Source: a virus. Taken from it: a stretch of 64,000 bases of DNA. The notes under the pieces are model-generated. The model had not been told where the DNA came from. It was given only the letters and a program-made list of their open reading frames with translations, and made no database searches. The position numbers were made by a program, and so were the translations under genes. Of the stretch, positions 1 through 64,000 are shown piece after piece. The DNA lies in the IMG/VR virus record IMGVR_UViG_3300046512_000174, positions 29,466-93,465 of that record; one strand, written 5' to 3'. Position 1 is the stretch's first letter, and the number at the start of each line of letters is the position of its first letter.

Positions 1-1
1 C

Positions 2-169
2 GACTCCGATGAGGGCATGGCTTATCAGGTCATCAAGAAAATGACCGAAGGCCTGCAATTCACGGATCCGGCCGCGCGCGAGAAAGAATTGCTCGGTGCC
101 ATCGTCTACATCGCCGGTATCGTCGTCCGCCAGCGTCAGTCTTTGGCGGGCACACCCGATGGCCAGTGA
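2..169 (+). CDS. 3' end of a hypothetical phage protein (partial)
   Basis: Open frame from the window edge (DSDEGMAYQVIKK...ELLGAIVYIAG) to TGA 167-169, overlapping the next start. Confidence 0.6.
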   Translation, partial: DSDEGMAYQVIKKMTEGLQFTDPAAREKELLGAIVYIAGIVVRQRQSLAGTPDGQ

Positions 170-605
170 AGGCGTAATCCAGAAAGAGATCATCGGTGCC
201 CTCGGCTTCCTTTCTCGCTTATTCCGCCTGAATGGCGGCAAAGCTTGGATGTCAAACCTCGGTCCAAAGGGCGTTATAACACTCCCTGACGGTTCCAAAC
301 TGATCAAGGCGCCGCGCCCGGTCGGACTCGGCTTCACCATGACCAACGGTGACAGCGTTCCGGGGCAAAGCGACCTTGGCGGCTGGACCAAGGTGACCAT
401 AACGCCGGAGATGGTTGGCAAAGACATTGCCGTTTTTACCGCCATTGAAACCAAGCGCTCGAAGGGCGGAAAGGCATCCGACGACCAGCTCAATTTCGTC
501 GACCAAGTGCAGCGCCAAGGCGGTATCGCGGGCATTGCCAATAGCGTCGACGCCGCTCGTAAAATTATTGAGCAATGGGCTAGTAAAATCGGCGCTATTT
601 TGTAG
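159..605 (+). CDS. VRR-NUC / PD-(D/E)xK nuclease
   Basis: SEGVIQKEI start, G-x-SDL-x-G, AIETKR and DQLNF motifs typical of phage VRR-NUC proteins. Confidence 0.75.
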   Translation: MASEGVIQKEIIGALGFLSRLFRLNGGKAWMSNLGPKGVITLPDGSKLIKAPRPVGLGFTMTNGDSVPGQSDLGGWTKVTITPEMVGKDIAVFTAIETKRSKGGKASDDQLNFVDQVQRQGGIAGIANSVDAARKIIEQWASKIGAIL

Positions 606-666
606 TATCATCGCGACGCTTCCTATTGCTTAAAGTGTTGTGGCCCGGGCTTGGGCCGTGTTGTTG

Positions 667-732
667 TGGGCTAGGGTCCGGTTAGCTCCCGAACTCGAAA
701 AGCGCATCCTGATGGCGCCGCCCATTTTTTTT
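667..732 (+). ncRNA. c4/CI-like cloverleaf RNA candidate upstream of the primase
   Basis: Outer GGGC...GCCC stem, TAGCTC-loop hairpin, second hairpin with loop ATCCTGATG, then a T8 tract; CATCCTGA (705-712) is complementary to TCAGGATG (752-759). Confidence 0.5.
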
Positions 733-756
733 ATCAGTCAGACTTCAGGGGTCAGG

Positions 757-789
757 ATGAACACTTTAATGGGCGGGGACATTCAATGA
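757..789 (+). CDS. 10-codon leader peptide coupled to the primase start
   Basis: ATG 757 to TGA 787-789; ATGA overlap with primase ATG 786. Confidence 0.4.
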   Translation: MNTLMGGDIQ

Positions 790-3665
790 ATGACCACGCG
801 GCAATCAACAAGTTCCTAGAAGCAATGGCGGAACAAGACATCGTTCCGAGCCAGAACCTTAATTTCGAAGGAAAGCTTGAGCGTTTCCACGTTCAGGGTG
901 ATGCCCTCGGCAGCCGAAACGGCTGGGCTATCCTTCACATCGACAGCGCACCGGCCGGTCAGTTCGGTTGCAACAAGCGTTACGGCGATCATAAGTTCTC
1001 TTGGAGCGCTGGCATCAGTGCCACTCCGATGACTGAAGCCGAAAAGAAAAAACAGCGTGAAGACTGGGCAAAGCAGAAGGCAGAAACAGAGAAGCGCCGC
1101 GCTGCTGAGCGTGATGCTGCCGCTGTTCGAGCGCAGTCCGTCTGGGACGCCAGCGCACCAGCCACTGATGATCATCCGTACCTCGTTCGGAAGGGCGTCA
1201 AGGCGCACGGCCTGCGCGTGGGCAAGTGGGAATTCATCAATGCCGATACCGGTGAAGTAACCTGTCTGACCAATCAGGCGCTGCTGGTTCCGCTGAGCGA
1301 CAAGACCCGAAAAATTCACAGCCTGCAGGGCATTTTCCCCGGCAAAATCCTTGGTCGCGGCGAAGGTGCGCGCGATAAGGACTACCTGAAAAATGGCGCC
1401 AAGATTGGCATGTTTCACGCCATCGGCAAGCCGCAGATGGTCGACGGCAACCCGGTATTCGTTATCTGCGAAGGCTATGCCACCGGCGCATCCATCCATG
1501 AAGAAACCAACCATCTGGTGCTGGTCACTTTCGATGTGACCAACCTGCTCACGGTTGCCAAGGCGATCCGCGACAGCAAGCCTGATGCGATCATCGTGTT
1601 TGCCGTCGATAACGATGTCTGGACCAAAAAGCCAGTCGAAAACCCGGGCGTCCATTACGCAACGATCGCGGCAAAAGCCGTTGGCGGGCTGCTGGCCATT
1701 CCGCCATTCGTCCATGCCGATGGCACCCAAGATTCGGCCGGCAAGTGGTCTGGCCCCACTGACTTCAATGATTTGCAGGTGCGTGATGGTGCTGGCGCGA
1801 TAAAGGCCATCTTCGACGACGTCATTGCAAACCGAAGCCTGCCGCCAGAGCCCGAGCCAGAACCTCCGATGCCTTGGGAGGACGGTCCACCCGACTACCT
1901 CACCGAAGACATCCCGCCGGCGGCATTGGATGATTCAGCCGATAGCGCATCATCTCCACCGGCAGAGCCACCAGCGGCGGCAAGCGGCGGCCCGAAAGAC
2001 CCGATTGTCCCCGCTGAAAAGGATGAAGACGATCTGGTCAAGAATGCCCACTTCACGATCCTCGGTTACGATGGGCAGACCTATTTCCTGTTCCAGCACG
2101 AAAAGAAACAGGTGCTGGAGATCACCAAAAAGGACCTGAGCGATGTTGGCCTGATCGAGCTGGCCGACCTTTACTGGTGGGAGATGAATTTCGGCAACGG
2201 CAACGGCGGGATCGACAAAAAGGCCGTTGCTCAGTGGCTGTTCCGCACGGCGAACGGTCGCGGTATCTACGATCCTTCGCGGATCCGTGGGCGTGGTGCA
2301 TGGGCTGATAAAGGGCGCGCGGTGTTCCACCACGGCTCCTACCTGACCGTAAATGGCGAGCACACCGACATCACCGCCATCAAATCAGCCTACGTCTACC
2401 CGATGGCGCGCGAACTGCCGCAGCCGTCAGAGACGCCGCTGACCGATGCGGAAGGCGACCATCTCGTCGGCGTTGCCGATATGGTCCGCTGGAACATGCC
2501 GGGCAGCGCGGCGCTGATGGCCGGCTTCGTGATGCTGGCTCCGATCTGCGGTGCGCTGACATGGCGTCCCCACATCTGGCTGACAGGCGTGGCCGGCTCT
2601 GGCAAGTCAACCGTTCAGAACAAGTTCTGCGCGGCCCTGCTGCGTGGTGTTGGCCAGTACTACTCTGGCGACAGTACAGAGGCCGGTATCCGTCAAGATC
2701 TCAAGGCAGACGCGCTGCCGGTGCTGATCGATGAGGCTGAATCGAACAACGAGCGCGACAAGCAGCGGATCGAGAACGTCATCGGCCTGATCCGGAAAAC
2801 CTCGACCGAGTCGCAGATGCACACGGCCAAGGGCACCGTTTCCGGAAACAGCCAGCACTTCCAAATCAGGTCGATGTTCTGTCTGGCTTCGATCAACGTC
2901 AACCTGCCGACCAAGGCCGATATCGACCGCCTGACCATCCTCTCGATCAAGAAGGCAAAAGAGGGTGACGTCGACAACTGGCCTGAGCTTGAGGCTGAGC
3001 TGAACAAGATTGATCAGGACGAAACCATGTCCAGCCGGCTGTTGGCCCGCGCGCTAAAGCTGATGCCGGTGATCCTCGAATCGGTGAAGGTGTTCCGCAA
3101 GGCCGCCGCCATCCACTTCAAGGACCAGCGCTATGGTGACCAGTTCGGCACCCTGCTGGCGGGCTGCTGGTGTCTGATGAAAAGCTACGTGCCGCAGGAA
3201 TATGAGGCACTGGCCATGATCAAGGGCTACAACTGGCAGGAGCACACCGAAGATCAGGATCAGGATGACTCGGCCAAGGCGCTTGAGGCGCTGCTGAGCG
3301 CGAAGATTCGCCTGCCGGGCAATCTAGGTGACCTGACGGTCTACGAGCTGATACGCGAGTCGACAACGTCGTTCCGTCACGGTGGCGGCGTTGATATGGA
3401 CGTGGCCGACCAAACGCTGCGCCGTCACGGGATCCTCGTCGAGAGCGGGCGCCTGTTGTTCGGTACCGGCGTGAGCAACCTCAAAGAGCTGATCGCCAAG
3501 ATGCCAGCCATCACCAACTTGCGCGACCAGCTGCTGCGAGTGAAGGACGCCGATCGAGTGGGCACCAAGAGCTTCAACGGTACCAAGTCAAAGTGCGTGT
3601 CTATCCCTCTAGTTCCGATCCTCGGCGAGGCAAACAAGGAGGAGGACGACGGCAAGCCGTTCTGA
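786..3665 (+). CDS. TOPRIM primase fused to a P-loop helicase (P4 alpha/TraC-like)
   Basis: HPYLVRKG, ICEGYATG, AVDND, TDFNDL primase motifs; Pro-rich linker; Walker A GVAGSGKS and Walker B VLIDEAE. Confidence 0.9.
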   Translation: MNDHAAINKFLEAMAEQDIVPSQNLNFEGKLERFHVQGDALGSRNGWAILHIDSAPAGQFGCNKRYGDHKFSWSAGISATPMTEAEKKKQREDWAKQKAETEKRRAAERDAAAVRAQSVWDASAPATDDHPYLVRKGVKAHGLRVGKWEFINADTGEVTCLTNQALLVPLSDKTRKIHSLQGIFPGKILGRGEGARDKDYLKNGAKIGMFHAIGKPQMVDGNPVFVICEGYATGASIHEETNHLVLVTFDVTNLLTVAKAIRDSKPDAIIVFAVDNDVWTKKPVENPGVHYATIAAKAVGGLLAIPPFVHADGTQDSAGKWSGPTDFNDLQVRDGAGAIKAIFDDVIANRSLPPEPEPEPPMPWEDGPPDYLTEDIPPAALDDSADSASSPPAEPPAAASGGPKDPIVPAEKDEDDLVKNAHFTILGYDGQTYFLFQHEKKQVLEITKKDLSDVGLIELADLYWWEMNFGNGNGGIDKKAVAQWLFRTANGRGIYDPSRIRGRGAWADKGRAVFHHGSYLTVNGEHTDITAIKSAYVYPMARELPQPSETPLTDAEGDHLVGVADMVRWNMPGSAALMAGFVMLAPICGALTWRPHIWLTGVAGSGKSTVQNKFCAALLRGVGQYYSGDSTEAGIRQDLKADALPVLIDEAESNNERDKQRIENVIGLIRKTSTESQMHTAKGTVSGNSQHFQIRSMFCLASINVNLPTKADIDRLTILSIKKAKEGDVDNWPELEAELNKIDQDETMSSRLLARALKLMPVILESVKVFRKAAAIHFKDQRYGDQFGTLLAGCWCLMKSYVPQEYEALAMIKGYNWQEHTEDQDQDDSAKALEALLSAKIRLPGNLGDLTVYELIRESTTSFRHGGGVDMDVADQTLRRHGILVESGRLLFGTGVSNLKELIAKMPAITNLRDQLLRVKDADRVGTKSFNGTKSKCVSIPLVPILGEANKEEDDGKPF

Positions 3666-3680
3666 CCATTCGGAAACGAC

Positions 3681-3705
3681 AAAGCCCGCAAATGCGGGCT
3701 TTTTT
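3681..3705. terminator. Bidirectional intrinsic terminator
   Basis: AAAGCCCGCA-AA-TGCGGGCTTTTTT between convergent genes. Confidence 0.8.
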
Positions 3706-3716
3706 GTGGGCAGGAT

Positions 3717-3932
3717 TCAGTCTGGCTTGATCGGTCGACCCAGCATCCCGAAGTCAGCCCAGAGTGCTTCACGCTCTCCGCAGTGTGTGCATTCGCGGAT
3801 TTTCATGCTGATGTATCGAACCCATATGTGTTTCCCGGGGCAGGGCGCTCCGTTCGGACGCCACTCCCAGATATCCGTGTTCGGGATCTCGGCTACGGCG
3901 CCGGGCGTCCATTTATCTACTTTGAATTGCAT
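3717..3932 (-). CDS. Small hypothetical protein with CxxC
   Basis: ORF track; start reassigned to MQFKVDKW downstream of a terminator. Confidence 0.5.
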   Translation of the reverse strand: MQFKVDKWTPGAVAEIPNTDIWEWRPNGAPCPGKHIWVRYISMKIRECTHCGEREALWADFGMLGRPIKPD

Positions 3933-3943
3933 TGCGTACCCCA

Positions 3944-3968
3944 TAAAAAAGCCCGGCACTGGCCGGGC
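3944..3968 (-). terminator. Intrinsic terminator
   Basis: GCCCGGC hairpin followed by T6 on the minus strand. Confidence 0.7.
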
Positions 3969-3984
3969 GGTCTGCAGGTCGGCG

Positions 3985-4269
3985 TTACGGGATCCAGACC
4001 TGCCAAGTGAAGTCGGTCCAGTCGGCATGCTCGACGAGGGCCTTTTCCAGTTCGGCTTTGGCGAAGGCCGCTGCCGACCAATATGGCATCACGCTGGTGT
4101 CCATGTTCAGGCGGATCACCGGGCGCTGTGTGGCACCGGGCTCGAACGGAAGGTCGATGATGAGGCGGATGTGCCATCGGCGCTGCGAGTTGGTGAAGGT
4201 GCGAGGCCCAACAAACACGCCAACGCCCTGCTTGTGCTTGCTGTGGACAAAATTACTCAGGTGCCTCAT
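3985..4269 (-). CDS. Hypothetical protein
   Basis: ORF with AGGAGG-like RBS before MRHLSNF. Confidence 0.6.
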   Translation of the reverse strand: MRHLSNFVHSKHKQGVGVFVGPRTFTNSQRRWHIRLIIDLPFEPGATQRPVIRLNMDTSVMPYWSAAAFAKAELEKALVEHADWTDFTWQVWIP

Positions 4270-4435
4270 GCAGCCTCCTGACTGAAGGACCGGGCTTCCT
4301 GCCATGTTTCCCAGCGAACCTGAACCCCACGATTGGAGTAACGGCCGCGCCCGTTGACATGCAGACGTGTGACCCGGGCAATCAGGTCGACGCTGTATTT
4401 ACGGCAATACCACTGTTCAAAAAGTTCGCGCTCTG

Positions 4436-4675
4436 TCATTTGCGAGGAGGCCCTAAAATTGCTTCAACCTTGACCATGGCGGCCCGGACTCGCGCTCGGC
4501 TTGCGGCCGCATCGATCTTGTTCTGAGCGTTCACCCGAAGCCAGTACTGCTCCATCTGGGCAAATTGCTCATCACGGGATGATCGTGCGGACGGGTCTGT
4601 TCGCCGGGCGATATCGCGATCCATCTGCCGTGCTTGCGGGCTGTCCGCGTATTCGATTGCTTCGTTCATGCTCAC
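4436..4675 (-). CDS. Hypothetical protein
   Basis: ORF overlapping the upstream stop codon. Confidence 0.55.
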   Translation of the reverse strand: MSMNEAIEYADSPQARQMDRDIARRTDPSARSSRDEQFAQMEQYWLRVNAQNKIDAAASRARVRAAMVKVEAILGPPRK

Positions 4676-5211
4676 TTGCTCAGCTCCATGTCTGCATCAT
4701 GCCAGCCAGCCATCCACCACCCGCGAAGTACTCGGTCAAGACCAGATGGCGGTGAATTATTCGCATGGCAGGCCCGAGCCTGCTTGCCTTCGGCGTAGGC
4801 ATCTTCTGGTTTGACCTTAACGTCACACGGCCCGGCCAGTGCAATCTCGATCCGGCGTAGAGTGACCGCTTCGGCCACTTCCAGACGAAAGGAGTCGGTC
4901 ACCCTGATCGACTTCCCATGCCCTGCTATCCGTAGCCAGCCGCCACCACCTTCTGCTCGAGTGGCTTGCGTATAGCTCATCATCAGCGAGCGCTTCACCA
5001 GAAGGCCGGGGGAACAGCAGACAAAATCAGCGGTGTACTCAGCAGCAAGCAGACGAATCGTCATGCGGGCAGGCAGATAAAGCGATCGCCCATCGATCAG
5101 ATCCGCCATGACGACGCGGTCGTCTGCCCGGAACCACATGACGCTGTCGACTGAGAATTTGGTGACGCAGTCACCAAGTCTGGCACTGAGAATTTTGCGA
5201 GCGGGTTTCAC
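4672..5211 (-). CDS. LytTR-like DNA-binding domain with an Rmf-like C-terminal segment
   Basis: VMWFRADDRVV...DFVCCSPGLLV resembles AlgR-type LytTR; AYAEG...WWMAGW resembles Rmf-like phage motifs. Confidence 0.5.
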   Translation of the reverse strand: MKPARKILSARLGDCVTKFSVDSVMWFRADDRVVMADLIDGRSLYLPARMTIRLLAAEYTADFVCCSPGLLVKRSLMMSYTQATRAEGGGGWLRIAGHGKSIRVTDSFRLEVAEAVTLRRIEIALAGPCDVKVKPEDAYAEGKQARACHANNSPPSGLDRVLRGWWMAGWHDADMELSK

Positions 5212-5741
5212 AGATCGTGACCGCTGGCGATCGGCTGCATACGCTTGGCGAAGTCTTCGGGCTCACGGAAAAACAACTTACCGCTGGCAATATCGCGGTA
5301 CGCCCGACCAACCAACCCCTTGGCCTGACCGGCACCGGTAATGGTGCCCAGCACGGCATATTCGCCGCCCTTGCTGAGGCTGGTGAAGCGCGCAACGCCT
5401 TGCAGGGCATCACGCTCGGCGGTCACCTTGGTCAGCGCTGCCAAGGCCCACGCCATGAGGCCTGACTGATCAACTGGGCGCACGTTGCGGGCATTGCCGA
5501 CCAACCAGCTTTGCAGCTCAGCAGCTTCGGCGCTGTCGCGCTTGCGGGCTGCAACGGCGACCTCATCGAGCGGTTGAGCCGGTGCCGCTGCGACCATCTT
5601 GGCGAAGTTACTCGCCATGTTTTCGCGGTTGCGGGCTTGGGTCAGGCAGCACTGCGGCTCGATCAAGCCAACAAATGGCGCGTTGGCCATCTCCGGAGTG
5701 GCAGTCGTTGGCAGCATTTGCCACTGAATCGGCTTTTCCAT
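5208..5741 (-). CDS. Hypothetical phage protein
   Basis: 177 aa ORF; PTTATPEM and KGGEY motifs common in phage mosaic proteins. Confidence 0.7.
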   Translation of the reverse strand: MEKPIQWQMLPTTATPEMANAPFVGLIEPQCCLTQARNRENMASNFAKMVAAAPAQPLDEVAVAARKRDSAEAAELQSWLVGNARNVRPVDQSGLMAWALAALTKVTAERDALQGVARFTSLSKGGEYAVLGTITGAGQAKGLVGRAYRDIASGKLFFREPEDFAKRMQPIASGHDL

Positions 5742-5913
5742 GGTTTTCCCCTTTTTAGATCGATGAGTGAACGAAAGCGATACCGCAAACGACCAGAATC
5801 AGCAGCGCCGAAACCCAGAGATGGGCCTTTGTTATTTCCGCTTCGTGGTGCCGCTTGGTTTGGTTGCGCATCGACTTCGCTCCTGCGTTTATGATGCCCA
5901 AATAATAACGCCG

Positions 5914-5931
5914 TTACTCATATTTGAGCAA
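5914..5931. promoter_or_regulatory. 18-bp operator
   Basis: TTACTCATATTTGAGCAA in an intergenic region. Confidence 0.75.
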
Positions 5932-5962
5932 CGGCGCATGTAGAACTGTTTGGAATATGCGA

Positions 5963-6154
5963 TTAGCTATTTTCGCAATCAACCTTATTAAAACCGGGTG
6001 GCAGCGGGATAGGGCTGTACTGCTTGGAAAGGATCATCTGACGCACCTTCTCACATCCGTCCATTGTCATGCTGGGTGGCAATTCGAGTTTCTGAGTCAC
6101 TACGCATTTTTCAAGTGCAGCGTTGACGCAAGCGGCGAAAATCAGGCTGATCAT
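5963..6154 (-). CDS. Small Cys-containing, possibly exported protein
   Basis: Hydrophobic N-terminus MISLIFAACV. Confidence 0.45.
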   Translation of the reverse strand: MISLIFAACVNAALEKCVVTQKLELPPSMTMDGCEKVRQMILSKQYSPIPLPPGFNKVDCENS

Positions 6155-6173
6155 GGGTTGGCTTCCTTGTTGA

Positions 6174-6788
6174 TTATGGGGCGTTGCAGGCGCCGCAGTT
6201 CGGGCAGGCACCATAGTTCTGTGATTCTGTAAGGAACCGACCGCACGGCTCGCAGCGGTAGGTATAACGGGTGCGCTTGCGTTTGAATCGCTTGATACCG
6301 GATCCGCTCAGGGCTTCGGCGAGGCTCAGCTTGCCTTGATGGACCAGACGCCGGGTTTTCGTCTCGATGTAGGCCAGCGGCCAGATAATTTCGTTTTCAC
6401 TCAGTCTCTTGGCATGCTCGAGTGAAATGCGGTGAGCCTGCTCGAACTTTGGCGATGTGCCGATCGGCCACCGCGCCCAGATCAGATCGTTGCCGTTCCA
6501 CTCGCCCTTGACTTGCACCACGCACTGGCAGCCTTCTACCAGCATCGGCGCAGCCTCCTCGGCGCGCACATACTGGTGGTCGACGCCGAGGTGCGCGCGC
6601 TGGTCGATGTAGGCCTTCGGCCAAGGAATGTCATCGCCACAGCGATCTTCGTGCAGCTTCTGCGCGCGATCGCGGGTGAATACCTCGGCCCTGTCCAGAT
6701 CAGTGCAATAACCACCGCCCAGCGCCCAGAACATCAGGCCGTCGCCGGTATTGCCGTGCGGGCTCTGCAGGTAAAATTCGTCAATCAT
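6174..6788 (-). CDS. Conserved phage protein with C-terminal zinc ribbon
   Basis: 204 aa; internal repeat (WPKAYID/WPLAYIE); CEPC...CPNC. Confidence 0.8.
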   Translation of the reverse strand: MIDEFYLQSPHGNTGDGLMFWALGGGYCTDLDRAEVFTRDRAQKLHEDRCGDDIPWPKAYIDQRAHLGVDHQYVRAEEAAPMLVEGCQCVVQVKGEWNGNDLIWARWPIGTSPKFEQAHRISLEHAKRLSENEIIWPLAYIETKTRRLVHQGKLSLAEALSGSGIKRFKRKRTRYTYRCEPCGRFLTESQNYGACPNCGACNAP

Positions 6789-7546
6789 TGAGCCACCTCT
6801 ACTGGCGCTTGCTCGATCGCCGTACCCAGCGCCTTCATCGCCATGATCGCCTTGGCGGCGTGGTTGATCATGTAGAGGTTGCCGTAGACGCTTTCGCGCA
6901 CTTTCTCAACGCTCTCGCTGTCGACTTCGGCCATGTGCAGGTCATCACCGCTTTCCTGCACGAAGATCATGGCGGCCTCGGTGTATTCGATATCCTCGGC
7001 CTCCTGCATCATGTCGTAGAGGTTCGTCCAGCTCAGGTCAACTTCGTGCTCTCGCATCGAGTCAACAAAGGCCATGACCTCGGCGTAGATCTCGCGGGAC
7101 TGAAGGTCGGTGTTGTTTACCCACTCCGGCCACTTCTCCGCTTCATCTTCAGATGAAATTTCAGTGATCCGCGAGCAGGCGCCTTTGACCACCAGCTCAC
7201 GCCAGCGATCCTGATCGAACTCGAACTCCTTGCACTTCGGGTCGAGCTTGCTGTGGATGTAATACTGGACGTCATCTTTTGCCAGAAACTCCATCCCGTA
7301 ATAGCTGCCGACCACAAAGGACATGTTTTCGATATCGCCGACGACGCTGATTCCGAAGCGGGTGATCAGGATGTCGAAGGCATGAAATGTGCTGCGCGGA
7401 TCCTTGCAGCGCCACGCCTCGACCGGGCCTGTCGCGATCTGGGTGTAGCGGTGGTCAAACATGTTTTCGGCAGCGCGGGCCTTGTAGCGATCTTCGGTCG
7501 CCTTGCGTTCGGCGATGTATTCCGCATGTGATTTTTCAGTGTTCAT
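6785..7546 (-). CDS. Hypothetical phage protein
   Basis: 253 aa ORF, coupled to neighbours. Confidence 0.8.
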   Translation of the reverse strand: MNTEKSHAEYIAERKATEDRYKARAAENMFDHRYTQIATGPVEAWRCKDPRSTFHAFDILITRFGISVVGDIENMSFVVGSYYGMEFLAKDDVQYYIHSKLDPKCKEFEFDQDRWRELVVKGACSRITEISSEDEAEKWPEWVNNTDLQSREIYAEVMAFVDSMREHEVDLSWTNLYDMMQEAEDIEYTEAAMIFVQESGDDLHMAEVDSESVEKVRESVYGNLYMINHAAKAIMAMKALGTAIEQAPVEVAQ

Positions 7547-7971
7547 CAGCAGTCCCAGTTCAGGCCTTCGTAATATTCAGGAGTACCGCAGTTCGTGTCT
7601 TCGATCGGCGCTAAGGCGGCAGCGATCAGTTCATCGACCTTTTCCTTTGCCGCCTTGGCGGTGGCCATCGCGTATTCGAGGTGCAACAGATGGCGAACCT
7701 TGCGCTGCTGGAACGAATGCAGCGCCTGCGTGCGATCGGCATAGCAGTATTGAAGTCGGGCACGGTCCTTGCTGATTTTGCGACGCTGTTTCGTCAGCCA
7801 GTCCGGGCCGAATGCAAACGCGTGCTCAGCAACGTATTTGGTGACCACGTACCAATAGAACGGCGTCTGGCCAACCACCACGAACGTGTCGCATACCAGC
7901 GTGACGCCGTCCGGGCCGCCCTCTGCGCGATAGCGATAATGGTCTGGTCCAATTTTCACTTTTGCATTCAT
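7546..7971 (-). CDS. Hypothetical protein
   Basis: Start MNAKVKIG overlaps the upstream stop. Confidence 0.7.
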   Translation of the reverse strand: MNAKVKIGPDHYRYRAEGGPDGVTLVCDTFVVVGQTPFYWYVVTKYVAEHAFAFGPDWLTKQRRKISKDRARLQYCYADRTQALHSFQQRKVRHLLHLEYAMATAKAAKEKVDELIAAALAPIEDTNCGTPEYYEGLNWDC

Positions 7972-8453
7972 GCGAATTGTTCCTCGGCTTCCCGCTGCGC
8001 GGCTTTGTATTTTTTGAGGGCTTCCTTGTAGCTGGCCTTGGCTTCCGCTGCCGTTAGCGACCACTCACCTTCTACGTCCCGGTCATAGAGAGAATCGTAG
8101 CCGGAACGGGTGCGGTACATGCGGAACTGGCGCCGGCCATCAACAACCCGGCGTTCACGGTGTGGTTTGTTGATCCGAAGCCATTCATGGAAGTAGAGGC
8201 CAGACTCGTCGTGCTGGAACTCTTCGTAGTTCGACCGGCGCGGCGGCTTCGGCAGCTTCTCGGCCAGTTCGCCATAGACGATGCCATCGGTTGGGTGATG
8301 CGGGCGCGGACGGCGCTTCGGATCATCGTCGAGCACCACGCCGATATAGGCGTTGATGGCGGACATGATGATCCCGGGCTTGCCGTAGGCCACCACGCGG
8401 CGGCCAACCACGGCTGGCACCGCGTAATATTCGCGGATGTAGGACAGGCTCAT
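7968..8453 (-). CDS. Conserved phage hypothetical protein
   Basis: YIREYYAVPAVVGRRV...HPT motif. Confidence 0.75.
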   Translation of the reverse strand: MSLSYIREYYAVPAVVGRRVVAYGKPGIIMSAINAYIGVVLDDDPKRRPRPHHPTDGIVYGELAEKLPKPPRRSNYEEFQHDESGLYFHEWLRINKPHRERRVVDGRRQFRMYRTRSGYDSLYDRDVEGEWSLTAAEAKASYKEALKKYKAAQREAEEQFA

Positions 8454-8947
8454 TTGACTGGAGCCAGACCGGCCGCCGCGAAGGCTTCATTGACCTTAGC
8501 GTTCAGCGTGTCACGGGTGATGGTCTGGACTTTGTAGTCAACCATTTTCTGGATACTCGGTTCCATACCGTCTTGCCACTTGGTCAGCCGCTCCTCGATC
8601 AGCTCGACCATACGGGTTTCAACATGATCCTTGAATACCTGCTCAACCTTCGCCTTGATGGCGACGGCCAAACCGCCACCCTCACGAACCTCCAGAACCT
8701 TCTGCCAGCCTTTTCGCTCGAACAGTGATTCCATGATGCCTTCGGCATCTATTTTTTTGGTGGCTTCGTCGACGTGCGCTTTGAGCGCGCCAGTGACTTG
8801 TTCAGTCAGCTGGCCCTTAACGAATTTTCCGGCGGCCTCGGCCAGCACAGCAGACTGCAGCTGGACGCGGGCCTCGGTGCCTTCAGGAAACAGCGCGTTC
8901 AATGCCGAGGTGTTCAGTCGCAGGATTACTTGTTCGCCAATGTTCAT
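8450..8947 (-). CDS. Hypothetical protein
   Basis: 165 aa ORF with GAGGA RBS. Confidence 0.75.
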   Translation of the reverse strand: MNIGEQVILRLNTSALNALFPEGTEARVQLQSAVLAEAAGKFVKGQLTEQVTGALKAHVDEATKKIDAEGIMESLFERKGWQKVLEVREGGGLAVAIKAKVEQVFKDHVETRMVELIEERLTKWQDGMEPSIQKMVDYKVQTITRDTLNAKVNEAFAAAGLAPVK

Positions 8948-9124
8948 AGGTGTTCCTCAGTTAAGGTGCCAGCCGTTGCAGTACTTGCAGCGCGGGCAAA
9001 CGGTTTTTGATACGTGAGTGCGGCGGTAGATCTGTTCCACAGCAGCGCGCGCCGTCTCGGCCGAAGTGAAACGGCGGCGCGGGTGGCACAGCCGCTTTTC
9101 TTTGACTTCGGCCATGATGGCTCC

Positions 9125-9670
9125 TTACGCGTAGTCTTCGGCTTGGAAGGATTTCATCGCGGCATCGAAGCCGTCAGGATCCTTGTCGGTGAAGCTGTAA
9201 TCAGCGACAAGGTCAGACCCTTCGCCAAGAATCATCAGGATGCGATGGCTGTTCCCGGCTGCGTTGCTGACCTCGACGCGAACCTCGTCGAGGTCGAAAA
9301 TCAGTTCCATCGCCGACTTGGCGTCAGAAACCAAGGTTTCTTCGTCACCATCGTCGATCTCGGTGACCTTCCAGCCGTTGAACTCGAGCCATGCCAGCAG
9401 ATTGGCCACGATACGGCGCTCCATCTTGGCGCTGGCGTGCATTTCACTCCCCTTGTAGAGCAGCGCATCGATTTCCAGATCTGGCGGCTCGACCGGCATG
9501 AACACGGTCGGCGCCGAGAATTCAAGAGCAGCGCGCGCATTGTCTGCCAGCGCGGTGTTGCCGGTGGCGTCGTGCAGCGGGATCAGCAGCGCGATCGTGG
9601 CGCTCAACTGGTTGCGCTGGGCAATCACAGTGGCAAGTTCGGCCTTGAGGGTTTTTTCGTTGATGGACAT
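9125..9670 (-). CDS. Hypothetical protein
   Basis: 181 aa ORF with GAGGA RBS. Confidence 0.75.
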   Translation of the reverse strand: MSINEKTLKAELATVIAQRNQLSATIALLIPLHDATGNTALADNARAALEFSAPTVFMPVEPPDLEIDALLYKGSEMHASAKMERRIVANLLAWLEFNGWKVTEIDDGDEETLVSDAKSAMELIFDLDEVRVEVSNAAGNSHRILMILGEGSDLVADYSFTDKDPDGFDAAMKSFQAEDYA

Positions 9671-9700
9671 AGCTGAATCCTCGGATTGGTTGCAGGCGTT

Positions 9701-9731
9701 GGTACCGGGGAAGCCCCCAATTAAGGGGCTT
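9701..9731 (-). repeat. Hairpin + CCGGTACC intergenic element (1 of 4 copies)
   Basis: GGTACCGG-N3-4-CCCC-loop-GGGG on +; other copies at 9986-10014, 16003-16032, 17289-17318. Confidence 0.65.
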
Positions 9732-9748
9732 ATATGTGATCGGGGCGA

Positions 9749-9967
9749 TCAGACCGCTTCGTCTTCGATGATGGCGAGGAAGGCTGCTACAGCCAGATCT
9801 TTCTGGGCGAACGTCCCTTGGCTGAAGTCGTTGCGCAACACCATGAATTCGCCGGTTGATGACAGCTGGCAGATCCGGATGGTGATGGTGCGTGCAAGCA
9901 GCGAAACGACCACCTCGGCAATAACGGTTGCGGAATCGGTGTTGATTTTGATCTGGTCGTTTTTCAT
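9749..9967 (-). CDS. Hypothetical protein
   Basis: Start MKNDQIK with AAGGAG RBS. Confidence 0.65.
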   Translation of the reverse strand: MKNDQIKINTDSATVIAEVVVSLLARTITIRICQLSSTGEFMVLRNDFSQGTFAQKDLAVAAFLAIIEDEAV

Positions 9968-10020
9968 GGTGCGGCTCCTTTGGCTGGTACCGGCTTGGCC
10001 CCAATCAAGGGGCCGTGACA

Positions 10021-10377
10021 TCAGAAGTTGTAGTCGTGGAATTTGCAGGGCTTGTCGCTCATGCGGTGCATGCCGTAGGCCGATTTCCAAGTCATGCAGC
10101 GGTTCGAGTGCGATGGCTTGACCCGGCGCATGCGGATGACCGGAGCGCTTTCATCCTGCTCGTAAATCCATTTTTGGGTGTGCTGGTTGTGGCAGTGGCC
10201 AGCAAAACCGCCCGGGGTGATTTCCGGTTTCCAGTCCGGCGAAAGAGTCGCCTTCATCTTGCGGATCTCAACGGTGGTTTCCGAGATCGCCCGGATCACT
10301 TCGTAGGGTTCGATATCGGTGTGCAGGACGAGGTTGGCGTAGGCTTCGATGCGTGGGATGGCGGCAGGCTTGGTCAT
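10021..10377 (-). CDS. Conserved phage protein ending KFHDYNF
   Basis: 118 aa, first gene after a promoter cassette. Confidence 0.75.
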   Translation of the reverse strand: MTKPAAIPRIEAYANLVLHTDIEPYEVIRAISETTVEIRKMKATLSPDWKPEITPGGFAGHCHNQHTQKWIYEQDESAPVIRMRRVKPSHSNRCMTWKSAYGMHRMSDKPCKFHDYNF

Positions 10378-10410
10378 GGCTGGAACTCCGTGTTCGTGTT
10401 TGATGGAGCA

Positions 10411-10440
10411 ATAATAGCCGCATTACTCAAATTTGATCAA
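10411..10440 (-). promoter_or_regulatory. sigma70 promoter with embedded operator
   Basis: TTGATC-N18-TATTAT on -; operator TTACTCAAATTTGATCAA at 10423-10440. Confidence 0.75.
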
Positions 10441-10443
10441 CAA

Positions 10444-10821
10444 CTATTTTTCTTTTTCTTTGTTTAAGGTCTGCGCATCTCTCGCCTTCTCAAGGGCGGA
10501 CGCACGTAACGCCTTCGCATGCGGTTGCTTCCGCTCATCATGGGTCAAGAGTGAGTAGCCATTCTCATCGCACTCGGCGCGGAACAGGCGGGATAACTCA
10601 GCAGCGTGCTGCGCCCGGGCGACCATGTCGACGATGCTCAGGGTCTTGTCATGGGGCAGCGATGCTTGCAAGCGAGCCAGTTCGGTCTCGGCAGCGTCCG
10701 AGGTCAACAGGTAGTCTGGATTCCCGGCGTACCATGCGCGGTAGTTCCAGATCAGCTCGCGGCCGTCCGGATCGTTCTTCGAAGAAATGGCAAAACGTTG
10801 TGGCTTGGCGTGGGTGATCAT
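10444..10821 (-). CDS. Hypothetical protein
   Basis: 125 aa ORF. Confidence 0.65.
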   Translation of the reverse strand: MITHAKPQRFAISSKNDPDGRELIWNYRAWYAGNPDYLLTSDAAETELARLQASLPHDKTLSIVDMVARAQHAAELSRLFRAECDENGYSLLTHDERKQPHAKALRASALEKARDAQTLNKEKEK

Positions 10822-11072
10822 CGTGTTACCTCTTTGGTGGCTCCGGAAGGTTGCAGCGTCGCCTGATAGGCCAGCGCCATTTCAAGATTGGCGGCCTTCT
10901 GCTCAGGGGTGTCAGTATCGGTCTTCAGTTCACGCAGACGCTCGCTCGCCATGAATCCGCGCTTGGTCAGCGTGTAACCGGATCCACCGCAGCCCCGGCA
11001 CTTGATATCGGCATGACGACCAAAACCCCGGCATTGTCTGCAAGGGTTGTGTTCGAAGGCAGGCTTGCCCAT
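10818..11072 (-). CDS. Small protein with DnaJ-type CxxCxGxG zinc finger
   Basis: CRQCRGFG...CRGCGGSG. Confidence 0.7.
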   Translation of the reverse strand: MGKPAFEHNPCRQCRGFGRHADIKCRGCGGSGYTLTKRGFMASERLRELKTDTDTPEQKAANLEMALAYQATLQPSGATKEVTR

Positions 11073-11494
11073 CAGTAGTTGTACGACACGCGGGCTTTCA
11101 CGGAGAACTCACCGCGCCCGGTTGGCCGCGCATCGGCGTACACGCTGGCACAGCCGCAGCAGTCGTATTCGTGGTGGCAGCCGTAGCTGCTGTAGTGGTC
11201 CTCGATCGCTCGGCGCAACCAATGGGCGAAGGTCGTCGGGATCGATGCCTGATTGCGATTACCGTTCGCGCGGTTGCGGCGGTATGACTTCCGGGCTTCC
11301 AGCATCTGGGTAGCGGTCAGCGACACCACGAAAGCACGGGTCAGGCCTTCGGATGGGTCCTCGCCGTCTGGCGTGCTGACAGTGTAGGGGCCGGTTGCGC
11401 GGGCGCTGCATACTGGCGCCCACTGGTCGAGGTGCTGGCAAGAGCCAACATAGCTGCGAGTGATGCGGGTTTCGATACGGATTGGCGTTTTCAT
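11072..11494 (-). CDS. Hypothetical protein with CHHEYDCCGC motif
   Basis: Start MKTPIR after GGAG RBS. Confidence 0.7.
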   Translation of the reverse strand: MKTPIRIETRITRSYVGSCQHLDQWAPVCSARATGPYTVSTPDGEDPSEGLTRAFVVSLTATQMLEARKSYRRNRANGNRNQASIPTTFAHWLRRAIEDHYSSYGCHHEYDCCGCASVYADARPTGRGEFSVKARVSYNY

Positions 11495-11525
11495 GGGACT
11501 GCTCCATTTCGTGTTCAATGGAGCA

Positions 11526-11555
11526 ATCCTATATCAATTACTCAAATATGATCAA
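11526..11555 (-). promoter_or_regulatory. sigma70 promoter with embedded operator
   Basis: TTGATC-N18-TAGGAT on -; operator TTACTCAAATATGATCAA at 11538-11555. Confidence 0.75.
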
Positions 11556-11561
11556 GGGCAT

Positions 11562-12329
11562 TTAAAGCTTTTTGCTTTTTTCATTTCGTAATTCTGCGAG
11601 TTCGGCACGCAACCGGGCAATCTCCAGCTGCTGCGAGTCATCGCCGTTGATCACTTCGCCATGCAGGTCGATGGCGCTGCGCAGCGAGATCTTGGCGAAA
11701 CGACCGGACTTCATGTTCACAAACATCAGCTCAGGGTCTGTGACCGCTTTCTCGATAGCGACAGATTTTTCCACCATCGACACCATGTCGCTCATCACCA
11801 TCAGCAGCTGCGGGCCGGTCAGCGGCATATCCGGGTTGGTGATGCCGCACTCGATCGCGGCTTTCCCGATCGCGGCGGCGAGGATGTTTCGCTCATCAAG
11901 GATGTGGTGCAGATGGTCGAGCACGACGTCGTCGGCATAGGCATGGCGGGCTGGCAGCCACTGACCATTAATGCCTCCGGTCACGGTAAGAGGGTCAGCG
12001 TAGAACTCCCAGCAATTAGTATCCGGACGCTTTTTCCCGCGCCGGAACAAGACGCCGGGGAACAGCTCGACTGTCGCGATCGGCTCGAAGGCAATGCAAT
12101 CGATGCTCGGGCCGAGCTGCTTGATCATCACCGCTTTGCACTCATCGCACAGCGCCATTGAGCCCAACTGGCCATCGCCGATCAGTGGAGTCACCTCCTT
12201 GGCGATGACGGTTGGAGTTCGAGAGCATTGCTGCATACGTGGGCGACCGCCGAGCGAGAACGCGGATTGCCCGTTTGGCAGCATCGCCTGACAGCGATCG
12301 AGGGTTGGGGGAAGCAGTGGTTCAGTCAT
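11562..12329 (-). CDS. Hypothetical mosaic phage protein
   Basis: Start MTEPLL after AGGAG. Confidence 0.7.
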   Translation of the reverse strand: MTEPLLPPTLDRCQAMLPNGQSAFSLGGRPRMQQCSRTPTVIAKEVTPLIGDGQLGSMALCDECKAVMIKQLGPSIDCIAFEPIATVELFPGVLFRRGKKRPDTNCWEFYADPLTVTGGINGQWLPARHAYADDVVLDHLHHILDERNILAAAIGKAAIECGITNPDMPLTGPQLLMVMSDMVSMVEKSVAIEKAVTDPELMFVNMKSGRFAKISLRSAIDLHGEVINGDDSQQLEIARLRAELAELRNEKSKKL

Positions 12330-12681
12330 TGATCTTCTCCTGTTGAATTCTGACTTTGTTGGCCTGCTCGAGCAGCTTTGCCAGCGCCGCGTGAAACTGC
12401 ATCTCGGAACCAATGCAGCTGAATTTTGTGACCTGATCCCTGAGCGCCACCAGCGCCGCGCAAGGATTGCTCAGGTTGAAACCGCCGCGCCCATCCCAAA
12501 GGACGTCCAGCCATTTTCCACCCGTATAGGTTTTCGCTTCGAGGAACCAGTCAGGACCGAAGCGGTAGCTGAATTCATATATGGTGTGTTCGAGGTCTAG
12601 CTCGACCTTGTCGATTTGGAACCAGTCCAAAACGTATCGATGGCGCTCAACGATCGCTGTTTTCGGTTTCTTGGCGCTCAT
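12322..12681 (-). CDS. Hypothetical protein
   Basis: Start MSAKKPK. Confidence 0.6.
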   Translation of the reverse strand: MSAKKPKTAIVERHRYVLDWFQIDKVELDLEHTIYEFSYRFGPDWFLEAKTYTGGKWLDVLWDGRGGFNLSNPCAALVALRDQVTKFSCIGSEMQFHAALAKLLEQANKVRIQQEKIND

Positions 12682-12683
12682 GC

Positions 12684-12887
12684 TCACAGCCCGTGATTGG
12701 TCGATCTGAAATGGTGGGTGCAATAGACGCTCGCCACGCCACCGTCGTAGGTGTAGACCTGCCGCCATGGCAAGCCAACCTGCTCGCACTTCATCGCCTC
12801 GGCAATGATCGCGTCGTTGGTCATGTGCGTCGGGCCGGCGCAGCCACTCATGGCGAGCAGGGTCAGCAGTACGATCAGGATTTTCAT
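12684..12887 (-). CDS. Small lipoprotein
   Basis: MKILIVLLTLLAMSG-C signal peptide with lipobox. Confidence 0.65.
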   Translation of the reverse strand: MKILIVLLTLLAMSGCAGPTHMTNDAIIAEAMKCEQVGLPWRQVYTYDGGVASVYCTHHFRSTNHGL

Positions 12888-12898
12888 TATGACGCTAC

Positions 12899-13357
12899 TT
12901 ACTGGGTGGGTTGCGTGCGTTGCGATTCCAGCGCGGCTTGGCATTCCCGGTGGCGGACTTCGTCAATCTCGAACGCCGGGCGCAGGTCGGTGGGCAGACG
13001 CTCTCCGGCATTCACCAGCCGGTTGATCTCAGCAACAAGCGACTTGGTGTCGAGCAGACGTTCGAACTTCCTGCCGATGATCGGCACGGATCCATGCTCT
13101 GGGAGATCTGCGCCATGTTCAAACAGCGTCCAGCCGACTGCGTTCCGGCCAATGGCGTGAAAGAATCGGCCGCCCAGCACCGTCGAGCGCTCGCGGCTGC
13201 CGTGAATGGTGAACAGCATCTTGCCGGACGTGATCTGCTTGTATGGCTTGCCCGGGTTTCCGCACTGTCGGCAGTCGTGGCCTTTCGGTTGAACCAGCGC
13301 GCAGCGGGTGCAGGTGGTGAAGTCCCAGCGGAACTTCCCGTCGGTTTCAGTTCCCAT
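12899..13357 (-). CDS. Hypothetical protein with zinc ribbon
   Basis: CTRC...CRQC. Confidence 0.65.
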   Translation of the reverse strand: MGTETDGKFRWDFTTCTRCALVQPKGHDCRQCGNPGKPYKQITSGKMLFTIHGSRERSTVLGGRFFHAIGRNAVGWTLFEHGADLPEHGSVPIIGRKFERLLDTKSLVAEINRLVNAGERLPTDLRPAFEIDEVRHRECQAALESQRTQPTQ

Positions 13358-13853
13358 CTTTATTGGCTTCCTGCTGCGAGGCCACGAACTCAGCTAGCAA
13401 CTGCTGACGCTCGGCTTCGGCCTTCTTGCTGTCGATGCCGAAGAACTCGGCGATGAATTCCAGCTTGCCGCGTGGGCGGGTGGCCACATACAGGCTGTCG
13501 GTGCCTTCGTGGTATTCAGCCAGAACGATGCCCTGCTCCTGCAACCACTCCAGAAACTCGCCGATCGCCTGACTGCCAGCGGCCTTGGCTTCGACTTCCT
13601 TGGCCAGCTCAGGGAAGCGCGGTTCGCAGGTGCTGTAGTGGGTTACGAGGACCTTCTCGCCGGAATTCCCAACAATGCGGTGACGGTCCCAGTTGAGGCT
13701 GGCCGCGTTGTTCTCGGCTTTCTGACCATCAGACCATTCAGCGCGAACGTGCTCATCGCCAGCCACTGGGCAAATGCCATGGGGAACGGTGTTTTCATGG
13801 CGAGTCCAGATCATCTGCTCACCGCTCAGGGCGTAAAAGCGTTTCGATTTCAT
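13347..13853 (-). CDS. Hypothetical phage protein
   Basis: SQAIGEFLEWL...FFGID motif. Confidence 0.7.
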   Translation of the reverse strand: MKSKRFYALSGEQMIWTRHENTVPHGICPVAGDEHVRAEWSDGQKAENNAASLNWDRHRIVGNSGEKVLVTHYSTCEPRFPELAKEVEAKAAGSQAIGEFLEWLQEQGIVLAEYHEGTDSLYVATRPRGKLEFIAEFFGIDSKKAEAERQQLLAEFVASQQEANKDGN

Positions 13854-14113
13854 TGCTGGTGTTCCTGTTCAAGTTGATCACGGATGATGCGGGCCGAGCG
13901 GGCGAGGTAGTAGGACGCTGCCTTCTGCCAGCCAATCCAACTATCGTCGGTGCCACGGTCGAAGTAGTGCGAGAACTGGCCGTTTACCTTAACGGCGCCG
14001 AGCGGCCAGCCCTCTGATTTTGCATAGGCCTCGAAGTCGGTGCGCGAGCTGCACATCAGCTCAATGATTTGCGGTGGCTTGTGCGACGGGATCAGGCGTG
14101 GAGTGGTGGCCAT
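13850..14113 (-). CDS. Hypothetical protein
   Basis: Start MATTPRL coupled to the upstream stop. Confidence 0.6.
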   Translation of the reverse strand: MATTPRLIPSHKPPQIIELMCSSRTDFEAYAKSEGWPLGAVKVNGQFSHYFDRGTDDSWIGWQKAASYYLARSARIIRDQLEQEHQQ

Positions 14114-15177
14114 CAGTTCGCTTCCCATCCGGATGCAGCGGCGATATCGGCGGGGATCTGGACTACGGCGCCGAGCTTCGACATAACGACCGCCCGGCAC
14201 ACGGCGAGGAGTACGGTTTCGCAGCCATCCTGATCGGCAGTTGGCGCGCCATCATCACCGTAGATCTCAGCATCCCAGCCGACAGGCTCAACGTCTTTAA
14301 CCGGCGCCGACAGCCAGACATGGTATTTTTCGATCAGCGGGCCGCCAATTTCCCAGCCGAGCGGATCCCAGCAGCCGTGGTCGTCGGTCCACATGTTCTG
14401 GATGCCGGCGCCGTCCTCGAGCCAGCACCAGCGCAACTGCTCGAGCAAACCCTCGGCACTGGCCACCGCGTAACGCAGCGCCGGGCCGGTCAGTTTGGAT
14501 GTGCGCATCGAGACCATTTCGGTGGGTGCAGGTTGTTGCACTTTGTCTGTCACGGCGTCCGGCATACCGAGGCGCAGCACGTTGCCCGCCACGTCGAGGA
14601 TCATGGCGAACGGCTTCTTGCTGCGGGCGATATCCATCACGCGCTGATCGCGGGTGCGGTTCGCCATGCGGGTTTCGTATTCCGGTCGGCTTTCACCTTC
14701 GCGACGCGGCTCTGGTGCGGGCACAACAGCGGCGGCGACAAACCTGCTGAAGCGAGTTCGGCTCGCAGTAGGCGTAGCAACAATGACCACATCGACTTCT
14801 GGCAGCTTGCTTTCGAGCAAGACATTGCAGGTAGTCAGCACCAGCAGGGAGCCTTGTTGTAGTCGCTCGATATTCACGTCGCGCTCTGCCCTGTTTTGGC
14901 TGGCCAGCACCGACGCGGCTGGAACTCCGGCGTTGATGAATGCAGCTGTAACCATCTCGCAATGCTGGACCGTCGCGCAGAACACAATGGCGCGCTTGCC
15001 GCTTGCGTGCTGCAGGTACGGATTGACGATGGTGTGGCCGATGCCGGTGGACATGCCGAGCGGAACAGCATCAAAGCTCGGCGGAGTCGCAAAGTACTTC
15101 ACCGGGGTCAGATAACCCTGTTCGATCAGGGAAGCCAAGGTGACGGACTCGAGAGGTTCAACGGTGGCCTTTTTCAT
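14113..15177 (-). CDS. SF2 helicase C-terminal domain fused to a DUF2591-like domain
   Basis: LIEQGYLTP, AIVFCATVQH, ILDVAGNVLRLGMP (helicase C half, no Walker A/B); LTGPALRYAVA...GGPLIEKY...AVCRAVV. Confidence 0.65.
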   Translation of the reverse strand: MKKATVEPLESVTLASLIEQGYLTPVKYFATPPSFDAVPLGMSTGIGHTIVNPYLQHASGKRAIVFCATVQHCEMVTAAFINAGVPAASVLASQNRAERDVNIERLQQGSLLVLTTCNVLLESKLPEVDVVIVATPTASRTRFSRFVAAAVVPAPEPRREGESRPEYETRMANRTRDQRVMDIARSKKPFAMILDVAGNVLRLGMPDAVTDKVQQPAPTEMVSMRTSKLTGPALRYAVASAEGLLEQLRWCWLEDGAGIQNMWTDDHGCWDPLGWEIGGPLIEKYHVWLSAPVKDVEPVGWDAEIYGDDGAPTADQDGCETVLLAVCRAVVMSKLGAVVQIPADIAAASGWEAN

Positions 15178-15383
15178 TTCGATGCTCCTTGAGTTTGGAC
15201 TGGTGCGCCGCCCTCGACGCGGATGGTGTTGCGAACCACGGTCAGGATGCTGCGATCGCTGAAGTAGTAGCGATCCTTGTCGGCGCGGTGGTCGCGGGTC
15301 ATGTGCGAGCATTGGGCCTGCGCGGCGCGGCGGACTTGGCCGGCGGTGTGGTGCTCGCGGTTGATTTTGTTCGCCATGCTCAT
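15174..15383 (-). CDS. Hypothetical protein
   Basis: Short ORF coupled to both neighbours. Confidence 0.55.
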   Translation of the reverse strand: MSMANKINREHHTAGQVRRAAQAQCSHMTRDHRADKDRYYFSDRSILTVVRNTIRVEGGAPVQTQGASK

Positions 15384-15985
15384 TTCGAGGAGTCCGGGCG
15401 GTTAATGCCGTCGGTCAGCAACGCGGTGTTGATCGGGCCGCCGATGTTCAGCGGAACGCCGAAGTACTTTGCCAGCAGAGCCGAACTCATGGCCGATGCA
15501 CCTTCCCCCGCACCCCCTTCCCGCGAAAGCAGTGGTAGCGAATCGGTCGACCACTGGATCTCCGGGCGCTTGCTGCGACCGATGCTCTGCACATGAAGGG
15601 TTGGGGACTGGACCGGTCGAATGTCGCGATGGCAGAAATGGCGACCGCAGACGCTCATGCCCAGCACCGAACCATCTGGCCGGCGGTAAACGGTCGCGCC
15701 GATCGAGGGCTGGTAGGAGGCGATCAGCATGCCGGCCTTCGTGCAACCGATGATCAGGCGGTCCAGTTCGATCTGGGTGATCTCGCAGATATAGCCAGCA
15801 AACAGCGCGGTCTTGCGCTTGATCAGGCTCCACGCCTCGGCCGGGAACATCAGGCCATCGCCGCCGTCAACGTAGTCCTGTGCGATGGACGCTGCTGGCG
15901 TGTTGGCGATGGCCAGCGCGCTGCTGATGTCCTGCAGCTCGTTGATCAGGTCGCTGACTGGTGCGGTGATATCGACTGGCTTCAT
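15380..15985 (-). CDS. Hypothetical protein
   Basis: 201 aa ORF with GGAG RBS. Confidence 0.7.
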   Translation of the reverse strand: MKPVDITAPVSDLINELQDISSALAIANTPAASIAQDYVDGGDGLMFPAEAWSLIKRKTALFAGYICEITQIELDRLIIGCTKAGMLIASYQPSIGATVYRRPDGSVLGMSVCGRHFCHRDIRPVQSPTLHVQSIGRSKRPEIQWSTDSLPLLSREGGAGEGASAMSSALLAKYFGVPLNIGGPINTALLTDGINRPDSSK

Positions 15986-16048
15986 GGTGATGCTCCCGTG
16001 TTGGTACCGGCGAACCCCCAGTTAAGGGGGTTGAGGTGGGTGCGTTGG

Positions 16049-16231
16049 TTAGATGCGCGAGACTTCGACTGAGTGAACCATTTCTGACTTTTCACCAACA
16101 CTTCCAGCAATTTCAGGATCTTTGAAAAAGGCGGTGAACGCACGCTCTACCGAAAGAGCAAAACCACCGGTATTCGTGGGAAAAGTAAAAATTGCCTTTC
16201 CTTTTGCATCCTTGAAAATTACTTGCTTCAT
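16049..16231 (-). CDS. Hypothetical protein
   Basis: First gene after a promoter cassette; AT-richer than neighbours. Confidence 0.65.
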   Translation of the reverse strand: MKQVIFKDAKGKAIFTFPTNTGGFALSVERAFTAFFKDPEIAGSVGEKSEMVHSVEVSRI

Positions 16232-16263
16232 GGCTCTGCTCCGTTGTGCGTTTCAATGGAGTG

Positions 16264-16293
16264 ATTGTAGGCGCATTACTCAAATATGAGCAA
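16264..16293 (-). promoter_or_regulatory. sigma70 promoter with embedded operator
   Basis: TTGCTC-N18-TACAAT on -; operator TTACTCAAATATGAGCAA at 16276-16293. Confidence 0.75.
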
Positions 16294-16323
16294 GCGCCTT
16301 TTGCAGATTTATTGATGAACGGT

Positions 16324-16602
16324 TTATGAAGCGTACACACCGCCGAACAAATGAAGCACCAGCGCCCCGTCGCCGAGCTGAAACGTTCCAAGGAACGGCC
16401 AGACCACAGCCATTGGCAGAAGCGGGTTGCCGGTGCTGCATACTTCAAAACGCTGCGCCTTGAGCGGGCGGCTGTCGTCGACGCGGAACCACATCTGCGC
16501 GGTTCCGTGCTGGACTTGGACTGACAGGAAGGTAGCGCCTTCTGGCAGGTCGAGAGTGAACGTCTGTTCAAGCGGGACGGCGTGTTTGTGGATGGTGATC
16601 AT
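16324..16602 (-). CDS. Conserved small phage protein
   Basis: LPEGATFLSVQVQ...FLGTFQL...LVLHLF. Confidence 0.75.
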   Translation of the reverse strand: MITIHKHAVPLEQTFTLDLPEGATFLSVQVQHGTAQMWFRVDDSRPLKAQRFEVCSTGNPLLPMAVVWPFLGTFQLGDGALVLHLFGGVYAS

Positions 16603-16979
16603 GCTGGGGCTCCGGAGGTTGTGGGTTGTTGTGCCCGCAGCCAGCGCGCGTACCGGCTTTCAGGCTGTCCCGGCGGCAGGGTGCGTTCGATCATCTGCAC
16701 CAGCGCCAGACGCAGCGGGAACGTGCCCTGCATCAGAACGGTGGTGCGAAGTTCATGCCGGGCGCCGTTGGTTGCCTTGGCAGTGATGGCGGCGATGGCA
16801 TGGAACATCTGCTCGGTCGGCTCGATTCCGTAGGAACGCAGTTCCGCGTCGACCAGCCAGCGCGCCGGGCCTCGATTCAGCTTTTCAAAGGCTGCCTCGA
16901 TCGCCGGGCAGGTCTCCGGCACCATGTCGAACGACAGGGCTTCAGCCGGAGTGACCTTTGTGTCTTCTCGGAATGCCAT
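16599..16979 (-). CDS. Hypothetical protein
   Basis: 126 aa ORF, VPETCPAI motif. Confidence 0.65.
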   Translation of the reverse strand: MAFREDTKVTPAEALSFDMVPETCPAIEAAFEKLNRGPARWLVDAELRSYGIEPTEQMFHAIAAITAKATNGARHELRTTVLMQGTFPLRLALVQMIERTLPPGQPESRYARWLRAQQPTTSGAPA

Positions 16980-16981
16980 GG

Positions 16982-17272
16982 CTATTCCTTTGGCTTGCTG
17001 ATCGTGGCGAGGTTATAGCTGCGCAGCAGGTCTTTCTTGATGGCAGCGACTGTTCCGGCGCTGAGGCCATCGCGGATTACGACCGGGTTGATGATTTCGC
17101 GGCCGCCCAATGCGGTCAGCTGGATCAAGACGCCGGACCCGGTCAGGGTGTCGCCAGCCTTTTCGATTTCACGGCTGGCAGCAGCGTAACTGCCGGCGAG
17201 CTGGGCTTTCAGTTCGAGGTTCTGACGCGCCAAATCCTGATAGGTCGGCTTTTTCGGTTTGGTGCTAGACAT
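16982..17272 (-). CDS. Hypothetical protein
   Basis: 96 aa ORF with AAGGAG RBS. Confidence 0.7.
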   Translation of the reverse strand: MSSTKPKKPTYQDLARQNLELKAQLAGSYAAASREIEKAGDTLTGSGVLIQLTALGGREIINPVVIRDGLSAGTVAAIKKDLLRSYNLATISKPKE

Positions 17273-17335
17273 GGCGGATCTCCTTGGTGGTACCGGAAAA
17301 GCCCCGGGAAGGGGCTTTGGTGTTGAAGTGGGCTG

Positions 17336-17599
17336 CTATAGAAAGAAGCCTTCGACGACCTGCAGGGGAACGCCTGTCTTTTCGGTCCACTCGGCGGCGT
17401 AGGCTTCGGCCGCTGCCTTGGCCTTGGCCTTCTGTTCTTCATTGCCGTCAGTGAACTGGAACACTTTGCAGCCGTCCCAGCCGGCTTCCTTCAATTTCAA
17501 TTGTTGCTGGGTGCGGCGAAGGCGGCCGGCGTCGATGGTGTTCTGTTCTTCAGGAAGTCGGTAGCGGACGCGGGCGGCATAGTGGGAAAGGGTTGGCAT
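17336..17599 (-). CDS. Hypothetical protein
   Basis: 87 aa ORF with AAGGAG RBS. Confidence 0.7.
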   Translation of the reverse strand: MPTLSHYAARVRYRLPEEQNTIDAGRLRRTQQQLKLKEAGWDGCKVFQFTDGNEEQKAKAKAAAEAYAAEWTEKTGVPLQVVEGFFL

Positions 17600-17638
17600 G
17601 GGTGTGGCTCCTTGATGGATGGGGTTTGCTTGGCAGCT

Positions 17639-18574
17639 TTATTTCACCACGTACCAGTACACGCTGCCGTTCGAGGCGCTGACCAAGCGGGCATTCATGT
17701 ATTGGCGCCCATTCACCGCCTGAGTGGCAACTTCCTTGGCGCTGGCTTCGCGCATCGCTGCCTCACCGGCCAAGCGAATCCAGTCACCGCTGAGTTTCTG
17801 ATATTCGATTTTGTACATGTCAGCCTCTACCCGTTGTTGTTCGCGATCGAACAGTTCGCCGATGGTGCCCTCATTCAGTGGATCCGCAGCGCGCCATTCG
17901 ATGGCGTCGGCTTCGAATGCAAAGGTGGCGCGGTACTGTCGTCCAGCGTAAGCCAACCATTCGCCGCTGTTGGCGATGCGTTCGATGCGGCGGAAGGCTG
18001 GTGCTTCTTCGGCCGGCTCGGCAACTGGTGGGGTCGGTGCCGGGGCATCGCAGGTCATGTCGTAGTGATCGGCGATCAGGGCGATGGCTTCGGTCTTGGT
18101 GACCAGCTTCGGGCGGGCACCCACATGCTGTGCATTGGTCAGCACCCAAGTGACCCGAGGCGTTGTCCCATTGTATTTGGTGTTGCAGCGCAGCACGCCG
18201 GAAGTGACACGGCCGTTCTCACGGTACTCGATGCCCATGCTGGTGCAGCCGGCTTCTTTGGCATGTTCGAGCATCTGGCCTGCGGTGATTTGAGCAGATT
18301 CTTGATGAGTGTTCATGCTTGGCTCAGCTGGTATCGCTGCTGGCTTGTGCGGGCTATCAATGCGGGCAACCTCTTTACGAGTGCCGCTTTCATCATCGAC
18401 CTCAACCACGCGAATTGGTGGGCGCATACCGCTGCAGCTGAAGCGCTCATTCATGCGGTGAACAGCAGCGTTGAAGCCGCGAGGCTTGTCATCGTGCTCC
18501 AGCCATTCCGCGTCAACGTCGAACGCTTTGCCGTTGGAGCCAAACACTTGCTGGGTCTCAATGCGGTATTTCAT
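17639..18574 (-). CDS. Hypothetical multi-domain early protein
   Basis: 311 aa, first gene of the leftward block. Confidence 0.75.
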   Translation of the reverse strand: MKYRIETQQVFGSNGKAFDVDAEWLEHDDKPRGFNAAVHRMNERFSCSGMRPPIRVVEVDDESGTRKEVARIDSPHKPAAIPAEPSMNTHQESAQITAGQMLEHAKEAGCTSMGIEYRENGRVTSGVLRCNTKYNGTTPRVTWVLTNAQHVGARPKLVTKTEAIALIADHYDMTCDAPAPTPPVAEPAEEAPAFRRIERIANSGEWLAYAGRQYRATFAFEADAIEWRAADPLNEGTIGELFDREQQRVEADMYKIEYQKLSGDWIRLAGEAAMREASAKEVATQAVNGRQYMNARLVSASNGSVYWYVVK

Positions 18575-18612
18575 GGTCGTTTCCCTGTTCGGTTGATTGC
18601 TTGGATGGGTGA

Positions 18613-18641
18613 ATCATACGGCGTTACTCAAATTTGATCAA
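18613..18641 (-). promoter_or_regulatory. sigma70 promoter with embedded operator
   Basis: TTGATC-N17-TATGAT on -; operator at 18624-18641. Confidence 0.75.
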
Positions 18642-18893
18642 TGCCATTGTGATAACAATTCGTTCTAAGCCAAAAGCCACCCGCTGCGGGCAGGCATATG
18701 CCCTCACGGCCTGACCGCGCCGCCGAACGGACACATTTGCACATAACTCAAAAAGTTCCGCGTCCAAAATGGCGAACCGACGACCTGACCGCCACGGTCA
18801 CCCGCCAGCCGACCCCCTCGCGCACCCAAAACGGAACCCCTCGCCATGGGTGGATTGCGGTCGATTTGAGGGTGCTGGTCACCAAAAAGGAGC

Positions 18894-19400
18894 GGTTACC
18901 GGGACGGTTTTTGGTGGTAACCGGTTACCGGAACAGCAAAGGTAACCATGCTCAGATATGAGTAAGCACACCTGTAAATGCTGGGTAGTTACCGGCAAAG
19001 TTACCACCTGTTACCCCTATCCGGTTACCTTTGATGCAGTTACCTCGAAACCACCTGCAATTGCTGGGGTAACCGATTTGCGGTTACCGCCGGTTACGCC
19101 GCGTATTTGATGATTGCGCAAGCAATATAAGGGGTAACCGAGGCATGTCAGTTTTGCGGTAACCGGGTAACCCGGATCGAAAGCAAATATAAATTAACCC
19201 TCGGAAATATCATCCCCGACATCACCCCCTACAACCCCCTCCAAAAAATACACGGTTATATATATCCAGTTACTGGTTACCTTGACCCTTATTATTATTA
19301 TTTATTGAGTATCTAGTGATATATATAAAGGGCTTTTTGGGGTAACCAGAAAGGTAACCAAGGGGTAACCCGACCGCTTTTCCGGGGTTACCCGGTTACC
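18894..19400. repeat. Putative replication origin with GGT(A/T)ACC iterons and an AT-rich core
   Basis: About 20 GTTACC/GGTAAC hexamers in 500 bp of ORF-free DNA; AT-rich 19255-19330; at the strand-switch point. Confidence 0.7.
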
Positions 19401-19543
19401 TCTGGAAAAATGCGGGGTAGCAGCGTGCCATTGTGTTGCACAGGGTTGCGTGCAATCGCTGAATGGTTAATCATTCTTGGGGTACACCGACCATCCCGAC
19501 GAACGGTGATTGGATCCGTTAGCGCAGCCCAAGAGATAACCGT

Positions 19544-20125
19544 ATGATCGCCGGCAATCCCATTGACCCGCAGGTGGCTGTGATGCAATCGAATTCGATT
19601 GAGTACTTCACGTATCCCGAGCTGCCTGATCGTCCGATGTTCGAGTGCGCAGCACTCAGGGCAACCCTGCAAGTCGAGCGCTGTGCAGGGATGTGGACCG
19701 AGGCTAATGGGAAAAACCCACCAGAACGTCTGGCCAAGTGCAGGAACTGTCCGATCGGCGCGCTGCATGCCGGGGAAGTGGAGTTCGACGTGTCAGTGCT
19801 GCGGGGAACCGGGATCTGTTCTCGGTGCCACCGGGGCGGCATGCGGTTGATCGGCGGTGACATCTGCGTCAGCTGCTGGAACAGGGCTCGCGAAGTCATC
19901 GTCGGACGCAATGCCAAGGGCAAACCGCCCAAGATTCACCCGCCGCTGGCACCACGGTCGATCACCGTCCGGTCAGGCGGCCAGAACATCACGATCAAAC
20001 GTGAGCACTCGGTCAGCACCGATGAGCTGGTGGTGGCCGGTTTGAGAGATTGCACCCGGCAGGTTCTGTTCGGATTCAGTGCAACGAGAAAGGTTCCTAT
20101 TTGCGTCCAAGGGGAGTTGTTCTGA
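19544..20125 (+). CDS. Cys-rich zinc-binding protein
   Basis: CRNC, CSRC, CVSC motifs. Confidence 0.75.
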   Translation: MIAGNPIDPQVAVMQSNSIEYFTYPELPDRPMFECAALRATLQVERCAGMWTEANGKNPPERLAKCRNCPIGALHAGEVEFDVSVLRGTGICSRCHRGGMRLIGGDICVSCWNRAREVIVGRNAKGKPPKIHPPLAPRSITVRSGGQNITIKREHSVSTDELVVAGLRDCTRQVLFGFSATRKVPICVQGELF

Positions 20126-20526
20126 TGGAAGAAATTAAAAATTGCGCGAATTCTCAGAATCCGAGCAGCATCGTCGACTTCGATGCCGAAAAACGTGCGC
20201 GCGAGGCTAAGTCTGACCAATCTGCGCAAGAACCAGTCTTCACGCTCATGCCGCACATCTGCCGACACTGCTTCGGCCGATTGGCGAGCCGTTTGAACGA
20301 TGGGCTTCAGGAGTACCGCTGCACGAATTGCGAGACGGTGACCGTGGCCCTTTCGCATGAGGAGGCCTGCTGCTGCGGGATGAAGATCCGCAAGCGCAAC
20401 GGCGCCGGCCGCAGTGGTGGCCCGATGGTCGATGCAGGGATCCGCTGCATCCCAAACCCCGAGAAAAGTCCAGCATTTCCAAGCGCTTACGTCGCTTGCG
20501 AGGTGGTCAAAATCAAGCGACCCTGA
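20125..20526 (+). CDS. Cys-rich zinc-binding protein
   Basis: CRHC, CTNC, CCCG; start coupled to the previous stop. Confidence 0.7.
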   Translation: MEEIKNCANSQNPSSIVDFDAEKRAREAKSDQSAQEPVFTLMPHICRHCFGRLASRLNDGLQEYRCTNCETVTVALSHEEACCCGMKIRKRNGAGRSGGPMVDAGIRCIPNPEKSPAFPSAYVACEVVKIKRP

Positions 20527-20613
20527 TTCGCAATCAGGGCATCTGCAACAAAAAACCCTTATAAATCAACGTCATTCCGTGCGCCGCTGGATTCTAGGGC
20601 GCACATAGGGCGC
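20521..20613 (+). repeat. Composite IR + DR element, copy 1
   Basis: CCCTGA-TTCGCAA-TCAGGG; GGGCGC-ACATA-GGGCGC at 20597. Confidence 0.8.
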
Positions 20614-20712
20614 AGACCTTTTTCGCTTAACCCAGCGCATTTGCTAAGGCATTGATCATATTTGATTGATATACTTGCACCCTTCGCTGCACTCACGATT
20701 CGGGGGAACACC

Positions 20713-21141
20713 ATGGATTCATCACCGCAACCACGCCTGCCAGTTGTGTACATCGCCGGGCCTTACCGCGCCGCGACGCAAGCCGGCATCGAGCTGAACA
20801 TCCAAGCCGCTCGGTCGATAGGCCTGCAAGCCATTCGACGTGGCTGGTCGCCGATCATTCCGCACTGCAACTTCGCGCAGCTGGATCTGGTCGACCCGGC
20901 CATTGGCGACAGTTTCTGGCTGGCCGCGACCATGGAGCACATGCGCCGGGCCGACGTGGTGCTGCTGGTGCCGGGCTGGGAGAATTCGACCGGCACTCAG
21001 GCCGAGGTGCGGGAAGCGAACCGCTGGAATATTCCGGTGTTCGGATCGCTCCGCCAGCTGCCGGACGCCACCGAGTACATGGCCGACTGTGAAAAAATCA
21101 ACACTGTTCGCCGCGTCGTGATGGCAGGTTCGCCCACATGA
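20713..21141 (+). CDS. DUF4406/DUF1937-like nucleoside deoxyribosyltransferase-fold protein
   Basis: VYIAGPY...PGWENSTGTQAE. Confidence 0.75.
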   Translation: MDSSPQPRLPVVYIAGPYRAATQAGIELNIQAARSIGLQAIRRGWSPIIPHCNFAQLDLVDPAIGDSFWLAATMEHMRRADVVLLVPGWENSTGTQAEVREANRWNIPVFGSLRQLPDATEYMADCEKINTVRRVVMAGSPT

Positions 21142-22472
21142 ACCAGACCGAACTCCCATACCGACTGCACCTCGGCGACTGCCTCGAAGTCTTGCGCTTT
21201 CTGCCGGATAACTCGGTCGACAGCGTCGTGACCGATCCGCCGTATGGCATTCGGTTCATGGGCAAGGCGTGGGATGGCAAGGACATCGAGGAGCGCACTG
21301 CGCACCGCGCCGGGATGCCATCGCACGACGCTGCATGCGGCGAAACCGGTGGCCATCGGTCGGTCGCCGCCGAAGCGGGCAAGTACGACCTGACCCCGGA
21401 CGGCATGAGGGCTTTTCAGGCCTTCACGTTGGAATGGGCATCGGAGTGCTTGCGGGTTCTCAAGCCCGGCGGCCACCTGCTGTCGTTCGCCGCCGCCCGG
21501 ACCTATCACCACATGGCGGTCGGGATCGAAATGGCTGGCTTCGAGATCCGCGACCAGATCATGTGGGTGTTCGGCTCAGGCTTTCCGAAGTCGCACAACC
21601 TCAAGGGCGATCGCGCTGGATGGGGAACTGCGCTCAAGCCAGCACACGAACCGATCTGCATGGCGCGAAAGCCTCTGATCGGCACGGTGCTGGCAAACGT
21701 CGCGGCGTTCGGGACTGGCGCGTTGAACATCGACGCCTGCCGGATCCAGACTGGCGACAACCTGAACGGTGGCGCCTACGTCGACGGCGGTCGCAAGTCG
21801 GTCTCGGATTCGCTGCGTCAGGGCAGCGGCATGAACGCCGTTGGCTCATCGGCGGGCGAATACGTCCAGCCATCAGGTCGATGGCCAGCCAACCTGATCC
21901 ACGATGGCTGTCCAGAGGTGGTGGCGATGTTCCCCGCCGAGGCCGGCGCATCCGCTCCGGTCAAGGGCACCGAGCCAACCGCCAACGGATTCAGTGGTGC
22001 GGTTTCCTACAGCGGAATGCGCGAGCGCGTCGAGGGTGCATTCCACGGTGACAGCGGCAGTGCCGCACGGTTTTTCTACTGCGCCAAGACCAGCCGACGC
22101 GATCGCAACGAGGGGCTGGTCGATCCCGGGCCGCAGTTCAAGCGCGGCACCACGCTGCGAAAGGTCGAGAACACCGACACCAAGGGCAACAACCATCCGA
22201 CCGTCAAGCCTACCGACCTGATGGCGTACCTGCTGCGACTGGTCACGCCGGTTGGCGGCACCACGCTCGATCCGTTCCTCGGCAGTGGTAGCACCGGCAA
22301 GGCCGCGATGCTCGAAGGTTTCGAGTTCATCGGGATCGAAAAGGAAGCGCCGTACATGGCCATCGCCAGCGCTCGGATCCGTCACGCTCACGCAGCCGCC
22401 GTCACCGCTGCCGATCTGGCGGACGCTGTCGCCAACCCGGTGCAAGCCGACCTGTTTGGGTTGCTGGCATGA
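21138..22472 (+). CDS. DNA N6-adenine/N4-cytosine methyltransferase (beta class)
   Basis: VTDPPY, HPTVKP, LDPFLGSGSTG. Confidence 0.92.
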   Translation: MNQTELPYRLHLGDCLEVLRFLPDNSVDSVVTDPPYGIRFMGKAWDGKDIEERTAHRAGMPSHDAACGETGGHRSVAAEAGKYDLTPDGMRAFQAFTLEWASECLRVLKPGGHLLSFAAARTYHHMAVGIEMAGFEIRDQIMWVFGSGFPKSHNLKGDRAGWGTALKPAHEPICMARKPLIGTVLANVAAFGTGALNIDACRIQTGDNLNGGAYVDGGRKSVSDSLRQGSGMNAVGSSAGEYVQPSGRWPANLIHDGCPEVVAMFPAEAGASAPVKGTEPTANGFSGAVSYSGMRERVEGAFHGDSGSAARFFYCAKTSRRDRNEGLVDPGPQFKRGTTLRKVENTDTKGNNHPTVKPTDLMAYLLRLVTPVGGTTLDPFLGSGSTGKAAMLEGFEFIGIEKEAPYMAIASARIRHAHAAAVTAADLADAVANPVQADLFGLLA

Positions 22473-22837
22473 ACGCCTGCAGCTGGATTCATGACGTCGT
22501 CACGCTGGCCGATGGCCGCAAGATCGCCAGCAACAGCGAAGAGTGGCGCGCAGAATGTGAGGCGCGCCACGTCCTGCGTATGAACCACACCGCGCGCACT
22601 GAATTCATGACCTTCATCGAACAGCGACGTGGCGCAGCTGCTGCCGAAAGCCTTCGCGCCTGCATCGAGGCGACCGAACCGGCCTACGTGCTGGAGCTGC
22701 CGAACAAAGCCCAGCGCAACGCCTATTTGCGCACGGTCGAGCTGAATCAGGGCGAGAACGCATCCGAGCACCTGCGCAACCGCTGCATGGACCTGCATGG
22801 CAAGCGTGAAGCCGCTTGTGCGGTGTCTGCCGCGTAG
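22469..22837 (+). CDS. Hypothetical phage protein
   Basis: SEEWRAECEAR motif. Confidence 0.7.
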   Translation: MNACSWIHDVVTLADGRKIASNSEEWRAECEARHVLRMNHTARTEFMTFIEQRRGAAAAESLRACIEATEPAYVLELPNKAQRNAYLRTVELNQGENASEHLRNRCMDLHGKREAACAVSAA

Positions 22838-23297
22838 CGCATAATTGAGCAATGACGCCGTGATCCCCACGGCTTTATGGTGATCCTATGAACGTATTTG
22901 AATTCATGAGTAAGCATCCGATCCTTACCGTCATCCTGACCCTGATCATCTGTGGCAGCATCAGCGACGCGTTTCGGGATGTGATCAGTGTCGGGTGGTG
23001 CCAATGATCATCCCAGTGTTTGCCCTGATGTTCTTGGCCCAGCACATTCTGCGCGGACCGCGCCGGTGAGACTGCAAGTGATGGCCGTCACCGGTCACTT
23101 CCAGTACGCGTGGACGAACGTGCAGAACATTCGATCCGGCTACCTGCGTGCCCAGCGCTGCAATGATCCCGGTAAAGACCTGCCGTACAGCCGCATTCGG
23201 TGGAAAAAATGAAAATCCTTGTCCTGCTGTACGCGCTGGATCTGCCGATTGAGTTCGAGATCCGCCGCCACCTGCTGCTGCGTATCCGGGGGCTTCG

Positions 23298-23591
23298 ATG
23301 AGCCTGACCGGTCGCACGCGCTACCGCACCGGCTGGTTCGGCTGGATCATCCTGCAGGTCGAAGAAACAGCGCTTCAAGCACATGAAGGCACCGAAGGCC
23401 GTGGCACCGACTGGCTGCCAACGGGCCGTAAGTGGCGAGACGCCAAGACCGAAGACTTTACCGAGTCCAGTGTCCGTCCGCTCTTTCGTGATGCTCCAAT
23501 GCCCTACCCGGGCCAGCGCCCACAAACCGAACGCCGACCGCTGCCAGATATGGTTCCACCGGCACCGCCCGCCCCACCAACCGGACGATAG
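23298..23591 (+). CDS. Hypothetical phage protein
   Basis: LTGRTRYR...LQVEE...WRDA motif. Confidence 0.65.
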   Translation: MSLTGRTRYRTGWFGWIILQVEETALQAHEGTEGRGTDWLPTGRKWRDAKTEDFTESSVRPLFRDAPMPYPGQRPQTERRPLPDMVPPAPPAPPTGR

Positions 23592-23784
23592 ACCACATGA
23601 CCCAACCGACCACGATGAAACGCCTGTACGCCGACGATGGCAGCTACGCCGGTGTTTGCGCCGTCACCGCTGATGATCGCATTGCTCAGATGTTCCGCTA
23701 TCGCCCGGGCGTCCGAATGGAGCTGACCCGCATGTCCATGGCCGTGCGCCTTGGGATCACCCGTATTCTTCTGGAGCGTCGCGC

Positions 23785-24267
23785 ATGAGCGTTATGAAAA
23801 CCGAGGTGTTCGAAACCCTTAATCAGCGGATCATCGTCGAGACGCCCGTGGTCACCCGCGAGCAGCTGCAAGCCGCGCTGAGCTGCTTCGTGGGGCGACT
23901 GGTTACACCAGAGCTTCAAAGGGATATGCAGGTTACGGTCACTATGCTGCTCGCGCCTAAGATCACCATCGAGGAATGCTTGCCACGGAGCAGCCTGTTG
24001 ATCCAGCTGCCGCTCTACCAGCACATCTCGGTCGGCCATCGGCAAGTACGCGCGCTGAAGGTATCCGCTGTCATCCCGAACCCGCGCGGCATCGAACTGC
24101 ACTTCGAGAACACCCGCTACGCGCCGATTCAGGTTTCCAACCGCTGGAACATCGACTGGGCGCCAGAGCCGGGTGGCTACTACGGCCATGCTGAGAATGG
24201 CGAGCCGTTCTACATGGGCGCCGATGGCTTCAAGGAAAACTACACCATGATCGAGGTCGGCGCATGA
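23785..24267 (+). CDS. Hypothetical phage protein
   Basis: VRALKV...PGGYY...F..NYT pattern. Confidence 0.7.
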   Translation: MSVMKTEVFETLNQRIIVETPVVTREQLQAALSCFVGRLVTPELQRDMQVTVTMLLAPKITIEECLPRSSLLIQLPLYQHISVGHRQVRALKVSAVIPNPRGIELHFENTRYAPIQVSNRWNIDWAPEPGGYYGHAENGEPFYMGADGFKENYTMIEVGA

Positions 24268-24520
24268 ACCTGTCCCGCGTGCTCGACATCCTGATCCCGC
24301 GCTTCATGACCGAGGACGCAGCGGCTGATCTCCACTTCTGCGATCACTGCAACAAGCCGCACCCGCAACCAGTCTGCTCGATGAAGGATATCGAACCCGG
24401 CGAGGTCTTCGCGGGCATCATGACCGTGCGGTTCTTCAACCTGTTCGGCCTGTCGCTGTTCCCGCGCTTCGACGGCGTGATGCGACCATGGGTCAACCCC
24501 CACGACAAGGCTGAGCCCTG

Positions 24521-24958
24521 ATGGCGAACATTGACGAAATCCGGCAGGACCGGTCGGCCGACCGCGACGCCATTCAAGCACAGATGGATGACTACCTGCG
24601 CAATGGCGGCATGATCAGCAAGGTGGACTGGGCCGGCAACGTTGTCGGCTTTGCCAGCGAGACACCATCCGGACCTCGCCCGATTCCGAAGGGCATGAAC
24701 TTCAATCCGCCGATCAATAGCGATCGAACGGCGAAGCTCGCTCCCACAGTGCCAGCCCCGGCCAGCAAGGCTTTGCCGGTCAAAAAGGTCGAGTTCGCTC
24801 CCACAGTGGAAATCGCACCGGCGCCGGTCACTCGCCGGGTGAAGCCAGCGCCGACCTCCACCGTCATCGATATCGTGCCCGAGCTGCGCCGCATCCGCGC
24901 TGACGCCGAGCGCGCACTGGCTCGGCTGAACGCCGCTGCCGAAAGGCGAACCGCGTGA
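24521..24958 (+). CDS. Hypothetical protein with SutA-like N-terminus
   Basis: IQAQMDDYLRNGGMI motif. Confidence 0.6.
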   Translation: MANIDEIRQDRSADRDAIQAQMDDYLRNGGMISKVDWAGNVVGFASETPSGPRPIPKGMNFNPPINSDRTAKLAPTVPAPASKALPVKKVEFAPTVEIAPAPVTRRVKPAPTSTVIDIVPELRRIRADAERALARLNAAAERRTA

Positions 24959-24961
24959 CAA

Positions 24962-25053
24962 CCCTGACCAGTGATCAGGGTGTCAGAGGCGCAAACACCC
25001 GCAGACGCTGACCGCCTGCGTACACACCGACAGTTCGGGCGCCATAAGGGCGC
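24962..25053 (+). repeat. Composite IR + DR element, copy 2
   Basis: CCCTGA-CCAGTGA-TCAGGG; GGGCGC-CATAA-GGGCGC at 25037. Confidence 0.8.
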
Positions 25054-25244
25054 GAAGCCATGGAGAACCGCATGATCGAGACACCTGAAAACTGGGAGGT
25101 ACTGGCCAAGTCGCTGAGCGATCCGCGCGCCAACCACCAGTGCAAGACCTGCAGCGGCAAGGGCATTCACAAATGCCCCGGCTCGAAACCGGCACCAGTT
25201 CGCTCGGTCGCCGATCATGAGGAACTGCTGGCCAAGGCCGATCG

Positions 25245-25541
25245 ATGAGCAGCGTATTCCACGGCGAGCCGGGCGGCCATGCCCGGTCTGTGCGCGACGT
25301 CACCTTCGGAACACCGAAGCGGCCATCGACCGGCAACCAGAAAGGGCACAAGCCGCTGCTGACCGACGCGGAAATCCTTGAGATGCGTGCGCTCAGTGAA
25401 TTCTCCGGCTGGACTCGCGAGCAGCTGATGGCTCGTTTCGTCGTCGATTACGACATGGTGTACCGCGTGCTGTCGGGCGTGACCCGGTCGCGCTTGGTCG
25501 CCACCCGCAAACACCTACCGAAGAATCTGGAGTCCGCATGA
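25245..25541 (+). CDS. Small helix-turn-helix protein
   Basis: LTDAEILEMR...QLMARF...VYRVLSG. Confidence 0.6.
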   Translation: MSSVFHGEPGGHARSVRDVTFGTPKRPSTGNQKGHKPLLTDAEILEMRALSEFSGWTREQLMARFVVDYDMVYRVLSGVTRSRLVATRKHLPKNLESA

Positions 25542-25810
25542 TCGACAAAGAGCTGTCGCTGATCGTTTACCCGGTTGAACTGGGTGAGGATCCGCCATTC
25601 TGGGTGGCTGAGTCTCAGCACTTCAAGTACCTGCACCCGCTCGACGGCAAGGAGGAGGCTTTCCGCTTTCAGCAGAAGGGCGCCAGCGCAGAGGAGGCGC
25701 GTGAGAAGGCGCAGAAGCAGCTGGACTGGTTCAATGGCGATCGAGGTCACTGCATCACCGAGATCGAAGACTTCACCGCCGAGCAGCTGGCCAAGGTGAC
25801 GCCGGTATGA
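25538..25810 (+). CDS. Hypothetical protein
   Basis: Coupled ORF. Confidence 0.6.
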   Translation: MIDKELSLIVYPVELGEDPPFWVAESQHFKYLHPLDGKEEAFRFQQKGASAEEAREKAQKQLDWFNGDRGHCITEIEDFTAEQLAKVTPV

Positions 25811-26112
25811 GCCAAAGAGCGGAGTACCTCGACTATGCGACTCTGGACAGCGGAATGATGCATCGCGTGCGGGTGCGCGCCGAGACCGTCGATATCGGTG
25901 AAGCGAAGGACGTTCCTTGCGGCCCGGTAGCTGTCGCCCTGACCCACTTGAACTACGGCTGGTATTCGTGGCGCCAGAAAGCCGAGTTCGGATTCATGCG
26001 ACTGGTGCGCCGCAAGCCTCTCGCGGCACAAACGGCCGCACTCATCTCGCACGACCGGATTCTCAACGGTCAGATCGCGTCGCGCGGGCTGGTGGATTTT
26101 TACATCACCTGA
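25807..26112 (+). CDS. Hypothetical protein
   Basis: Coupled ORF whose stop is the TGA of element copy 3. Confidence 0.6.
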   Translation: MSQRAEYLDYATLDSGMMHRVRVRAETVDIGEAKDVPCGPVAVALTHLNYGWYSWRQKAEFGFMRLVRRKPLAAQTAALISHDRILNGQIASRGLVDFYIT

Positions 26113-26199
26113 TACGGAATCAGGGCGTCAGCCTGCTGTGCGATCAATAGACACTGATGGCTTAAACGCTGAACTTCACTTCGGGCGCCAACCGGGCGC
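26107..26199 (+). repeat. Composite IR + DR element, copy 3
   Basis: ACCTGA-TACGGAA-TCAGGG; GGGCGC-CAACC-GGGCGC at 26183. Confidence 0.8.
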
Positions 26200-26217
26200 A
26201 AAAATCAAGGGGTATGC

Positions 26218-27030
26218 ATGAACACTAAAGATAATCTGAACACCGCTTCGATGCTCGGCAACACCATCGCCGGGCTACTGGTGATTTCCACCAACAACAG
26301 CGCGGCAGTGCAAACGGCAGTCGGTGATTTGATCGTTGCCATGGCAGCCAAGGCCCGAGGTCTGCTGAATGGCGATCAGCTGGAATTATCCATTCCGGAT
26401 GGCCGGCCGGGCCGCGCCTACGATGCCGCTGCCGCGCAATGCCCTGAAGCCAAAGAGCAGCAGGTCGCTGCGGGCGCGGAATGTGCGAAATGCGGACAGG
26501 TCGATGCTGGACAAACCGGCGAGTACCCTTGCGCCGATTGCGGCTTGCCAAAAACGCACGACTCCGACTGCTCGACCAACAATCGCGGTGTGCCGGAACT
26601 GCTCGGCAAGTGCGACTGCTCGATCGCGCCGTGTGAGCACAATGCCCCTGCTTCCGACTGCCCGTGCGCGAGCGAGTCGACGCGCAATCTTGGGCGCCCT
26701 CACAACCTCAACTGCAACTTCGAGCACTTCCTCGCTTACACGGGCCTCATGAATGAGTCGCCTGAGATCATCGCCAAGGTCAAGCTCGGTTACGCTGATC
26801 AGTGGCGCGCATGCGTGCAGCTCACCGAGCTGGAGTCTGCTCTCAATCAAACAGCGCCGATCGCCACCATGCGGACGGCTGTGACAGAACATCTGCGGCG
26901 TGGTTTTGCTGATGGTCACATCGACCATGTCGTTCGCGTTGTGTCCGACTCGGCCGGCAGCACCGAGTTTTATATCCGTCCGCTGAAGGGCTCTGGCGAA
27001 ACCACCCAGTTCGTCGTCCTCAACGACTGA
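26218..27030 (+). CDS. Cys-rich mosaic phage protein
   Basis: GQTGEYPC..CG, HDSDC motifs. Confidence 0.7.
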   Translation: MNTKDNLNTASMLGNTIAGLLVISTNNSAAVQTAVGDLIVAMAAKARGLLNGDQLELSIPDGRPGRAYDAAAAQCPEAKEQQVAAGAECAKCGQVDAGQTGEYPCADCGLPKTHDSDCSTNNRGVPELLGKCDCSIAPCEHNAPASDCPCASESTRNLGRPHNLNCNFEHFLAYTGLMNESPEIIAKVKLGYADQWRACVQLTELESALNQTAPIATMRTAVTEHLRRGFADGHIDHVVRVVSDSAGSTEFYIRPLKGSGETTQFVVLND

Positions 27031-27071
27031 TCAACCCAGCGCCACGGACGGCGCACCACCGAGGCTTCACC

Positions 27072-27458
27072 ATGACCCCTGTTGAATTCTGTTACTGGCT
27101 TCGCGGCTCGACCGAGATGCACCCGGTCGCACAACCAACCCCTGAGCAATGGGCAATGATCCGCGAGCACGCTGGTCTGGCGACATCTGACCTCAGCCCG
27201 GCGCCGATCAGCATTGCGTGCGATCGGTTCGCGCAGTGGATCCACGGATTCGCGCAACTGGCCATCGAAGGCCCCAGCCCAGATCAGTGGCTGATCATCC
27301 AAGAGCGGCTGCGTCAGGTATTCATCAAGGTTACATCGACGCCTGCATTCCGGCTCGACAATAGTGGGCTGCGCACGCTGGAGCTTCGGCAAGAAGACCG
27401 AATTGCCGAATTGCTTCGCGAACAGAACTATCCGCTGCTGCACACCGCCACCTGCTGA
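27072..27458 (+). CDS. Hypothetical protein with tandem duplicated domain
   Basis: FCYWLRG...PTPEQWAMI and FAQWIHG...PSPDQWLII. Confidence 0.7.
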   Translation: MTPVEFCYWLRGSTEMHPVAQPTPEQWAMIREHAGLATSDLSPAPISIACDRFAQWIHGFAQLAIEGPSPDQWLIIQERLRQVFIKVTSTPAFRLDNSGLRTLELRQEDRIAELLREQNYPLLHTATC

Positions 27459-27501
27459 CCACCATCGCCGGCCCATCCGTGGCCGGCCTTCCCCTGCGTC
27501 G

Positions 27502-27523
27502 TCGTGACAATACCCTCGCTCAA
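27502..27523 (+). promoter_or_regulatory. Late promoter motif
   Basis: TCGTGA-CAA-TACCCT. Confidence 0.7.
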
Positions 27524-27550
27524 TACCCTACCCAACCCACGGAACGAATA

Positions 27551-28069
27551 GTGTCAAACGACGATCTCGAAACCACGATTGCGTATGCCCGCGCGCTATA
27601 CGAGGGCACGCATGGCATGACCATCACGCAGCTGTCGGAGATCACCCAGATCGCGCCGCGCACGCTGAAGATCTACAGCAGCGATCAGAAGTGGAAAAAG
27701 GAACTCGAAACCAAGACCGGCGCCACCACGCAGTCGGCGATCGAGGCTGCTGCTCATTTCTCCGGTCAGCAGCTGATGCGCGAGAAGGAAGGCGAGGAGG
27801 CGCCGGCCGAAGACAATGCGCTGGTCGAGCCTTTGCCATCCGAGCGTGATGAACTGCTGACCCGGCACAAGGCTGAATGGAAAGTGCCGCGCGCGATGGC
27901 GAACGAATCGGTGAACCTGCGCACCACCAACCCGATGGCCGCATTCGAGCGCGCCAAGATGGCCAAGATCACCGCCGAGAGCCTGAAAATCATTCAGGAC
28001 GGTGAGCGCCGGGCCTACGGTATCGACAAGCCGGACGGCGACCACACCCTGCTTCTGCAAAGGACCTGA
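27551..28069 (+). CDS. Putative terminase small subunit
   Basis: N-terminal HTH-like segment, C-terminal QDGERRAYGID; late promoter; next to a ParB-MTase. Confidence 0.55.
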   Translation: MSNDDLETTIAYARALYEGTHGMTITQLSEITQIAPRTLKIYSSDQKWKKELETKTGATTQSAIEAAAHFSGQQLMREKEGEEAPAEDNALVEPLPSERDELLTRHKAEWKVPRAMANESVNLRTTNPMAAFERAKMAKITAESLKIIQDGERRAYGIDKPDGDHTLLLQRT

Positions 28070-28072
28070 TCG

Positions 28073-29578
28073 ATGGACATGAACCAGATGATGGGCCTCG
28101 ACGTCGAGATCCCGCAAATCACCCTGCGGCCGATCGAAAGCATGGTCGCCTACCACAACAACTCGCGCACGCACTCGATCGGGCAGCTGGCCGAGATTGG
28201 CGCAAGCCTGCTGGAATTTGGTTGGACCAACCCGATTCTGGCCGATGCGCTGGGCACCGTCGCCGGCCACGGACGCACCATGGCCGCCGCCGAGCTGTAT
28301 CGCCAAGGCAAGCAGATCCTGTTCCCCAACGGTTCGCCGATCCCGATCGGCATGGTGCCCGTGGTCGACTGCACCGGCTGGAGCGATGCCCAGCGCCGCG
28401 CCTACATCATCGCCGACAACAAGCTGGCCCTGAACGCGGGGTGGGACATGGACCTGCTGAGTATCGAATTGACCGAGCTGGGCGAACTGGGTTTCGACCT
28501 ATCGCTGACCGGCTTCAACGAGGATGAACTCGCCGACCTGCTCACGATCGAGGAGCCTGAGCTGCCGGACGCTGATCCAGATGCCGCGCCAGCGCTAGAG
28601 GACAACGCCGTTTCCGTGCTCGGCGATGTCTGGGTGCTCGGCCCGCACCGGGTCTGTTGCGGTGACAGCACCAGCCTCGATGATTGGGATCGCCTGATGC
28701 AGGGCGAGCGCGCCGATATCTGCTGGACTGACCCGCCGTACAACGTGGACGTCGGCCGGAAAAACCGCCTGATGGACACCGTCGATGGCCAGTCGCGAGG
28801 GGCAACCGGATCGCTGAAGAACGACAAGATGAGCGACGCCGACTTCGGTGAGTTCATGCTCGACTTCTACAAGGCCACGATCGAGCAGCTGAAGGCCGGC
28901 GCGCCGATCTACGTGGCGCACGCCGATCGCACCGGGGACATTTTCCGGAACGCTTTCATCGCCGCCGGCTTCCACTTCAGTCAGACGATCATCTGGCGCA
29001 AGAACAACCATGTGCTCGGCGTGGCCGACTACCAGTCGATCCACGAACCAATCCTGTACGGCTGGCGCCCGGGCTCGAAACACAAGTGGCATGGCGGCCG
29101 GAAGAACAAGACCGTCATTGAAATCGGCGAAGGCGGCCCGATCAGCAAGACCGAGGACGGCCGGTGGGTGATCAAGGTCGGTGATCAGGTGCTGATCGTC
29201 GATGGTCAGGCGACCCTGCAGGAAAGCCAGTCGTCGATGATCTACGAGCCGAAGCCGGCCAAGTCAGGTCTGCACCCGACGCAGAAGCCCGTTGCACTGG
29301 TCGAGCGGATGCTGAAGAACAGCGCGCGCTCCGGTGATCTGGTGGTCGACGCGTTCGGCGGTTCCGGGACCACGCTGCTGGCAGCCGACCGCATGGGCAT
29401 GTCTGCCCGACTTATGGAACTCGACCCGCGTTTCGCCGACGTGATCGTGCGGCGCTGGCAGGATTACACCGGGCGCCGTGCGTGCCATGCGCTCACTGGC
29501 GAACTGTTCCCCGGTGAGGGCGAGGTTCGTCCGGATCCGGCGCCGCAACCACCGATGGGCGATGAGGATATTTTCTGA
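28073..29578 (+). CDS. ParB-like domain + DNA methyltransferase
   Basis: NSRTHS, FGWTNPIL, AGHGR, ADNKLA; TDPPYN, HPTQKP, DAFGGSGTT. Confidence 0.92.
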   Translation: MDMNQMMGLDVEIPQITLRPIESMVAYHNNSRTHSIGQLAEIGASLLEFGWTNPILADALGTVAGHGRTMAAAELYRQGKQILFPNGSPIPIGMVPVVDCTGWSDAQRRAYIIADNKLALNAGWDMDLLSIELTELGELGFDLSLTGFNEDELADLLTIEEPELPDADPDAAPALEDNAVSVLGDVWVLGPHRVCCGDSTSLDDWDRLMQGERADICWTDPPYNVDVGRKNRLMDTVDGQSRGATGSLKNDKMSDADFGEFMLDFYKATIEQLKAGAPIYVAHADRTGDIFRNAFIAAGFHFSQTIIWRKNNHVLGVADYQSIHEPILYGWRPGSKHKWHGGRKNKTVIEIGEGGPISKTEDGRWVIKVGDQVLIVDGQATLQESQSSMIYEPKPAKSGLHPTQKPVALVERMLKNSARSGDLVVDAFGGSGTTLLAADRMGMSARLMELDPRFADVIVRRWQDYTGRRACHALTGELFPGEGEVRPDPAPQPPMGDEDIF

Positions 29579-29784
29579 TGGATACCGTTCAGCTGGTAGA
29601 ACTCAATACCCTGTCGCCCGGTGACTGGGTTCGCTTCATCGGCGGCGATATCGGCATCATCCGCGACAAAGTCACGGTGCCCGGGTACCGGCAATCCTAC
29701 GTCGAGGTCCCCGGCGATCGTTACCCGGTGCGAATCACGCCGCTCGACGTCAAGGTCGAACACCTTCCCGACCACCATCCCTGA
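29578..29784 (+). CDS. Hypothetical protein
   Basis: Coupled ORF ending in the TGA of element copy 4. Confidence 0.55.
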   Translation: MDTVQLVELNTLSPGDWVRFIGGDIGIIRDKVTVPGYRQSYVEVPGDRYPVRITPLDVKVEHLPDHHP

Positions 29785-29859
29785 CTACCAATCAGGGAAT
29801 CAGCCAGATGACGCGCCGCTTTGAGCGCGTTTTCTGTTTTTAGGGCGCCAATAGTCCGC
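29779..29859 (+). repeat. Composite IR + DR element, copy 4 (second DR degenerate)
   Basis: CCCTGA-CTACCAA-TCAGGG; GGGCGC-CAATA-GTCCGC at 29843. Confidence 0.7.
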
Positions 29860-29875
29860 AACGTCAATTAGCCTA

Positions 29876-29905
29876 TTGCTCAAATCCGATTAATGCGCGC
29901 ATAAT
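29876..29905 (+). promoter_or_regulatory. sigma70 promoter with operator
   Basis: TTGCTC-N18-CATAAT; operator TTGCTCAAATCCGATTAA. Confidence 0.6.
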
Positions 29906-29936
29906 CCTGCCATCAACAACGCAGCGGGGCAGGAAC

Positions 29937-30734
29937 ATGAATCAGCGCATCGTCACGTACACGACAAGGCTGAACGAAAACACTGGTGTAGCAACCCATG
30001 TGGTCGAGCTGAGCGGAAAACTGGTAGCTGACACGGGCATCCCACGGATTTGCAAGTCGTCTTATGAGGCTGTGCTGGCCTCCAGCGACAATATCGTCAT
30101 GGCCCGGCACATCGCCGCCTGCCTGAATGCGTGCGAAGGCATCGACATTGAGGCGCTGGAAGCAATGCCGGGCAGTTTCGATACGCTGCTGTCCGCTGGC
30201 TTCAAGGAAGTCATCGCTCACCCGGCAATCAAGCTGATGATCGACAATGAGCAAGCCCGCGACTTTATCGCCGCGTGGAACGCCATGCCGGTTACTGGCC
30301 CGACCATCGTCGCAATGCAAGCGTCCGGCGACCTGCTACCGCCGGTTGAGATCGAGCAGATCGCGTGGCTGCAAAAGGCGCATACCCTGCACCGTCAGGT
30401 TTCGATGCTGTACATGGTCGATGGCTACGAGGTGACGGTTACGTGGGATGAAAATCCAATCTCCGAAGCCTTCCATGGCGAAACCCTGCGCGAGGCGATC
30501 AGCAACGCCATGGCCGGGCACGACCTTGATGCGCGGCATCCGTACACCGACAATCAGCTGCGTTACCCGGAAGATGCGCAGCGCACCAAGCTGCTCAACA
30601 CCCTGAAAGGTATCCGCGCGCACATTGAAAAAATCAGCCCAGATCACTGGTGGATCGACACGCCGGACCGTGGCGGTTTCGACACCGATGCGCTGGATGC
30701 CGTTATCTCTGAATTTGAAGGCGGTGATGTATGA
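29937..30734 (+). CDS. Hypothetical mosaic phage protein
   Basis: ARHIAACLNACEGI motif. Confidence 0.75.
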   Translation: MNQRIVTYTTRLNENTGVATHVVELSGKLVADTGIPRICKSSYEAVLASSDNIVMARHIAACLNACEGIDIEALEAMPGSFDTLLSAGFKEVIAHPAIKLMIDNEQARDFIAAWNAMPVTGPTIVAMQASGDLLPPVEIEQIAWLQKAHTLHRQVSMLYMVDGYEVTVTWDENPISEAFHGETLREAISNAMAGHDLDARHPYTDNQLRYPEDAQRTKLLNTLKGIRAHIEKISPDHWWIDTPDRGGFDTDALDAVISEFEGGDV

Positions 30735-31324
30735 CCGATCAAACACTCAAGGCCGCCCCGCTGAGCATTTCTCTGGGTTACGGCGCTGTCATCACTCAAG
30801 GCAATCGAGAAGTCGCGAAGGTCGGCAACCTGATGGAAGCCGAGCGCCTTGCGGCCTGCTGGAACGTATGCGACGGGATCAGCACCTCGGTGTTGGAGCT
30901 GAACGCAACGGCAGGTGGCGTGGCGAATCTCGAGCGCCAGCGTGACGCGTTGCTGGCAGCACTCAAAAAGCTGAATAGTCGGTTCTGCTCAAACATTGAT
31001 GCCGGGGCCGTCGCCACTGATATCGACTTCGAGTTAGTGGCTGAAATTGGAGTTGTGCTCGCAAGCATCAAGGATCTCAAGCCAGCCGAACCGCCAAGCT
31101 ACCACGACGTCGTTGTCTTCGCCGGTGACCAGCGCCTGCGCCTTTTCGATTGCTCCTATGGGTTGCAGCTGCAATGTACACGCTCAGCCGGATGGGAGCT
31201 GTGGAACGTGTGGGACGGCAAAGAGGAGTTTCTGGCCGGCGAATACAGCAGCAAGCCGCTCCGCATCGAAGTGCGGGGCGTGGTGATCTGCGAAACGAAA
31301 CCGTCTGAGGGTGATGATAAATGA
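30731..31324 (+). CDS. Hypothetical mosaic phage protein
   Basis: AERLAACWNVCDGI motif. Confidence 0.7.
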   Translation: MTDQTLKAAPLSISLGYGAVITQGNREVAKVGNLMEAERLAACWNVCDGISTSVLELNATAGGVANLERQRDALLAALKKLNSRFCSNIDAGAVATDIDFELVAEIGVVLASIKDLKPAEPPSYHDVVVFAGDQRLRLFDCSYGLQLQCTRSAGWELWNVWDGKEEFLAGEYSSKPLRIEVRGVVICETKPSEGDDK

Positions 31325-31554
31325 AACCAATCCCAATCTCAGCCGCCGAGCGCATCGCCAAGGATTACGGTTACGACCAAGTGATCATCATCGCGCGCAA
31401 GGTCGGTGATGCCCCGGATCCACATGGCGAGCACTGCACGACCTACGGTGTAACTAAGGCCCACTGCGAGGTTGCCGCACGTGCAGGCGACTTCCTGAAA
31501 TACAAGGTGATGGGCTGGGTGAAGGACGAGGCGGCTGAGGTGCCTGAAGCATGA
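31321..31554 (+). CDS. Conserved small phage protein
   Basis: IPISAAERIAKDYGYDQVIIIAR. Confidence 0.7.
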   Translation: MKPIPISAAERIAKDYGYDQVIIIARKVGDAPDPHGEHCTTYGVTKAHCEVAARAGDFLKYKVMGWVKDEAAEVPEA

Positions 31555-31989
31555 GCCTGCCAATGAACTACTTCGTCAACGAAAGAACTCGCCTGTGCCG
31601 CACCCTCAGCGGGCGCGGCCCGGACCACACGGCCAACCTGCTCGAAGCCGAAAAGGATGGATTTAAGGAGGTCACTCCGTTTGAGTTCGACGACTTCCGC
31701 GCTGAAACCCAGAAGGCCAAAGACGCCGGCTGGAATCCGAACCGCATGCGCTACGCCACGTTCATGGCCAAGCAGGCCGCCAAATGATCCGCTGCTGCCG
31801 CGACCGCTGCGAGCCCGGCACTGAATGCGGCTGCCCTGCCTGCTCGGCGAAGAAATACCCGCAGTACGCGAAAATAGAACCAGAACAAATGGCCGGCATC
31901 TGCGGCGGTTGCCAAGGGATGCTGGTTTACCGTAACGGCGCGCTGGTCCATTCCAGCCCGCGATCTACTTGCCCGGGAGTTATTAGGCG

Positions 31990-32577
31990 ATGAGCGAGAA
32001 CAAAGAACCGAATGCGATTTACTGGCCAGCAGGCGGAAAGCTGCTCGCCCGCATCACCAAAAACGGGAAAATGGTTGCAATTTTCAAGGTTCCGCCAACC
32101 GATGAAATTGGCAATGCCATGGCCGCAGCCCTTGATGACGCTAAAGACGTCACCCAGATCCTGCTCAGCGTCACCCCCGGTCCCGATGGTGAAGGCCAAG
32201 AGAACTACGCCAAATCGATTGACGATGTCGTGGAACGTCTCGGCGAGCAGAGCGATCAGATCGAAGCGCTCGAAGCCCGCAATGCCGAGCAACGCATTGC
32301 GGAGCTGGAGAAGGACGCCGCACGCTACCAGTGGCTGCGCGATAAGAGCCAGAATCATCATCAGTTCTACCTGAGCACCCCGCTCTATTTCACGGGCGTG
32401 AAGTTCAGCAAAGAGAACGTAGATAGCACAATCGACGCCGCCCTCAATCCCAACCCCGAGGCAGAAATCCCCCTGTGCGGCACCTGTCACGGCCAAGGCA
32501 TCATCGCCACCGGCATCGCCGAGGCTTCATCAACGATCTGCTACAAGTGCGAAGGCACTGGGAGAAAGGGTCAGTGA
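31990..32577 (+). CDS. Ead/Ea22-like mosaic protein
   Basis: EKDAARYQWLR; C-terminal CxxCxGxG. Confidence 0.65.
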   Translation: MSENKEPNAIYWPAGGKLLARITKNGKMVAIFKVPPTDEIGNAMAAALDDAKDVTQILLSVTPGPDGEGQENYAKSIDDVVERLGEQSDQIEALEARNAEQRIAELEKDAARYQWLRDKSQNHHQFYLSTPLYFTGVKFSKENVDSTIDAALNPNPEAEIPLCGTCHGQGIIATGIAEASSTICYKCEGTGRKGQ

Positions 32578-32812
32578 AAACCGAAGCGGGCAACACCCTG
32601 CAGCAACACATTCTCGATTCAGCAAAAAAGCTCAACGATACCGCTACGATGTATGCGGTCACGTATGCCCAGACCGACAGCCCGGAAAGCAAAGCATCTT
32701 TCGACCGCTATTCGTTTGCCGCTGAGGAGATCCGGAAACTGCATGCCCCGGCGTGCCAGATGCTCCATGCGATCGAGGCGATGATCCCAAATCCAAAGGA
32801 AGCGAAAAAACC

Positions 32813-34057
32813 ATGACCAATAACCCAACGATTGACGGCCTGCTTCTGGAAACGCTGAAGAAATGGCGCCGCGACTTCGATGCATGCCAGCGCGTGATCT
32901 GGCTGGCCGGCGGCTTTGACCCTGCCTATTGCACAGATGCTCAGGCCTGCATTGCCGAGATGGACGCTTTCCTCGATGAGCGTGCGGCCCACCCATCCAG
33001 CGGCCCCGCCGGCCCGCGCGAGCGCTTCGAAAAATGGGTCATGGCCAAGAAGCATCCGGTGCTGGGTTTCCTCGACGGGCACTGGCTCAAGCGCGGCGAT
33101 GACCGCGAAGGCTACGCCAACGAGTACGTGCAGGGCCTGTGGGTTGCGTTCAAGGAGTTCGACTTGCCGCCGCTGATCAAAACCCTGCGCGAAAATGGCG
33201 ACCTGATCGCAGCTGAGGCGACCATCGCTCAGTTGCAGCAGCGTGTTGCGCAGCTGGAGAGTGGGCAGTCTGAGAAAATCCATCCAGAGCTTGGTTCAGC
33301 ACCGTCAGCTCACATGACTTGGCTTTTGGAGAAGGTCGTAAATCCCCGCGACTACCCTGAAAAAGTTCTGCACGAACAAATCCGATCGACGCTTGAGGTG
33401 TTAAACAAAAAACCTTCTGCAACGCCGGAACCGCTCGGCTGGGTTTCCCAGTATGAACTGAACAGGATCCGCAACAAGCAGGCGCACTGGGCAACACTCT
33501 GGGCAACAGATGGCAGTGAGAATCCATCGCGCATGGACCCGACGTTTGCGCTGTACGCCTATCCTCAAGAGCCTGCGGCAGTTGCATGGCGAGACATGGC
33601 AACCGCGCCGAAAGATGGAACGCTGCTGATCCTGCTGGTCGAGTTCGATGAGCATTCCACCGAGGACGAAAAACAGGCGCCGACCATCGGGGCGAACAAC
33701 TTCACCAATGACGGGCAGGACGAATGGGTGTTTGCCGGCTGGTGCTGGAGCCATGACCACTGGACGCAGGGCGTCGGTAAGCCGATCGGGTGGCGCCCAT
33801 TGACCGCTGAGGTTCCGGAACCAAAACAGCTTCTCGCGCGCGCCTTCACCACGTTGGAATCTGGTGATGGGCGGTACAAGATCGTGGCCTGCTTCCAGAA
33901 CCGTGATGATGCCTACGAGGCCTATCGGCTGATCTGCGGCGGCAAACAACACATCCCACCAGTCAGTTCCGGCCATTGCCGCAATGGCGACGCCTGCGTG
34001 TGCGGCGGGGATACCGCTGGTGTGCGCGCCACTTGTGGGAACTGGGTGAAGCCGTGA
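32813..34057 (+). CDS. Mosaic phage protein with DUF551-like segment
   Basis: MTNNPTIDG start; WRDMATAPKDGT...PIGWRPL. Confidence 0.7.
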   Translation: MTNNPTIDGLLLETLKKWRRDFDACQRVIWLAGGFDPAYCTDAQACIAEMDAFLDERAAHPSSGPAGPRERFEKWVMAKKHPVLGFLDGHWLKRGDDREGYANEYVQGLWVAFKEFDLPPLIKTLRENGDLIAAEATIAQLQQRVAQLESGQSEKIHPELGSAPSAHMTWLLEKVVNPRDYPEKVLHEQIRSTLEVLNKKPSATPEPLGWVSQYELNRIRNKQAHWATLWATDGSENPSRMDPTFALYAYPQEPAAVAWRDMATAPKDGTLLILLVEFDEHSTEDEKQAPTIGANNFTNDGQDEWVFAGWCWSHDHWTQGVGKPIGWRPLTAEVPEPKQLLARAFTTLESGDGRYKIVACFQNRDDAYEAYRLICGGKQHIPPVSSGHCRNGDACVCGGDTAGVRATCGNWVKP

Positions 34058-34609
34058 CTGATAAGCCGAAGGCCTTGATCTTGGTTATTGGCGGATCACC
34101 AGCAGCGCATCGCATCTTTTGTGAGGAATACTGGCGCCTCATGTTCGAATTCGATGTCGAGGTTTTGGACGCTGGAAAGCGTACGGAACTCGGTACGGAA
34201 CTCGGAAACCTGATCACCGCTCAGCAATTCCCGAAAGAATTCAAACAGCCTGACCGCAGCAAAATCCAAAACCGATGGGGGCGATACAAGTGAACCAACA
34301 ACAACGTGAAGCATTCGAAAGCCACATCCGCAAGACCAAATCGGCCGAGTTGATCGCCAAGACCGAGGGCGGGATCTCGCAGGCTGCTGCTGAGCGAATC
34401 ATCCAAGCGACGTGGCTTTCGCAGATTTTCGGCACTGATGAGTACAGCGCCGAAGGCACCCGGGAATTGCAGGCGCTTTGGCTGGCGGCGCAGGCGAGCA
34501 TCGTTGTCGAGCTTCCGCCTGCTTTTCCATGCCCATCCTACGAAGGCGATGTGATGAGCGCTTACAGCGTCCGCGACGAAATGGCCCGACTCGGCTTGAG
34601 GATCGCTGA

Positions 34610-34951
34610 ATGAGCATCCACGACAACGACATCGAGCTGCTGCAGCTCGCCGCGCAGGCCGCCGGTTACAAGCTGATGCCATGGGATAACGCGATCGGGT
34701 TCGTGATCCGTGACAGTGCCGGTCACCCGCAGAAGTGGAATGCCCTGCTCGACGATGGCGACTGCTTCCGCATGGTGATCGCCTGCGATATCGACATCGA
34801 GTTCGACCCAACTGAGCAGCGCACCATCGCCACGCACAGTGACGGTGAGCGCTGCCAGCAATACTGGGATGGTCTCGTTACCGGAAAAGCCACCGCGACC
34901 CGCCGCGCAGCTGTGCGTGCGGCCGCTGAAATTCAGAAGGCAAAGCGATGA
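34610..34951 (+). CDS. Conserved phage protein
   Basis: ELLQLAAQAAG...WNALLDDGD...TRRAAVRAAAEI. Confidence 0.75.
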   Translation: MSIHDNDIELLQLAAQAAGYKLMPWDNAIGFVIRDSAGHPQKWNALLDDGDCFRMVIACDIDIEFDPTEQRTIATHSDGERCQQYWDGLVTGKATATRRAAVRAAAEIQKAKR

Positions 34952-35598
34952 AAGAACGTGGGATTTTGTTCAACGACGACATGGTTCGAGCGATCAACTC
35001 AGGCCGCAAGACTGTCACGCGGCGGCCAATCAAGGTACAGCCGCCAGCCAGTCACCGTTGGCGCGGGTGGGTAGCCGATAGCACTGACTCGAAGAAAGTA
35101 GGCATGACCAGTTGGGGAATCGGTGACGGAGTCATCACCGATGCGGTTTATGCGCGATGCCCATACGGACAGCCCGGCGATCGCCTGTACGTGCGTGAGG
35201 CGCACTGCATCAACGATTATCGCGGTGCGGCGGTTCCGGAAGCAGAGCGCGCCGAGTGCCAGATCGTTTATCGCGCAGACGGCCTGCCAGACTGGGAAGG
35301 CGAGGAAAGTCTGATCCGCTGGACGCCGAGCATTCATCAGCCGCGCTGGACCAGCCGAACTCTGCTGGAAATCACCGCAATTCGCGTTGAGCGAGTGCAG
35401 GACATTACCAATGAGCAGGCGCTTGCGGAAGGCGTGAAAAGCGTCGAGCGAGTCATCGACCCAGAAGGTAACGACTACTCGCCATGCGAGCTGTTTGGTG
35501 GCTTGTGGGTAATGGTCAACGGGATTGAGTCGTGGAATGCAAACCCGTGGGTGTGGGCTATTGAGTTCAAGGTCATCACCGAAAACCCTGATAGTTAA
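34948..35598 (+). CDS. ASCH/PUA-like phage protein
   Basis: MKERGILF..MVRAI.SGRKTVTRR, CPYGQPGDRLYVRE, WTPSIH, NPWVWAIEF. Confidence 0.85.
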   Translation: MKERGILFNDDMVRAINSGRKTVTRRPIKVQPPASHRWRGWVADSTDSKKVGMTSWGIGDGVITDAVYARCPYGQPGDRLYVREAHCINDYRGAAVPEAERAECQIVYRADGLPDWEGEESLIRWTPSIHQPRWTSRTLLEITAIRVERVQDITNEQALAEGVKSVERVIDPEGNDYSPCELFGGLWVMVNGIESWNANPWVWAIEFKVITENPDS

Positions 35599-35677
35599 TC
35601 AGGGTGACAACAGAATCAGGCCCAGTATCCACTGGGCTTTTTTGTGCCCGATTGGAAATAGGGCGCACATAGGGCGA
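35586..35677 (+). repeat. Composite IR + DR element, copy 5 (contains a terminator at 35619-35643)
   Basis: CCCTGA-TAGTTAA-TCAGGG; GGGCGC-ACATA-GGGCGA at 35661. Confidence 0.8.
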
Positions 35678-35750
35678 AGTACCGTTTCTGCTTCCCCGCT
35701 GCGCGTTAATCATTTATGATCATTCAATCAACGCGAACAGGATAAAGCTC

Positions 35751-36047
35751 ATGAGACAGTGGGACACGAAAAAGCAGTTCAAGCCGCGCTATGGCTATGT
35801 GGCCAAGGTTGTTTTTCTTGGCGTCTGGATTGCACTTTCAGAACAATACTGGTGGGGTGCATTTTGTGCCCTATGGGACGCAGTGGTGAGGTTGTCCAAG
35901 ATGATCGGCAACGTGCTGCTTGGAGTGATCCTGCTGATCACCAGCCCGGTCATGTTCCCGATCTTCCTGCTGACCGAGGTTGGCCGGGCCAAGCGCCAGC
36001 GACTGGCCTACCTTCGCCGCAACCGCGCAGCTGATGAGGATATCTGA
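35751..36047 (+). CDS. Small membrane protein
   Basis: Two hydrophobic segments. Confidence 0.6.
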   Translation: MRQWDTKKQFKPRYGYVAKVVFLGVWIALSEQYWWGAFCALWDAVVRLSKMIGNVLLGVILLITSPVMFPIFLLTEVGRAKRQRLAYLRRNRAADEDI

Positions 36048-36406
36048 TGCTCGACATGACCGAAGATGATTACCTTGAAATTATGCACCGCGCCGAGGAG
36101 GAGATGAAGGCGAGCCACCTTGAGCAAACCCGGCGCAAAGATGAGGCGCTGGCCTACGTGGCGACGATCGTTGGCGCGCGAAAGCTGCAACACATCAAGG
36201 ATTACATCGTTGAATGCGAATACACGTTCGAGTTCGAGGTCGTCGACTCGCACGCTGGTAATCGCCAAGACGAACCCGGCTACGCGTTCCGCTATATCTA
36301 CCTTGACCAGTACAGCAACGGCGGCATGTCGGGCGACGATCACGCCGGCTACGTCTGGATCCCGCTGCCGAAGGGCAAGTTTCTGAAATTCCACTACGCG
36401 ATGTGA
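36047..36406 (+). CDS. Hypothetical protein
   Basis: 119 aa ORF. Confidence 0.7.
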   Translation: MLDMTEDDYLEIMHRAEEEMKASHLEQTRRKDEALAYVATIVGARKLQHIKDYIVECEYTFEFEVVDSHAGNRQDEPGYAFRYIYLDQYSNGGMSGDDHAGYVWIPLPKGKFLKFHYAM

Positions 36407-36590
36407 GGTGCGTATGCGTTCGAAGCGAGAGAAACCAGAACCAGAAAAGCCGATCGAGTGGAAGCGCGCCGACCCGGCGGAACTGGCCAAGTTCGACCCT
36501 GCGTCGAAGACCTGCAGCATGAACTGCGGGAAGCACGCGCTCGATCCGCGCAGCTACACGGAATTGAAATTCATGTGCGACGACTGCTGA

Positions 36591-36683
36591 CCCAGATGCT
36601 GAATCAGGGCGTCATCCGCACGCAGCCAGCGCCGGCCGGCAACTGTCAATGATCGCTCAATAGTTCGGGCGCCAGCCGGGCGC
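36591..36683 (+). repeat. Composite IR + DR element, copy 6
   Basis: CCCAGA-TGCTGAA-TCAGGG; GGGCGC-CAGCC-GGGCGC at 36667. Confidence 0.8.
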
Positions 36684-36699
36684 TCAGGAGGATGAATCA

Positions 36700-36918
36700 A
36701 TGGCGATATCGCCAGACCAGAAAGAAGCGATCATGTCTGCGCGCGGTGTCAGTGCCGCGCCGGTCGCCAAGTGCAAGACCCGTCGTTACACGCTGATCTT
36801 TGCCGATGGAAAGCAGGCGACGATGCTCGACATGAACAGCGAGCCGCTTGATCAGATCACCCGGAGCGTCACCAACATGTTCCAGCCGGGCTATCTGCTA
36901 TCGATCGCTTTGCAGTAA
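36700..36918 (+). CDS. Hypothetical protein
   Basis: AGGAGG RBS immediately after the DR. Confidence 0.6.
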   Translation: MAISPDQKEAIMSARGVSAAPVAKCKTRRYTLIFADGKQATMLDMNSEPLDQITRSVTNMFQPGYLLSIALQ

Positions 36919-36979
36919 AAGTCGTGACCATAAGCTGAAGTTCCTTGATTACCCAACCCACGCAAAAGGTAACCCCGAG

Positions 36980-37276
36980 ATGAAAAGTTTCCGAAGTTTT
37001 GGTTTTGCACTGGCCATGGCCTGTCTGGGTCTCGCCAGCTACGTCGCTGAACCGCTGCTGCGCATCTGCGAGCCGATGTTCCGCTATGTCTCCCACGGCA
37101 TCGACGCGATGGCGTGCGGCGTGGCCAAGCTGACCCGCGAGCTGGTGCATTCGTTCACCGGCGCCGAGCAGCGAGCAACGGGCTTCGGTAGTGGTCTGGA
37201 TCGCGAAGGTAACGGCTTCCGTCAATCCTCGGCAGCCGATATCGGCGCGCAACCGCGCGTGTCGCTCGCGATCTGA
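36980..37276 (+). CDS. Small late-expressed protein with hydrophobic N-terminus
   Basis: Late motif TCGTGA-CCA-TAAGCT at 36922; terminator at 37296-37325. Confidence 0.55.
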   Translation: MKSFRSFGFALAMACLGLASYVAEPLLRICEPMFRYVSHGIDAMACGVAKLTRELVHSFTGAEQRATGFGSGLDREGNGFRQSSAADIGAQPRVSLAI

Positions 37277-37574
37277 ATCACCACAAAAGTGTTTGAAAAA
37301 GCCCGCATCTGTGCGGGCTTTTTTGTTTATTATTAGTGGGCTAGCGCCGCTTAAAGTCCCGTGCAAACGGATGGAACAATTGGCCTACACATTGACGCTG
37401 GTGTCCAGCAACTGGCAGTCGGGGTTGTCCAGCCCCAGCACTCTGCAAGGCAACCTGCCCTTGGGGCCTGCGACTGTCGGGTGGCCGTTTAAGATGCCGC
37501 CACCAACCACGAAGAAGTCAGCCCGGCAACGCGCCCGGGCTTTTTCGTGGTCGTCGTGATGCGACGATTGCACC

Positions 37575-40500
37575 ATGACCGAACTTATCGCTGCTCCGGC
37601 AGGCCAACGTCGTGTGGCGCTGCTCATCAAAGCCAAGATCGCCCATCAGGCCGGTTACTACCTGCTGAACGGCCGCTGGCACTCCATCCACCAGCACAAG
37701 CCGGCGCCAAAGGGTGTCCCGGTGGCCGCGCACCCGAAGGCCGCGCATGCCGAGCATGTGAAGCCTTTCCCGTTGCCAGACGAGCAGGTCGAAGCGCTCA
37801 AGCTGCCGCCTGAGAACGTCAACTCCGGCACGTACAACAAGCAGCTCGACAGCCTGCTCGGTTACGCGGCCAACGGCGATGCCACGGCGATCCTCGGCAT
37901 GAACCTCGGCACCAACACCTACGGCAAGAAGTTGGCGAAAGTGGCCAACTACCTGCTGCAAGGGATGGGCGTAACCGAGGAGTATCAGGTCGCACCCGGT
38001 CAAAAGGCTGGTGAGCACCACGCGGTCAAGCAGACCCCGGCGCCGGTCGAGACGACTGCTCCGGCAGCGAATGAACCAGTGATCGCCGCTGCGGCGGTCA
38101 TCGAGGCCGCCAAAGCCGACGAGCCTGTGGTCGAGGCCGTTGTCGAGGCGCCTGCCGCACCGTTCATGGCTTACCCGTCGTCCGGTCCACTGGCCATGCC
38201 CGAGTTCGTTGAAGGCAAAACCACCACCGGCGTCGTGGATTACTACCAGACTCAGGCGATGAAGGTCATCGACATGGCAGAGTCTGGCGACCTCGACGGT
38301 CTGGTCCAGATGAAGCAGTCCGGCATGGTGCCGAACAGCAAGGGCAAAATCAGCAATACGTGGGCGGGAAAGACCGAGAACAGCAAAAAGCTGATCGCAC
38401 TGCACGACAACGCGGTCGAGCTGACTGTTGAGAACGCCCTTGATGCGCTGCCACCAGTTGCCGCCGTCGCAGAGCCAGAGCCGGTCGTGGTTGAAGCGCA
38501 AGTGGTCGCCGCCCCGGTCGTCAACACTGACCTGACATCGCAGATCCCGTGGGAAAAACTCAGCTCGCCTGAGACCAAGGGTGACGGCTCGCCGAACAAG
38601 GAAGGGATCAACGCCAACAAGAAACTGGCCGCGATCAAGGCCGCTGCCGAGGCTGGCGATATCGCCACGCTCGAAGGCATGAAGTTCGGGATCAACACCT
38701 ACGGCAAGAAACTCAATCAGGCCAAGGCGATCGCGCTGGCGTCGCTTGAGGTAATCCCGGCAGCGCCTGAACCTGTCGCAGTGGTTACCGCTCCGGTTAC
38801 CCCGCCGCCAAACACGCTTGCCATGCAGCTGGCAGACGCGAAAGGCCCGCTGGGCAAAATGGCCGTGGCTGAGCAGCACGTCGTCAAGAATGGCAAGTCG
38901 CCCGAGACCTACAAGCAGATCGCAGAGGCACATGAAGATCTGGGCAATGCCGACTCTGCCGAGCACTGGAACGCCAAGGCTGTCGATCTGGTGACCATGA
39001 ACGTCCTGTCTGGCGCGATGGCGGCAGACGGCACCGTCAATGGATCCACCAAGATCGCGGTTGAGCACATCCTGAACAGCGCTGATTCGCTCAAGGCTCA
39101 GGCTCAGGCTATCGACGCGCTCAATGAGCACGGGCATACCGGCGCTTCCAAGGCGATCCAGATGGCGATGGATGCCACGCTGCTGGATACCTTCAAGACC
39201 AATGTTTCTGCCAGCGACGAAGAGCATGAAGCGATGGCCGTGGCCAAAGATTATCTGGCTACCGGCGGCCCGTCGGCAGCCAAGGTTGACCACATCATCT
39301 CCACGCTCGAGGAGAACGGTTTCACCACCGGTGCTCAGGAATACAAAGAGGCCTACGGTCTGGACGAGGGGCCGAACGATGGCGACACCAAGCAAGGCGC
39401 TGATGGCCAGCTGGTGTTCCAGAACGGGCGCTGGCACAAGGTCAAGACTGACGATGCGGAAGCCGCTCCGGTACCGCTGAGCGCGATCGAGCATCAGGCC
39501 GTGATGGGCTACCTCAACAGCGCCGAGGCCGATGAGCTTGAACACGCTGCCGGTAAGGCCATTTTCCAGACCTTGTCCGAGGAGGAGAAACAGGCGCTGA
39601 ACGTCGAGGCTCTGAACTCCAAGCCAAAAGCTGAGCTGCATCCGCTGGACGCCATTCCGCTGCCAGATCTGTCGCACCACCTGACGCAGGCCGGTGTCGA
39701 CAAGGTCATGGCCGGGCTTGAAAAGCTAAAGGAGAACGCGAAGACCGAAGGCGCCAGCGCTTTCAAAGGCACGCTGAAGAAAATGTCGGCAAGCGGCAAG
39801 CTGATCACCAAGCTGCCGGGGAAATACGGCAATTTGTCGCTGAAAGTCGTCGGGTATGCGAACAGCCCTGAGCACTATGGAACTCTGGTTCACCAGTACG
39901 TTGAAGACCTGAAGACCGTGGCTGGCGGAAAGAACGTGAAACCCAAGCCGGCAACCGCCCCGGCACCGACGCCGCAGCCATATGGCCAGCCGCCGATCGA
40001 GTCGATGGACAACTGGAAACAGGTCGGCCCGCAGGGCGGCTCCAACCCGGGCGGCAAGTTTGTCGATGAGGCTGGGGTTGAGTGGTACTGCAAGTTCCCG
40101 AAAAGCGAGGACATCGCGAAGTCCGAGGTGCTGGCAGCCAAGCTGTACGGCGCCGCCGGGATTGAAGCGCAGGACGCCAAGCTCATCACCAAGGATGGCA
40201 AGATCGGTATCGCCAGCAAGTGGGTCGACGTCACCAAGGCGCCGGCTGCCGCTCTGGCCAAGGCTGATGGCGCCGCCGCCGGGTTCGCGGTCGATGCGTG
40301 GCTGGGCAACTGGGACGTGGTCGGTCTGGAATACGACAACCTGCAGCTGGATTCGAGCGGCAACGCCGTGCGCGTCGATGCTGGCGGCTCGCTCGAGTAC
40401 CGTGCGCAGGGAGGCAAAAAGACCTTCGGCGATACCGTGCTTGAGATCGACAGCCTGCGCGACAGCAAGATCAACCCGCAGTCGGCGAAGGTCTTTGGAA

Positions 40501-41744
40501 AACTGTCGCAGGCGGACATCACCGCGTCAGTGGCGAAAGTCTTGAAGGTCAGCGACTCGCAGATCTACTCGATGGTCAACGCCTACGGCCCGGGTACTCC
40601 CGAGGACAAGAAAAAGCTCGCGGAAACCCTGATCGCGCGCAAGGCTGACCTGCTGGCCAAGTACCCGAAAGCCAAGAAGACAAAGGTCATCACTTTCAAG
40701 CCGGAAAAGATCAGCGAGCCGCCGAGCTTCATGAGCTGGGGCAGCAGCGGCGCACCCGGCCCGTCGAGCAAGCTGTTCCTCAACGAAGCCAACGAAGCGG
40801 CCGTGCAAGCGATCTACGCGGCGGCCAAGACCGGCAGCGCGGACGCAGTCAAGGCTCTTAGCGCTGACACGTTCAACAAGAACACCGGCGAGGTCATCGG
40901 CAGCGCGCCGGTACTCGATCACCCATCGCAGCACGTAAAGGGTTACGCACAGCAGGCGCTCAACGAGATTCATCACCAGATGAATCCGCCGAAGCGCTTC
41001 CGGTTCGAGGGTGGCCACCCGCTGCACTCGCTCAACAGCGCCTATCCTTCGCACAAAGGCCCGCCGCACAGTGACGCGGTCGAGAAGGTCGGCAAGTTCC
41101 TCATGCTCGGCAGCCCGGGGATCGTATCGCTGGATGCGCTGGCACTGCCGAAGATCACCCACGCCAGCGGTGCATTGACCAAAGCGACTTATTCCCCTGC
41201 TGCACAGGCCGCGCTCAAGCAGATGCCGGAAACCCAGAAACAGGCGATCAAGTCATACACCGGCAGCGGTTATGGCAACATGAACAGCTCACTGTGGACC
41301 GGCAACCCGAGCGGTGCCGCCAAGTCTGCTGGCGAGGCGTTGCACGCGCTTGGGCATGAGATTGCGCCCGGCACCGTGCTGTCACGAAAGCTCAGTGTGC
41401 ATGGCACGGCGCTCGACCAGATCCTCAAGTCGGCTGGCAAGGTGCTACAAGAGCCGGCTATTATGTCGACATCCATTCGCCCTTCATCGTGGTCGGGCAA
41501 CGTGCATCTAAAACTGCATGTTGGCCCGGGCGTGAAAGGCCTTTGGGTTGGCCCGGGTTCCACCGGCGGTAAAGGCGCGCTGTCGCTGAACGCCGGTGAG
41601 GACGAACTGATTTTGCCACCGAACACCCGACTGCTGATCATGTCGGTAAAACATGCGGGAGGCGGCGACTCTGATGGGTTCGGCACCGGCTCCAGTCACA
41701 TTGTCGAGGCAGTAATTCTGCCAACCCAGCAGGCGGCCTCATGA
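37575..41744 (+). CDS. Polyvalent virion protein: repeats + HipA/PI3-4K-like kinase + VIP2-type ADP-ribosyltransferase
   Basis: Kinase-like GGSNPGG, WYCKF, SEVLA, DAWLGNWD, RVDAG; ART SYTGSGYGNMN, SRK, MSTS, GEDELILP (R-S-E); leaderless late promoter at 37554. Confidence 0.8.
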   Translation: MTELIAAPAGQRRVALLIKAKIAHQAGYYLLNGRWHSIHQHKPAPKGVPVAAHPKAAHAEHVKPFPLPDEQVEALKLPPENVNSGTYNKQLDSLLGYAANGDATAILGMNLGTNTYGKKLAKVANYLLQGMGVTEEYQVAPGQKAGEHHAVKQTPAPVETTAPAANEPVIAAAAVIEAAKADEPVVEAVVEAPAAPFMAYPSSGPLAMPEFVEGKTTTGVVDYYQTQAMKVIDMAESGDLDGLVQMKQSGMVPNSKGKISNTWAGKTENSKKLIALHDNAVELTVENALDALPPVAAVAEPEPVVVEAQVVAAPVVNTDLTSQIPWEKLSSPETKGDGSPNKEGINANKKLAAIKAAAEAGDIATLEGMKFGINTYGKKLNQAKAIALASLEVIPAAPEPVAVVTAPVTPPPNTLAMQLADAKGPLGKMAVAEQHVVKNGKSPETYKQIAEAHEDLGNADSAEHWNAKAVDLVTMNVLSGAMAADGTVNGSTKIAVEHILNSADSLKAQAQAIDALNEHGHTGASKAIQMAMDATLLDTFKTNVSASDEEHEAMAVAKDYLATGGPSAAKVDHIISTLEENGFTTGAQEYKEAYGLDEGPNDGDTKQGADGQLVFQNGRWHKVKTDDAEAAPVPLSAIEHQAVMGYLNSAEADELEHAAGKAIFQTLSEEEKQALNVEALNSKPKAELHPLDAIPLPDLSHHLTQAGVDKVMAGLEKLKENAKTEGASAFKGTLKKMSASGKLITKLPGKYGNLSLKVVGYANSPEHYGTLVHQYVEDLKTVAGGKNVKPKPATAPAPTPQPYGQPPIESMDNWKQVGPQGGSNPGGKFVDEAGVEWYCKFPKSEDIAKSEVLAAKLYGAAGIEAQDAKLITKDGKIGIASKWVDVTKAPAAALAKADGAAAGFAVDAWLGNWDVVGLEYDNLQLDSSGNAVRVDAGGSLEYRAQGGKKTFGDTVLEIDSLRDSKINPQSAKVFGKLSQADITASVAKVLKVSDSQIYSMVNAYGPGTPEDKKKLAETLIARKADLLAKYPKAKKTKVITFKPEKISEPPSFMSWGSSGAPGPSSKLFLNEANEAAVQAIYAAAKTGSADAVKALSADTFNKNTGEVIGSAPVLDHPSQHVKGYAQQALNEIHHQMNPPKRFRFEGGHPLHSLNSAYPSHKGPPHSDAVEKVGKFLMLGSPGIVSLDALALPKITHASGALTKATYSPAAQAALKQMPETQKQAIKSYTGSGYGNMNSSLWTGNPSGAAKSAGEALHALGHEIAPGTVLSRKLSVHGTALDQILKSAGKVLQEPAIMSTSIRPSSWSGNVHLKLHVGPGVKGLWVGPGSTGGKGALSLNAGEDELILPPNTRLLIMSVKHAGGGDSDGFGTGSSHIVEAVILPTQQAAS

Positions 41745-42241
41745 ACGAACAACTGAACCACCACAACGACGCGGCCGGGCTTGTACAGTCGGCCGAGCAA
41801 GCATCAGGCCCGCTGCCTTACCTTGGCGACCTGCACGACGTCGACCAGATCCTACGCAAGATGACCGAGGACGTCACCGGGCGCTTTGCAGCGGTTGGCC
41901 GTGGGCAGATGCCGCAGCAGGAGGCCGCAGAAGCCGATCAGGCCGCGTGCATCCGGATGGGCGAGGTCTTTGATGGTCAGGATCTCGGATACAACTCAAT
42001 CGAGCACTGGAACGGCAACGGACTGGCCAACTACATCCGCAATCGGATGGGCGAGACCGTGCAGCCCGCAGAGGACGATGAGCAGATCATCACGCAGGCC
42101 TTCGCCATGTTCGTTCACCAGATCTATGGTGCGATCAACGAGGCCGGCGCAAACCCGGACGAGGCGAAGCTGGCCGAGACACTGAACGAAAATATCCGTT
42201 CGTTTACATGGGTGCTGATCGGGATCGAGTCCAATGAGTAG
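41741..42241 (+). CDS. Acidic helical protein of unknown function
   Basis: 166 aa, overlaps both the ART gene and the Nudix gene. Confidence 0.75.
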   Translation: MNEQLNHHNDAAGLVQSAEQASGPLPYLGDLHDVDQILRKMTEDVTGRFAAVGRGQMPQQEAAEADQAACIRMGEVFDGQDLGYNSIEHWNGNGLANYIRNRMGETVQPAEDDEQIITQAFAMFVHQIYGAINEAGANPDEAKLAETLNENIRSFTWVLIGIESNE

Positions 42242-43034
42242 TTCCTTCGAGGCCCAGATGGGCATGCTGTTCGGCGAGGTTCCGGCTGCCGAGGTTCTGG
42301 CCAAGTCGAATGTGCCCGGCTACACGCGCCGCGACGGCACCTATGTTCGCCCCCATCGCCGCGCTGGCGAGGCTGTGGCCACTGCGGCAGCGCATCCGCA
42401 CCCGCGACCGGGCGAGAAAGGCGAAAAGGTCCTGATCAAGGATCCGCACCATGCCTCGACGCCAAGTACTTGGCACCACCCGGATGCGGTCGCGACCTTT
42501 GTGCCTGATGGCGATGTCCCGAAGTCTATCAACGGCATCGGCCTGCGCGAATGGACCGATCACCCGCAAACCAGCGAAGGCTGGGATTATGTGGATGGGC
42601 AGGCCGATGACCTGATCGAACCGCCATTCCACCTGTCGCCCGGCAAGAAAGCTGCGTCCGGCGTGATCATCGAAGAACCCGACGGTCGCGTCTGGCTGAT
42701 CCATCCGACCAACCAGTTCGGCGGATACGAGGCGTCGTTCCCCAAGGGCACCGCCGAACCTGACCTGTCGCTGCAGGCCAACGCCATCAAGGAAGCGTTC
42801 GAGGAGACTGGGCTCAAGGTCGAGATCACCGGGTTCCTCGGCGATTACTCACGCACCACGTCGGTCGCGCGCATGTACACCGCCAAACGCGTCGGCGGGA
42901 CGCCGGTGAATATGGGCTGGGAAACGCAGGCCGTCTCGCTGGTGCCGAAGGCGCATCTGTACGAGCAGCTGAACATGCAATCCGACTACGGCATCGCCGA
43001 AGATATCGGCGCGACTGATGGCGGCAAGAAATAA
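42234..43034 (+). CDS. Nudix hydrolase with N-terminal LAKS/GYTRRDGT segment
   Basis: Variant Nudix box FPKGTAEPDLSLQANAIKEAFEETGL. Confidence 0.85.
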   Translation: MSSSFEAQMGMLFGEVPAAEVLAKSNVPGYTRRDGTYVRPHRRAGEAVATAAAHPHPRPGEKGEKVLIKDPHHASTPSTWHHPDAVATFVPDGDVPKSINGIGLREWTDHPQTSEGWDYVDGQADDLIEPPFHLSPGKKAASGVIIEEPDGRVWLIHPTNQFGGYEASFPKGTAEPDLSLQANAIKEAFEETGLKVEITGFLGDYSRTTSVARMYTAKRVGGTPVNMGWETQAVSLVPKAHLYEQLNMQSDYGIAEDIGATDGGKK

Positions 43035-43109
43035 CTGCACAGTCATTGCGGCATTGCTCAAATATGATTAAGATGGCCCTACGTTAACCAAACACGAAGG
43101 GCCATTATC

Positions 43110-43469
43110 ATGTGGGTATGTATTTCAGATGCGTTTCTCTCGATCGTTCACAAAGACTGCGCGCCAGATGAGCTGCTGGTGCGCGCACGCCGTCAAGGCG
43201 ATATCAAAAAGCTGATCCCCTGCGCTACCGAGACCAAAACCGTCGGCAACGACTATCTGTATCGCGCCGTGGTCAAGCGCGCCGTTGTCGCCGAAGCGCT
43301 GACCAAACTGGCGATGTCGACCATTGACTACGACAACTTCAAAAACACTGTCCGCGACAACAAGCTGCACTCGGCATTCAACCGCATCTGGCATGTGATG
43401 GCCGACATGCAGGTCATAGCGCCCTACAGCCGCCCAATCAAAACACGCCAACGCTCATTGCTCAAATAA
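43110..43469 (+). CDS. Conserved phage protein
   Basis: LLVRARR, DYLYRA, IDYDNFK; operator at 43054-43071 upstream. Confidence 0.75.
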   Translation: MWVCISDAFLSIVHKDCAPDELLVRARRQGDIKKLIPCATETKTVGNDYLYRAVVKRAVVAEALTKLAMSTIDYDNFKNTVRDNKLHSAFNRIWHVMADMQVIAPYSRPIKTRQRSLLK

Positions 43470-43510
43470 GAGCATTCGGCTTACACTCGCCTGAAATTAA
43501 GGGGGCATCA

Positions 43511-44167
43511 ATGAGCTTCGAAGTGTACTACTCAACCCGCGACCCGGAAGCGCTCGCCATCCATGACAAGGTCATGGCCGCAAAGCTTGCGTGGCAGGAG
43601 GATGCACTCAAGGTAGTCAATGACCTTGGGTTCGGCGCCTACAGGACTGCTGATTTTGGCATCGTGTACGGATTCCTGTTGAAGTGCGAGGCTGGTGATA
43701 AGCGCTACACCGGTCCAGAGATCGAAGGCTTCAAAGGCGGTAAGCGCGTCGGCGGTCTCGGCGCTCAGTGGTTCGAATACAGCATCCATGGCAAGCACGC
43801 AAAGACGAAGGATCTCCACACTATCGTTGGTGACCTGCACGAACGCCATGCCCAGCCAGAAAGCAGTCAAGGGTTTGGTGTGCGCACCGCAGAAGGCATT
43901 GTCTGCGATCGTCTATCCGTTATGGCTCAATGCCTGAACGGTAATCGCCTTGCCGTCAGCCAGCTCTGGATGATGGACGATCGCGAGATCTGCATTCAGG
44001 TGCCGGTCGAAAAGAAAAAAGGCGTCTGGATTCTTCCGCAGCTGAGCGGCATCTGGACTGAGTTGACCACCAGCCAAATGGTCGAGCGCTTCAACCGGCA
44101 TAACGCCGCCGTGGCGTCGGGCGCGGAAACCGAGTCAGAGTTTGAATTTGAGGATGACAGCGAATGA
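43511..44167 (+). CDS. Hypothetical protein
   Basis: 218 aa; operator/promoter at 43458-43487. Confidence 0.7.
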   Translation: MSFEVYYSTRDPEALAIHDKVMAAKLAWQEDALKVVNDLGFGAYRTADFGIVYGFLLKCEAGDKRYTGPEIEGFKGGKRVGGLGAQWFEYSIHGKHAKTKDLHTIVGDLHERHAQPESSQGFGVRTAEGIVCDRLSVMAQCLNGNRLAVSQLWMMDDREICIQVPVEKKKGVWILPQLSGIWTELTTSQMVERFNRHNAAVASGAETESEFEFEDDSE

Positions 44168-44874
44168 ATGGCGAAGAAAAACCGCTGGATCTGCGCGTGC
44201 TGGGCATGGCTGCCACGCTCGCAGAGGGCGTTTATAAGGACGATTGGGAGAGCGCGGCGCAGGTCGGCGCAGTACCTTACGGCGTCCATCAAGTGGTGAT
44301 GAGCGGCGGTGACATGATCGCACACTGCCCTGACAACTCACCGCGCAGCTCAATCTTGGCCGAGTACATTGCCAGTATGACACCGCAGGTTGCCATGCGG
44401 CTGATCCGTGTCGCCGAAGCGAGCAAACGGCTGAGCGAGAACCTGCGCATATCTCAAGGCCTTGCAGCTGCAAATGTCACCTCGGTCAAAATCAACCCGG
44501 GCGACGTGCTTATCATCCGCATCGCTGAAAGTGAAGGGCCGACGACACACGACCACTTCGCTGAGCTGGCGCGCAACCTGAGCCATCATTTCCCGCCGGG
44601 TACTCCGGTGCTGTTGACCAACGATATCGACATCAGCGCGCTGAATGAGGAAGCGATGCGCAAGGCTGGGTGGGTGAAAGAGCCGCAGTGGAACCCCATG
44701 AGCGAGGCGCCTCCTTTTCCGTTCTCTGGCGATATTTGCCTGACTAACGGACGCGTTATCAAAAATGCCTCTTGGTGCTCAGGGTATTGGACGTCGACTT
44801 ACAAGCCGTCGACCTTTGAGGCTCGTCAGGTTTCGCACTGGCGCCATCCGACGCCGGAACCAAAAAAACCCTGA
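44164..44874 (+). CDS. Mosaic phage protein
   Basis: 236 aa; stop is the TGA of element copy 7. Confidence 0.7.
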   Translation: MNGEEKPLDLRVLGMAATLAEGVYKDDWESAAQVGAVPYGVHQVVMSGGDMIAHCPDNSPRSSILAEYIASMTPQVAMRLIRVAEASKRLSENLRISQGLAAANVTSVKINPGDVLIIRIAESEGPTTHDHFAELARNLSHHFPPGTPVLLTNDIDISALNEEAMRKAGWVKEPQWNPMSEAPPFPFSGDICLTNGRVIKNASWCSGYWTSTYKPSTFEARQVSHWRHPTPEPKKP

Positions 44875-44949
44875 TCCTCAATCAGGTATTGCCAAAGTAA
44901 AATCAACCACTTACAAACAATTCAGCAATTCAGGGCGCAGATAGGGCGC
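44869..44949 (+). repeat. Composite IR + DR element, copy 7, with IHF consensus
   Basis: CCCTGA-TCCTCAA-TCAGGT; AATCAACCACTTA at 44901-44913 matches WATCAANNNNTTR; GGGCGC-AGATA-GGGCGC at 44933. Confidence 0.8.
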
Positions 44950-44970
44950 CCAGACAACAAGGAGCGCCAC

Positions 44971-45315
44971 ATGTCCGAGCAGGAACAGAATCAAGATCAG
45001 GGAGCCAAGCCGGGTTTGCAAATGGTCTCGGTAACGCATGAAGCGTCGATGGCGATCGGCGACGATGGCCGCGCGGTGATCGTGAAGCGTTTGGCCGATG
45101 GCGGCTATCACTTCGAGTGGATCAAGCCTGACCCCGGCAATGGTGCTGCCAATATCGGAACGCGCATTTCACTGAGCCAAGAGGCGCTGGAGGCCACGCT
45201 CGAATGCCTGTTTGGTATCGACAATTCCATTCAGAAGCAAAATGCCGAGGGCCAGCTCGCCAGCGCTGTGCAGTCCGAAGTTAACGACGCACCAGAACAG
45301 GAAGTCCATCAATGA
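44971..45315 (+). CDS. Hypothetical protein
   Basis: AAGGAG RBS right after the DR. Confidence 0.7.
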   Translation: MSEQEQNQDQGAKPGLQMVSVTHEASMAIGDDGRAVIVKRLADGGYHFEWIKPDPGNGAANIGTRISLSQEALEATLECLFGIDNSIQKQNAEGQLASAVQSEVNDAPEQEVHQ

Positions 45316-45839
45316 GCTTCGTCATCAATGGCTATACCCTAAACCAGCGGCAGTGCGACGCGATCGTTCCTGTGATGAACCAGCTGATGCAAGGCAAGGT
45401 CAAGCAGAAGAACTTTGAAGCGAAGTGCATCGAAGCGCTCGAGGCCGCAGGGTGCGCTCTTGGCTACGACACCACCATGCCCGGCGCCGATAAGTCGATC
45501 ACCGAGCGCGCACAAGCGTGGATCGTGAATGGGCGAGTCGGCATGTCGTCGCGGTCGATTTATTGCCACATGATGGGCGTCGAGAACAAGCGAGGCTGGG
45601 ATTATCCGTTAGACCCGGACGACTTGAATCGCTGCCTGTTGCTGCTCGACCTGATCCCCGAGTGGAAGGTCCGCATGTGTGAAATGTCGACTCGCGGCAA
45701 GGAGTGGGCAGGCCTTGCAGAGAAATGGGCAGAGATCTCGGCGTGCTTTATCGACGAGGTCGGCCTGAACTGGTCGCATGGTGACAAAGCCGGGCGCACT
45801 TACGCCATGATGAAAGAGGCTCAGAACAAATGGCGCTGA
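45312..45839 (+). CDS. Conserved phage protein
   Basis: GMSS...YPLDPDDLNRCLLLL..IPEW. Confidence 0.75.
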   Translation: MSFVINGYTLNQRQCDAIVPVMNQLMQGKVKQKNFEAKCIEALEAAGCALGYDTTMPGADKSITERAQAWIVNGRVGMSSRSIYCHMMGVENKRGWDYPLDPDDLNRCLLLLDLIPEWKVRMCEMSTRGKEWAGLAEKWAEISACFIDEVGLNWSHGDKAGRTYAMMKEAQNKWR

Positions 45840-46329
45840 GCACTGTAGAGCACCACATCCTGCGCCTCAGTGCGCAGAAAGGGCGCCTCTACTACTTCCA
45901 AGGAAACTTTTTTCATCCGATGGATCTGGTCGGCGACTCGATCGGCAAGGTCAAGCGCGGGATTCGAGAATTCATGCGCGATAACCAGCAGCTGGTGGAC
46001 GCCGATCGGTCGAGTCCTGACTATCGGACACTGGTTCAACTTGGTGAGGCTACATCATGAAACGCCGAATCGTCTGGAGCTGCCGGCCAATGCCATACGG
46101 CTTCCATATACTGGCCACGGCGCCGGTGTCCGGTAAGTCGCTGGATATCAACGTCGCGCTCGATGGTCAGCTTTGGAAGGAAGCTAAGAGCCCGGTTGCT
46201 CTCATGGCTGATCTGACAAAACAAGTCGAGAAGACGTTCGACGCCATCGACAGCTACATTCCTTCCGGCACTACCCGCCACTAAACCATCCGGGCAGGGG
46301 TGGCGTCGTCGTGACGCCATCCTTTCCCG

Positions 46330-48960
46330 ATGACTAGAAAACCCTCGATAAAACTCCCTACGCCGCATCGCGTACAGCAGAAGATTCTCGACAAAGCCAG
46401 CCGCTTCAACGCGGTCGCCATGGGCGAACAGGGCGGGAAAACCACCCTCGGCATTGAGGTGCTTTTGCTTGGCCCGCGCGGAGCTATCAAAGGCAAAGCC
46501 CCGGTCGGATGGTTCTCGGCTACCGAATCCAAAATGCTCGAAGTTGTTGGCATGGTGGTGGCAGCGATCGCGCCGCTGATCAAGCGCCGCGTGAGCAACA
46601 AGCGGATCGACCTGACCACCGGCGGTTCGATGTTCTTCTACAGCATGGACGACCTGCCCGAGGTGTATGAGCAGTTCGGTCTGGTCGTTGTCGATGATGT
46701 CTGCCGGGTAAATGGATTCCTGTCCACCTATGAGCCGGTGCTCACGCAAGCCCTCGAAGCCCACAATGGCGACGCGTGGTTCCTGTCTGGCGCCTACGGT
46801 AAGCGCAACGACTTCCACAAGCTGCTACAGGCCGGCAAGCAGGATCCTGACTGGTCGTGCTGGCAGTTCGATTCGTTCTGCAACCCGTTCCTGAGCGAAG
46901 CCACCAAGGAGGAGGCCGACAAGGTCAGTGAACCAGAGTACCTGCAGCGCTTCGGCGCCGAGTTTCTGGATGTTGCGATCGAGCTGACCAATGCGCAGCG
47001 GGTCATCGGCCCGGATGAAACATTCCGCCAGTGGGTTGAGCGACTTGCGGCTGATGGCCTCAAGGTCGACGGGCGCGCATTCAAGCTGTCCGACCGCCCT
47101 GCCATGGCGTGGATCTACGATCAGGTCCCCAGCACCGCAGACGAGGCATTCCGTTACGTGCTGGTGCTGATGAAGTGCGCGCAGGTGGGATTTACCGTCA
47201 TGGAAATGCTGGCGGTGATCTATCTGGGGATCAAGTTTCAGCCGGCGACCGTGGGCATGTTCCTGCCCGATATGAACTTGGCCGGCCTCAAGTCTGCCGA
47301 ACGTTTCATGCCGATCGTGCGCACCATCCCGGACGTTCACAACCTGATGACTATGGATGACCCGAACGGCGGCGGCAGGAAGTCTGGCGAAGGCAACGTG
47401 CGGACGCGGCGGATCTCCGAGGCGATGTTCGTCTTCAGCTGGACCTCCGGTCGATCGACCACGGAATCGATCCCGATGGACATCCTGTCGTTCGACGAAG
47501 TGCAGGAAATGACACTCGAGCAGCTGGAGAAGACCCGCGAACGTCTGTCTGCGAGCCCGATCCGTTTTACGCTGATGGGGAGCACCGCGAACTGGCCGGA
47601 CGTGGATATTCACCACTGGTACAAAAAGGGCAGCAAGCACCGGTTCCATACCGAGTGCCCGCACTGCCTTGAGGCCAAGCCGCTGGATGACTATTTCCCG
47701 GAGTGCATCAAATACGACAAGATCACCAACCGGCATCGCTACGTTTGCTTCAGCTGCCAAGGCTGGATCGACGACACCCAGCGCGGCGAGTGGGTTGCAG
47801 AAGAACCCGAGCTTGATCCGCCGATCGACCATTCGATGCCAAAGCGCGACTGGCCATTGCGTATTCGCTCAATTCACTTTCCGCAGTTCCTGTCGCCGAC
47901 CATCTCGGCCGGCGAGATCATCGACGCGTACAACACCGCTACGGACATGAAGAACTTTTTCAACCGTAAGCTGGGCAAGCCGTACCTTGACCCGAGTCAG
48001 GTGCCGGTCACGCTCGAGCACATGGCGAACTGCGCCAAGGTCGGTATGGCCGCCGGTATCGTCTGGAAGTCGCGCGCGAAGGGCGCCTACATGGGAATCG
48101 ACCAGATGGGTAACTTCAACGTTCATGTGATCAAGGAACGGCTGCCAGACGGGCGTCAGGCCGTGATCCACGTTGAGGAAACCTACAGCGCGGATCCGTT
48201 CGCGCGATCGGCTGAGCTGATGGACCTTTACGGCATCGCCATCTGCGTGGTCGAGATCAACCCGAACTACAACGACGCGAAAAAGTTCGCAAACCAGTTC
48301 CCCGGCCGGGTGTTCATCTGCAACAGCTTCGGCAGCATGATGGAAGGCATGATTCAGTGGGGCGACACGCCGAAACTCGATCGCAGCGATCGGCGCACCG
48401 ATGAGGACGCTCAGGATCGCTACACCCTGAAAATGGACCAGTACAAGTGCATGCAGGTCAGCATGTCGCGCTTCACCACACCCGAACCGTCCTGCATTTT
48501 CCCAGATCCGCAGGGGTTGGTTCAGGAAGTCATCGACAAGGGCCAGAAACAGATGGTGGCCGTCCTCCCGCGCGTGTTCCACCACTTCACCAAGACCGCA
48601 CTTGTGGCGGAAAAGGACGAGGAAACGAACCAGTACCGGCGATCGGTGAAAAAGGTCGGCATCGACCCCCACTTCAGCTACGCCAACATGCTGTGCGATG
48701 TGGCATGGTCGCGCTCACACGGCACCACCACGTTCATCCTGCCCGATATCGACAGCACCCAGCGCGGCCTGCTGGAGCCGGGCAACATTCAGGTGCCGGG
48801 CACGATCGCTGCTGCAATGCATGAACAGCAGATGGCGCTGGAGGACACCTGCGGGCGCTGCACACACTTCAACGAGGAAACCCGCATGTGCGCGGAGAAC
48901 ATGGTTCTGACCCGGGCCACAAGTCCGAGCTGCTACGCCTACATCGCCAAGCAGTCGTGA
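46330..48960 (+). CDS. Terminase large subunit (degenerate N-terminal ATPase-like domain + gpA-type terminase)
   Basis: PHRVQ...GEQGGKTT...VVDD; then MKCAQVGFT, SFDEV, GSTAN, zinc finger, MGIDQ nuclease; leaderless late promoter at 46309. Confidence 0.85.
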   Translation: MTRKPSIKLPTPHRVQQKILDKASRFNAVAMGEQGGKTTLGIEVLLLGPRGAIKGKAPVGWFSATESKMLEVVGMVVAAIAPLIKRRVSNKRIDLTTGGSMFFYSMDDLPEVYEQFGLVVVDDVCRVNGFLSTYEPVLTQALEAHNGDAWFLSGAYGKRNDFHKLLQAGKQDPDWSCWQFDSFCNPFLSEATKEEADKVSEPEYLQRFGAEFLDVAIELTNAQRVIGPDETFRQWVERLAADGLKVDGRAFKLSDRPAMAWIYDQVPSTADEAFRYVLVLMKCAQVGFTVMEMLAVIYLGIKFQPATVGMFLPDMNLAGLKSAERFMPIVRTIPDVHNLMTMDDPNGGGRKSGEGNVRTRRISEAMFVFSWTSGRSTTESIPMDILSFDEVQEMTLEQLEKTRERLSASPIRFTLMGSTANWPDVDIHHWYKKGSKHRFHTECPHCLEAKPLDDYFPECIKYDKITNRHRYVCFSCQGWIDDTQRGEWVAEEPELDPPIDHSMPKRDWPLRIRSIHFPQFLSPTISAGEIIDAYNTATDMKNFFNRKLGKPYLDPSQVPVTLEHMANCAKVGMAAGIVWKSRAKGAYMGIDQMGNFNVHVIKERLPDGRQAVIHVEETYSADPFARSAELMDLYGIAICVVEINPNYNDAKKFANQFPGRVFICNSFGSMMEGMIQWGDTPKLDRSDRRTDEDAQDRYTLKMDQYKCMQVSMSRFTTPEPSCIFPDPQGLVQEVIDKGQKQMVAVLPRVFHHFTKTALVAEKDEETNQYRRSVKKVGIDPHFSYANMLCDVAWSRSHGTTTFILPDIDSTQRGLLEPGNIQVPGTIAAAMHEQQMALEDTCGRCTHFNEETRMCAENMVLTRATSPSCYAYIAKQS

Positions 48961-48995
48961 AACCAGACTGGTCACTTCGATAGACGAGGTGACCG

Positions 48996-49637
48996 ATGAA
49001 AATGAAACTGCTGGATTATCCACGCGCTCTGGCGCAGGCGATCGGATTGATCGCTCTGCGCGTGGTGCTGATCGTTGCCGGGTTTGCGGTCGTCCCGATC
49101 GCATTGCCATTCCGCAAGGTGGACGCAAGCACCACCAAACCGTTCAAAGAGAACGCCGGTAACTGGACGCTGGTCACGCTGCCGCGCTGGGCGTGGCTGT
49201 GGTCCAACGACCGTGACGGGGCAATGGGTGATGAGCGTGGCTGGTGGCACGTCAACGGGCCGTTTGGGCTGCCATCCGATCACTGGTTTTCGATGCTGGT
49301 TTGGCTGGCCTTCCGCAACCCGGCGAACAACGCGCGCTTCACCAAGTTCATGGGCTGCCCGGTGCTGGATTGCGTGTATGACTACTGGGGCGACAAGGTG
49401 GTCAAGGATAAGGTAGGGAATGCCGGGCGCCGATTTCTGGTCGCCACCCACAAAGTAACTGACCGACGCTACTACGGCTTCTACTGGGTGAAGATCTGGA
49501 ACCCACAGCGCGCACTGGTCGTGCAGATCGGGTTCAAAGGAGAGCCATCGGACTGGCAAGAGGATTATTCTGGCGATGAGAGCCGTCAGTGGAAAGGGCT
49601 GACCTGCGAGATCAACCCGTGGAAGAATATCGCCTGA
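48996..49637 (+). CDS. Late membrane-anchored phage protein
   Basis: N-terminal hydrophobic helix, WLAFRNPANN; late motif at 48955. Confidence 0.7.
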   Translation: MKMKLLDYPRALAQAIGLIALRVVLIVAGFAVVPIALPFRKVDASTTKPFKENAGNWTLVTLPRWAWLWSNDRDGAMGDERGWWHVNGPFGLPSDHWFSMLVWLAFRNPANNARFTKFMGCPVLDCVYDYWGDKVVKDKVGNAGRRFLVATHKVTDRRYYGFYWVKIWNPQRALVVQIGFKGEPSDWQEDYSGDESRQWKGLTCEINPWKNIA

Positions 49638-49640
49638 CGG

Positions 49641-50033
49641 CTACTGTCCGCGAGTCAACAGGAACTGGCTCATGTAGTCGCTCCACGTCGTGAAGCCCGG
49701 CAGTTTTTTGAAGTCGTCAACGCTCAGCCGGATGTAAATGTCCTTACCGGTGTTCTGGTCGACGCCGGAGTACTCCACGCTGCCATCGCGATTCACCAGC
49801 CAGCACCCAAGATTGATACGCTGGGTGCTGGCTGGATACCCGGCTACCGCCGACAACATCCGCGCTGAATGCTGGCCGAACTTGCAGTCGATTGAGTCGA
49901 CAGGGCCGTCACTGAGCTGCAGGGTCAGCACGGTTGTTTTGTAGGTGACCACGCGCTCGGCGATGGCCTGCTCAGCGTTTGCCGAACCAACCATGGCCAG
50001 CACCAGCCCTATCACCGCGATTACCTGCTTCAT
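49641..50033 (-). CDS. Exported hypothetical protein
   Basis: Signal peptide ending ANA. Confidence 0.7.
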   Translation of the reverse strand: MKQVIAVIGLVLAMVGSANAEQAIAERVVTYKTTVLTLQLSDGPVDSIDCKFGQHSARMLSAVAGYPASTQRINLGCWLVNRDGSVEYSGVDQNTGKDIYIRLSVDDFKKLPGFTTWSDYMSQFLLTRGQ

Positions 50034-50048
50034 ACAGCCTCCGATCGA

Positions 50049-50621
50049 TCAGAATGGGGGATCCAGAAAATCCCGGAGTTCTTCTTTGAATGCCGCCACG
50101 TCAAGCCCTTGCCATGAGTCTATGCGCTTTATGACTTTCTGGGTAACCACCGTTCGGTGCTCATGCTTTCCACAGTGTTTGCACTTGCGTGCGTTGCGGT
50201 TGATCATCGCCCATTCATGAGTGCCATCAGGCCAAACTATGCACCGGCCGCGCTCAAGATATTCGCTCCAAAACCAGTCGGTGACATCAAGCCAGTTGGC
50301 AGTGTTGAAAGCGCCCCCGTAGGAGTAATCGCAGTGCCCCTTGCCTGTCCTGCATACCTCGCGCAACGGCTGTCCGAGGAAGTGCCCGTCGTGCATCTGA
50401 CCGATATAAAGCAGGCGCAGGTGCAACTTTTCGCCAGACTTCACGCCGTCCAGCGTTGGCGAGAATGGCCGGCCGTAAATACCGTCCCACGCTGAAACAT
50501 AGATCCGCTCACGACCTTTCTTGGCAGCTCGCAGGTACAGACGCCAGCTGAACTTGTCCGACTTGCTGCGCTCAGCAGGCTTGATCTGATTGGCGAAGGC
50601 GATACGTTCTTTTGCGTCCAT
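50049..50621 (-). CDS. Hypothetical phage protein
   Basis: 190 aa; FWSEYLERGRC, CKHC. Confidence 0.7.
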   Translation of the reverse strand: MDAKERIAFANQIKPAERSKSDKFSWRLYLRAAKKGRERIYVSAWDGIYGRPFSPTLDGVKSGEKLHLRLLYIGQMHDGHFLGQPLREVCRTGKGHCDYSYGGAFNTANWLDVTDWFWSEYLERGRCIVWPDGTHEWAMINRNARKCKHCGKHEHRTVVTQKVIKRIDSWQGLDVAAFKEELRDFLDPPF

Positions 50622-50662
50622 GATGATCCCCAGCCGGGCAGAGCCCGGCGGTCAAAGGTGGC

Positions 50663-51604
50663 TTAGGCAGTTGTCAACTCAGGGTTTACACCTGCTTCAG
50701 CTTCATCGGCAGGCGGCTCATAGCCAAGCAGGTCGCACAGAGAGGTTACGACGTTGCCGACCAGCATCGACTGAATCGAGGCTTCCTGCTGCCAGATGTA
50801 CAGGCCATCGTCTTCGGGGTTGTGTTCGATGTCGTCGAGGAACCCGATCTGTTTGAACGTGAAGTCCTGATTCAGCTTGAACTCGACGCCGCCGTAACCG
50901 AGGCTCAGAGCTCGAACTTCAAAGCCTGACTCGATGCGTTCAAGGATTCCGACCTTGGCTGCATCGAGCGCATCCAGCTTGTACGTCACTTTTTGGCCGC
51001 CGCGCGCCAGTTCTACCTGCTCGCCGACAAGGAACTCATTGACCGCGAAGGCTTCATGGTTGTCGTTGAGGTGGTTCTTCAGGCGGGTTGTCAGACCACT
51101 TTTGATATCGCTTATGTGGATGGTGGTGGTCTTCACGCTGCCAACCACCTGAATCAAGGTGCCGATGACGTGACTGGCCAACAGCTTGCTGGTTACAGGA
51201 ACAATCAGCAGGTTTTTGTCTTCACGATAGTAGACGGTGATGATCGCTGTCTTCACCAACGCGGTCTTGGCGAGCTGCACCAGCGTGTCGTCATGGATGG
51301 CCAGTCGCTCAACCTTGCTCAGGCGGGCGCCGGTCTGGGACTGGATTTTTGCAATGCGTTCTTCGGCGCGTGCGCGGACGATTGCTTTCGGCAGGATCTT
51401 TTCGTCGAGGCGCATGCAGAAGGCGTAGCCACCGACAAACTCGGTCACCAGCTCATTGCTGATCTTGTGCGGAACAAAGCTGATGCGGGCCAGCTCGGTT
51501 TCGCCTATCGGTGCATACGGGCGTTCGGCAAGGTGCATGCCGAGGTGATGAGCTTGTGGCAGGGTGGCGGCATAAACGATGGCTTTTTTGATGAGGGTAG
51601 ACAT
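50663..51604 (-). CDS. rdgC: Recombination-associated protein RdgC-like
   Basis: KKAIVY, RLDEKILPKAIV, FKLNQDFTFKQIGF pattern; 313 aa. Confidence 0.75.
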   Translation of the reverse strand: MSTLIKKAIVYAATLPQAHHLGMHLAERPYAPIGETELARISFVPHKISNELVTEFVGGYAFCMRLDEKILPKAIVRARAEERIAKIQSQTGARLSKVERLAIHDDTLVQLAKTALVKTAIITVYYREDKNLLIVPVTSKLLASHVIGTLIQVVGSVKTTTIHISDIKSGLTTRLKNHLNDNHEAFAVNEFLVGEQVELARGGQKVTYKLDALDAAKVGILERIESGFEVRALSLGYGGVEFKLNQDFTFKQIGFLDDIEHNPEDDGLYIWQQEASIQSMLVGNVVTSLCDLLGYEPPADEAEAGVNPELTTA

Positions 51605-51658
51605 GGTGTTTACTCTTTTGTCGTCGAAGTAGTTGCCCGGCCGGAGCCGGGCAGTTGG

Positions 51659-52270
51659 TTACGCGGTTACTGCAACAGGCTGTGGCGGCATGGCCCGGGC
51701 GTAGTGCCGGATCAGAAGCGCGGTGATCAGGATCCCGCCACCGATGGCAATGACTACGATCAGCAACAACAGCGCAACTTTCTGCTGGTCTTTGTCACCC
51801 TTGAAGAGATCTCCTACCTTGCTGAAGGCGTCAGGAACGTTGCTGGTGGCGTTGTAAACGTTGTGCGCCATGGCGAAGGTGTTCCATGCGGCCACGCCAA
51901 TATTGGCAATGTTGCGCTCACGCCATGCGGTGATCAGCGAGTGGATGGTGATGATCAGGCCAGATCCCAGTGCGGGGACGATGATCAGCAGGTACCAGAG
52001 ACTGATTGCCGACTCGAGGTATTGCTGAGGAAGGTGCCCAGTGGCAAAGGCGGTAAAGCCGAGCGCCAGAATCAGCACCGAGCTGAAACCGACTGCAGAC
52101 TGGATCGCTGCGCACCACACCAGTAGACGCATGAAGCCGCCGACTTTTTTCGCCTCGTACCAGATCGCCCCTGCTGATCGACAGTTGAGCCAGCTGATAA
52201 GCAGGTTGAGCGCAAGAACGCCAAAGATGATGAGTAGTCCCATGATGATTTCCGAGAAAGAGCCGCGCAC
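51659..52270 (-). CDS. Multi-pass membrane protein
   Basis: Four to five hydrophobic helices; operator at 52303-52320 upstream. Confidence 0.75.
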   Translation of the reverse strand: MRGSFSEIIMGLLIIFGVLALNLLISWLNCRSAGAIWYEAKKVGGFMRLLVWCAAIQSAVGFSSVLILALGFTAFATGHLPQQYLESAISLWYLLIIVPALGSGLIITIHSLITAWRERNIANIGVAAWNTFAMAHNVYNATSNVPDAFSKVGDLFKGDKDQQKVALLLLIVVIAIGGGILITALLIRHYARAMPPQPVAVTA

Positions 52271-52348
52271 CGGGGCGGCAAACCGTTGAGACTCAATGGT
52301 AGTTCATCATATTTGATTAATGCAATAGCGCTCATAAAGATTGCAGGC

Positions 52349-52384
52349 AAAAAAAAGCCCCGACTCAATTAAGAGCCGAGGCTT
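52349..52384 (-). terminator. Intrinsic terminator closing the ncRNA cluster
   Basis: AAGCCTCGGCTC-TTAATT-GAGTCGGGGC-T8 on -. Confidence 0.8.
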
Positions 52385-52411
52385 GATGGTGATGTCCGGT
52401 GCTGAGATTCC

Positions 52412-52481
52412 GGTTCATGGCGAGAATTGAACTCGCGACGCGCCTTTTGTGAGGTCGCTCTACCAACTGAGCTACATGATC
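52412..52481 (-). ncRNA. tRNA-like element with shortened anticodon arm, no CCA
   Basis: GATCATG-TA-GCTCAGTTGGTAGAGC...GCGAGTTCAATTCTCGC-CATGAAC. Confidence 0.6.
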
Positions 52482-53226
52482 ACGATCTGGTCACCCGGTC
52501 TAGAAATCCGGTTACCCGTCCCGCTTAGCGTATCAGCCTACGCATTCATCAACATCGGGGTGTGATCTTGCTTGCTGGTGCCCCAGCTTTTTCAATTCTC
52601 GACCTACACCGCGGGAGCTAATCGAGGTTGTGCAAAATCACACTCCGATGCAGCCTAGTGCTACGTCTAGGTCGTATCGGTACAGCTTATTCAAACTGGC
52701 GTGCGCCTTGACCGGGCTTACAGTTCCGATCGCGCCCCTGTTATGCCTGCATCGGGGCAGCTAACACTCCAGCATTCCGAGCTGTCGCGGTTGATACAGA
52801 TGGCCGGTGCTGCTTTTCCGGCTTGGTCTATTGGCAAGGATTGGATACCTCTGCCGCTTCGACCGGTAATCGCGTATGCGCATCAGCCTGCGCCCTCATC
52901 TGCATCGGACAAGCATCAAGTTCGCGGCGTCCCGCTAGCTGCGTCAATCATGGAGGAGTCGAACCCCGGCATCTGTTAGGTGGGATCTTGAAACCCCCAT
53001 GGGCCAAGCGTAATCCCCTTCCAGTTGTACAGCCATTCCACGCAGGCTTGATGCTTGTCCGATGCAGCCTCGCCAAGGAGGCTTGATTCTGATTGGCGAA
53101 GTTGTCGGTCTGGGCTCTCCCAGATGTAGGCCAGTAGCTTGCCATTAGCGCCCCACGCTGACTGCTGTTCTTCTTAGCTGTTCCAGTGAACTGGTCAGCC
53201 TCAGTCGTACAGCAGGTTTTGTGCTC

Positions 53227-53302
53227 TGGCAGGTCGTCAGGGATTCGAACCCCATCCACACGGCTTTGGAGGCCGGCATGCATGCCATCACAACCACGAC
53301 CC
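53227..53302 (-). tRNA. tRNA-Trp (CCA) with atypical D arm
   Basis: 76 nt; acceptor GGGTCGT/ACGACCT, loop CT-CCA-AA, GTTCGAAT, 3' G-CCA. Confidence 0.75.
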
Positions 53303-53469
53303 AAATCAGTGAAGCCACATTAGGGCGGACTCTCCCGAGTACATAGAGAACATCGGGGAAGGATGCGGGAAAGCCCGCTCTAATGTGAGCCTCTTGCCAG
53401 ACTGTGCATCATGCCCGGCGATTTGGAATCTACTTGCTTGCTCAAATCAGAGCAAGATGTTTTTGCAAT

Positions 53470-53715
53470 TTATTTTTTGGTGTTTGGCTGGACTCTTTTC
53501 CGGTACTGCCTTTTTTTGTCGGTGTCGCAGGACTTGCACCAGCTGTGATAAGCATTGCGCGATGGCAGCCAGCAGAAAAAATCAGGATCCAGCGGCCACC
53601 ACTCACTGCACTTTGTGCAAAGTTTTTCTTGACCGTCTTCAGTGGTTGCCACCGACACCTCATGCCAGTGTGTGGCGAGGAGTTGCTTGGCACGTTTTTT
53701 TGCTGCAAAACTCAT
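53470..53715 (-). CDS. Small zinc-finger protein
   Basis: KLCTKCSEWWP...SWCKSC; operator at 53751-53768 upstream. Confidence 0.6.
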   Translation of the reverse strand: MSFAAKKRAKQLLATHWHEVSVATTEDGQEKLCTKCSEWWPLDPDFFCWLPSRNAYHSWCKSCDTDKKRQYRKRVQPNTKK

Positions 53716-53814
53716 TTCGCCGCTCGATGTCTTTAGTGATTGCGGGATCATAACTCAAATATGATTAGCGTCAAAGATAGCAGCGACAAACCGTCGTGAC
53801 GGCATGCTGTGGCC

Positions 53815-55455
53815 ATGACCGACAATGCCATCCAAACCGCGCACGACCCTTCTGCTCCGAAAGATGAGCAGCAGGACGCCATGCGCGAAGCACAAAAGAA
53901 CGCGATCCCGAGCAGTGTCGAAGACATGATGCCGCTGATCAAATTCATGACCCAGCAATACGAGGATCAGCAGTTCGCGAAGGCGCTGACAAAGCCCAAC
54001 GTGATCCCGTATCCAAGCATGGCGGCCGCCAAGGGCGAATCCGGTATGCAGTCCGTATATCTGGACGAGCGCCGGGTCGAGATGCTTGGGGAGTATTACG
54101 AGCGCCCGGGGGCCTTCGGCTTCGACATGATGCGCGCAATGGTCGACCAGACGCCGATCCTGTCGGCGGTGATCATGACCCGCGAGCGGCAGATCCGTCG
54201 GTTCTGTCGTGTGCAGGAAACCGGGAAAGGCCCCGGATTCGCGATCCGGCACAAGGACCAGAGCATCAAGATGGGCAAGACCGAGCAGAGCACCATCACT
54301 CTGCTCGAAAGCTTTTTCACGAACTGCGGCTGGGAGTCGAAGCCGCGTCAGCGCATGCGCCTGCGTCGCGACAACTTTTCCGGATTCATGTCGAAGCTGG
54401 TGCGGGACACGCTGACCATGGACAGCGCCGCGATCGAAACCGAGTGGAAGCGTGACAAGGCCAAAGGCCTCGACGGCATGTACGCGGTCGACGGTGCGAC
54501 CATCCGCCTCTGCACCGAGTCGGGCTACCGTGGCGATGATGAGCTGTTCGCGCTACAGGTGGTTCAGGGCAACATCCGCGCGGCCTACACCTATGACGAT
54601 TTGATCTACGTCCCGCGCAACCCGCGCACCGACGTGATGGTCGGCGGTTACGGCATGTCCGAGGTTGAGCTGCTGATCAAGGTGGTCACTGGCTTCCTCA
54701 ACGCCATGACTTACAACCTCAAGTTCTTCGACTCGAACACGATCCCGAAAGGGATCCTGCACATGGCCGGCGACTACAGCGCCGAAGACCTGAACAGCTT
54801 CAAGCGCTACTGGAACGCCATGACCAAGGGCGTGGCCAACGCGTGGACCATGCCGGTCATGATCGCCAAGAATGGCGAGTCGAAAGCGTCGTTTGAGAAA
54901 TTCGATGTCGATGTCGACGAGCTGATGTTTGGCAAGTGGATGACCTTCCTCACATCGATCATCTGCGCGATCTACGGCATGGCGCCGGATGAAATCAACT
55001 TTGAGAGCTTCACCACGGGCACCAGCTCGCTGAGCGGTAGCGACACCGAGGAAAAGTTGATCAACTCCAAGGACAAGGGGTTACGGCCGCTGCTGTCCTA
55101 CTTCGAGGATCTGTTTTCCGATTACGTCGTGTCTGAGTTCAACGAGAACTACGTGTTCCGCTGGACCGGTCTGGACGAGATGGATTCCAAACAGGCTTGG
55201 ACTGAGGAAAACGCGATCAGCACTTGGGGCGAGGCTCGCAAGGCTCGTGGTCAGGATGAAATCGCAGACGACGTGCTCAACAACGCGCCGCTCAACCCGA
55301 ACCTGATGGGCATCTACATGCAAACCGTGATGGGTGGCGGCGATGATGATTCACAGCCAGCAGGCGCCGCGCCAGCCAAGCCGAAAAAGGCACCGAAAAG
55401 CGATAGCGAGTTGCAAAAGGCCTTTGGCCTCCCGCAGTTCAGGGTAGATCCGTAA
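53815..55455 (+). CDS. Portal protein
   Basis: YAVDGATIR, YGMSEVE, NLKFF...PKGIL, YGMAPDEINF, KGLRPLL; leaderless late promoter at 53794. Confidence 0.9.
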   Translation: MTDNAIQTAHDPSAPKDEQQDAMREAQKNAIPSSVEDMMPLIKFMTQQYEDQQFAKALTKPNVIPYPSMAAAKGESGMQSVYLDERRVEMLGEYYERPGAFGFDMMRAMVDQTPILSAVIMTRERQIRRFCRVQETGKGPGFAIRHKDQSIKMGKTEQSTITLLESFFTNCGWESKPRQRMRLRRDNFSGFMSKLVRDTLTMDSAAIETEWKRDKAKGLDGMYAVDGATIRLCTESGYRGDDELFALQVVQGNIRAAYTYDDLIYVPRNPRTDVMVGGYGMSEVELLIKVVTGFLNAMTYNLKFFDSNTIPKGILHMAGDYSAEDLNSFKRYWNAMTKGVANAWTMPVMIAKNGESKASFEKFDVDVDELMFGKWMTFLTSIICAIYGMAPDEINFESFTTGTSSLSGSDTEEKLINSKDKGLRPLLSYFEDLFSDYVVSEFNENYVFRWTGLDEMDSKQAWTEENAISTWGEARKARGQDEIADDVLNNAPLNPNLMGIYMQTVMGGGDDDSQPAGAAPAKPKKAPKSDSELQKAFGLPQFRVDP

Positions 55456-55486
55456 CGGCGGATCGTCGTGACGCAATGATCAACGC

Positions 55487-55765
55487 ATCAGGCCCAAGCA
55501 TCCCCTAAGTCTGAGGGGGCCGGGAGGGGTTAAGCTCCCGGGTACTATTCACCTTGCATCGCTCAAGGTTTTGAGTCGGCAACGACCCATGCAGACAAAG
55601 CGGAGAAGCGCAACCCCCCTGTAGACTTGGTTCCCCCCGTCCTCGCCAAGTCTATAAGTCGCCAAGGGTGGGAGTCCGATGCTGTCGGTCGGTGGATGTC
55701 CAGACGCTCCGCTGGCGCCACCGACTGGGGCGACCCTTCACTCTCCAAAGGATGCGCTTGTGGCT
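55487..55765 (+). ncRNA. Structured RNA / long leader candidate between portal and MuF-like gene
   Basis: Late motif at 55466; multiple hairpins incl. a GCAA tetraloop; 5'-3' closing helix. Confidence 0.55.
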
Positions 55766-56902
55766 TTTCTCCTCGACCTCACACCTATCAGCCGGCAGAC
55801 AACCAACGCCGCGCTCGAATTCATTTACAAGGCAGTCCATGATGGCGAAGACGGCATCTGGAGTCCGCATGAGTCCGTGCTGATCCGCCGACTTGTCGAG
55901 CTGTTCTCCGAGCGCGGCCTCGATCGTCTTGAGCACGTCAAACAGCAGATCATCGCATGGGAAAACGGTGACCACTTCAAACCCGGCGCGCCTCAGCCTG
56001 TTGCCGTCCCGGGCATGATGGGGCGCTGGTCTGACGCCGAGCTGAAACTGGTCCGTGTTTACCTCGAATCGCTCCCGCCGAGCAGCTGGTCGCTGGATGA
56101 CCACATGATGGCCGTCGATTACGTGGTTCAGCGCTACCTGCCGGCTGACGAGTTGCGCACCGAGGCAGAGTGGATGGCCACTCGCGCAAACCTCATGGGT
56201 AAGGTGCAAGCCAACCTCGATCAGGCCGCCACGGTCACGCAGGCAGATAAGATTCTGGCTGCGCTGCCGTCAACCATGGGCGCCGCCGTCCAGCAGTTCA
56301 ACATCAATCAGCAGCAGCTGACGACCATGGCGTTCGGCAATGCCCGAGCCGCCGAGAATGTGCGCGCGCTGGGTGATGACGTCAGGCACCGGATGCGCAA
56401 CGCGGTGATGCAGCACCTTGAGGAGGAATTCACCGGCGGCACCAGCGAATCGCTGCAGACCAAGTTGCTCGACCAGTTCGCCACGCTGAACCGCGACTGG
56501 CGCCGGATTGCCGTTACCGAGGCAGGCGAGACCCTGAATCAGGGTTTCATCGCGAACCTCGCTCCCGGCACGAAGGTCCAGCGGATCGAGCAGTACGCCA
56601 ACGCGTGTGCGTTCTGCCGCAAGATCCACAAGCGGATTGCCACGGTGGTTTCGCCGGATAAACCCGACAAGGATGGCGAAACAGAGATCTGGGTCGGCAA
56701 AAACAACATTGGCCGGTCGGCATCTCCGCGCAAGCGTGTAGGTGACACGCTGGTCAATCGCACGCCAGATGAAATGTACTGGTTACCCGCCGGACTTGCG
56801 CATCCGCACTGTCGTGGGCGTTGGGTGCCGGTGATTCAGGATCTGCCCGGAGATGACCCGGAGTTCGGCGACTGGCTGCGCAAGACGCTCGGCGGCGAAT
56901 AG
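55760..56902 (+). CDS. Head morphogenesis (MuF/SPP1 gp7-like) protein
   Basis: RDWRRIAVTE, CAFC, HPHCRGRW; GTG start after AAGGA; follows the portal. Confidence 0.8.
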   Translation: MAFLLDLTPISRQTTNAALEFIYKAVHDGEDGIWSPHESVLIRRLVELFSERGLDRLEHVKQQIIAWENGDHFKPGAPQPVAVPGMMGRWSDAELKLVRVYLESLPPSSWSLDDHMMAVDYVVQRYLPADELRTEAEWMATRANLMGKVQANLDQAATVTQADKILAALPSTMGAAVQQFNINQQQLTTMAFGNARAAENVRALGDDVRHRMRNAVMQHLEEEFTGGTSESLQTKLLDQFATLNRDWRRIAVTEAGETLNQGFIANLAPGTKVQRIEQYANACAFCRKIHKRIATVVSPDKPDKDGETEIWVGKNNIGRSASPRKRVGDTLVNRTPDEMYWLPAGLAHPHCRGRWVPVIQDLPGDDPEFGDWLRKTLGGE

Positions 56903-56939
56903 CTGCTATATTTGAGCAATCACCCAACGAGTACCTGCC

Positions 56940-57134
56940 ATGAAAACGCTATTTGCCTTCGCGATCGCTTTGCTGCCACTTGCTGCGATCGCTGATTCAA
57001 GCACCTGCTACAGCATCACCGATGCGGATGCACGCTTGTATTGTCTGGCCAAGTCCAGAAGCGAGCCGAGCACCTGCTACTCGATCGTCAAGCCGGATCT
57101 GCGTGCGATGTGTCTTGCGGAAGCCAGCAAATAG
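56940..57134 (+). CDS. Small exported protein with two CYSI..D.R..CLA repeats
   Basis: Signal peptide; own terminator at 57193-57216. Confidence 0.7.
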   Translation: MKTLFAFAIALLPLAAIADSSTCYSITDADARLYCLAKSRSEPSTCYSIVKPDLRAMCLAEASK

Positions 57135-57264
57135 ACGCTAATCTGAGCGCCGGCCCTGATGGAGGTCGTAGCCACACGGCAACCATCAACACTAAGCCGC
57201 CTACGGGCGGCTTTTTCATGCCTGCGATTCGCCACGCAAACTGTCGTGACGACACCATTGCGTC

Positions 57265-58158
57265 ATGACAGAAGCCCAGCACCAAAGCGCCAACCCGGAA
57301 TATCTAAGCATCGGAACGATGCTGAAGGCTCGTCCCTCCGAGGAGAAAGGCGAGCGCTTCATTTATCTGGAAGCAAGTCGCGAAGGCGCCGACCAGCAAA
57401 ACGATATCGTCCTCGCGAAAGCGCTGGAGGATTCTGCGCCCCACTTCCTCAAGTTCGGAAACATCGATATCGACCATAAGTCGATGCCGTCGATCGCTGC
57501 CCAGTACGGCATCACCGAACCTGAAGCGTGGGAGGTCGGCGTTCCCGAGGAAGTTCGCGTTGAAGGCCCCTCGGTGTTCGTCAAGGCGCGCCTGTTCAAG
57601 GGTGATACTCAGCTCGCATCCAAGGCCAACATGGTCTGGGAGAGTATGACGCAGCTGAGCCCACCAGCGCGCTGGTACGCATCTGTAGGCGGCGCCACTC
57701 TGGCCCGTCGCGACGGCGTTGATCACCTGACCAAATCCAAAGTCAGCTACGTGACCAAGGTTCGCTGGAGCAACTTGGCTATCAGCCGCCAGCCAGTTAA
57801 CCAGCACGTTTCTGCTGCAAGCACCATTCCCTTCGGGATCCTCGCTAAGTGCTGGACTCCGGCAGGCTTCGACATGGCGAAAGCTTTGGAAGCCAGCTAC
57901 GCCACCGACGTCTCCCAGCTTTCCGGTGGTGGCGCACTCGGCATGCAATCGATCGATGCCGGACCTTCCTATTTTCAGTTCCGCGATCAGCTTTCTGAAT
58001 CGCTACTGGAAGGTCGTGACCACATCATTCAATCCGCACAAGGCTTGGCAGATTACGCCATGCACAAATTCGGTCTGTCTCGCGTTGAGGCAGTTGAATG
58101 GGTAACCCGTTTCATGCGCGACATCAAAAACTCACTGACAAAACGAGGCTCGGAATGA
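57265..58158 (+). CDS. Prohead protease
   Basis: EASRE..DQQND, GNIDIDH, ASVGG, AISRQPVN; position before scaffold and capsid; leaderless late promoter at 57244. Confidence 0.8.
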   Translation: MTEAQHQSANPEYLSIGTMLKARPSEEKGERFIYLEASREGADQQNDIVLAKALEDSAPHFLKFGNIDIDHKSMPSIAAQYGITEPEAWEVGVPEEVRVEGPSVFVKARLFKGDTQLASKANMVWESMTQLSPPARWYASVGGATLARRDGVDHLTKSKVSYVTKVRWSNLAISRQPVNQHVSAASTIPFGILAKCWTPAGFDMAKALEASYATDVSQLSGGGALGMQSIDAGPSYFQFRDQLSESLLEGRDHIIQSAQGLADYAMHKFGLSRVEAVEWVTRFMRDIKNSLTKRGSE

Positions 58159-58811
58159 GCGAAAAATTTCAAGCACTGCTCGCCGAGCTGGATCAGGCGG
58201 GCGCTGACACTCAAGAGCAACTGGCCAAATCGCTGCCTGCTGCTGTTGAGCCCCAAACCCCTGCTGCGGCAACTCCTGCAACTCCTGCAGCTGCTGCCAC
58301 GCCTGCCGCTGTCCCGGCAAACCCGGAAGATACCGACGGCGGCGTTCTGGCCAAGGCCCTCGGCGAAGTCGATGCTCTGGCGCAAGGTACTCAAGCGGCT
58401 ACCGGCGACGAGCCTGTTGTTATCGATGGCGAAGAAATCTTCAAGTCGCTGGAAGCCCTTGGCGGCCGCCAGACCGGTGTTGAAGAAGTGCTGACCAAAT
58501 CCGTGACTTCCCTTCTGGGTCTGGTCAAGGGTCAGAACACGCTGATCAAGTCCCTGTCCGACCGCCTCGATGTCCTCGGTGGAACCGGCGCTGGTCGCCG
58601 CACCGTGATTCAGGTTCAGGAACGCCCTGAAGTCGCCGGCGTTCTGGCGAAGTCCCAGCCTGAAGGCATGCAAGCGGGCGAGCTTCTGGCGAAGGCGAAC
58701 GCCGCGTGGGATGCCAAGAAAATCACCGGTCAGGAATTCACCGCGCTGGACGTGAGTCTGCGCAATGGTCAGGTGCCATCGACCGAAACCCTGAACAAAA
58801 TTCTTTCCTAA
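58155..58811 (+). CDS. Scaffold-like protein
   Basis: Ala/Pro-rich, repeated LxK(S/A), between protease and capsid. Confidence 0.7.
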   Translation: MSEKFQALLAELDQAGADTQEQLAKSLPAAVEPQTPAAATPATPAAAATPAAVPANPEDTDGGVLAKALGEVDALAQGTQAATGDEPVVIDGEEIFKSLEALGGRQTGVEEVLTKSVTSLLGLVKGQNTLIKSLSDRLDVLGGTGAGRRTVIQVQERPEVAGVLAKSQPEGMQAGELLAKANAAWDAKKITGQEFTALDVSLRNGQVPSTETLNKILS

Positions 58812-58864
58812 CCCGCCGGGTAAGGCAAGCACGACAGCAATAACCATCACTTTGAGGTTTATCG

Positions 58865-60367
58865 ATGGACATCAACCAACTCGCTGCACAATTCGGCGCT
58901 GCCGCTCCCGGCGGGGCTCCCATTCTGGGCGGTTCTCAGGGCGGCGCACCGGCGCAGGACCTGATCAAGGCTCTGGAAGCCAGTAATTACCAGACCGACG
59001 TCTCCACCCTCACCGGTGGTGGTGCTCTGGGCGTTCAATCGCTGGATACGGCGATGAAGACCACCGTGCAGGAGAACGAACACTTCACCCTGTTCAACCG
59101 CCTACAATCCACCAGCGCAACCAACATCGTTGACGAATACGTTCGTCAGAACAGTGTCGGTGGCTTCCTCGGCGGCTCGACCAACTCCCAGATGGGCGTG
59201 GTTCGCTCGGCTCAGGGCGAGTACACCCGCGAAGTGGGTCTGGTTAAGTTCCTGATGACCCTGCGTCAAGTCGGCTACGTGCTGAACATCGGTAAGAACA
59301 TCACCGATGCCACCGCAGTCGAAGAACGCAACGGCGCCATGCAGCTGCTGACCGACGCCGAGTACCTGCTGTTCCACGGCAACGCCGATGCGTGCCCGAC
59401 CCAGTTCGACGGTATCTTTGCCCAGCTGGACAAAGAAATTGCCGCCGGCCAGATGTCTGGCGACAACGTGGTCGACCTGCAGGGCAAGAAGCTCGACAGC
59501 GTCGAAGCGTTCTCCAAAATCAACGTTGCGGTCAGCCGTTACGGTTCGTGGGGTCGCAGCACCGACGTTTACATGCCGAACAGCGTGCAAAACGACCTGA
59601 ACACTGGTCTGGATCCGGCGTACCGCTGGACCCCGGGCGGCGGTAACACCCCGGTTCTGGGTGGCCACGTTGAAGGCATCCGCCTGACCAATGGCGTGCT
59701 GAAGACCAACATGGATACCTTCATCCACGATGAAGAAAACCCGATGGTCTACCCGTTCGAGGTGTACAACGCCGCGATCGCTACCGCCAACGTTGCGTTC
59801 AAACCTGCCAGCGTGACCGTCGATGCGTCGGCTAACGCCACCGACTCGCAGTTCACCTCGACCCGCGCCGGTAACTACTACTGGGCTGTCGCCGCTGTTG
59901 GCGGTCAAGGTCAGGGCCTGACGGCTGTTGTGCTGACCACGCAGACCGCTGTTGCTGCGGGCAAAAGCGCTGTGCTGACCATCACCCAGTCCGCTGCTGG
60001 CACCGAAACTGGCTACGCGATTTATCGCAGCCGCCAGAACGGCACCAACACCGTAAACGATCTGCGTCTGGTCAAGACCATCAAGAAGACTGGTGCAACC
60101 ACCACCTTCACCGACATCAACCGCGATATCCCGGGCACCGTATCGGTTCCGCTGTTGAACATGGGTCCAAGCGCGGACGCTATCGGCTGGCGTCAATTCC
60201 AGCCGATGACCAAGATCCCGCTGCCGTTCGGTATCGGTGGCATGCCGGTCATCAGCTGGTTCCAGTTCCTGTTCGGTTACCTGCGTATGACCAAGCCGAA
60301 GCATCACGGCTACATCAAGAACATTCTGCCGAGCAACGCCAAATGGCGTCCGTTCACCGGCGAATAA
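58865..60367 (+). CDS. Major capsid protein
   Basis: 500 aa; GALGVQSLD, EYLLFHGN, QFDGI; strong codon bias. Confidence 0.88.
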   Translation: MDINQLAAQFGAAAPGGAPILGGSQGGAPAQDLIKALEASNYQTDVSTLTGGGALGVQSLDTAMKTTVQENEHFTLFNRLQSTSATNIVDEYVRQNSVGGFLGGSTNSQMGVVRSAQGEYTREVGLVKFLMTLRQVGYVLNIGKNITDATAVEERNGAMQLLTDAEYLLFHGNADACPTQFDGIFAQLDKEIAAGQMSGDNVVDLQGKKLDSVEAFSKINVAVSRYGSWGRSTDVYMPNSVQNDLNTGLDPAYRWTPGGGNTPVLGGHVEGIRLTNGVLKTNMDTFIHDEENPMVYPFEVYNAAIATANVAFKPASVTVDASANATDSQFTSTRAGNYYWAVAAVGGQGQGLTAVVLTTQTAVAAGKSAVLTITQSAAGTETGYAIYRSRQNGTNTVNDLRLVKTIKKTGATTTFTDINRDIPGTVSVPLLNMGPSADAIGWRQFQPMTKIPLPFGIGGMPVISWFQFLFGYLRMTKPKHHGYIKNILPSNAKWRPFTGE

Positions 60368-60425
60368 CCCTTTGAAGTAGCACCCGGGCGTCCTAGTGGC
60401 GCCCGATCCATATCAGGAGAACGCA

Positions 60426-60920
60426 ATGTCCCGAGTCATTTGTGATTTGCCGAACGCATCGCTTGAAATCAGCGGTGTACGTTTCCAAAAGCTGGAAGAT
60501 GGTCGTTTCATCTCTGATGAGATTGGCGATGAGGCTACCGCCATTTTCCTTTCCATCCCGGGCTACGTGCTGGACGAGGATGAATCCGAGTCGGATCTGC
60601 CGCCTACTCCGCCGGAACAAAAACCACTGACCAAAACGCAGATCGCCAAAGCGGCAAAGACTGCCGGCGGCGCCAAGGGCAAAACTGCTAGCGCAGCACC
60701 TGCTGCTCAGGTTGAACCGGTAGTTCCGGTGGTCGACACCAAGACCACGGAAGAAACCATCATCCCGGGCGCTGACAACAACGCTGCAAACGTTGAACCG
60801 GAAAATGGCGGCGAGCAGACCACCGTTACCGGCGCCGGAACTGATGCAACCGATCCTGTGGTTGTTGAAGGCGGCGAACCACCTGTAAACACCGAAGACA
60901 AGCCTGCCGACGTCTTCTAA
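60426..60920 (+). CDS. Head-associated low-complexity protein
   Basis: AGGAG RBS, follows the capsid gene. Confidence 0.65.
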   Translation: MSRVICDLPNASLEISGVRFQKLEDGRFISDEIGDEATAIFLSIPGYVLDEDESESDLPPTPPEQKPLTKTQIAKAAKTAGGAKGKTASAAPAAQVEPVVPVVDTKTTEETIIPGADNNAANVEPENGGEQTTVTGAGTDATDPVVVEGGEPPVNTEDKPADVF

Positions 60921-60934
60921 TCACCGAGGTGCCC

Positions 60935-61177
60935 ATGGCCACTCAAGCCCAGCTGGACAACATTAAAAAGCTTCTGAACAACCTGTCGATCGCAACGAAA
61001 AAGGCCGGGTTGGGTGACCTTGTCATCACACTTGCGCCGGCAGTTGCGACCACAACTGTCGCGGGTACCGTCCTCAAAGCCGCAACGGTATCCAACGCAA
61101 ACGTCGATAACTCTGACGCGGGTGCGAAAATCAACGCAATCCTCTCGTCGCTGAAAGCCGCAGGGCTGATGGCCTAA
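60935..61177 (+). CDS. Head fiber/decoration-like protein
   Basis: KINAILSSLKAAGLMA C-terminal motif. Confidence 0.65.
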   Translation: MATQAQLDNIKKLLNNLSIATKKAGLGDLVITLAPAVATTTVAGTVLKAATVSNANVDNSDAGAKINAILSSLKAAGLMA

Positions 61178-61180
61178 ACC

Positions 61181-62278
61181 ATGACCACGATCATTGCCGG
61201 TAGTCCGGCGCACTTCGCCGTAACAGTGCAGCGCGACGGGCAACCGGTGGCGATCACCGGAACTCTCGAGGCCCGGGTCTTTACCATGGACGGAAAGGAT
61301 GAACTGATTGGCGCCACGGCAGTTGATTCAGCTGCCGCTGGCGCTGACTGGCCATCTGGTGTGGTTGCTGTCGATTTCACTGAGACCGAAACTGCCGTGC
61401 TCGCACCGGGCGAAGCCATGCTGGTGTTGTCCGGCGATATCGGCATCCGGCGCTTCAGCTTGACCGTCGAAACCTTGTTCGAGCCGACCAGAACCTCACT
61501 GTTCATCAAGGACATCGTTGTCGATGAACTTCGCCGCGATCGGCTGATGGCCGCCGCGCAAGGCATCCTGCAGGACGTCGTCGTGTCCGATGACTACCTG
61601 TGGCAAAAGATTCGCGCCGCCGAATCGGAGATCTCCCACACCCTGCGTGTGCCGCTGGTCCCGACGCGCTATTTCCCGAACCCGCCGACTCAAGATGAAC
61701 TGGATGCGCTGGAAGGCATGGCGTGGGAAATTGAAATCGGCAACGATTACACCCCGGACATGTTCGCGGGAGACAAGTGGGGCTTCATCGCCACGCGCCA
61801 GAAGCCGATCATCTCGATCGACCGGCTCCAGTTTTCCTATCCATCGCAGGGCGGCTCCTACTTCGACATCCCGATCCCGTGGGTGAACTTCGACGCCAAG
61901 TATGGGCATGTTCGAATTGTCCCGTCATCGAACGCGGTGTTGAATAGCGTTACCGGGTACGTCCTGACCAACATGGTCGGCGGCCGGCTGATCCCCTCGA
62001 TGGTGCAGATGACCTACACCGCCGGCCTGACCAACGTATCGACCACGTATCCAGAGCTGCTGGACGCCATCAAGAAAATGGCAGTCCTCAAGATCGTCGG
62101 CGATGCATTCTTTCCGAAGTCTGGTTCGATCAGTGGCGATGGCTTAAGCGAGTCGATGTCCGTCGACATGTCCGATTACTACGACTCGATCGACGCCATC
62201 CTTAACGGACCGAAAGGCTCTAACGGCGGCCTGATGTCGAAAATCCACGGTATCCGAGTCATGGTGATGGGCGGATGA
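61181..62278 (+). CDS. Head-tail adaptor/neck protein
   Basis: YTAGL, SISGDGLSES motifs; position. Confidence 0.65.
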   Translation: MTTIIAGSPAHFAVTVQRDGQPVAITGTLEARVFTMDGKDELIGATAVDSAAAGADWPSGVVAVDFTETETAVLAPGEAMLVLSGDIGIRRFSLTVETLFEPTRTSLFIKDIVVDELRRDRLMAAAQGILQDVVVSDDYLWQKIRAAESEISHTLRVPLVPTRYFPNPPTQDELDALEGMAWEIEIGNDYTPDMFAGDKWGFIATRQKPIISIDRLQFSYPSQGGSYFDIPIPWVNFDAKYGHVRIVPSSNAVLNSVTGYVLTNMVGGRLIPSMVQMTYTAGLTNVSTTYPELLDAIKKMAVLKIVGDAFFPKSGSISGDGLSESMSVDMSDYYDSIDAILNGPKGSNGGLMSKIHGIRVMVMGG

Positions 62279-62910
62279 AATTCAATCGCGGGCACTTCAA
62301 CCGGTTCCTGAACAACATCGGCCAGCAGTTCATCTGGCAGCGTTCCTACGCATGCTCCTGCGTAACGGCAGCAGAAGGTTCGGCGGATCCGAAGTGCTCG
62401 CTGTGCTTGGGCAAGGCCTACTTCTGGACCAACCCGACACCGGCGTCGGCGGCATCGGCTGGGCAGAAGACGCAGAACATGTGGGCAAAGATGGGCATGT
62501 GGCAGAATGGCGACATGGTGATGACCGTGCCGGAGAACTCGCCGCTGTGGGATGCAGGACCTTTCGATCGAGTAACCATGCTCAACGCCACGGATCGATT
62601 TTCGCTGCCACTGAAGCGCGGTGCGCCGACCGAAAGAATTCTGTTCACTCCGAAAAAGGTTGAGCGAGTGTTCTGGAAGGATGCAGCTACCGGAACCCTT
62701 GTCGAGGGTGGGATTCCGGTTTTTGACGCCAACGGTCGTCCAACATGGACCACTGGAGAGCCGCCGCCGGGGATGAACTATTCGGTCAGCGGGACGCGCC
62801 TGTCTGAATACTTCCTGTACATGGATTTCCCGCACAACCGCAACATGCATGACGGTATGCGCCTGCCGAAACTCACGGTGTTGCGCCGCTGGGATCTGAT
62901 GGGGCGCTAG
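62275..62910 (+). CDS. Head closure/neck protein with Cys motif
   Basis: CSC...CSLCLGK; position. Confidence 0.6.
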   Translation: MKFNRGHFNRFLNNIGQQFIWQRSYACSCVTAAEGSADPKCSLCLGKAYFWTNPTPASAASAGQKTQNMWAKMGMWQNGDMVMTVPENSPLWDAGPFDRVTMLNATDRFSLPLKRGAPTERILFTPKKVERVFWKDAATGTLVEGGIPVFDANGRPTWTTGEPPPGMNYSVSGTRLSEYFLYMDFPHNRNMHDGMRLPKLTVLRRWDLMGR

Positions 62911-63764
62911 CCCTGCATCTTGGTCACGGTGCGCTTGATCGCTTCCTCGAACGCCGATAGCGCTTTCTGCTGCATATCCTCCGACGTCTTCTGCGCGATC
63001 TGCTGCCCCGGTTGGGGCGGCACGATCCAACCGCCAGACCCTTCCATCATTACCCGGAACGTCAGATAGGCCGACGACTTGCCGCCGCCCGGCGTGCTGG
63101 TGTCGAAACGATGCATGCCCTGAGCCCATGCACGCGTTCCGGGCATCATCCCTGCGCGCATGTTGCTTTTTTTCAGGCTACCACCCCACGAGTAGTGGTT
63201 TTTATTGACCATCATGGTCGACTTTGTTTTCGCATTCGACAGATACGGTGTCTGGTTCGTGGACGGCGACATACCGGCCGTTGGCGACAGGTTAGTGACC
63301 TCACCGCTCGGTCGCTCGCTCTGCTCAAGGATCGTCGACGGGTCAAGGTCCTTTGCCATGTTGTAGATGCCGGCGGCTTCCAGCTTTGCCACGTTATGCC
63401 GCAGCGGGATGATCAGGAACCGTCGGCCATCTTCGGTGCGGCGCACCTTGAGGCTGGTGCCGAGCATCTTCTTCAGGTCTTTCGCCGGACGGCCGTTTTC
63501 GATTTCTTGGTCGTATCGGTAATCCGACTCGACCAACGCGGTGAAGTCGCCGGTCATGTGCCAACCGATCGTTTTGGCGTAGGCGTCTTTCTCGCCAGAC
63601 CACAACTTCGCCTGATAGACATTCGCCTGCCAGTTCGCGGCGGTCTGTGCGGCAACTGCGCGCACGGCCTGATTAAGCAGCGGAAAGATCTGCTTGTTGA
63701 TGATCCCGACGCCGTCAAGAGCGTCGCCGAGGTTGAACGTGAGTTTGAAGTTTAGGTCTGCCAT
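62907..63764 (-). CDS. Putative neck/tail-completion morphogenesis protein
   Basis: IENGRPAKDLK, YLTFRVM, GWIVP; own leaderless late promoter starting at 63785. Confidence 0.6.
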   Translation of the reverse strand: MADLNFKLTFNLGDALDGVGIINKQIFPLLNQAVRAVAAQTAANWQANVYQAKLWSGEKDAYAKTIGWHMTGDFTALVESDYRYDQEIENGRPAKDLKKMLGTSLKVRRTEDGRRFLIIPLRHNVAKLEAAGIYNMAKDLDPSTILEQSERPSGEVTNLSPTAGMSPSTNQTPYLSNAKTKSTMMVNKNHYSWGGSLKKSNMRAGMMPGTRAWAQGMHRFDTSTPGGGKSSAYLTFRVMMEGSGGWIVPPQPGQQIAQKTSEDMQQKALSAFEEAIKRTVTKMQG

Positions 63765-63824
63765 GGGCTCAGCGTCGCGTCACGATGGCGCCCCGGCAAA
63801 TCGTCGTGACGCCATCATAATCCC

Positions 63825-64000
63825 ATGATCTCTATTATCCGGCCGATCGCCGTCGGCAACGCCTTGCGACTATTCCTCGAACCCCCGGCGGGCGCGACGA
63901 AGTGGCGCGTTTTGCGCAAAGGCAGCGACACGATCGCATCCTTCGATGACCCGTCAGCGCTGCTGGTGTTTGAGGGTGAAACCAAGTTTTTCGTTGATGC
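63825..64000 (+). CDS. Late structural gene (partial)
   Basis: ATG 21 nt after TCGTGA at 63804; frame open to the window end. Confidence 0.65.
   Translation, partial: MISIIRPIAVGNALRLFLEPPAGATKWRVLRKGSDTIASFDDPSALLVFEGETKFFVD

Follow-up and report, generated by a model that had tools for sequence, protein, structure and literature searches.

The window analysed in this study, a stretch of 64,000 nucleotides, is part of the 93,465-bp genome of a temperate myovirus. It contains seven copies of the inverted repeat (IR) CCCTGA-N7-TCAGGG, four exact and three with one mismatch, all co-oriented and located where a first-pass annotation had placed them (20521, 24962, 26107, 29779, 35586, 36591 and 44869). 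The number of exact IRs expected from shuffled sequences is 0.00, and no site is expected by chance. Each IR is followed by the direct repeat (DR) GGGCGC-N5-GGGCGC, at an offset of +76, +75, +76, +64, +75, +76 and +64 for sites 1 to 7, respectively. The earlier description of five DRs at 75-76 bp and two at 64 bp thus holds, with the amendment that the DR of site 4 is degenerate (GGGCGCCAATAGTCCGC at 29843). A scan of the whole 93.5-kb genome revealed neither a further IR with up to one mismatch nor a further DR paired with an IR.

Directly upstream of the first site lie two genes for Cys-rich proteins, F65 (19544-20125) and F66 (about 20122-20526), which together span 19544-20526 on the plus strand. 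Their homologues flank the packaging (pac) cut of the Morganella phage Mecenats66, which was mapped experimentally (PMC9503643) to the junction of the two genes, with packaging towards the F66 homologue. For the phage studied here, we predict the pac region at about 20050-20125, approximately 0.4 kb upstream of site 1; its position, the packaging direction and the terminal redundancy are extrapolated from Mecenats66, the TerL of which is only 38% identical. Relative to the predicted pac, the seven sites are found 0.4-24.8 kb downstream, a zone of about 25 kb.

All seven sites are on the plus strand. Site 1 (20521-20613) comprises an IR at 20521-20539 with the centre TTCGCAA, a 57-bp spacer and a DR at 20597-20613; the F66 stop codon lies in the left IR arm, and past the DR comes an early sigma70/operator promoter. 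Site 2 (24962-25053; IR 24962-24980, centre CCAGTGA; DR 25037-25053) and site 3 (26107-26199; IR 26107-26125, centre TACGGAA; DR 26183-26199) precede ribosome binding sites (RBS) that start 8 nt (GGAG) and 7 nt past the DR, respectively. Site 4 (29779-29859) has its IR at 29779-29797, a short 45-bp spacer with an intrinsic terminator (29810-29831) and the degenerate DR at 29843-29859; its centre, CTACCAA, is one base off the tRNA-Arg loop CTACGAA. An intrinsic terminator (35618-35639) is also present in the spacer of site 5 (35586-35677; IR 35586-35604, centre TAGTTAA; DR 35661-35677), which is followed by an early-type operator/promoter. At site 6 (36591-36683; IR 36591-36609, centre TGCTGAA; DR 36667-36683) an RBS, AGGAGG, begins 2 nt past the DR. 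Site 7 (44869-44949; IR 44869-44887, centre TCCTCAA; DR 44933-44949), again with a 45-bp spacer, stands at the head of the operon leading to the large terminase. The perfect IHF consensus reported for this copy is real; it occupies 44901-44913 of the spacer and is the sole match within the 64-kb window.

Further properties are shared by the sites. The stop codon of the upstream ORF falls within the IR at sites 1, 3, 4, 5 and 7 and 0-3 nt 5′ of it at sites 2 and 6, in line with the initial observation that genes end inside or beside the IR. An RBS or promoter was found downstream of the DR at all seven sites, as had been described, and the distance from the DR end to the RBS is 2-9 nt at sites 2, 3, 6 and 7. 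The spacing between IR and DR is 64 or 75-77 bp in 24 of 24 sites. IHF consensus sequences with at most one mismatch occur in 6 of 28 spacers versus 1% of random windows, a 20-fold enrichment, and the remaining spacers hold terminators or T-tracts. Variation at the W position of one IR arm is independent of that in the other, which marks the IR as a protein site on double-stranded DNA and not as a hairpin. As noted before for this phage, every IR centre is different; no two 7-bp centres of a genome are alike, and each genome contains 5 to 10 copies of the site, every one with a single arm pair on one side only.

The first-pass annotation had listed the lack of a recombinase as a caveat. This can now be dropped: a P4-type tyrosine integrase with an Arm-DNA-bind_3 (PF13356) and a Phage_integrase (PF00589) domain is encoded on the minus strand at genome positions 20069-21355, 8.1 kb upstream of the window. 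The genome encodes no other tyrosine recombinase; arm-binding and catalytic domains are present in the same genome as the sites. By family-model search, an integrase was detected in six of six motif-bearing genomes versus none of five motif-less relatives, a co-occurrence that effectively counts as a single evolutionary event, since all motif-less phages belong to the same clade; G001 and G002 also possess the gene (tblastn/blastn). With a dN/dS of 0.058 at a dS of 0.17, int is under strong purifying selection. Neither this phage (G000) nor G002 has an attP beside int; this phage has lost attP and yet keeps its integrase gene under such selection. In G006, the catalytic part of the integrase is foreign whereas the arm domain is still 65-77% identical, which fits the invariant GGGCGC.

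The true attachment sites of relatives allow a direct comparison. The provirus G001 abuts a tRNA-Arg(ACG) gene, the anticodon arm of which is its attB. The attL of this provirus, like the attP that Dolphis, G005 and G007 have between int and the adjacent gene, contains the piece of the tRNA from the anticodon loop onwards and carries 9-12 repeats of (T/A)TCGGGCGC. In all four, the arm sites consist of TTCGGGCGC repeats, among them N5 pairs of the form GGGCGC-N5-GGGCGC; the direct repeats of the dispersed sites are those of real attP sites. In the complete genomes of G005 and G007, matches to the exact DR pattern are confined to attP and the dispersed sites, and the reversed-pattern control gave zero matches. 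A weight matrix of the IR (+TCA), trained on other genomes, scored the tRNA-Arg anticodon arm with 20.1 bits, compared to 14.8-31.4 bits for true sites and at most 15.5 bits for shuffled sequences. The inverted half-sites with their 7-bp overlap therefore match the core of the tRNA-Arg anticodon-arm attB.

Across phages with 45-80% identity in F65, the sites are positionally orthologous and occur in the same order. Site 1 directly follows F66 in every integrase-bearing relative, 0.3-0.5 kb downstream of the predicted pac in every genome, and all sites of all genomes are found within 16-30 kb downstream of it. IR centres are kept between orthologous sites of different genomes: three of the five G005 centres equal those of our phage while flanks and spacers are unrelated, the site 3 centre is shared with G002, G004 and G005, and the site 6 centre recurs in G005 and G007 and, almost unchanged, in Dolphis. 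Likewise, the 19-mer of the site 7 IR is identical in G002 and G005 between unrelated flanks. The orientation always follows the genes, with the IR at a stop codon and the DR at a gene start, even where blocks are inverted, as in G007 and G008, and sites are present in the integrated provirus G001 too. A few mosaic joints coincide with an IR edge, as expected if modules are exchanged at the sites: IR7 marks such a joint on its left in G000, G002 and G003, and G002 has a hybrid that combines the IR of site 5 with spacer and DR from site 6.

Taken on sequence grounds, each site is probably a miniature attL-like site, composed of core, bend and two arm sites, for the phage's own heterobivalent P4-type integrase. 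The IR would represent two core-type half-sites (CCWGAY / RTCWGG) that flank an overlap of 7 bp, and the DR a pair of arm-type sites (TTC-GGGCGC) bound by the N-terminal arm domain. The spacer of 45 or 57 bp, in which either an IHF site or a terminator plus T-tract is present, would need to provide only helical phase and a bend, and two integrase protomers could link core to arm as in the attL intasome of lambda. Since the dispersed sites copy the core and arm motifs of the relatives' attP and attB, we infer from this likeness that the integrase very probably docks, and probably also recombines, inside the phage genome.

The lambda-type att architecture to which the first-pass annotation had pointed is strongly supported by these shared motifs and by the co-occurring integrase. 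The lambda attL intasome combines the core B-O-C′, the H′ IHF site and tandem P′ arm sites (PMC4880445). Our sites share with it inverted core half-sites with a 7-bp overlap, a putative bend site and then, some 55-80 bp away from the centre of the core, tandem arm sites with a spacing of one helical turn, and an integrase of the lambda/P4 type with a separate arm-binding domain. They differ in their multiple intraphage copies, the single arm pair on one side, consensus sequences in both core arms (as in attB), centres that are all different and their persistence where attP was lost. P4-family integrases insert into tRNA anticodon loops, and the fit of our core model to the tRNA-Arg anticodon arm, the attB of relatives, agrees with this behaviour.

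Some observations sit less easily with attL-like sites. Unlike in the relatives' true attP, where arm pairs lie at -132/-121, +114/+126 and +144/+155, the arm pair of the dispersed sites lies at +76/+87 from the core. In G006, about three sites retain the usual IR although the core-binding and catalytic part of the integrase is unrelated. The largest gap between sites measures 8.3 kb, and the hybrid of G002 needs a crossover between differing centres, or microhomology.

The first-pass annotation had proposed an integron-like array, in which the integrase joins different sites or circular cassettes and modules of 1-8 kb are captured, excised and reordered. Such an array with modules shuffled among the sites is weakly supported, and we regard it as doubtful. 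It accords with the presence of att-like sites and an integrase, with the variable genes that flank the conserved sites, as in integrons, and with the co-orientation of recombinase sites at gene ends, often including the stop codon. Module order does vary: in G000 and G005, the block with the methyltransferase F68 comes after site 1, whereas in G001 and Dolphis the F82/F164 blocks precede it. G002, with its IR5/DR6 hybrid, is devoid of the module bounded by sites 5 and 6, and G004 has one extra site. However, lambda-type tyrosine integrases normally require identical overlaps, and the differing centres within each genome should block crossover between different sites; no block is flanked by a pair with identical centres. 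Positional orthology over deep divergence makes the sites look like fixtures and not like mobile ends. Integron attC sites are imperfect palindromes with R″-L″/L′-R′ boxes, and the promoterless cassettes are read from Pc. Here, we found no long imperfect palindrome of the attC type, no attI and no IntI-type features; the blocks are multi-gene units equipped with early or late promoters of their own, and the integrase is of the P4 type with an arm domain. Motifs called PeSL (promoter and stem-loop) in T4-like phages, which act via homologous recombination (PMC2839356, PMC4122927), are also short conserved composite elements; they sit between genes in hyperplastic regions, at the joints of indels or replacements, but the motifs described here equal integrase core and arm sites.

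Rather unlikely, too, is that the integrase, or an excision factor sharing GGGCGC, regulates transcription or acts as an insulator at operon borders, its complexes blocking read-through or tuning the next genes in the manner of integrase autoregulation of attL-overlapping promoters. A precedent is KplE1, where IntS and TorI repress the intS promoter via attL (PMC2951348). The close approach of the DR to RBS or to early and late promoters, the overlap of the IR with upstream stop codons, terminators nested in spacers and the gene-aligned orientation all suit a regulator, as do palindrome-dependent promoters at analogous gaps in enteric relatives. A pure binding site leaves unexplained the full inverted core with its 7-bp spacer, the differing centres that are each conserved between genomes and the restriction to the zone downstream of pac; the mixture of elements after the DR (RBS, early or late promoter) reveals no single regulatory logic. 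Similar in layout are the SAS/ESAS elements of Cluster K mycobacteriophages, where SAS overlaps the RBS and a translational role was proposed (PMC3203893). They too pair an inverted repeat with a short asymmetric box a few bases before gene starts, co-oriented and conserved in the cluster, but their sequences are different and a link to attP arm sites was not reported.

It is quite improbable that the sites are middle promoters independent of the integrase, with the DR as core promoter or start and the IR as an activator site near -78 or -66. The position at operon heads and the helical phasing (64 vs 75-77 bp) would be compatible with such promoters, and the DR fits GG-N10-GC with ATA-GGG resembling a start site. 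Yet the two motifs also make up attP and attL, a conserved -10 or -35 is absent and another promoter follows half of the DRs. Sigma-54 promoters have GG at -24, GC at -12, a start about 12 nt past the GC and an AAA+ enhancer-binding protein. This sub-case, raised earlier as enhancer plus promoter, was rejected: at sites 3 and 6, as well as in relatives, the predicted start falls within or past the conserved RBS, and we found neither an enhancer-binding protein domain (PF00158) nor a sigma70-family domain or a T7-type RNA polymerase in the phage genome. Distributed parS-like centromeres for partition of a plasmid prophage, the other alternative of the first-pass annotation, have next to no probability. 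The phased two-part boxes with an IHF site resemble P1 parS, and G000, lacking attP, could be episomal; however, a six-frame search gave no match to ParB_N (PF02195), the motifs are those of attP and sites also occur in the integrated provirus.

Returning to attL-like sites for the phage integrase, the confidence given above covers this identity and not a function in cyclisation. We tentatively favour, as an unproven function that is possible but by no means probable, a lox-like cyclisation of terminally redundant headful DNA. The likeliest use of the sites is recombination between two identical copies of one site and not between different ones. The 7-bp centres differ within a genome, and the sites would therefore be orthogonal, like lox spacer variants. 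Headful packaging probably starts at pac, at the F65/F66 junction, and runs rightwards; in that case, the terminally redundant parts of consecutive headfuls would cover precisely the 25 kb that hold the sites. An injected genome would have one site at both ends, and the integrase could circularise it without host RecA, in the way that Cre/lox serves P1. With mutually incompatible sites, the end copies would recombine without deletion of the DNA between different sites, and the same sites would permit clean module exchange among co-infecting relatives. The gene-aligned orientation of every site is not required for cyclisation and fits a transcriptional role.

P1 offers the closest parallel for this function. 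Our phage resembles it as a roughly 93-kb temperate myovirus, probably with headful packaging from pac, that has a tyrosine recombinase and would have a site for it just downstream of pac, where the terminal redundancy would fall. P1 has a single simple 34-bp site and a recombinase without arm domain, whereas in our phage a chromosomal integrase would be re-used on several incompatible attL-like sites over about 25 kb. Cyclisation of P1 proceeds by RecA or Cre-lox (PMC3973344). If the proposed cyclisation is true, a lambda-type integrase would have a second, integration-independent job, and this would account for the retention of int in phages without attP.

All seven sites described in the first-pass annotation were recovered. 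The inverted repeat (IR) CCCTGA-N7-TCAGGG starts at window positions 20521, 24962, 26107, 29779, 35586, 36591 and 44869 (sites 1 to 7), in four exact and three one-mismatch copies, all on the plus strand, against 0.00 exact matches expected in the window by chance. Sites 4 and 7 have the direct repeat (DR) GGGCGC-N5-GGGCGC at +64, degenerate in site 4, and the other five have it at +75 or +76. Neither a further IR nor a further paired DR was found in the whole 93,465-bp genome, whose positions 29466-93465 form the window. Also as claimed, the upstream reading frames stop inside the IR or just before it, and the spacer of site 7 holds a perfect IHF consensus, the only perfect match within the window. 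Intrinsic terminators lie between IR and DR at sites 4 and 5. The seven sites stand in a single gene block that runs rightward, codes for accessory and virion proteins and extends from the Cys-rich genes F65 and F66 to the terminase.

A logo of 24 sites revealed the conserved elements [C/A]CCWGAY-N4-AR-TCWGGG-NN-TCA and TTC-GGGCGC-NN-ATA-GGGCGC-A, with an IR-DR spacing of 64 or 75-77 bp. Since the W bases of the left and right IR arms vary independently of each other, and five of nine sites in the provirus G001 would mispair as hairpins, the IR is a protein site on double-stranded DNA and not an RNA or cruciform structure. An RNA hairpin, a terminator or a nut-like element was rejected, as the W position lacks covariation and the real terminators lie after the IR. 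By inspection, the centres (the 7-bp middle of the IR) were ruled out as host tRNA loops because U33 is missing. A weak third block, AAaCCC, was seen at IR +32 to +37, about 13-18 bp past the IR (e.g. window 20553-20558), with C in 19 and 17 of the 24 sites; this block may add a protein contact or help to bend the DNA.

The phage is a temperate myovirus encoding sheath, tape measure, baseplate, portal and a GpA-type large terminase, together with two methyltransferases of the N6/N4 type and a protein of 1389 aa whose end is an ADP-ribosyltransferase. Its closest cultured relatives are Dolphis (MT711888, on P. putida) and Jeremy, both Pseudomonas phages, with 71% identity in TerL, followed by Escherichia, Enterobacter, Yersinia and Aeromonas phages, Pseudomonas phage Touem01 and Bordetella PHB04; a search of the phage collection for close DNA relatives returned methyltransferase pieces only. 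By a motif scan and a protein-anchored scan, bipartite sites were detected in Dolphis (seven), in the 95.5-kb provirus G001 (nine) and in the related genomes G002-G008, and none in the enteric relatives or in Mecenats66, a Morganella phage. Scanning of genome contigs with a half-IR plus DR pattern gave only chance matches among those listed. Among sequencing runs, only DNA contigs from rhizosphere metagenomes came up. A family of temperate myoviruses of about 93 kb, which includes Pseudomonas isolates and relatives of a Bordetella phage, carries conserved attL-like sites as extras, 5-10 in each genome.

Further elements were noted in this block. Late-promoter-like GTCGTGAY boxes are present at window 36922-36935 and 37553-37577, the second directly 3' of two strong terminators (37294-37325 and 37520-37541) and about 20 nt ahead of the ATG of the 1389-aa ADP-ribosyltransferase gene, which suggests a near-leaderless late mRNA for this gene. 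Analogous intergenic gaps in the accessory block of the integrase-less enteric relatives ECML-606-1 and fHe-Yen8-01 hold another repeated element. In it, the palindrome ACGTC-N6-GACGT directly adjoins a TATAAT-like -10, after which come a hairpin with AACCCAACC loop, a T6 run and an ATG lacking an obvious RBS. Many proteins of the homologous block, including methyltransferase and ADP-ribosyltransferase, are annotated as particle-associated in fHe-Yen8-01; most of the proteins encoded between the sites are therefore carried in the virion and probably injected.

A tyrosine integrase co-occurs with the sites. With the Pfam integrase model, the six genomes with sites that were searched all gave a match and the five without sites gave none; tblastn and blastn located the integrase in G001 and G002 too. 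In the phage under study, the P4-type integrase gene int (genome positions 20069-21355, minus strand, outside the window) encodes an Arm-DNA-bind_3 and a catalytic domain and is the sole tyrosine recombinase gene of the genome. The provirus G001 adjoins tRNA-Arg(ACG), and its attL holds the tRNA segment from anticodon loop to 3' end; the same segment is found in attP of Dolphis, G005 and G007, located between int and the next gene. The sequence (T/A)TCGGGCGC is repeated 9-12 times in each of these att sites, and some copies form GGGCGC-N5-GGGCGC pairs of exactly the same form as the dispersed DR. In the genomes of G005 and G007, attP and the dispersed sites are the only places with the exact DR pattern (reversed-pattern control: 0). 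The tRNA-Arg anticodon arm ACCAGACTACGAATCTGGG-GG-TCA matches every conserved position of the IR logo and, with a weight matrix trained on other genomes, scores 20.1 bits, which places it among the true sites of G001 (true sites 14.8-31.4 bits, shuffles at most 15.5). Because real attP and attL and the tRNA-Arg arm carry matching motifs, the IR is, judged by sequence, a look-alike of a core-type site and the DR a pair of arm-type sites.

Such an arrangement would resemble the lambda attL complex: its pair of core half-sites and its pair of arm sites would be bridged by two protomers, the distance of about 55-78 bp from core centre to arms fits, and so would the 20-fold enrichment of the IHF consensus (at most one mismatch) in the spacers, where it occurs in 6 of 28 versus 1% of random windows. 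Conservation of the integrase is highest in its arm-binding domain, at 65-77% identity (G006 included), which matches the invariant GGGCGC. The integrase of G006 (L168:2204-3370) is chimeric; its N-terminal arm-binding domain is 72% identical to that of the phage studied here, and its core-binding and catalytic parts are foreign (only 18-23% identical). However, G006, which keeps only about three bipartite sites, has the usual IR in them despite this foreign remainder.

No attP was found beside int in the phage or its near relative G002. What is left at genome positions 21356-21482, shortly before the window begins, is the operator palindrome TTAATCATAAATGATTAA alone, 33 bp from the int start, and the same holds for G002. 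A non-coding region of about 1.5 kb at window 52250-53820 (minus strand), with several tRNA-like pieces (T-loops GGTTCGAATCC, GGTTCGACTCC and GAGTTCAATTC), was examined as attP and showed no core or arm cluster; ARAGORN called no tRNA in the window, these pieces included. The dispersed sites are the only integrase-type sites left in both genomes. With attP gone, int is yet strongly constrained (dN/dS 0.058 at dS 0.17), and therefore the integrase has work to do.

The first-pass annotation had proposed an integron-like array, with modules shuffled by recombination among the sites. Its att-like site structure agrees with the core and arm motifs of the real attP and attL, but shuffling among the sites is disfavoured: the centres differ from site to site, being all different within one genome, and site positions are conserved. 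Identical overlaps are required by lambda-type integrases, so crossover between unlike sites should be rare. Orthologous sites, in turn, keep their centres across diverged genomes; three of five G005 centres equal those of our phage, with unrelated spacers and flanks, the centre TGCTGAA is found again in G007, and the 19-mer of IR7 is identical in G005 among unrelated genes. Some mosaic joints fall at IR edges: G002 lacks window positions 34956-36588 and has a hybrid site in which IR5 is joined to spacer and DR from site 6, and the homology shared by our phage, G002 and G003 begins at the left edge of IR7. The sites themselves, however, stay syntenic while block order varies between lineages.

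Mecenats66, which belongs to the same terminase clade, performs headful packaging from an experimentally mapped pac site (PMC9503643). Its pac cut is the junction of the F65 and F66 homologues, from where the genome runs through the accessory block to the terminase. By homology with this junction, pac of our phage is predicted near window 20050-20125. In Dolphis, gp82/gp83 is the corresponding junction. Site 1 lies 0.4 kb downstream of it (0.3-0.5 kb in every relative) and all sites at most 24.8 kb downstream (within 16-30 kb in relatives); in G007 and G008 they are still within this zone although the block is partly inverted behind the terminase. Gaps from one site to the next usually measure 2-4 kb. 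Terminal redundancies of successive headfuls would tile the zone downstream of pac where the sites stand. P1, whose genome is of similar size, cyclises by RecA or by Cre-lox (PMC3973344). From the centre pattern, the joints, the pac zone and the analogy to P1, we tentatively favour recombination between identical copies. These may stand at the two ends of one molecule, lie in sister genomes, or belong as orthologous sites to relatives that infect the same cell. F65, with 8 invariant Cys, and F66, with a zinc-ribbon-like CxxC...CxxC motif (window 19544-20526), are kept across the whole phage family, with or without integrase, and are candidates for pac recognition (small-terminase-like), 26 kb from the large terminase. 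As the site-specific factor they were ruled out, because they are conserved in motif-less relatives too.

An action of the integrase at the sites as regulator or insulator, which we consider rather improbable, would agree with the strict orientation of the sites with the genes, the DR adjoining gene starts and the terminators nested in sites; KplE1, where autoregulation is mediated by attL, provides a precedent (PMC2951348). Promoters independent of the integrase are unlikely. Activator-dependent promoters were our initial model, later dropped, and when about 70 proteins were compared with Pfam and PHROGs in search of a phage activator, no useful candidate emerged. The sigma-54 alternative of the first-pass annotation failed on geometry: at sites 2, 3, 6 and 7, as in relatives, a conserved RBS begins 2-9 nt past the DR and would be cut by a canonical sigma-54 start. 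Moreover, the phage has no enhancer-binding protein. A sigma70 promoter between IR and DR was rejected, as the 24-site logo has no conserved -10 or -35. For a phage sigma factor there was no PF04542 match and no sigma70-family domain, and for a T7-like or other phage RNA polymerase no PF00940 match, a weak negative since the PF00940 control was also without matches; the 1389-aa virion protein shows an ADP-ribosyltransferase domain only. Centromere-like parS sites, likewise suggested at first, are unlikely, the phage having no ParB.

Heterobivalent integrases have, to our knowledge, one job, at one site per element, and in the literature searched we found no description of dispersed intragenomic att-like sites. 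The nearest analogues of the sites are lambda attL, P1 Cre/lox, integrons, the T4 PeSLs (PMC2839356, PMC4122927) and the unexplained SAS/ESAS repeats of Cluster K mycobacteriophages (PMC3203893). New here are the pac-anchored site map with the cyclisation idea, the analysis of centre conservation and orthogonality, the dN/dS of an orphan int, the chimeric integrase with conserved arm domain and the IHF enrichment. If the integrase works on these sites, att/Int would have a new use inside a virus, which could be to cyclise the genome, to exchange accessory modules in a programmed way or to control genes. The sites would also be a natural orthogonal set for recombination by a single enzyme, a matter of practical interest, and their use would explain the orphan integrases of attP-less phages.

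Follow-up and report, generated by a model that had tools for sequence, protein, structure and literature searches.

The window, i.e., the whole stretch of 64,000 nt that was analysed, belongs to the 93,465-bp genome of a 93-kb temperate phage with more than 100 relatives. It carries 13 matches to the pattern TCGTGA-N4-A-N3-T, the core of a 16-base signal composed of GTCGTGAY, three further bases, and a minimal -10 box without a -35 element. Genes downstream of the signal are devoted to packaging, head, tail, lysis, and DNA methylation. These loci, together with two early genes considered as candidates for a trans-acting factor, are the following:

19544..20125 (+), P0001, first gene of the rightward early operon; basic protein of 193 aa with 10 Cys
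20125..20526 (+), P0087, 133 aa with 10 Cys and a putative zinc-ribbon core; translational overlap with P0001 (TGATG)
21115..21130 (+), predicted late promoter (site start 21116) with G-22, TCGTGA, and the -10-like CAGGTT; ATG of DNA methylase gene 21138-22472 at +22, predicted to be leaderless or to have a 1-nt leader
27501..27516 (+), predicted late promoter; leader of ~28 nt, then the GTG-start TerS-like/HTH gene 27551-28069, with methylase gene 28073-29578 also downstream
36921..36936 (+), predicted late promoter; leader, then a small ORF with ATG 36980
37553..37568 (+), predicted late promoter; ATG exactly at +21, gene 37575-41744 for an Alt-like ADP-ribosyltransferase of 1389 aa
41373..41387 (-), pattern match in antisense within the ADP-ribosyltransferase gene; no G at -22
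46308..46323 (+), predicted late promoter; ATG exactly at +21, large terminase gene 46330-48960
48954..48969 (+), predicted late promoter; terminase stop codon inside the box, DUF7338 gene 48996-49637 downstream
53793..53808 (+), predicted late promoter; ATG exactly at +21, portal gene 53815-55455
55465..55480 (+), predicted late promoter just 3' of the portal stop; leader of ~190 nt before head-protein gene 55679-56902
57243..57258 (+), predicted late promoter; ATG exactly at +21, prohead protease gene 57265-58158
58013..58028 (+), possible internal promoter (uncertain) within the protease gene, before the scaffold and capsid genes; G at -22
63771..63786 (-), predicted late promoter, leftward half of a divergent pair; ATG 63764 at +21, gene 62907-63764
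63803..63818 (+), predicted late promoter, rightward half of the divergent pair; ATG 63825 at +21, head-tail gene that exceeds the window

Ten of these sites had been named in an earlier sequence-only reading, and all of them are present where it placed them; its list was incomplete and lacked 21116(+), 58014(+), and 41387(-), the last of which is probably a chance match, as 1.75 matches are expected by chance. Several arrangements recur in the relatives. A promoter orthologous to site 21116 is present in Touem01, and site 27502, which shares ACCCAACCCACG in its leader with site 36922, has orthologues in Touem01 (6230) and Dolphis (72812). The promoter arrangement of the ADP-ribosyltransferase gene is the same in Dolphis (84104) and Touem01 (14195), and that of the large terminase gene in Touem01 (25256), ST4 (L008:15330), and Dolphis, where a box at 93487 places the ATG at base 1. 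The DUF7338 gene is preceded by a 20-nt leader with a Shine-Dalgarno (SD) sequence (GAGGTG). In case of head-protein gene 55679-56902, the ~190-nt leader has no significant structure (z -1.0), and the orthologues of Dolphis and PHB04 occur in the leaderless arrangement. The prohead protease gene heads an operon of protease, scaffold, and major capsid genes, and an intragenic site similar to 58014(+) is found in ECML-606-1 (L007:24307). Within the divergent pair, 60 bp separate the two ATGs and accommodate both promoters, whose boxes are the sole conserved elements there. Of the seven relatives compared, all but Mecenats66 (35 bp) keep this spacing at 59-63 bp.

In shuffled versions of the window, TCGTGA-N4-A-N3-T occurs 1.75 +/- 1.4 times, and none of 100 shuffles reaches the 13 matches observed. 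Since plain TCGTGA is not enriched (30 versus 38.7), it is the composite signal that is special. The complete genome contains 17 matches, none of which falls into the 33-kb early/recombination/replication block (genome 17348-50581); all but one or two lie immediately before a late, packaging, lysis, or methylase gene of the same orientation.

A logo built on 63 sites from four genomes shows conservation of G-22, TCGTGA, Y-15, A-11, A/C-8, and T-7, and a second, independent logo of 55 distinct portal promoters is identical to it. Of the 63 sites, 45 have C and 13 have T at position -15, and 36 have G at -14; C is frequent at -13/-12. The T at -12 of the hexamer is often missing in both logos. 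The absence of a -35 element claimed by the sequence-only reading was borne out, since each position upstream of -22 carries at most 0.17 bit and canonical -35/-10 pairs in the late regions do not exceed chance level (4 versus 6.3; 8 versus 8.4). Likewise, the A and T that it had aligned with sigma70 positions -11 and -7 are invariant. A scan of this genome for variant boxes at the leaderless register returned canonical boxes only.

On the basis of the logo, the extended -10, sigma54, and ECF classes were rejected. Extended -10 (TGn) sigma70 promoters are similar in their independence of a -35 element and in an additional contact just upstream of the hexamer, but the present sites do not conserve TG at -15/-14 (13/63 have T at -15), and the conserved block at -22 to -16 is located farther upstream than sigma region 3 usually reaches. 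Sigma54 promoters (GG at -24, GC at -12) were rejected due to the unconserved positions -25/-24 and to a transcription start site (TSS) ~12 nt downstream that would fall inside genes. For promoters of ECF or phage sigma70-family factors, both a conserved -35 partner and, in six frames, a gene with sigma regions 2/4 are missing. The P2 Ogr and P4 Delta activators were dismissed as well, since the Ogr_Delta domain (PF04606) is absent in six frames and the logo shows nothing corresponding to the Ogr binding site, a TGT-N12-ACA dyad near -55.

It is extremely unlikely that, instead of a promoter, the motif represents a repressor operator, a site of recombination or packaging, or a signal for translation or RNA processing. 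Such a role might be suggested by the ability of GUCGUGAC to pair with GUCAUGAC around some start codons, but it leaves unexplained the invariant A and T at -11/-7 spacing, the orientation of the sites, which is always that of the downstream gene, and the divergent genes served by back-to-back copies. Furthermore, the site at genome position 3322 is situated directly 3' of a terminator-like hairpin with a T run, and the distance to the ATG is fixed only in leaderless arrangements and variable where an SD leader is present.

The six genes for which an ATG exactly at +21 had been proposed indeed have it (37554 to 37575, 46309 to 46330, 53794 to 53815, 57244 to 57265, 63804 to 63825, and 63785(-) to 63764), and the SD sequence said to be lacking there is lacking: the mean anti-SD duplex energy is -1.5 kcal/mol compared to -4.8 kcal/mol in other genes. 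Over 64 sites, the ATG is found at +21 in 23 cases, at +22 in seven, and at +20 in three, while any other offset occurs at most five times. The start codon at +20 to +22 is exclusively ATG, with neither GTG nor TTG among the sites compared. Leadered sites have an A at +21 in 15/33 cases versus ~21%. The N-termini of the proteins align from the +21 ATGs, and the Dolphis annotation uses the same start codons. Thus, messages from about half of the sites probably have neither a leader nor a ribosome-binding site (RBS).

An improbable alternative retains the promoters and supposes that the +21 ATG genes are not leaderless, either because another start is used or because a longer read-through RNA is translated independently of an SD. 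Several boxes are located directly 3' of a co-oriented gene, so that read-through RNA probably exists, and hosts of the E. coli type translate leaderless mRNAs weakly. Set against this are the exclusive use of ATG, the missing SD, and the lack of space in the divergent pair for leaders from outside promoters, and the +21/+22 spacing is retained in 43 of the 55 distinct IMG/VR portal promoter sequences even though the intervening bases vary.

The signal is kept at orthologous genes in Dolphis, Touem01, PHB04, ST4, ECML-606-1, and fHe-Yen8-01, and in total in more than 100 related phages whose GC content varies widely. Cultured carriers infect Pseudomonas, Bordetella, Aeromonas, E. coli, and Yersinia (47-66% GC), and of 77 uncultured IMG/VR loci, 70 have the box ahead of the portal gene. 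Enteric phages have the same promoters with short SD leaders instead of a leaderless ATG, and the box is therefore independent of the ATG. In Mecenats66, P0001 is kept at 34% identity and the box is mostly absent; TGATAnnnT-like sequences precede some late genes but are too common there to be judged. Our literature search found no published transcriptome of a relative, no transcription study of PHB04, fHe-Yen8-01, or Phabquatrovirus, no mention of promoters in the Mecenats66 paper, and no description of the GTCGTGAY box; a full-text search for the hexamer gave only primers and unrelated papers.

A late promoter class without a -35 element, whose box places +1 on the ATG, had been the central proposal of the earlier reading, and enrichment, restriction to late genes, fixed offset, missing SD, and conservation agree with it. 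We consider it quite likely that this is a phage-specific class used by host RNA polymerase (RNAP) together with a phage factor, and that many first cistrons are transcribed as leaderless mRNAs beginning with 5'-AUG. The promoter would be built of GTCGTGAY (-22 to -15), a spacer of three bases with weak conservation, and a hexamer that has A(-11), A/C(-8), and T(-7) as its only fixed positions. Recognition and melting of the -10 region are most likely due to host RNAP carrying a subunit of the sigma70 type, since the fixed A-11 and T-7 are the two bases flipped out by sigmas of this type. A phage factor made earlier in infection most likely reads the box and would substitute for the -35 contact. 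Transcription is expected to start 7 nt after T(-7). In case of eight of about 16 promoters, those of the portal, protease, large terminase, virion ADP-ribosyltransferase, baseplate, and methylase genes and of the divergent head-tail pair, +1 would coincide with the A of the first ATG, giving 5'-AUG mRNAs translated without an SD; the remaining promoters and the downstream cistrons would have ordinary leaders. We infer the position of the TSS, the use of host RNAP, and the existence and identity of the factor. Points against this explanation are the low efficiency that leaderless translation generally has in Gammaproteobacteria, the ~190-nt leader at site 55466, for which the explanation does not account, and the retention of P0001 in Mecenats66, from which the box is mostly absent.

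It is not certain that unmodified sigma70 recognises the hexamer, since T at -12 is often missing. It is very unlikely that a host sigma, be it sigma70 alone, sigmaS, or sigma32, reads the promoters without any phage factor. The box is invariant in phages of Alpha-, Beta-, and Gammaproteobacteria, as would be expected for a very conserved reader, and the frequent C at -13/-12 is favoured in -10 regions of sigmaS and sigma32. However, the lysis and terminase genes of temperate phages would then be expressed in lysogens, we know of no host promoter class with GTCGTGAY at -22, and promoters reduced to a minimal -10, with neither -35 nor TG, are normally inactive. Given the integrase gene and the prophage copies that were found, the phage is temperate, and its late promoters must therefore be off in the absence of a phage-made activator.

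Somewhat doubtful, in our view, is that a diverged sigma-like subunit of the phage reads the whole 16-bp signal in place of sigma70 and activator, a reading that would leave the promoters and the leaderless starts unchanged. The compactness of the signal, a single block from -22 to -7, and the missing T at -12 would fit, and single-element promoters of phage sigmas exist (T4 late transcription review, PMC2988020); T4 gp55, for example, reads TATAAATA. Against it, Sigma70_r2 and r4_2 domains (PF04542, PF08281) are absent in six-frame searches with positive controls, and the clade-wide small proteins, namely a DksA-like protein, a Cro-type HTH protein, DUF7696, and two beta-rich zinc proteins, are not helical like sigma domains. 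Matches to gp55- or gp33-like PHROG or Pfam families were not obtained for ~25 proteins including every clade-wide small one, although gp55-like proteins diverge fast. A catalytic motif of RNAP was not found in the genome.

The suggested screen of the phage genes for an activator yielded no sigma, Lpa, or Ogr homologue, the best hit to P1 Lpa by tblastn and phmmer in this genome and in the DNA of six relatives having an E-value of 0.25. What it did yield is the conserved early pair of zinc proteins P0001/P0087 (19544-20526), a weak candidate for the trans-acting factor. P0001 has no Pfam or PHROG family, no sequence relative in the PDB, and no lead from the protein atlas; its predicted structure is confident (pLDDT 86.7), and in searches with this model Foldseek returned nothing at E <= 0.001, while VIA matches did not exceed Z 2.6. 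The model of P0087 is modest (pLDDT 69), and its best matches are zinc ribbons of the RNAP-associated proteins Elf1, Rpb9, and TFIIS (Z 3.7-3.9 over 41-47 residues), which are too weak to assign P0087 to this type.

It is tempting to speculate, as a tentative possibility, that P0001/P0087 constitute a new RNAP specificity factor reading the box and that the leaderless design acts as a gate. The pair would replace sigma region 4 and its -35 contact, only 3 bp upstream of the -10 box. An mRNA would be translatable only if it starts exactly at the late promoter with a 5'-terminal AUG; in read-through RNAs the same AUG would be internal, would lack an SD, and in some cases would be base-paired to the RNA copy of the box (GUCGUGAC with GUCAUGAC). 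Two layers of silencing, in lysogens and in early infection alike, would thereby apply to terminase, portal, protease, and the virion toxin-like enzyme. Setting of stoichiometry or escape from translation shut-off, which had also been suggested as purposes, fit the set of leaderless genes and may apply.

The closest known systems are the Lpa-dependent promoters of P1 with respect to architecture and Thermus phages YS40 and Lalka27a with respect to leaderless late mRNAs. P1 and the present phage are both temperate myophages of ~94 kb whose late promoters are numerous and scattered; P1 has 11 (PMC10695390) and the present phage about 16. These promoters combine a -10 hexamer with a short box near -22 and lack a -35; the P1 box is the binding site of the phage-made activator Lpa. 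The likeness to P1 seen in the sequence-only reading is therefore apt as to architecture, but it does not extend to a common family, as the box differs and an Lpa homologue is missing. The P1 sequence record annotates a 9-bp '-22 region' and a -10, with LPpac reading ATGTGACTT-N4-TACCCT. The P1 box is a 9-bp inverted repeat of the AAGTTACTT type, whereas GTCGTGAY is situated ~2-3 bp nearer to the -10, so that sequence, symmetry, and register all differ. Both P1 promoters examined, LPpac and LPhot, have leaders and a +1 that is not on the ATG, in case of LPpac with a visible SD.

In Thermus phages YS40, Lalka27a, and P23-45, host RNAP uses middle and late phage promoters without a -35 and with an extra upstream determinant; in P23-45 this is TG(TG) at -14 to -17 (PMC5758890), and Lalka27a has TAGGGT together with C at -25. 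The A or G that opens the start codon is also the first base of most YS40 and Lalka27a transcripts (bioRxiv 10.64898/2026.04.20.719267). In contrast to the Proteobacteria infected by the present phages, in which leaderless genes are rare, these hosts belong to the Deinococcus-Thermus group, where they are a common mode of expression (PMC12340547); moreover, phages and motifs are unrelated, and the present phage uses ATG only. T4 late promoters (gp55/gp33/gp45) are alike in their one compact element, the missing -35, and a host core RNAP reprogrammed by phage proteins, and differ in TATAAATA at -10, in the use of a sigma-like protein with a sliding-clamp activator, and in late mRNAs with leaders. 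Leaderless mRNAs of Actinobacteria and Deinococcus-Thermus, as well as lambda cI from PRM, share the -10 at a fixed short distance from the ATG, the missing SD, and the 5'-terminal AUG, whereas in the present phages, which infect Gram-negative hosts, such starts would be programmed by a dedicated box for an entire temporal class of genes for virion and packaging proteins.

Should the start sites be confirmed, no earlier group of Gram-negative phages would be known to use leaderless mRNAs for an entire set of virion and packaging genes, and the promoters would represent a new -35-independent architecture. With more than 100 members and cultured phages for E. coli, P. putida, P. syringae, Aeromonas, Yersinia, and Bordetella, the clade offers a tractable system for the redirection of RNAP by a contact at -22 to -15, for the efficiency of 5'-AUG mRNA translation in Proteobacteria during infection, and for leaderless starts that tie translation to one promoter or set low protein copy numbers. 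A compact, orthogonal, and infection-dependent promoter might also serve as a tool.

In these genomes, occlusion of the RBS by sequence preceding the TSS is no general property of leadered sites (mean z -0.40; 3 of 34 below -2), but it is clear at the lysis promoter (genome 17348). At leaderless sites, a modest tendency towards such occlusion was observed (mean z -1.17; 9 of 32 below -2). In several relatives on deposit, the annotated portal gene appears to begin too far downstream, due to the expectation of an SD by gene callers.

The spaced motif TCGTGA-N4-A-N3-T occurs 13 times in the window, compared to 1.75 expected occurrences, and this number was reached by no shuffle; plain TCGTGA is not enriched (30 versus 38.7 expected). 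All ten sites named in the sequence-only reading were found, and this observation is confirmed. The entire 93,465-bp genome contains 17 sites, and the window contains three beyond the ten:

21116, plus strand: further motif site
58014, plus strand: further motif site
41387, minus strand: further motif site

According to self-trained gene calls, the motif sites are located directly 5' of co-oriented genes, with one antisense intragenic match, as predicted by chance. The genes linked to the motif encode two DNA methylases, a TerS-like protein, a 1389-aa ADP-ribosyltransferase (ART), the large terminase, DUF7338, the portal, a head protein, the prohead protease operon, a divergent head-tail pair and, outside the window, tail chaperone and tape measure, baseplate, fibres, and lysis proteins. 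No site is present in the 33 kb from 17348 to 50581 of the genome, where the integrase gene, the early genes, and those for recombination and replication are located. The box following the large terminase gene takes its last three bases from the TGA stop codon of that gene (window 48955-48960), and a hairpin (GGTCAC...GTGACC) links the Shine-Dalgarno (SD) sequence of the DUF7338 gene to the last bases before the predicted start.

The genome is a single virus record from a rhizosphere metagenome with direct terminal repeats, a CheckV completeness of 100%, and a GC content of 58.5%; the window covers its bases 29466-93465. Its head genes share 64-73% DNA identity with several cultured phages, namely Pseudomonas phages Dolphis, Jeremy, and Touem01, Bordetella phage PHB04 (genus Phabquatrovirus), Aeromonas phage ST4, E. 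coli phage ECML-606-1, Enterobacter phage phiT5282EW, Yersinia phage fHe-Yen8-01, and the more distant Morganella phage Mecenats66. Due to the tyrosine integrase encoded by the genome and the presence of related elements within bacterial chromosomes, the group is considered temperate. Dolphis carries a MazEF pair near the ART gene, which is absent from the genome under study.

A logo was built from 63 sites of four complete genomes, with +1 set 21 nt past the T of TCGTGA. It comprises G at -22 (53/63), TCGTGA at -21 to -16, Y at -15, a weak g-c-c, A at -11, c, a, A or C at -8, and T at -7. All columns upstream of -22 stay at or below 0.17 bit, and a -35 element is thus absent. The logo was reproduced with 55 distinct portal promoters taken independently from uncultured contigs. 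The leftward promoter of the divergent pair occurs with the natural variants GCGTGA and TAGTGA, which define GTGA at -19 to -16 as the hard core of the box. In canonical sigma70 geometry, T(-7) is followed by six bases and then the start base; here, the A of the start codon is likewise located six bases past T(-7). Canonical -35/-10 promoters are not more frequent in the late regions than expected by chance.

Among 64 sites in the four genomes, an ATG is situated at +21 in 23 cases, at +22 in seven, and at +20 in three, with at most five at any other offset within 15-69; GTG, TTG, or CTG starts do not occur in this register. Eight genes of the genome under study follow this arrangement, seven at +21 and a methylase gene at +22. 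Seven of the eight are located in the window:

21138, 37575, 46330, 53815, 57265, and 63825: ATG at the predicted +1
63764, minus strand: ATG at the predicted +1

SD sequences are essentially missing at these ATGs (mean -1.5 versus -4.8 kcal/mol for the other genes), and high-copy proteins inside operons possess them (tail tube -12.7, major capsid protein -6.3, and sheath -5.9 kcal/mol). N-termini of orthologous proteins align from the offset ATGs, and the annotators of Dolphis called identical starts. At sites with a leader, A is present at +21 in 15 of 33 cases compared to a background of about 21%, as predicted from a purine start site. For the portal genes of ST4 (L008:20004 versus 20094) and fHe-Yen8-01 (L009:587 versus 653), the deposited starts are apparently too far downstream, since the conserved N-terminus MTD...AH.P is encoded from the ATG nearest the promoter; in ST4, this ATG lacks an SD sequence. 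About 190 nt (window 55487-55678) separate the promoter at 55466 from its head protein gene, the orthologs of which start at +21 in Dolphis and PHB04; this insert is G/C-rich without significant structure (z -1.0). An exact 12-mer, ACCCAACCCACG, occurs twice (window 27530-27541 and 36951-36962), in each case 28-29 nt 3' of a late box in the predicted leader of an SD-poor gene, and may represent a shared leader element.

In Dolphis, Touem01, and PHB04, the promoter precedes the orthologous genes for portal, gp6-like head protein, protease, ART, terminase, baseplate, and the divergent pair. The terminase ATG of Dolphis is base 1 of the record, exactly 21 nt past a box at 93487 when read across the record ends. 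The portal start could be mapped in 77 IMG/VR contigs, and in 70 of them the canonical box was found no more than 160 nt 5' of the gene; among 55 distinct sequences the portal ATG is located at +21 in 37 and at +22 in six, with free variation of the bases between box, hexamer, and ATG. Six of the seven relatives examined keep the two ATGs of the divergent pair 59-63 bp apart (Mecenats66: 35 bp). Nothing but the boxes is conserved in between, and no other observation identifies the motif as the promoter itself so cleanly.

The box likewise occurs in ST4, in ECML-606-1, and, at a GC content of 47%, in fHe-Yen8-01. In the enteric phages, several orthologous genes retain the promoter and in addition possess a 17-36 nt leader with an SD sequence. 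At their protease promoter, +21 is the first base of a two-codon ORF, ATG-TTT-TGA (L007:22901-22950 in ECML-606-1 and L009:3727-3775 in fHe-Yen8-01), which precedes an SD-like AAGGG and the real start approximately 19 nt later. This ORF may be a relic of a leaderless start or a functional variant of it. Hence, the box does not depend on the ATG, and leaderless starts are an evolvable option.

Regarding architecture, the P1 late promoters are the closest match. P1 has 11 of them, in which Lpa binds a 9-bp inverted repeat (PMC10695390); its record annotates "-22 regions", with LPpac reading ATGTGACTT-N4-TACCCT. Box, box register, and activator all differ from those of the clade under study, and the two P1 late promoters read from the record have leaders. 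Promoters of Thermus phage P23-45 lack a -35 element and carry TG(TG) at -14 to -17 (PMC5758890), transcripts of Thermus phages YS40 and Lalka27a are mostly leaderless, and Lalka27a late promoters carry TAGGGT and C at -25 (bioRxiv 10.64898/2026.04.20.719267); leaderless genes are widely used by the hosts of these phages (PMC12340547). A literature search revealed no paper on the box and no transcription study of the clade. Altogether, the late-promoter and leaderless interpretation of the sequence-only reading is supported in silico, as an activator-type, -35-less phage late promoter with programmed leaderless starts at predicted start sites, which are unusual in the hosts of the clade.

Neither a metal-binding motif of multisubunit RNA polymerases (RNAP) nor an unexplained giant protein is present in the proteome. 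Six-frame searches for sigma70 region 2, region 4, and Ogr/Delta domains were negative with positive controls, and no homolog of P1 Lpa was detected in the genome or in the DNA of six relatives. We therefore infer that the host RNAP is the transcribing enzyme, and the A-11/T-7 signature points to melting by a sigma70-type subunit. Considering that lysis, terminase, and virion genes of a temperate phage are placed on this promoter, a positive factor made by the phage is the most parsimonious explanation. The four complete genomes have only five small non-structural proteins in common: a DksA-like zinc finger (phrog_54), an 85-aa Cro-type HTH protein, a DUF7696 protein, and two Cys-rich proteins encoded by consecutive genes, the first of the rightward early operon:

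19544-20125, plus strand: P0001, 193 aa, pI 9.0, 10 Cys
20125-20526, plus strand: P0087, 133 aa, 10 Cys

P0001 is encoded in each of the ten cultured records and in 10 of 10 near-complete divergent contigs using the box. It further occurs at 52 loci in genomes of alpha-, beta-, and gammaproteobacteria; these loci contain about 100 motif copies versus approximately 14 expected. As these elements still have tail or replication genes in common with the phage, the association is not independent of ancestry. In 14 of 39 bacterial loci, all with distant homologs, a box is situated directly 5' of the P0001-like gene or of the operon containing it, in a single case (locus L139) with the ATG at +21; this could reflect autoregulation or mere membership in the regulon. 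The predicted fold of P0001 is confident (pLDDT 86.7) without a match among solved structures, and the core of P0087 is a zinc ribbon with weak best matches to RNAP-associated ribbons (Z 3.7-3.9). The pair is a tentative candidate for the factor reading the box, though less likely than not to be it. Distant P0001-like genes (28-40% identity; bacterial loci L109, L114-L116, L119, L121, L130, L134, L138, L139, and L144) adjoin tail genes in mosaic prophages of Pseudomonas, Methylobacterium, Cupriavidus, and Paraburkholderia which lack P0087; most of these genes, the exceptions being L138 and L144, have a canonical TCGTGA box on the same strand no more than 510 nt upstream. Just 5' of P0001, between the divergent early operons, the palindromic heptamer GGTWACC is repeated 16 times in about 500 bp (window 18894-19400; 24 copies versus 2.3 expected in the entire window), probably as an iteron, origin, or regulator-binding array.

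Leaderless first cistrons encode low-copy or catalytic proteins (portal, protease, terminase, packaged enzyme, baseplate, and connector), whereas abundant proteins are encoded inside operons and equipped with SD sequences. The proposed role of leaderless starts in stoichiometry would fit this distribution. Because an internal AUG without SD sequence is a poor start, the design could also act as a gate restricting translation to transcripts initiated at the late promoter. In transcripts extending through the box, GUCGUGAC can pair with GUCAUGAC in the AUG region, which gives a predicted 10-bp stem at the protease gene. This pairing exceeds that of shuffles at leaderless sites (mean z -1.17; 9 of 32 below -2) and is not general at sites with a leader (mean z -0.40), with the exception of the lysis promoter (z -4.9); as additional gating it is no more than suggestive. 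At its C-terminus (window 41190-41744), the 1389-aa protein matches both the PHROG "Alt-like RNA polymerase ADP-ribosyltransferase" (E 3e-7) and exoenzyme-type ARTs, and the packaged enzyme may target the host RNAP. It is speculation to connect the ART or the leaderless starts to a translation shut-off, as the sequence-only reading had suggested for the latter.

The 1.5-kb gene-poor region 5' of the portal promoter contains two tRNA-like genes, neither of which was called by ARAGORN:

52412-52481, minus strand: tRNA-like gene (Rfam, 39.4 bits)
53230-53302, minus strand: tRNA-like gene (Rfam, 31.2 bits)

The latter coincides with the only stretch with similarity to the Otagovirus phages VCM and Kremar.
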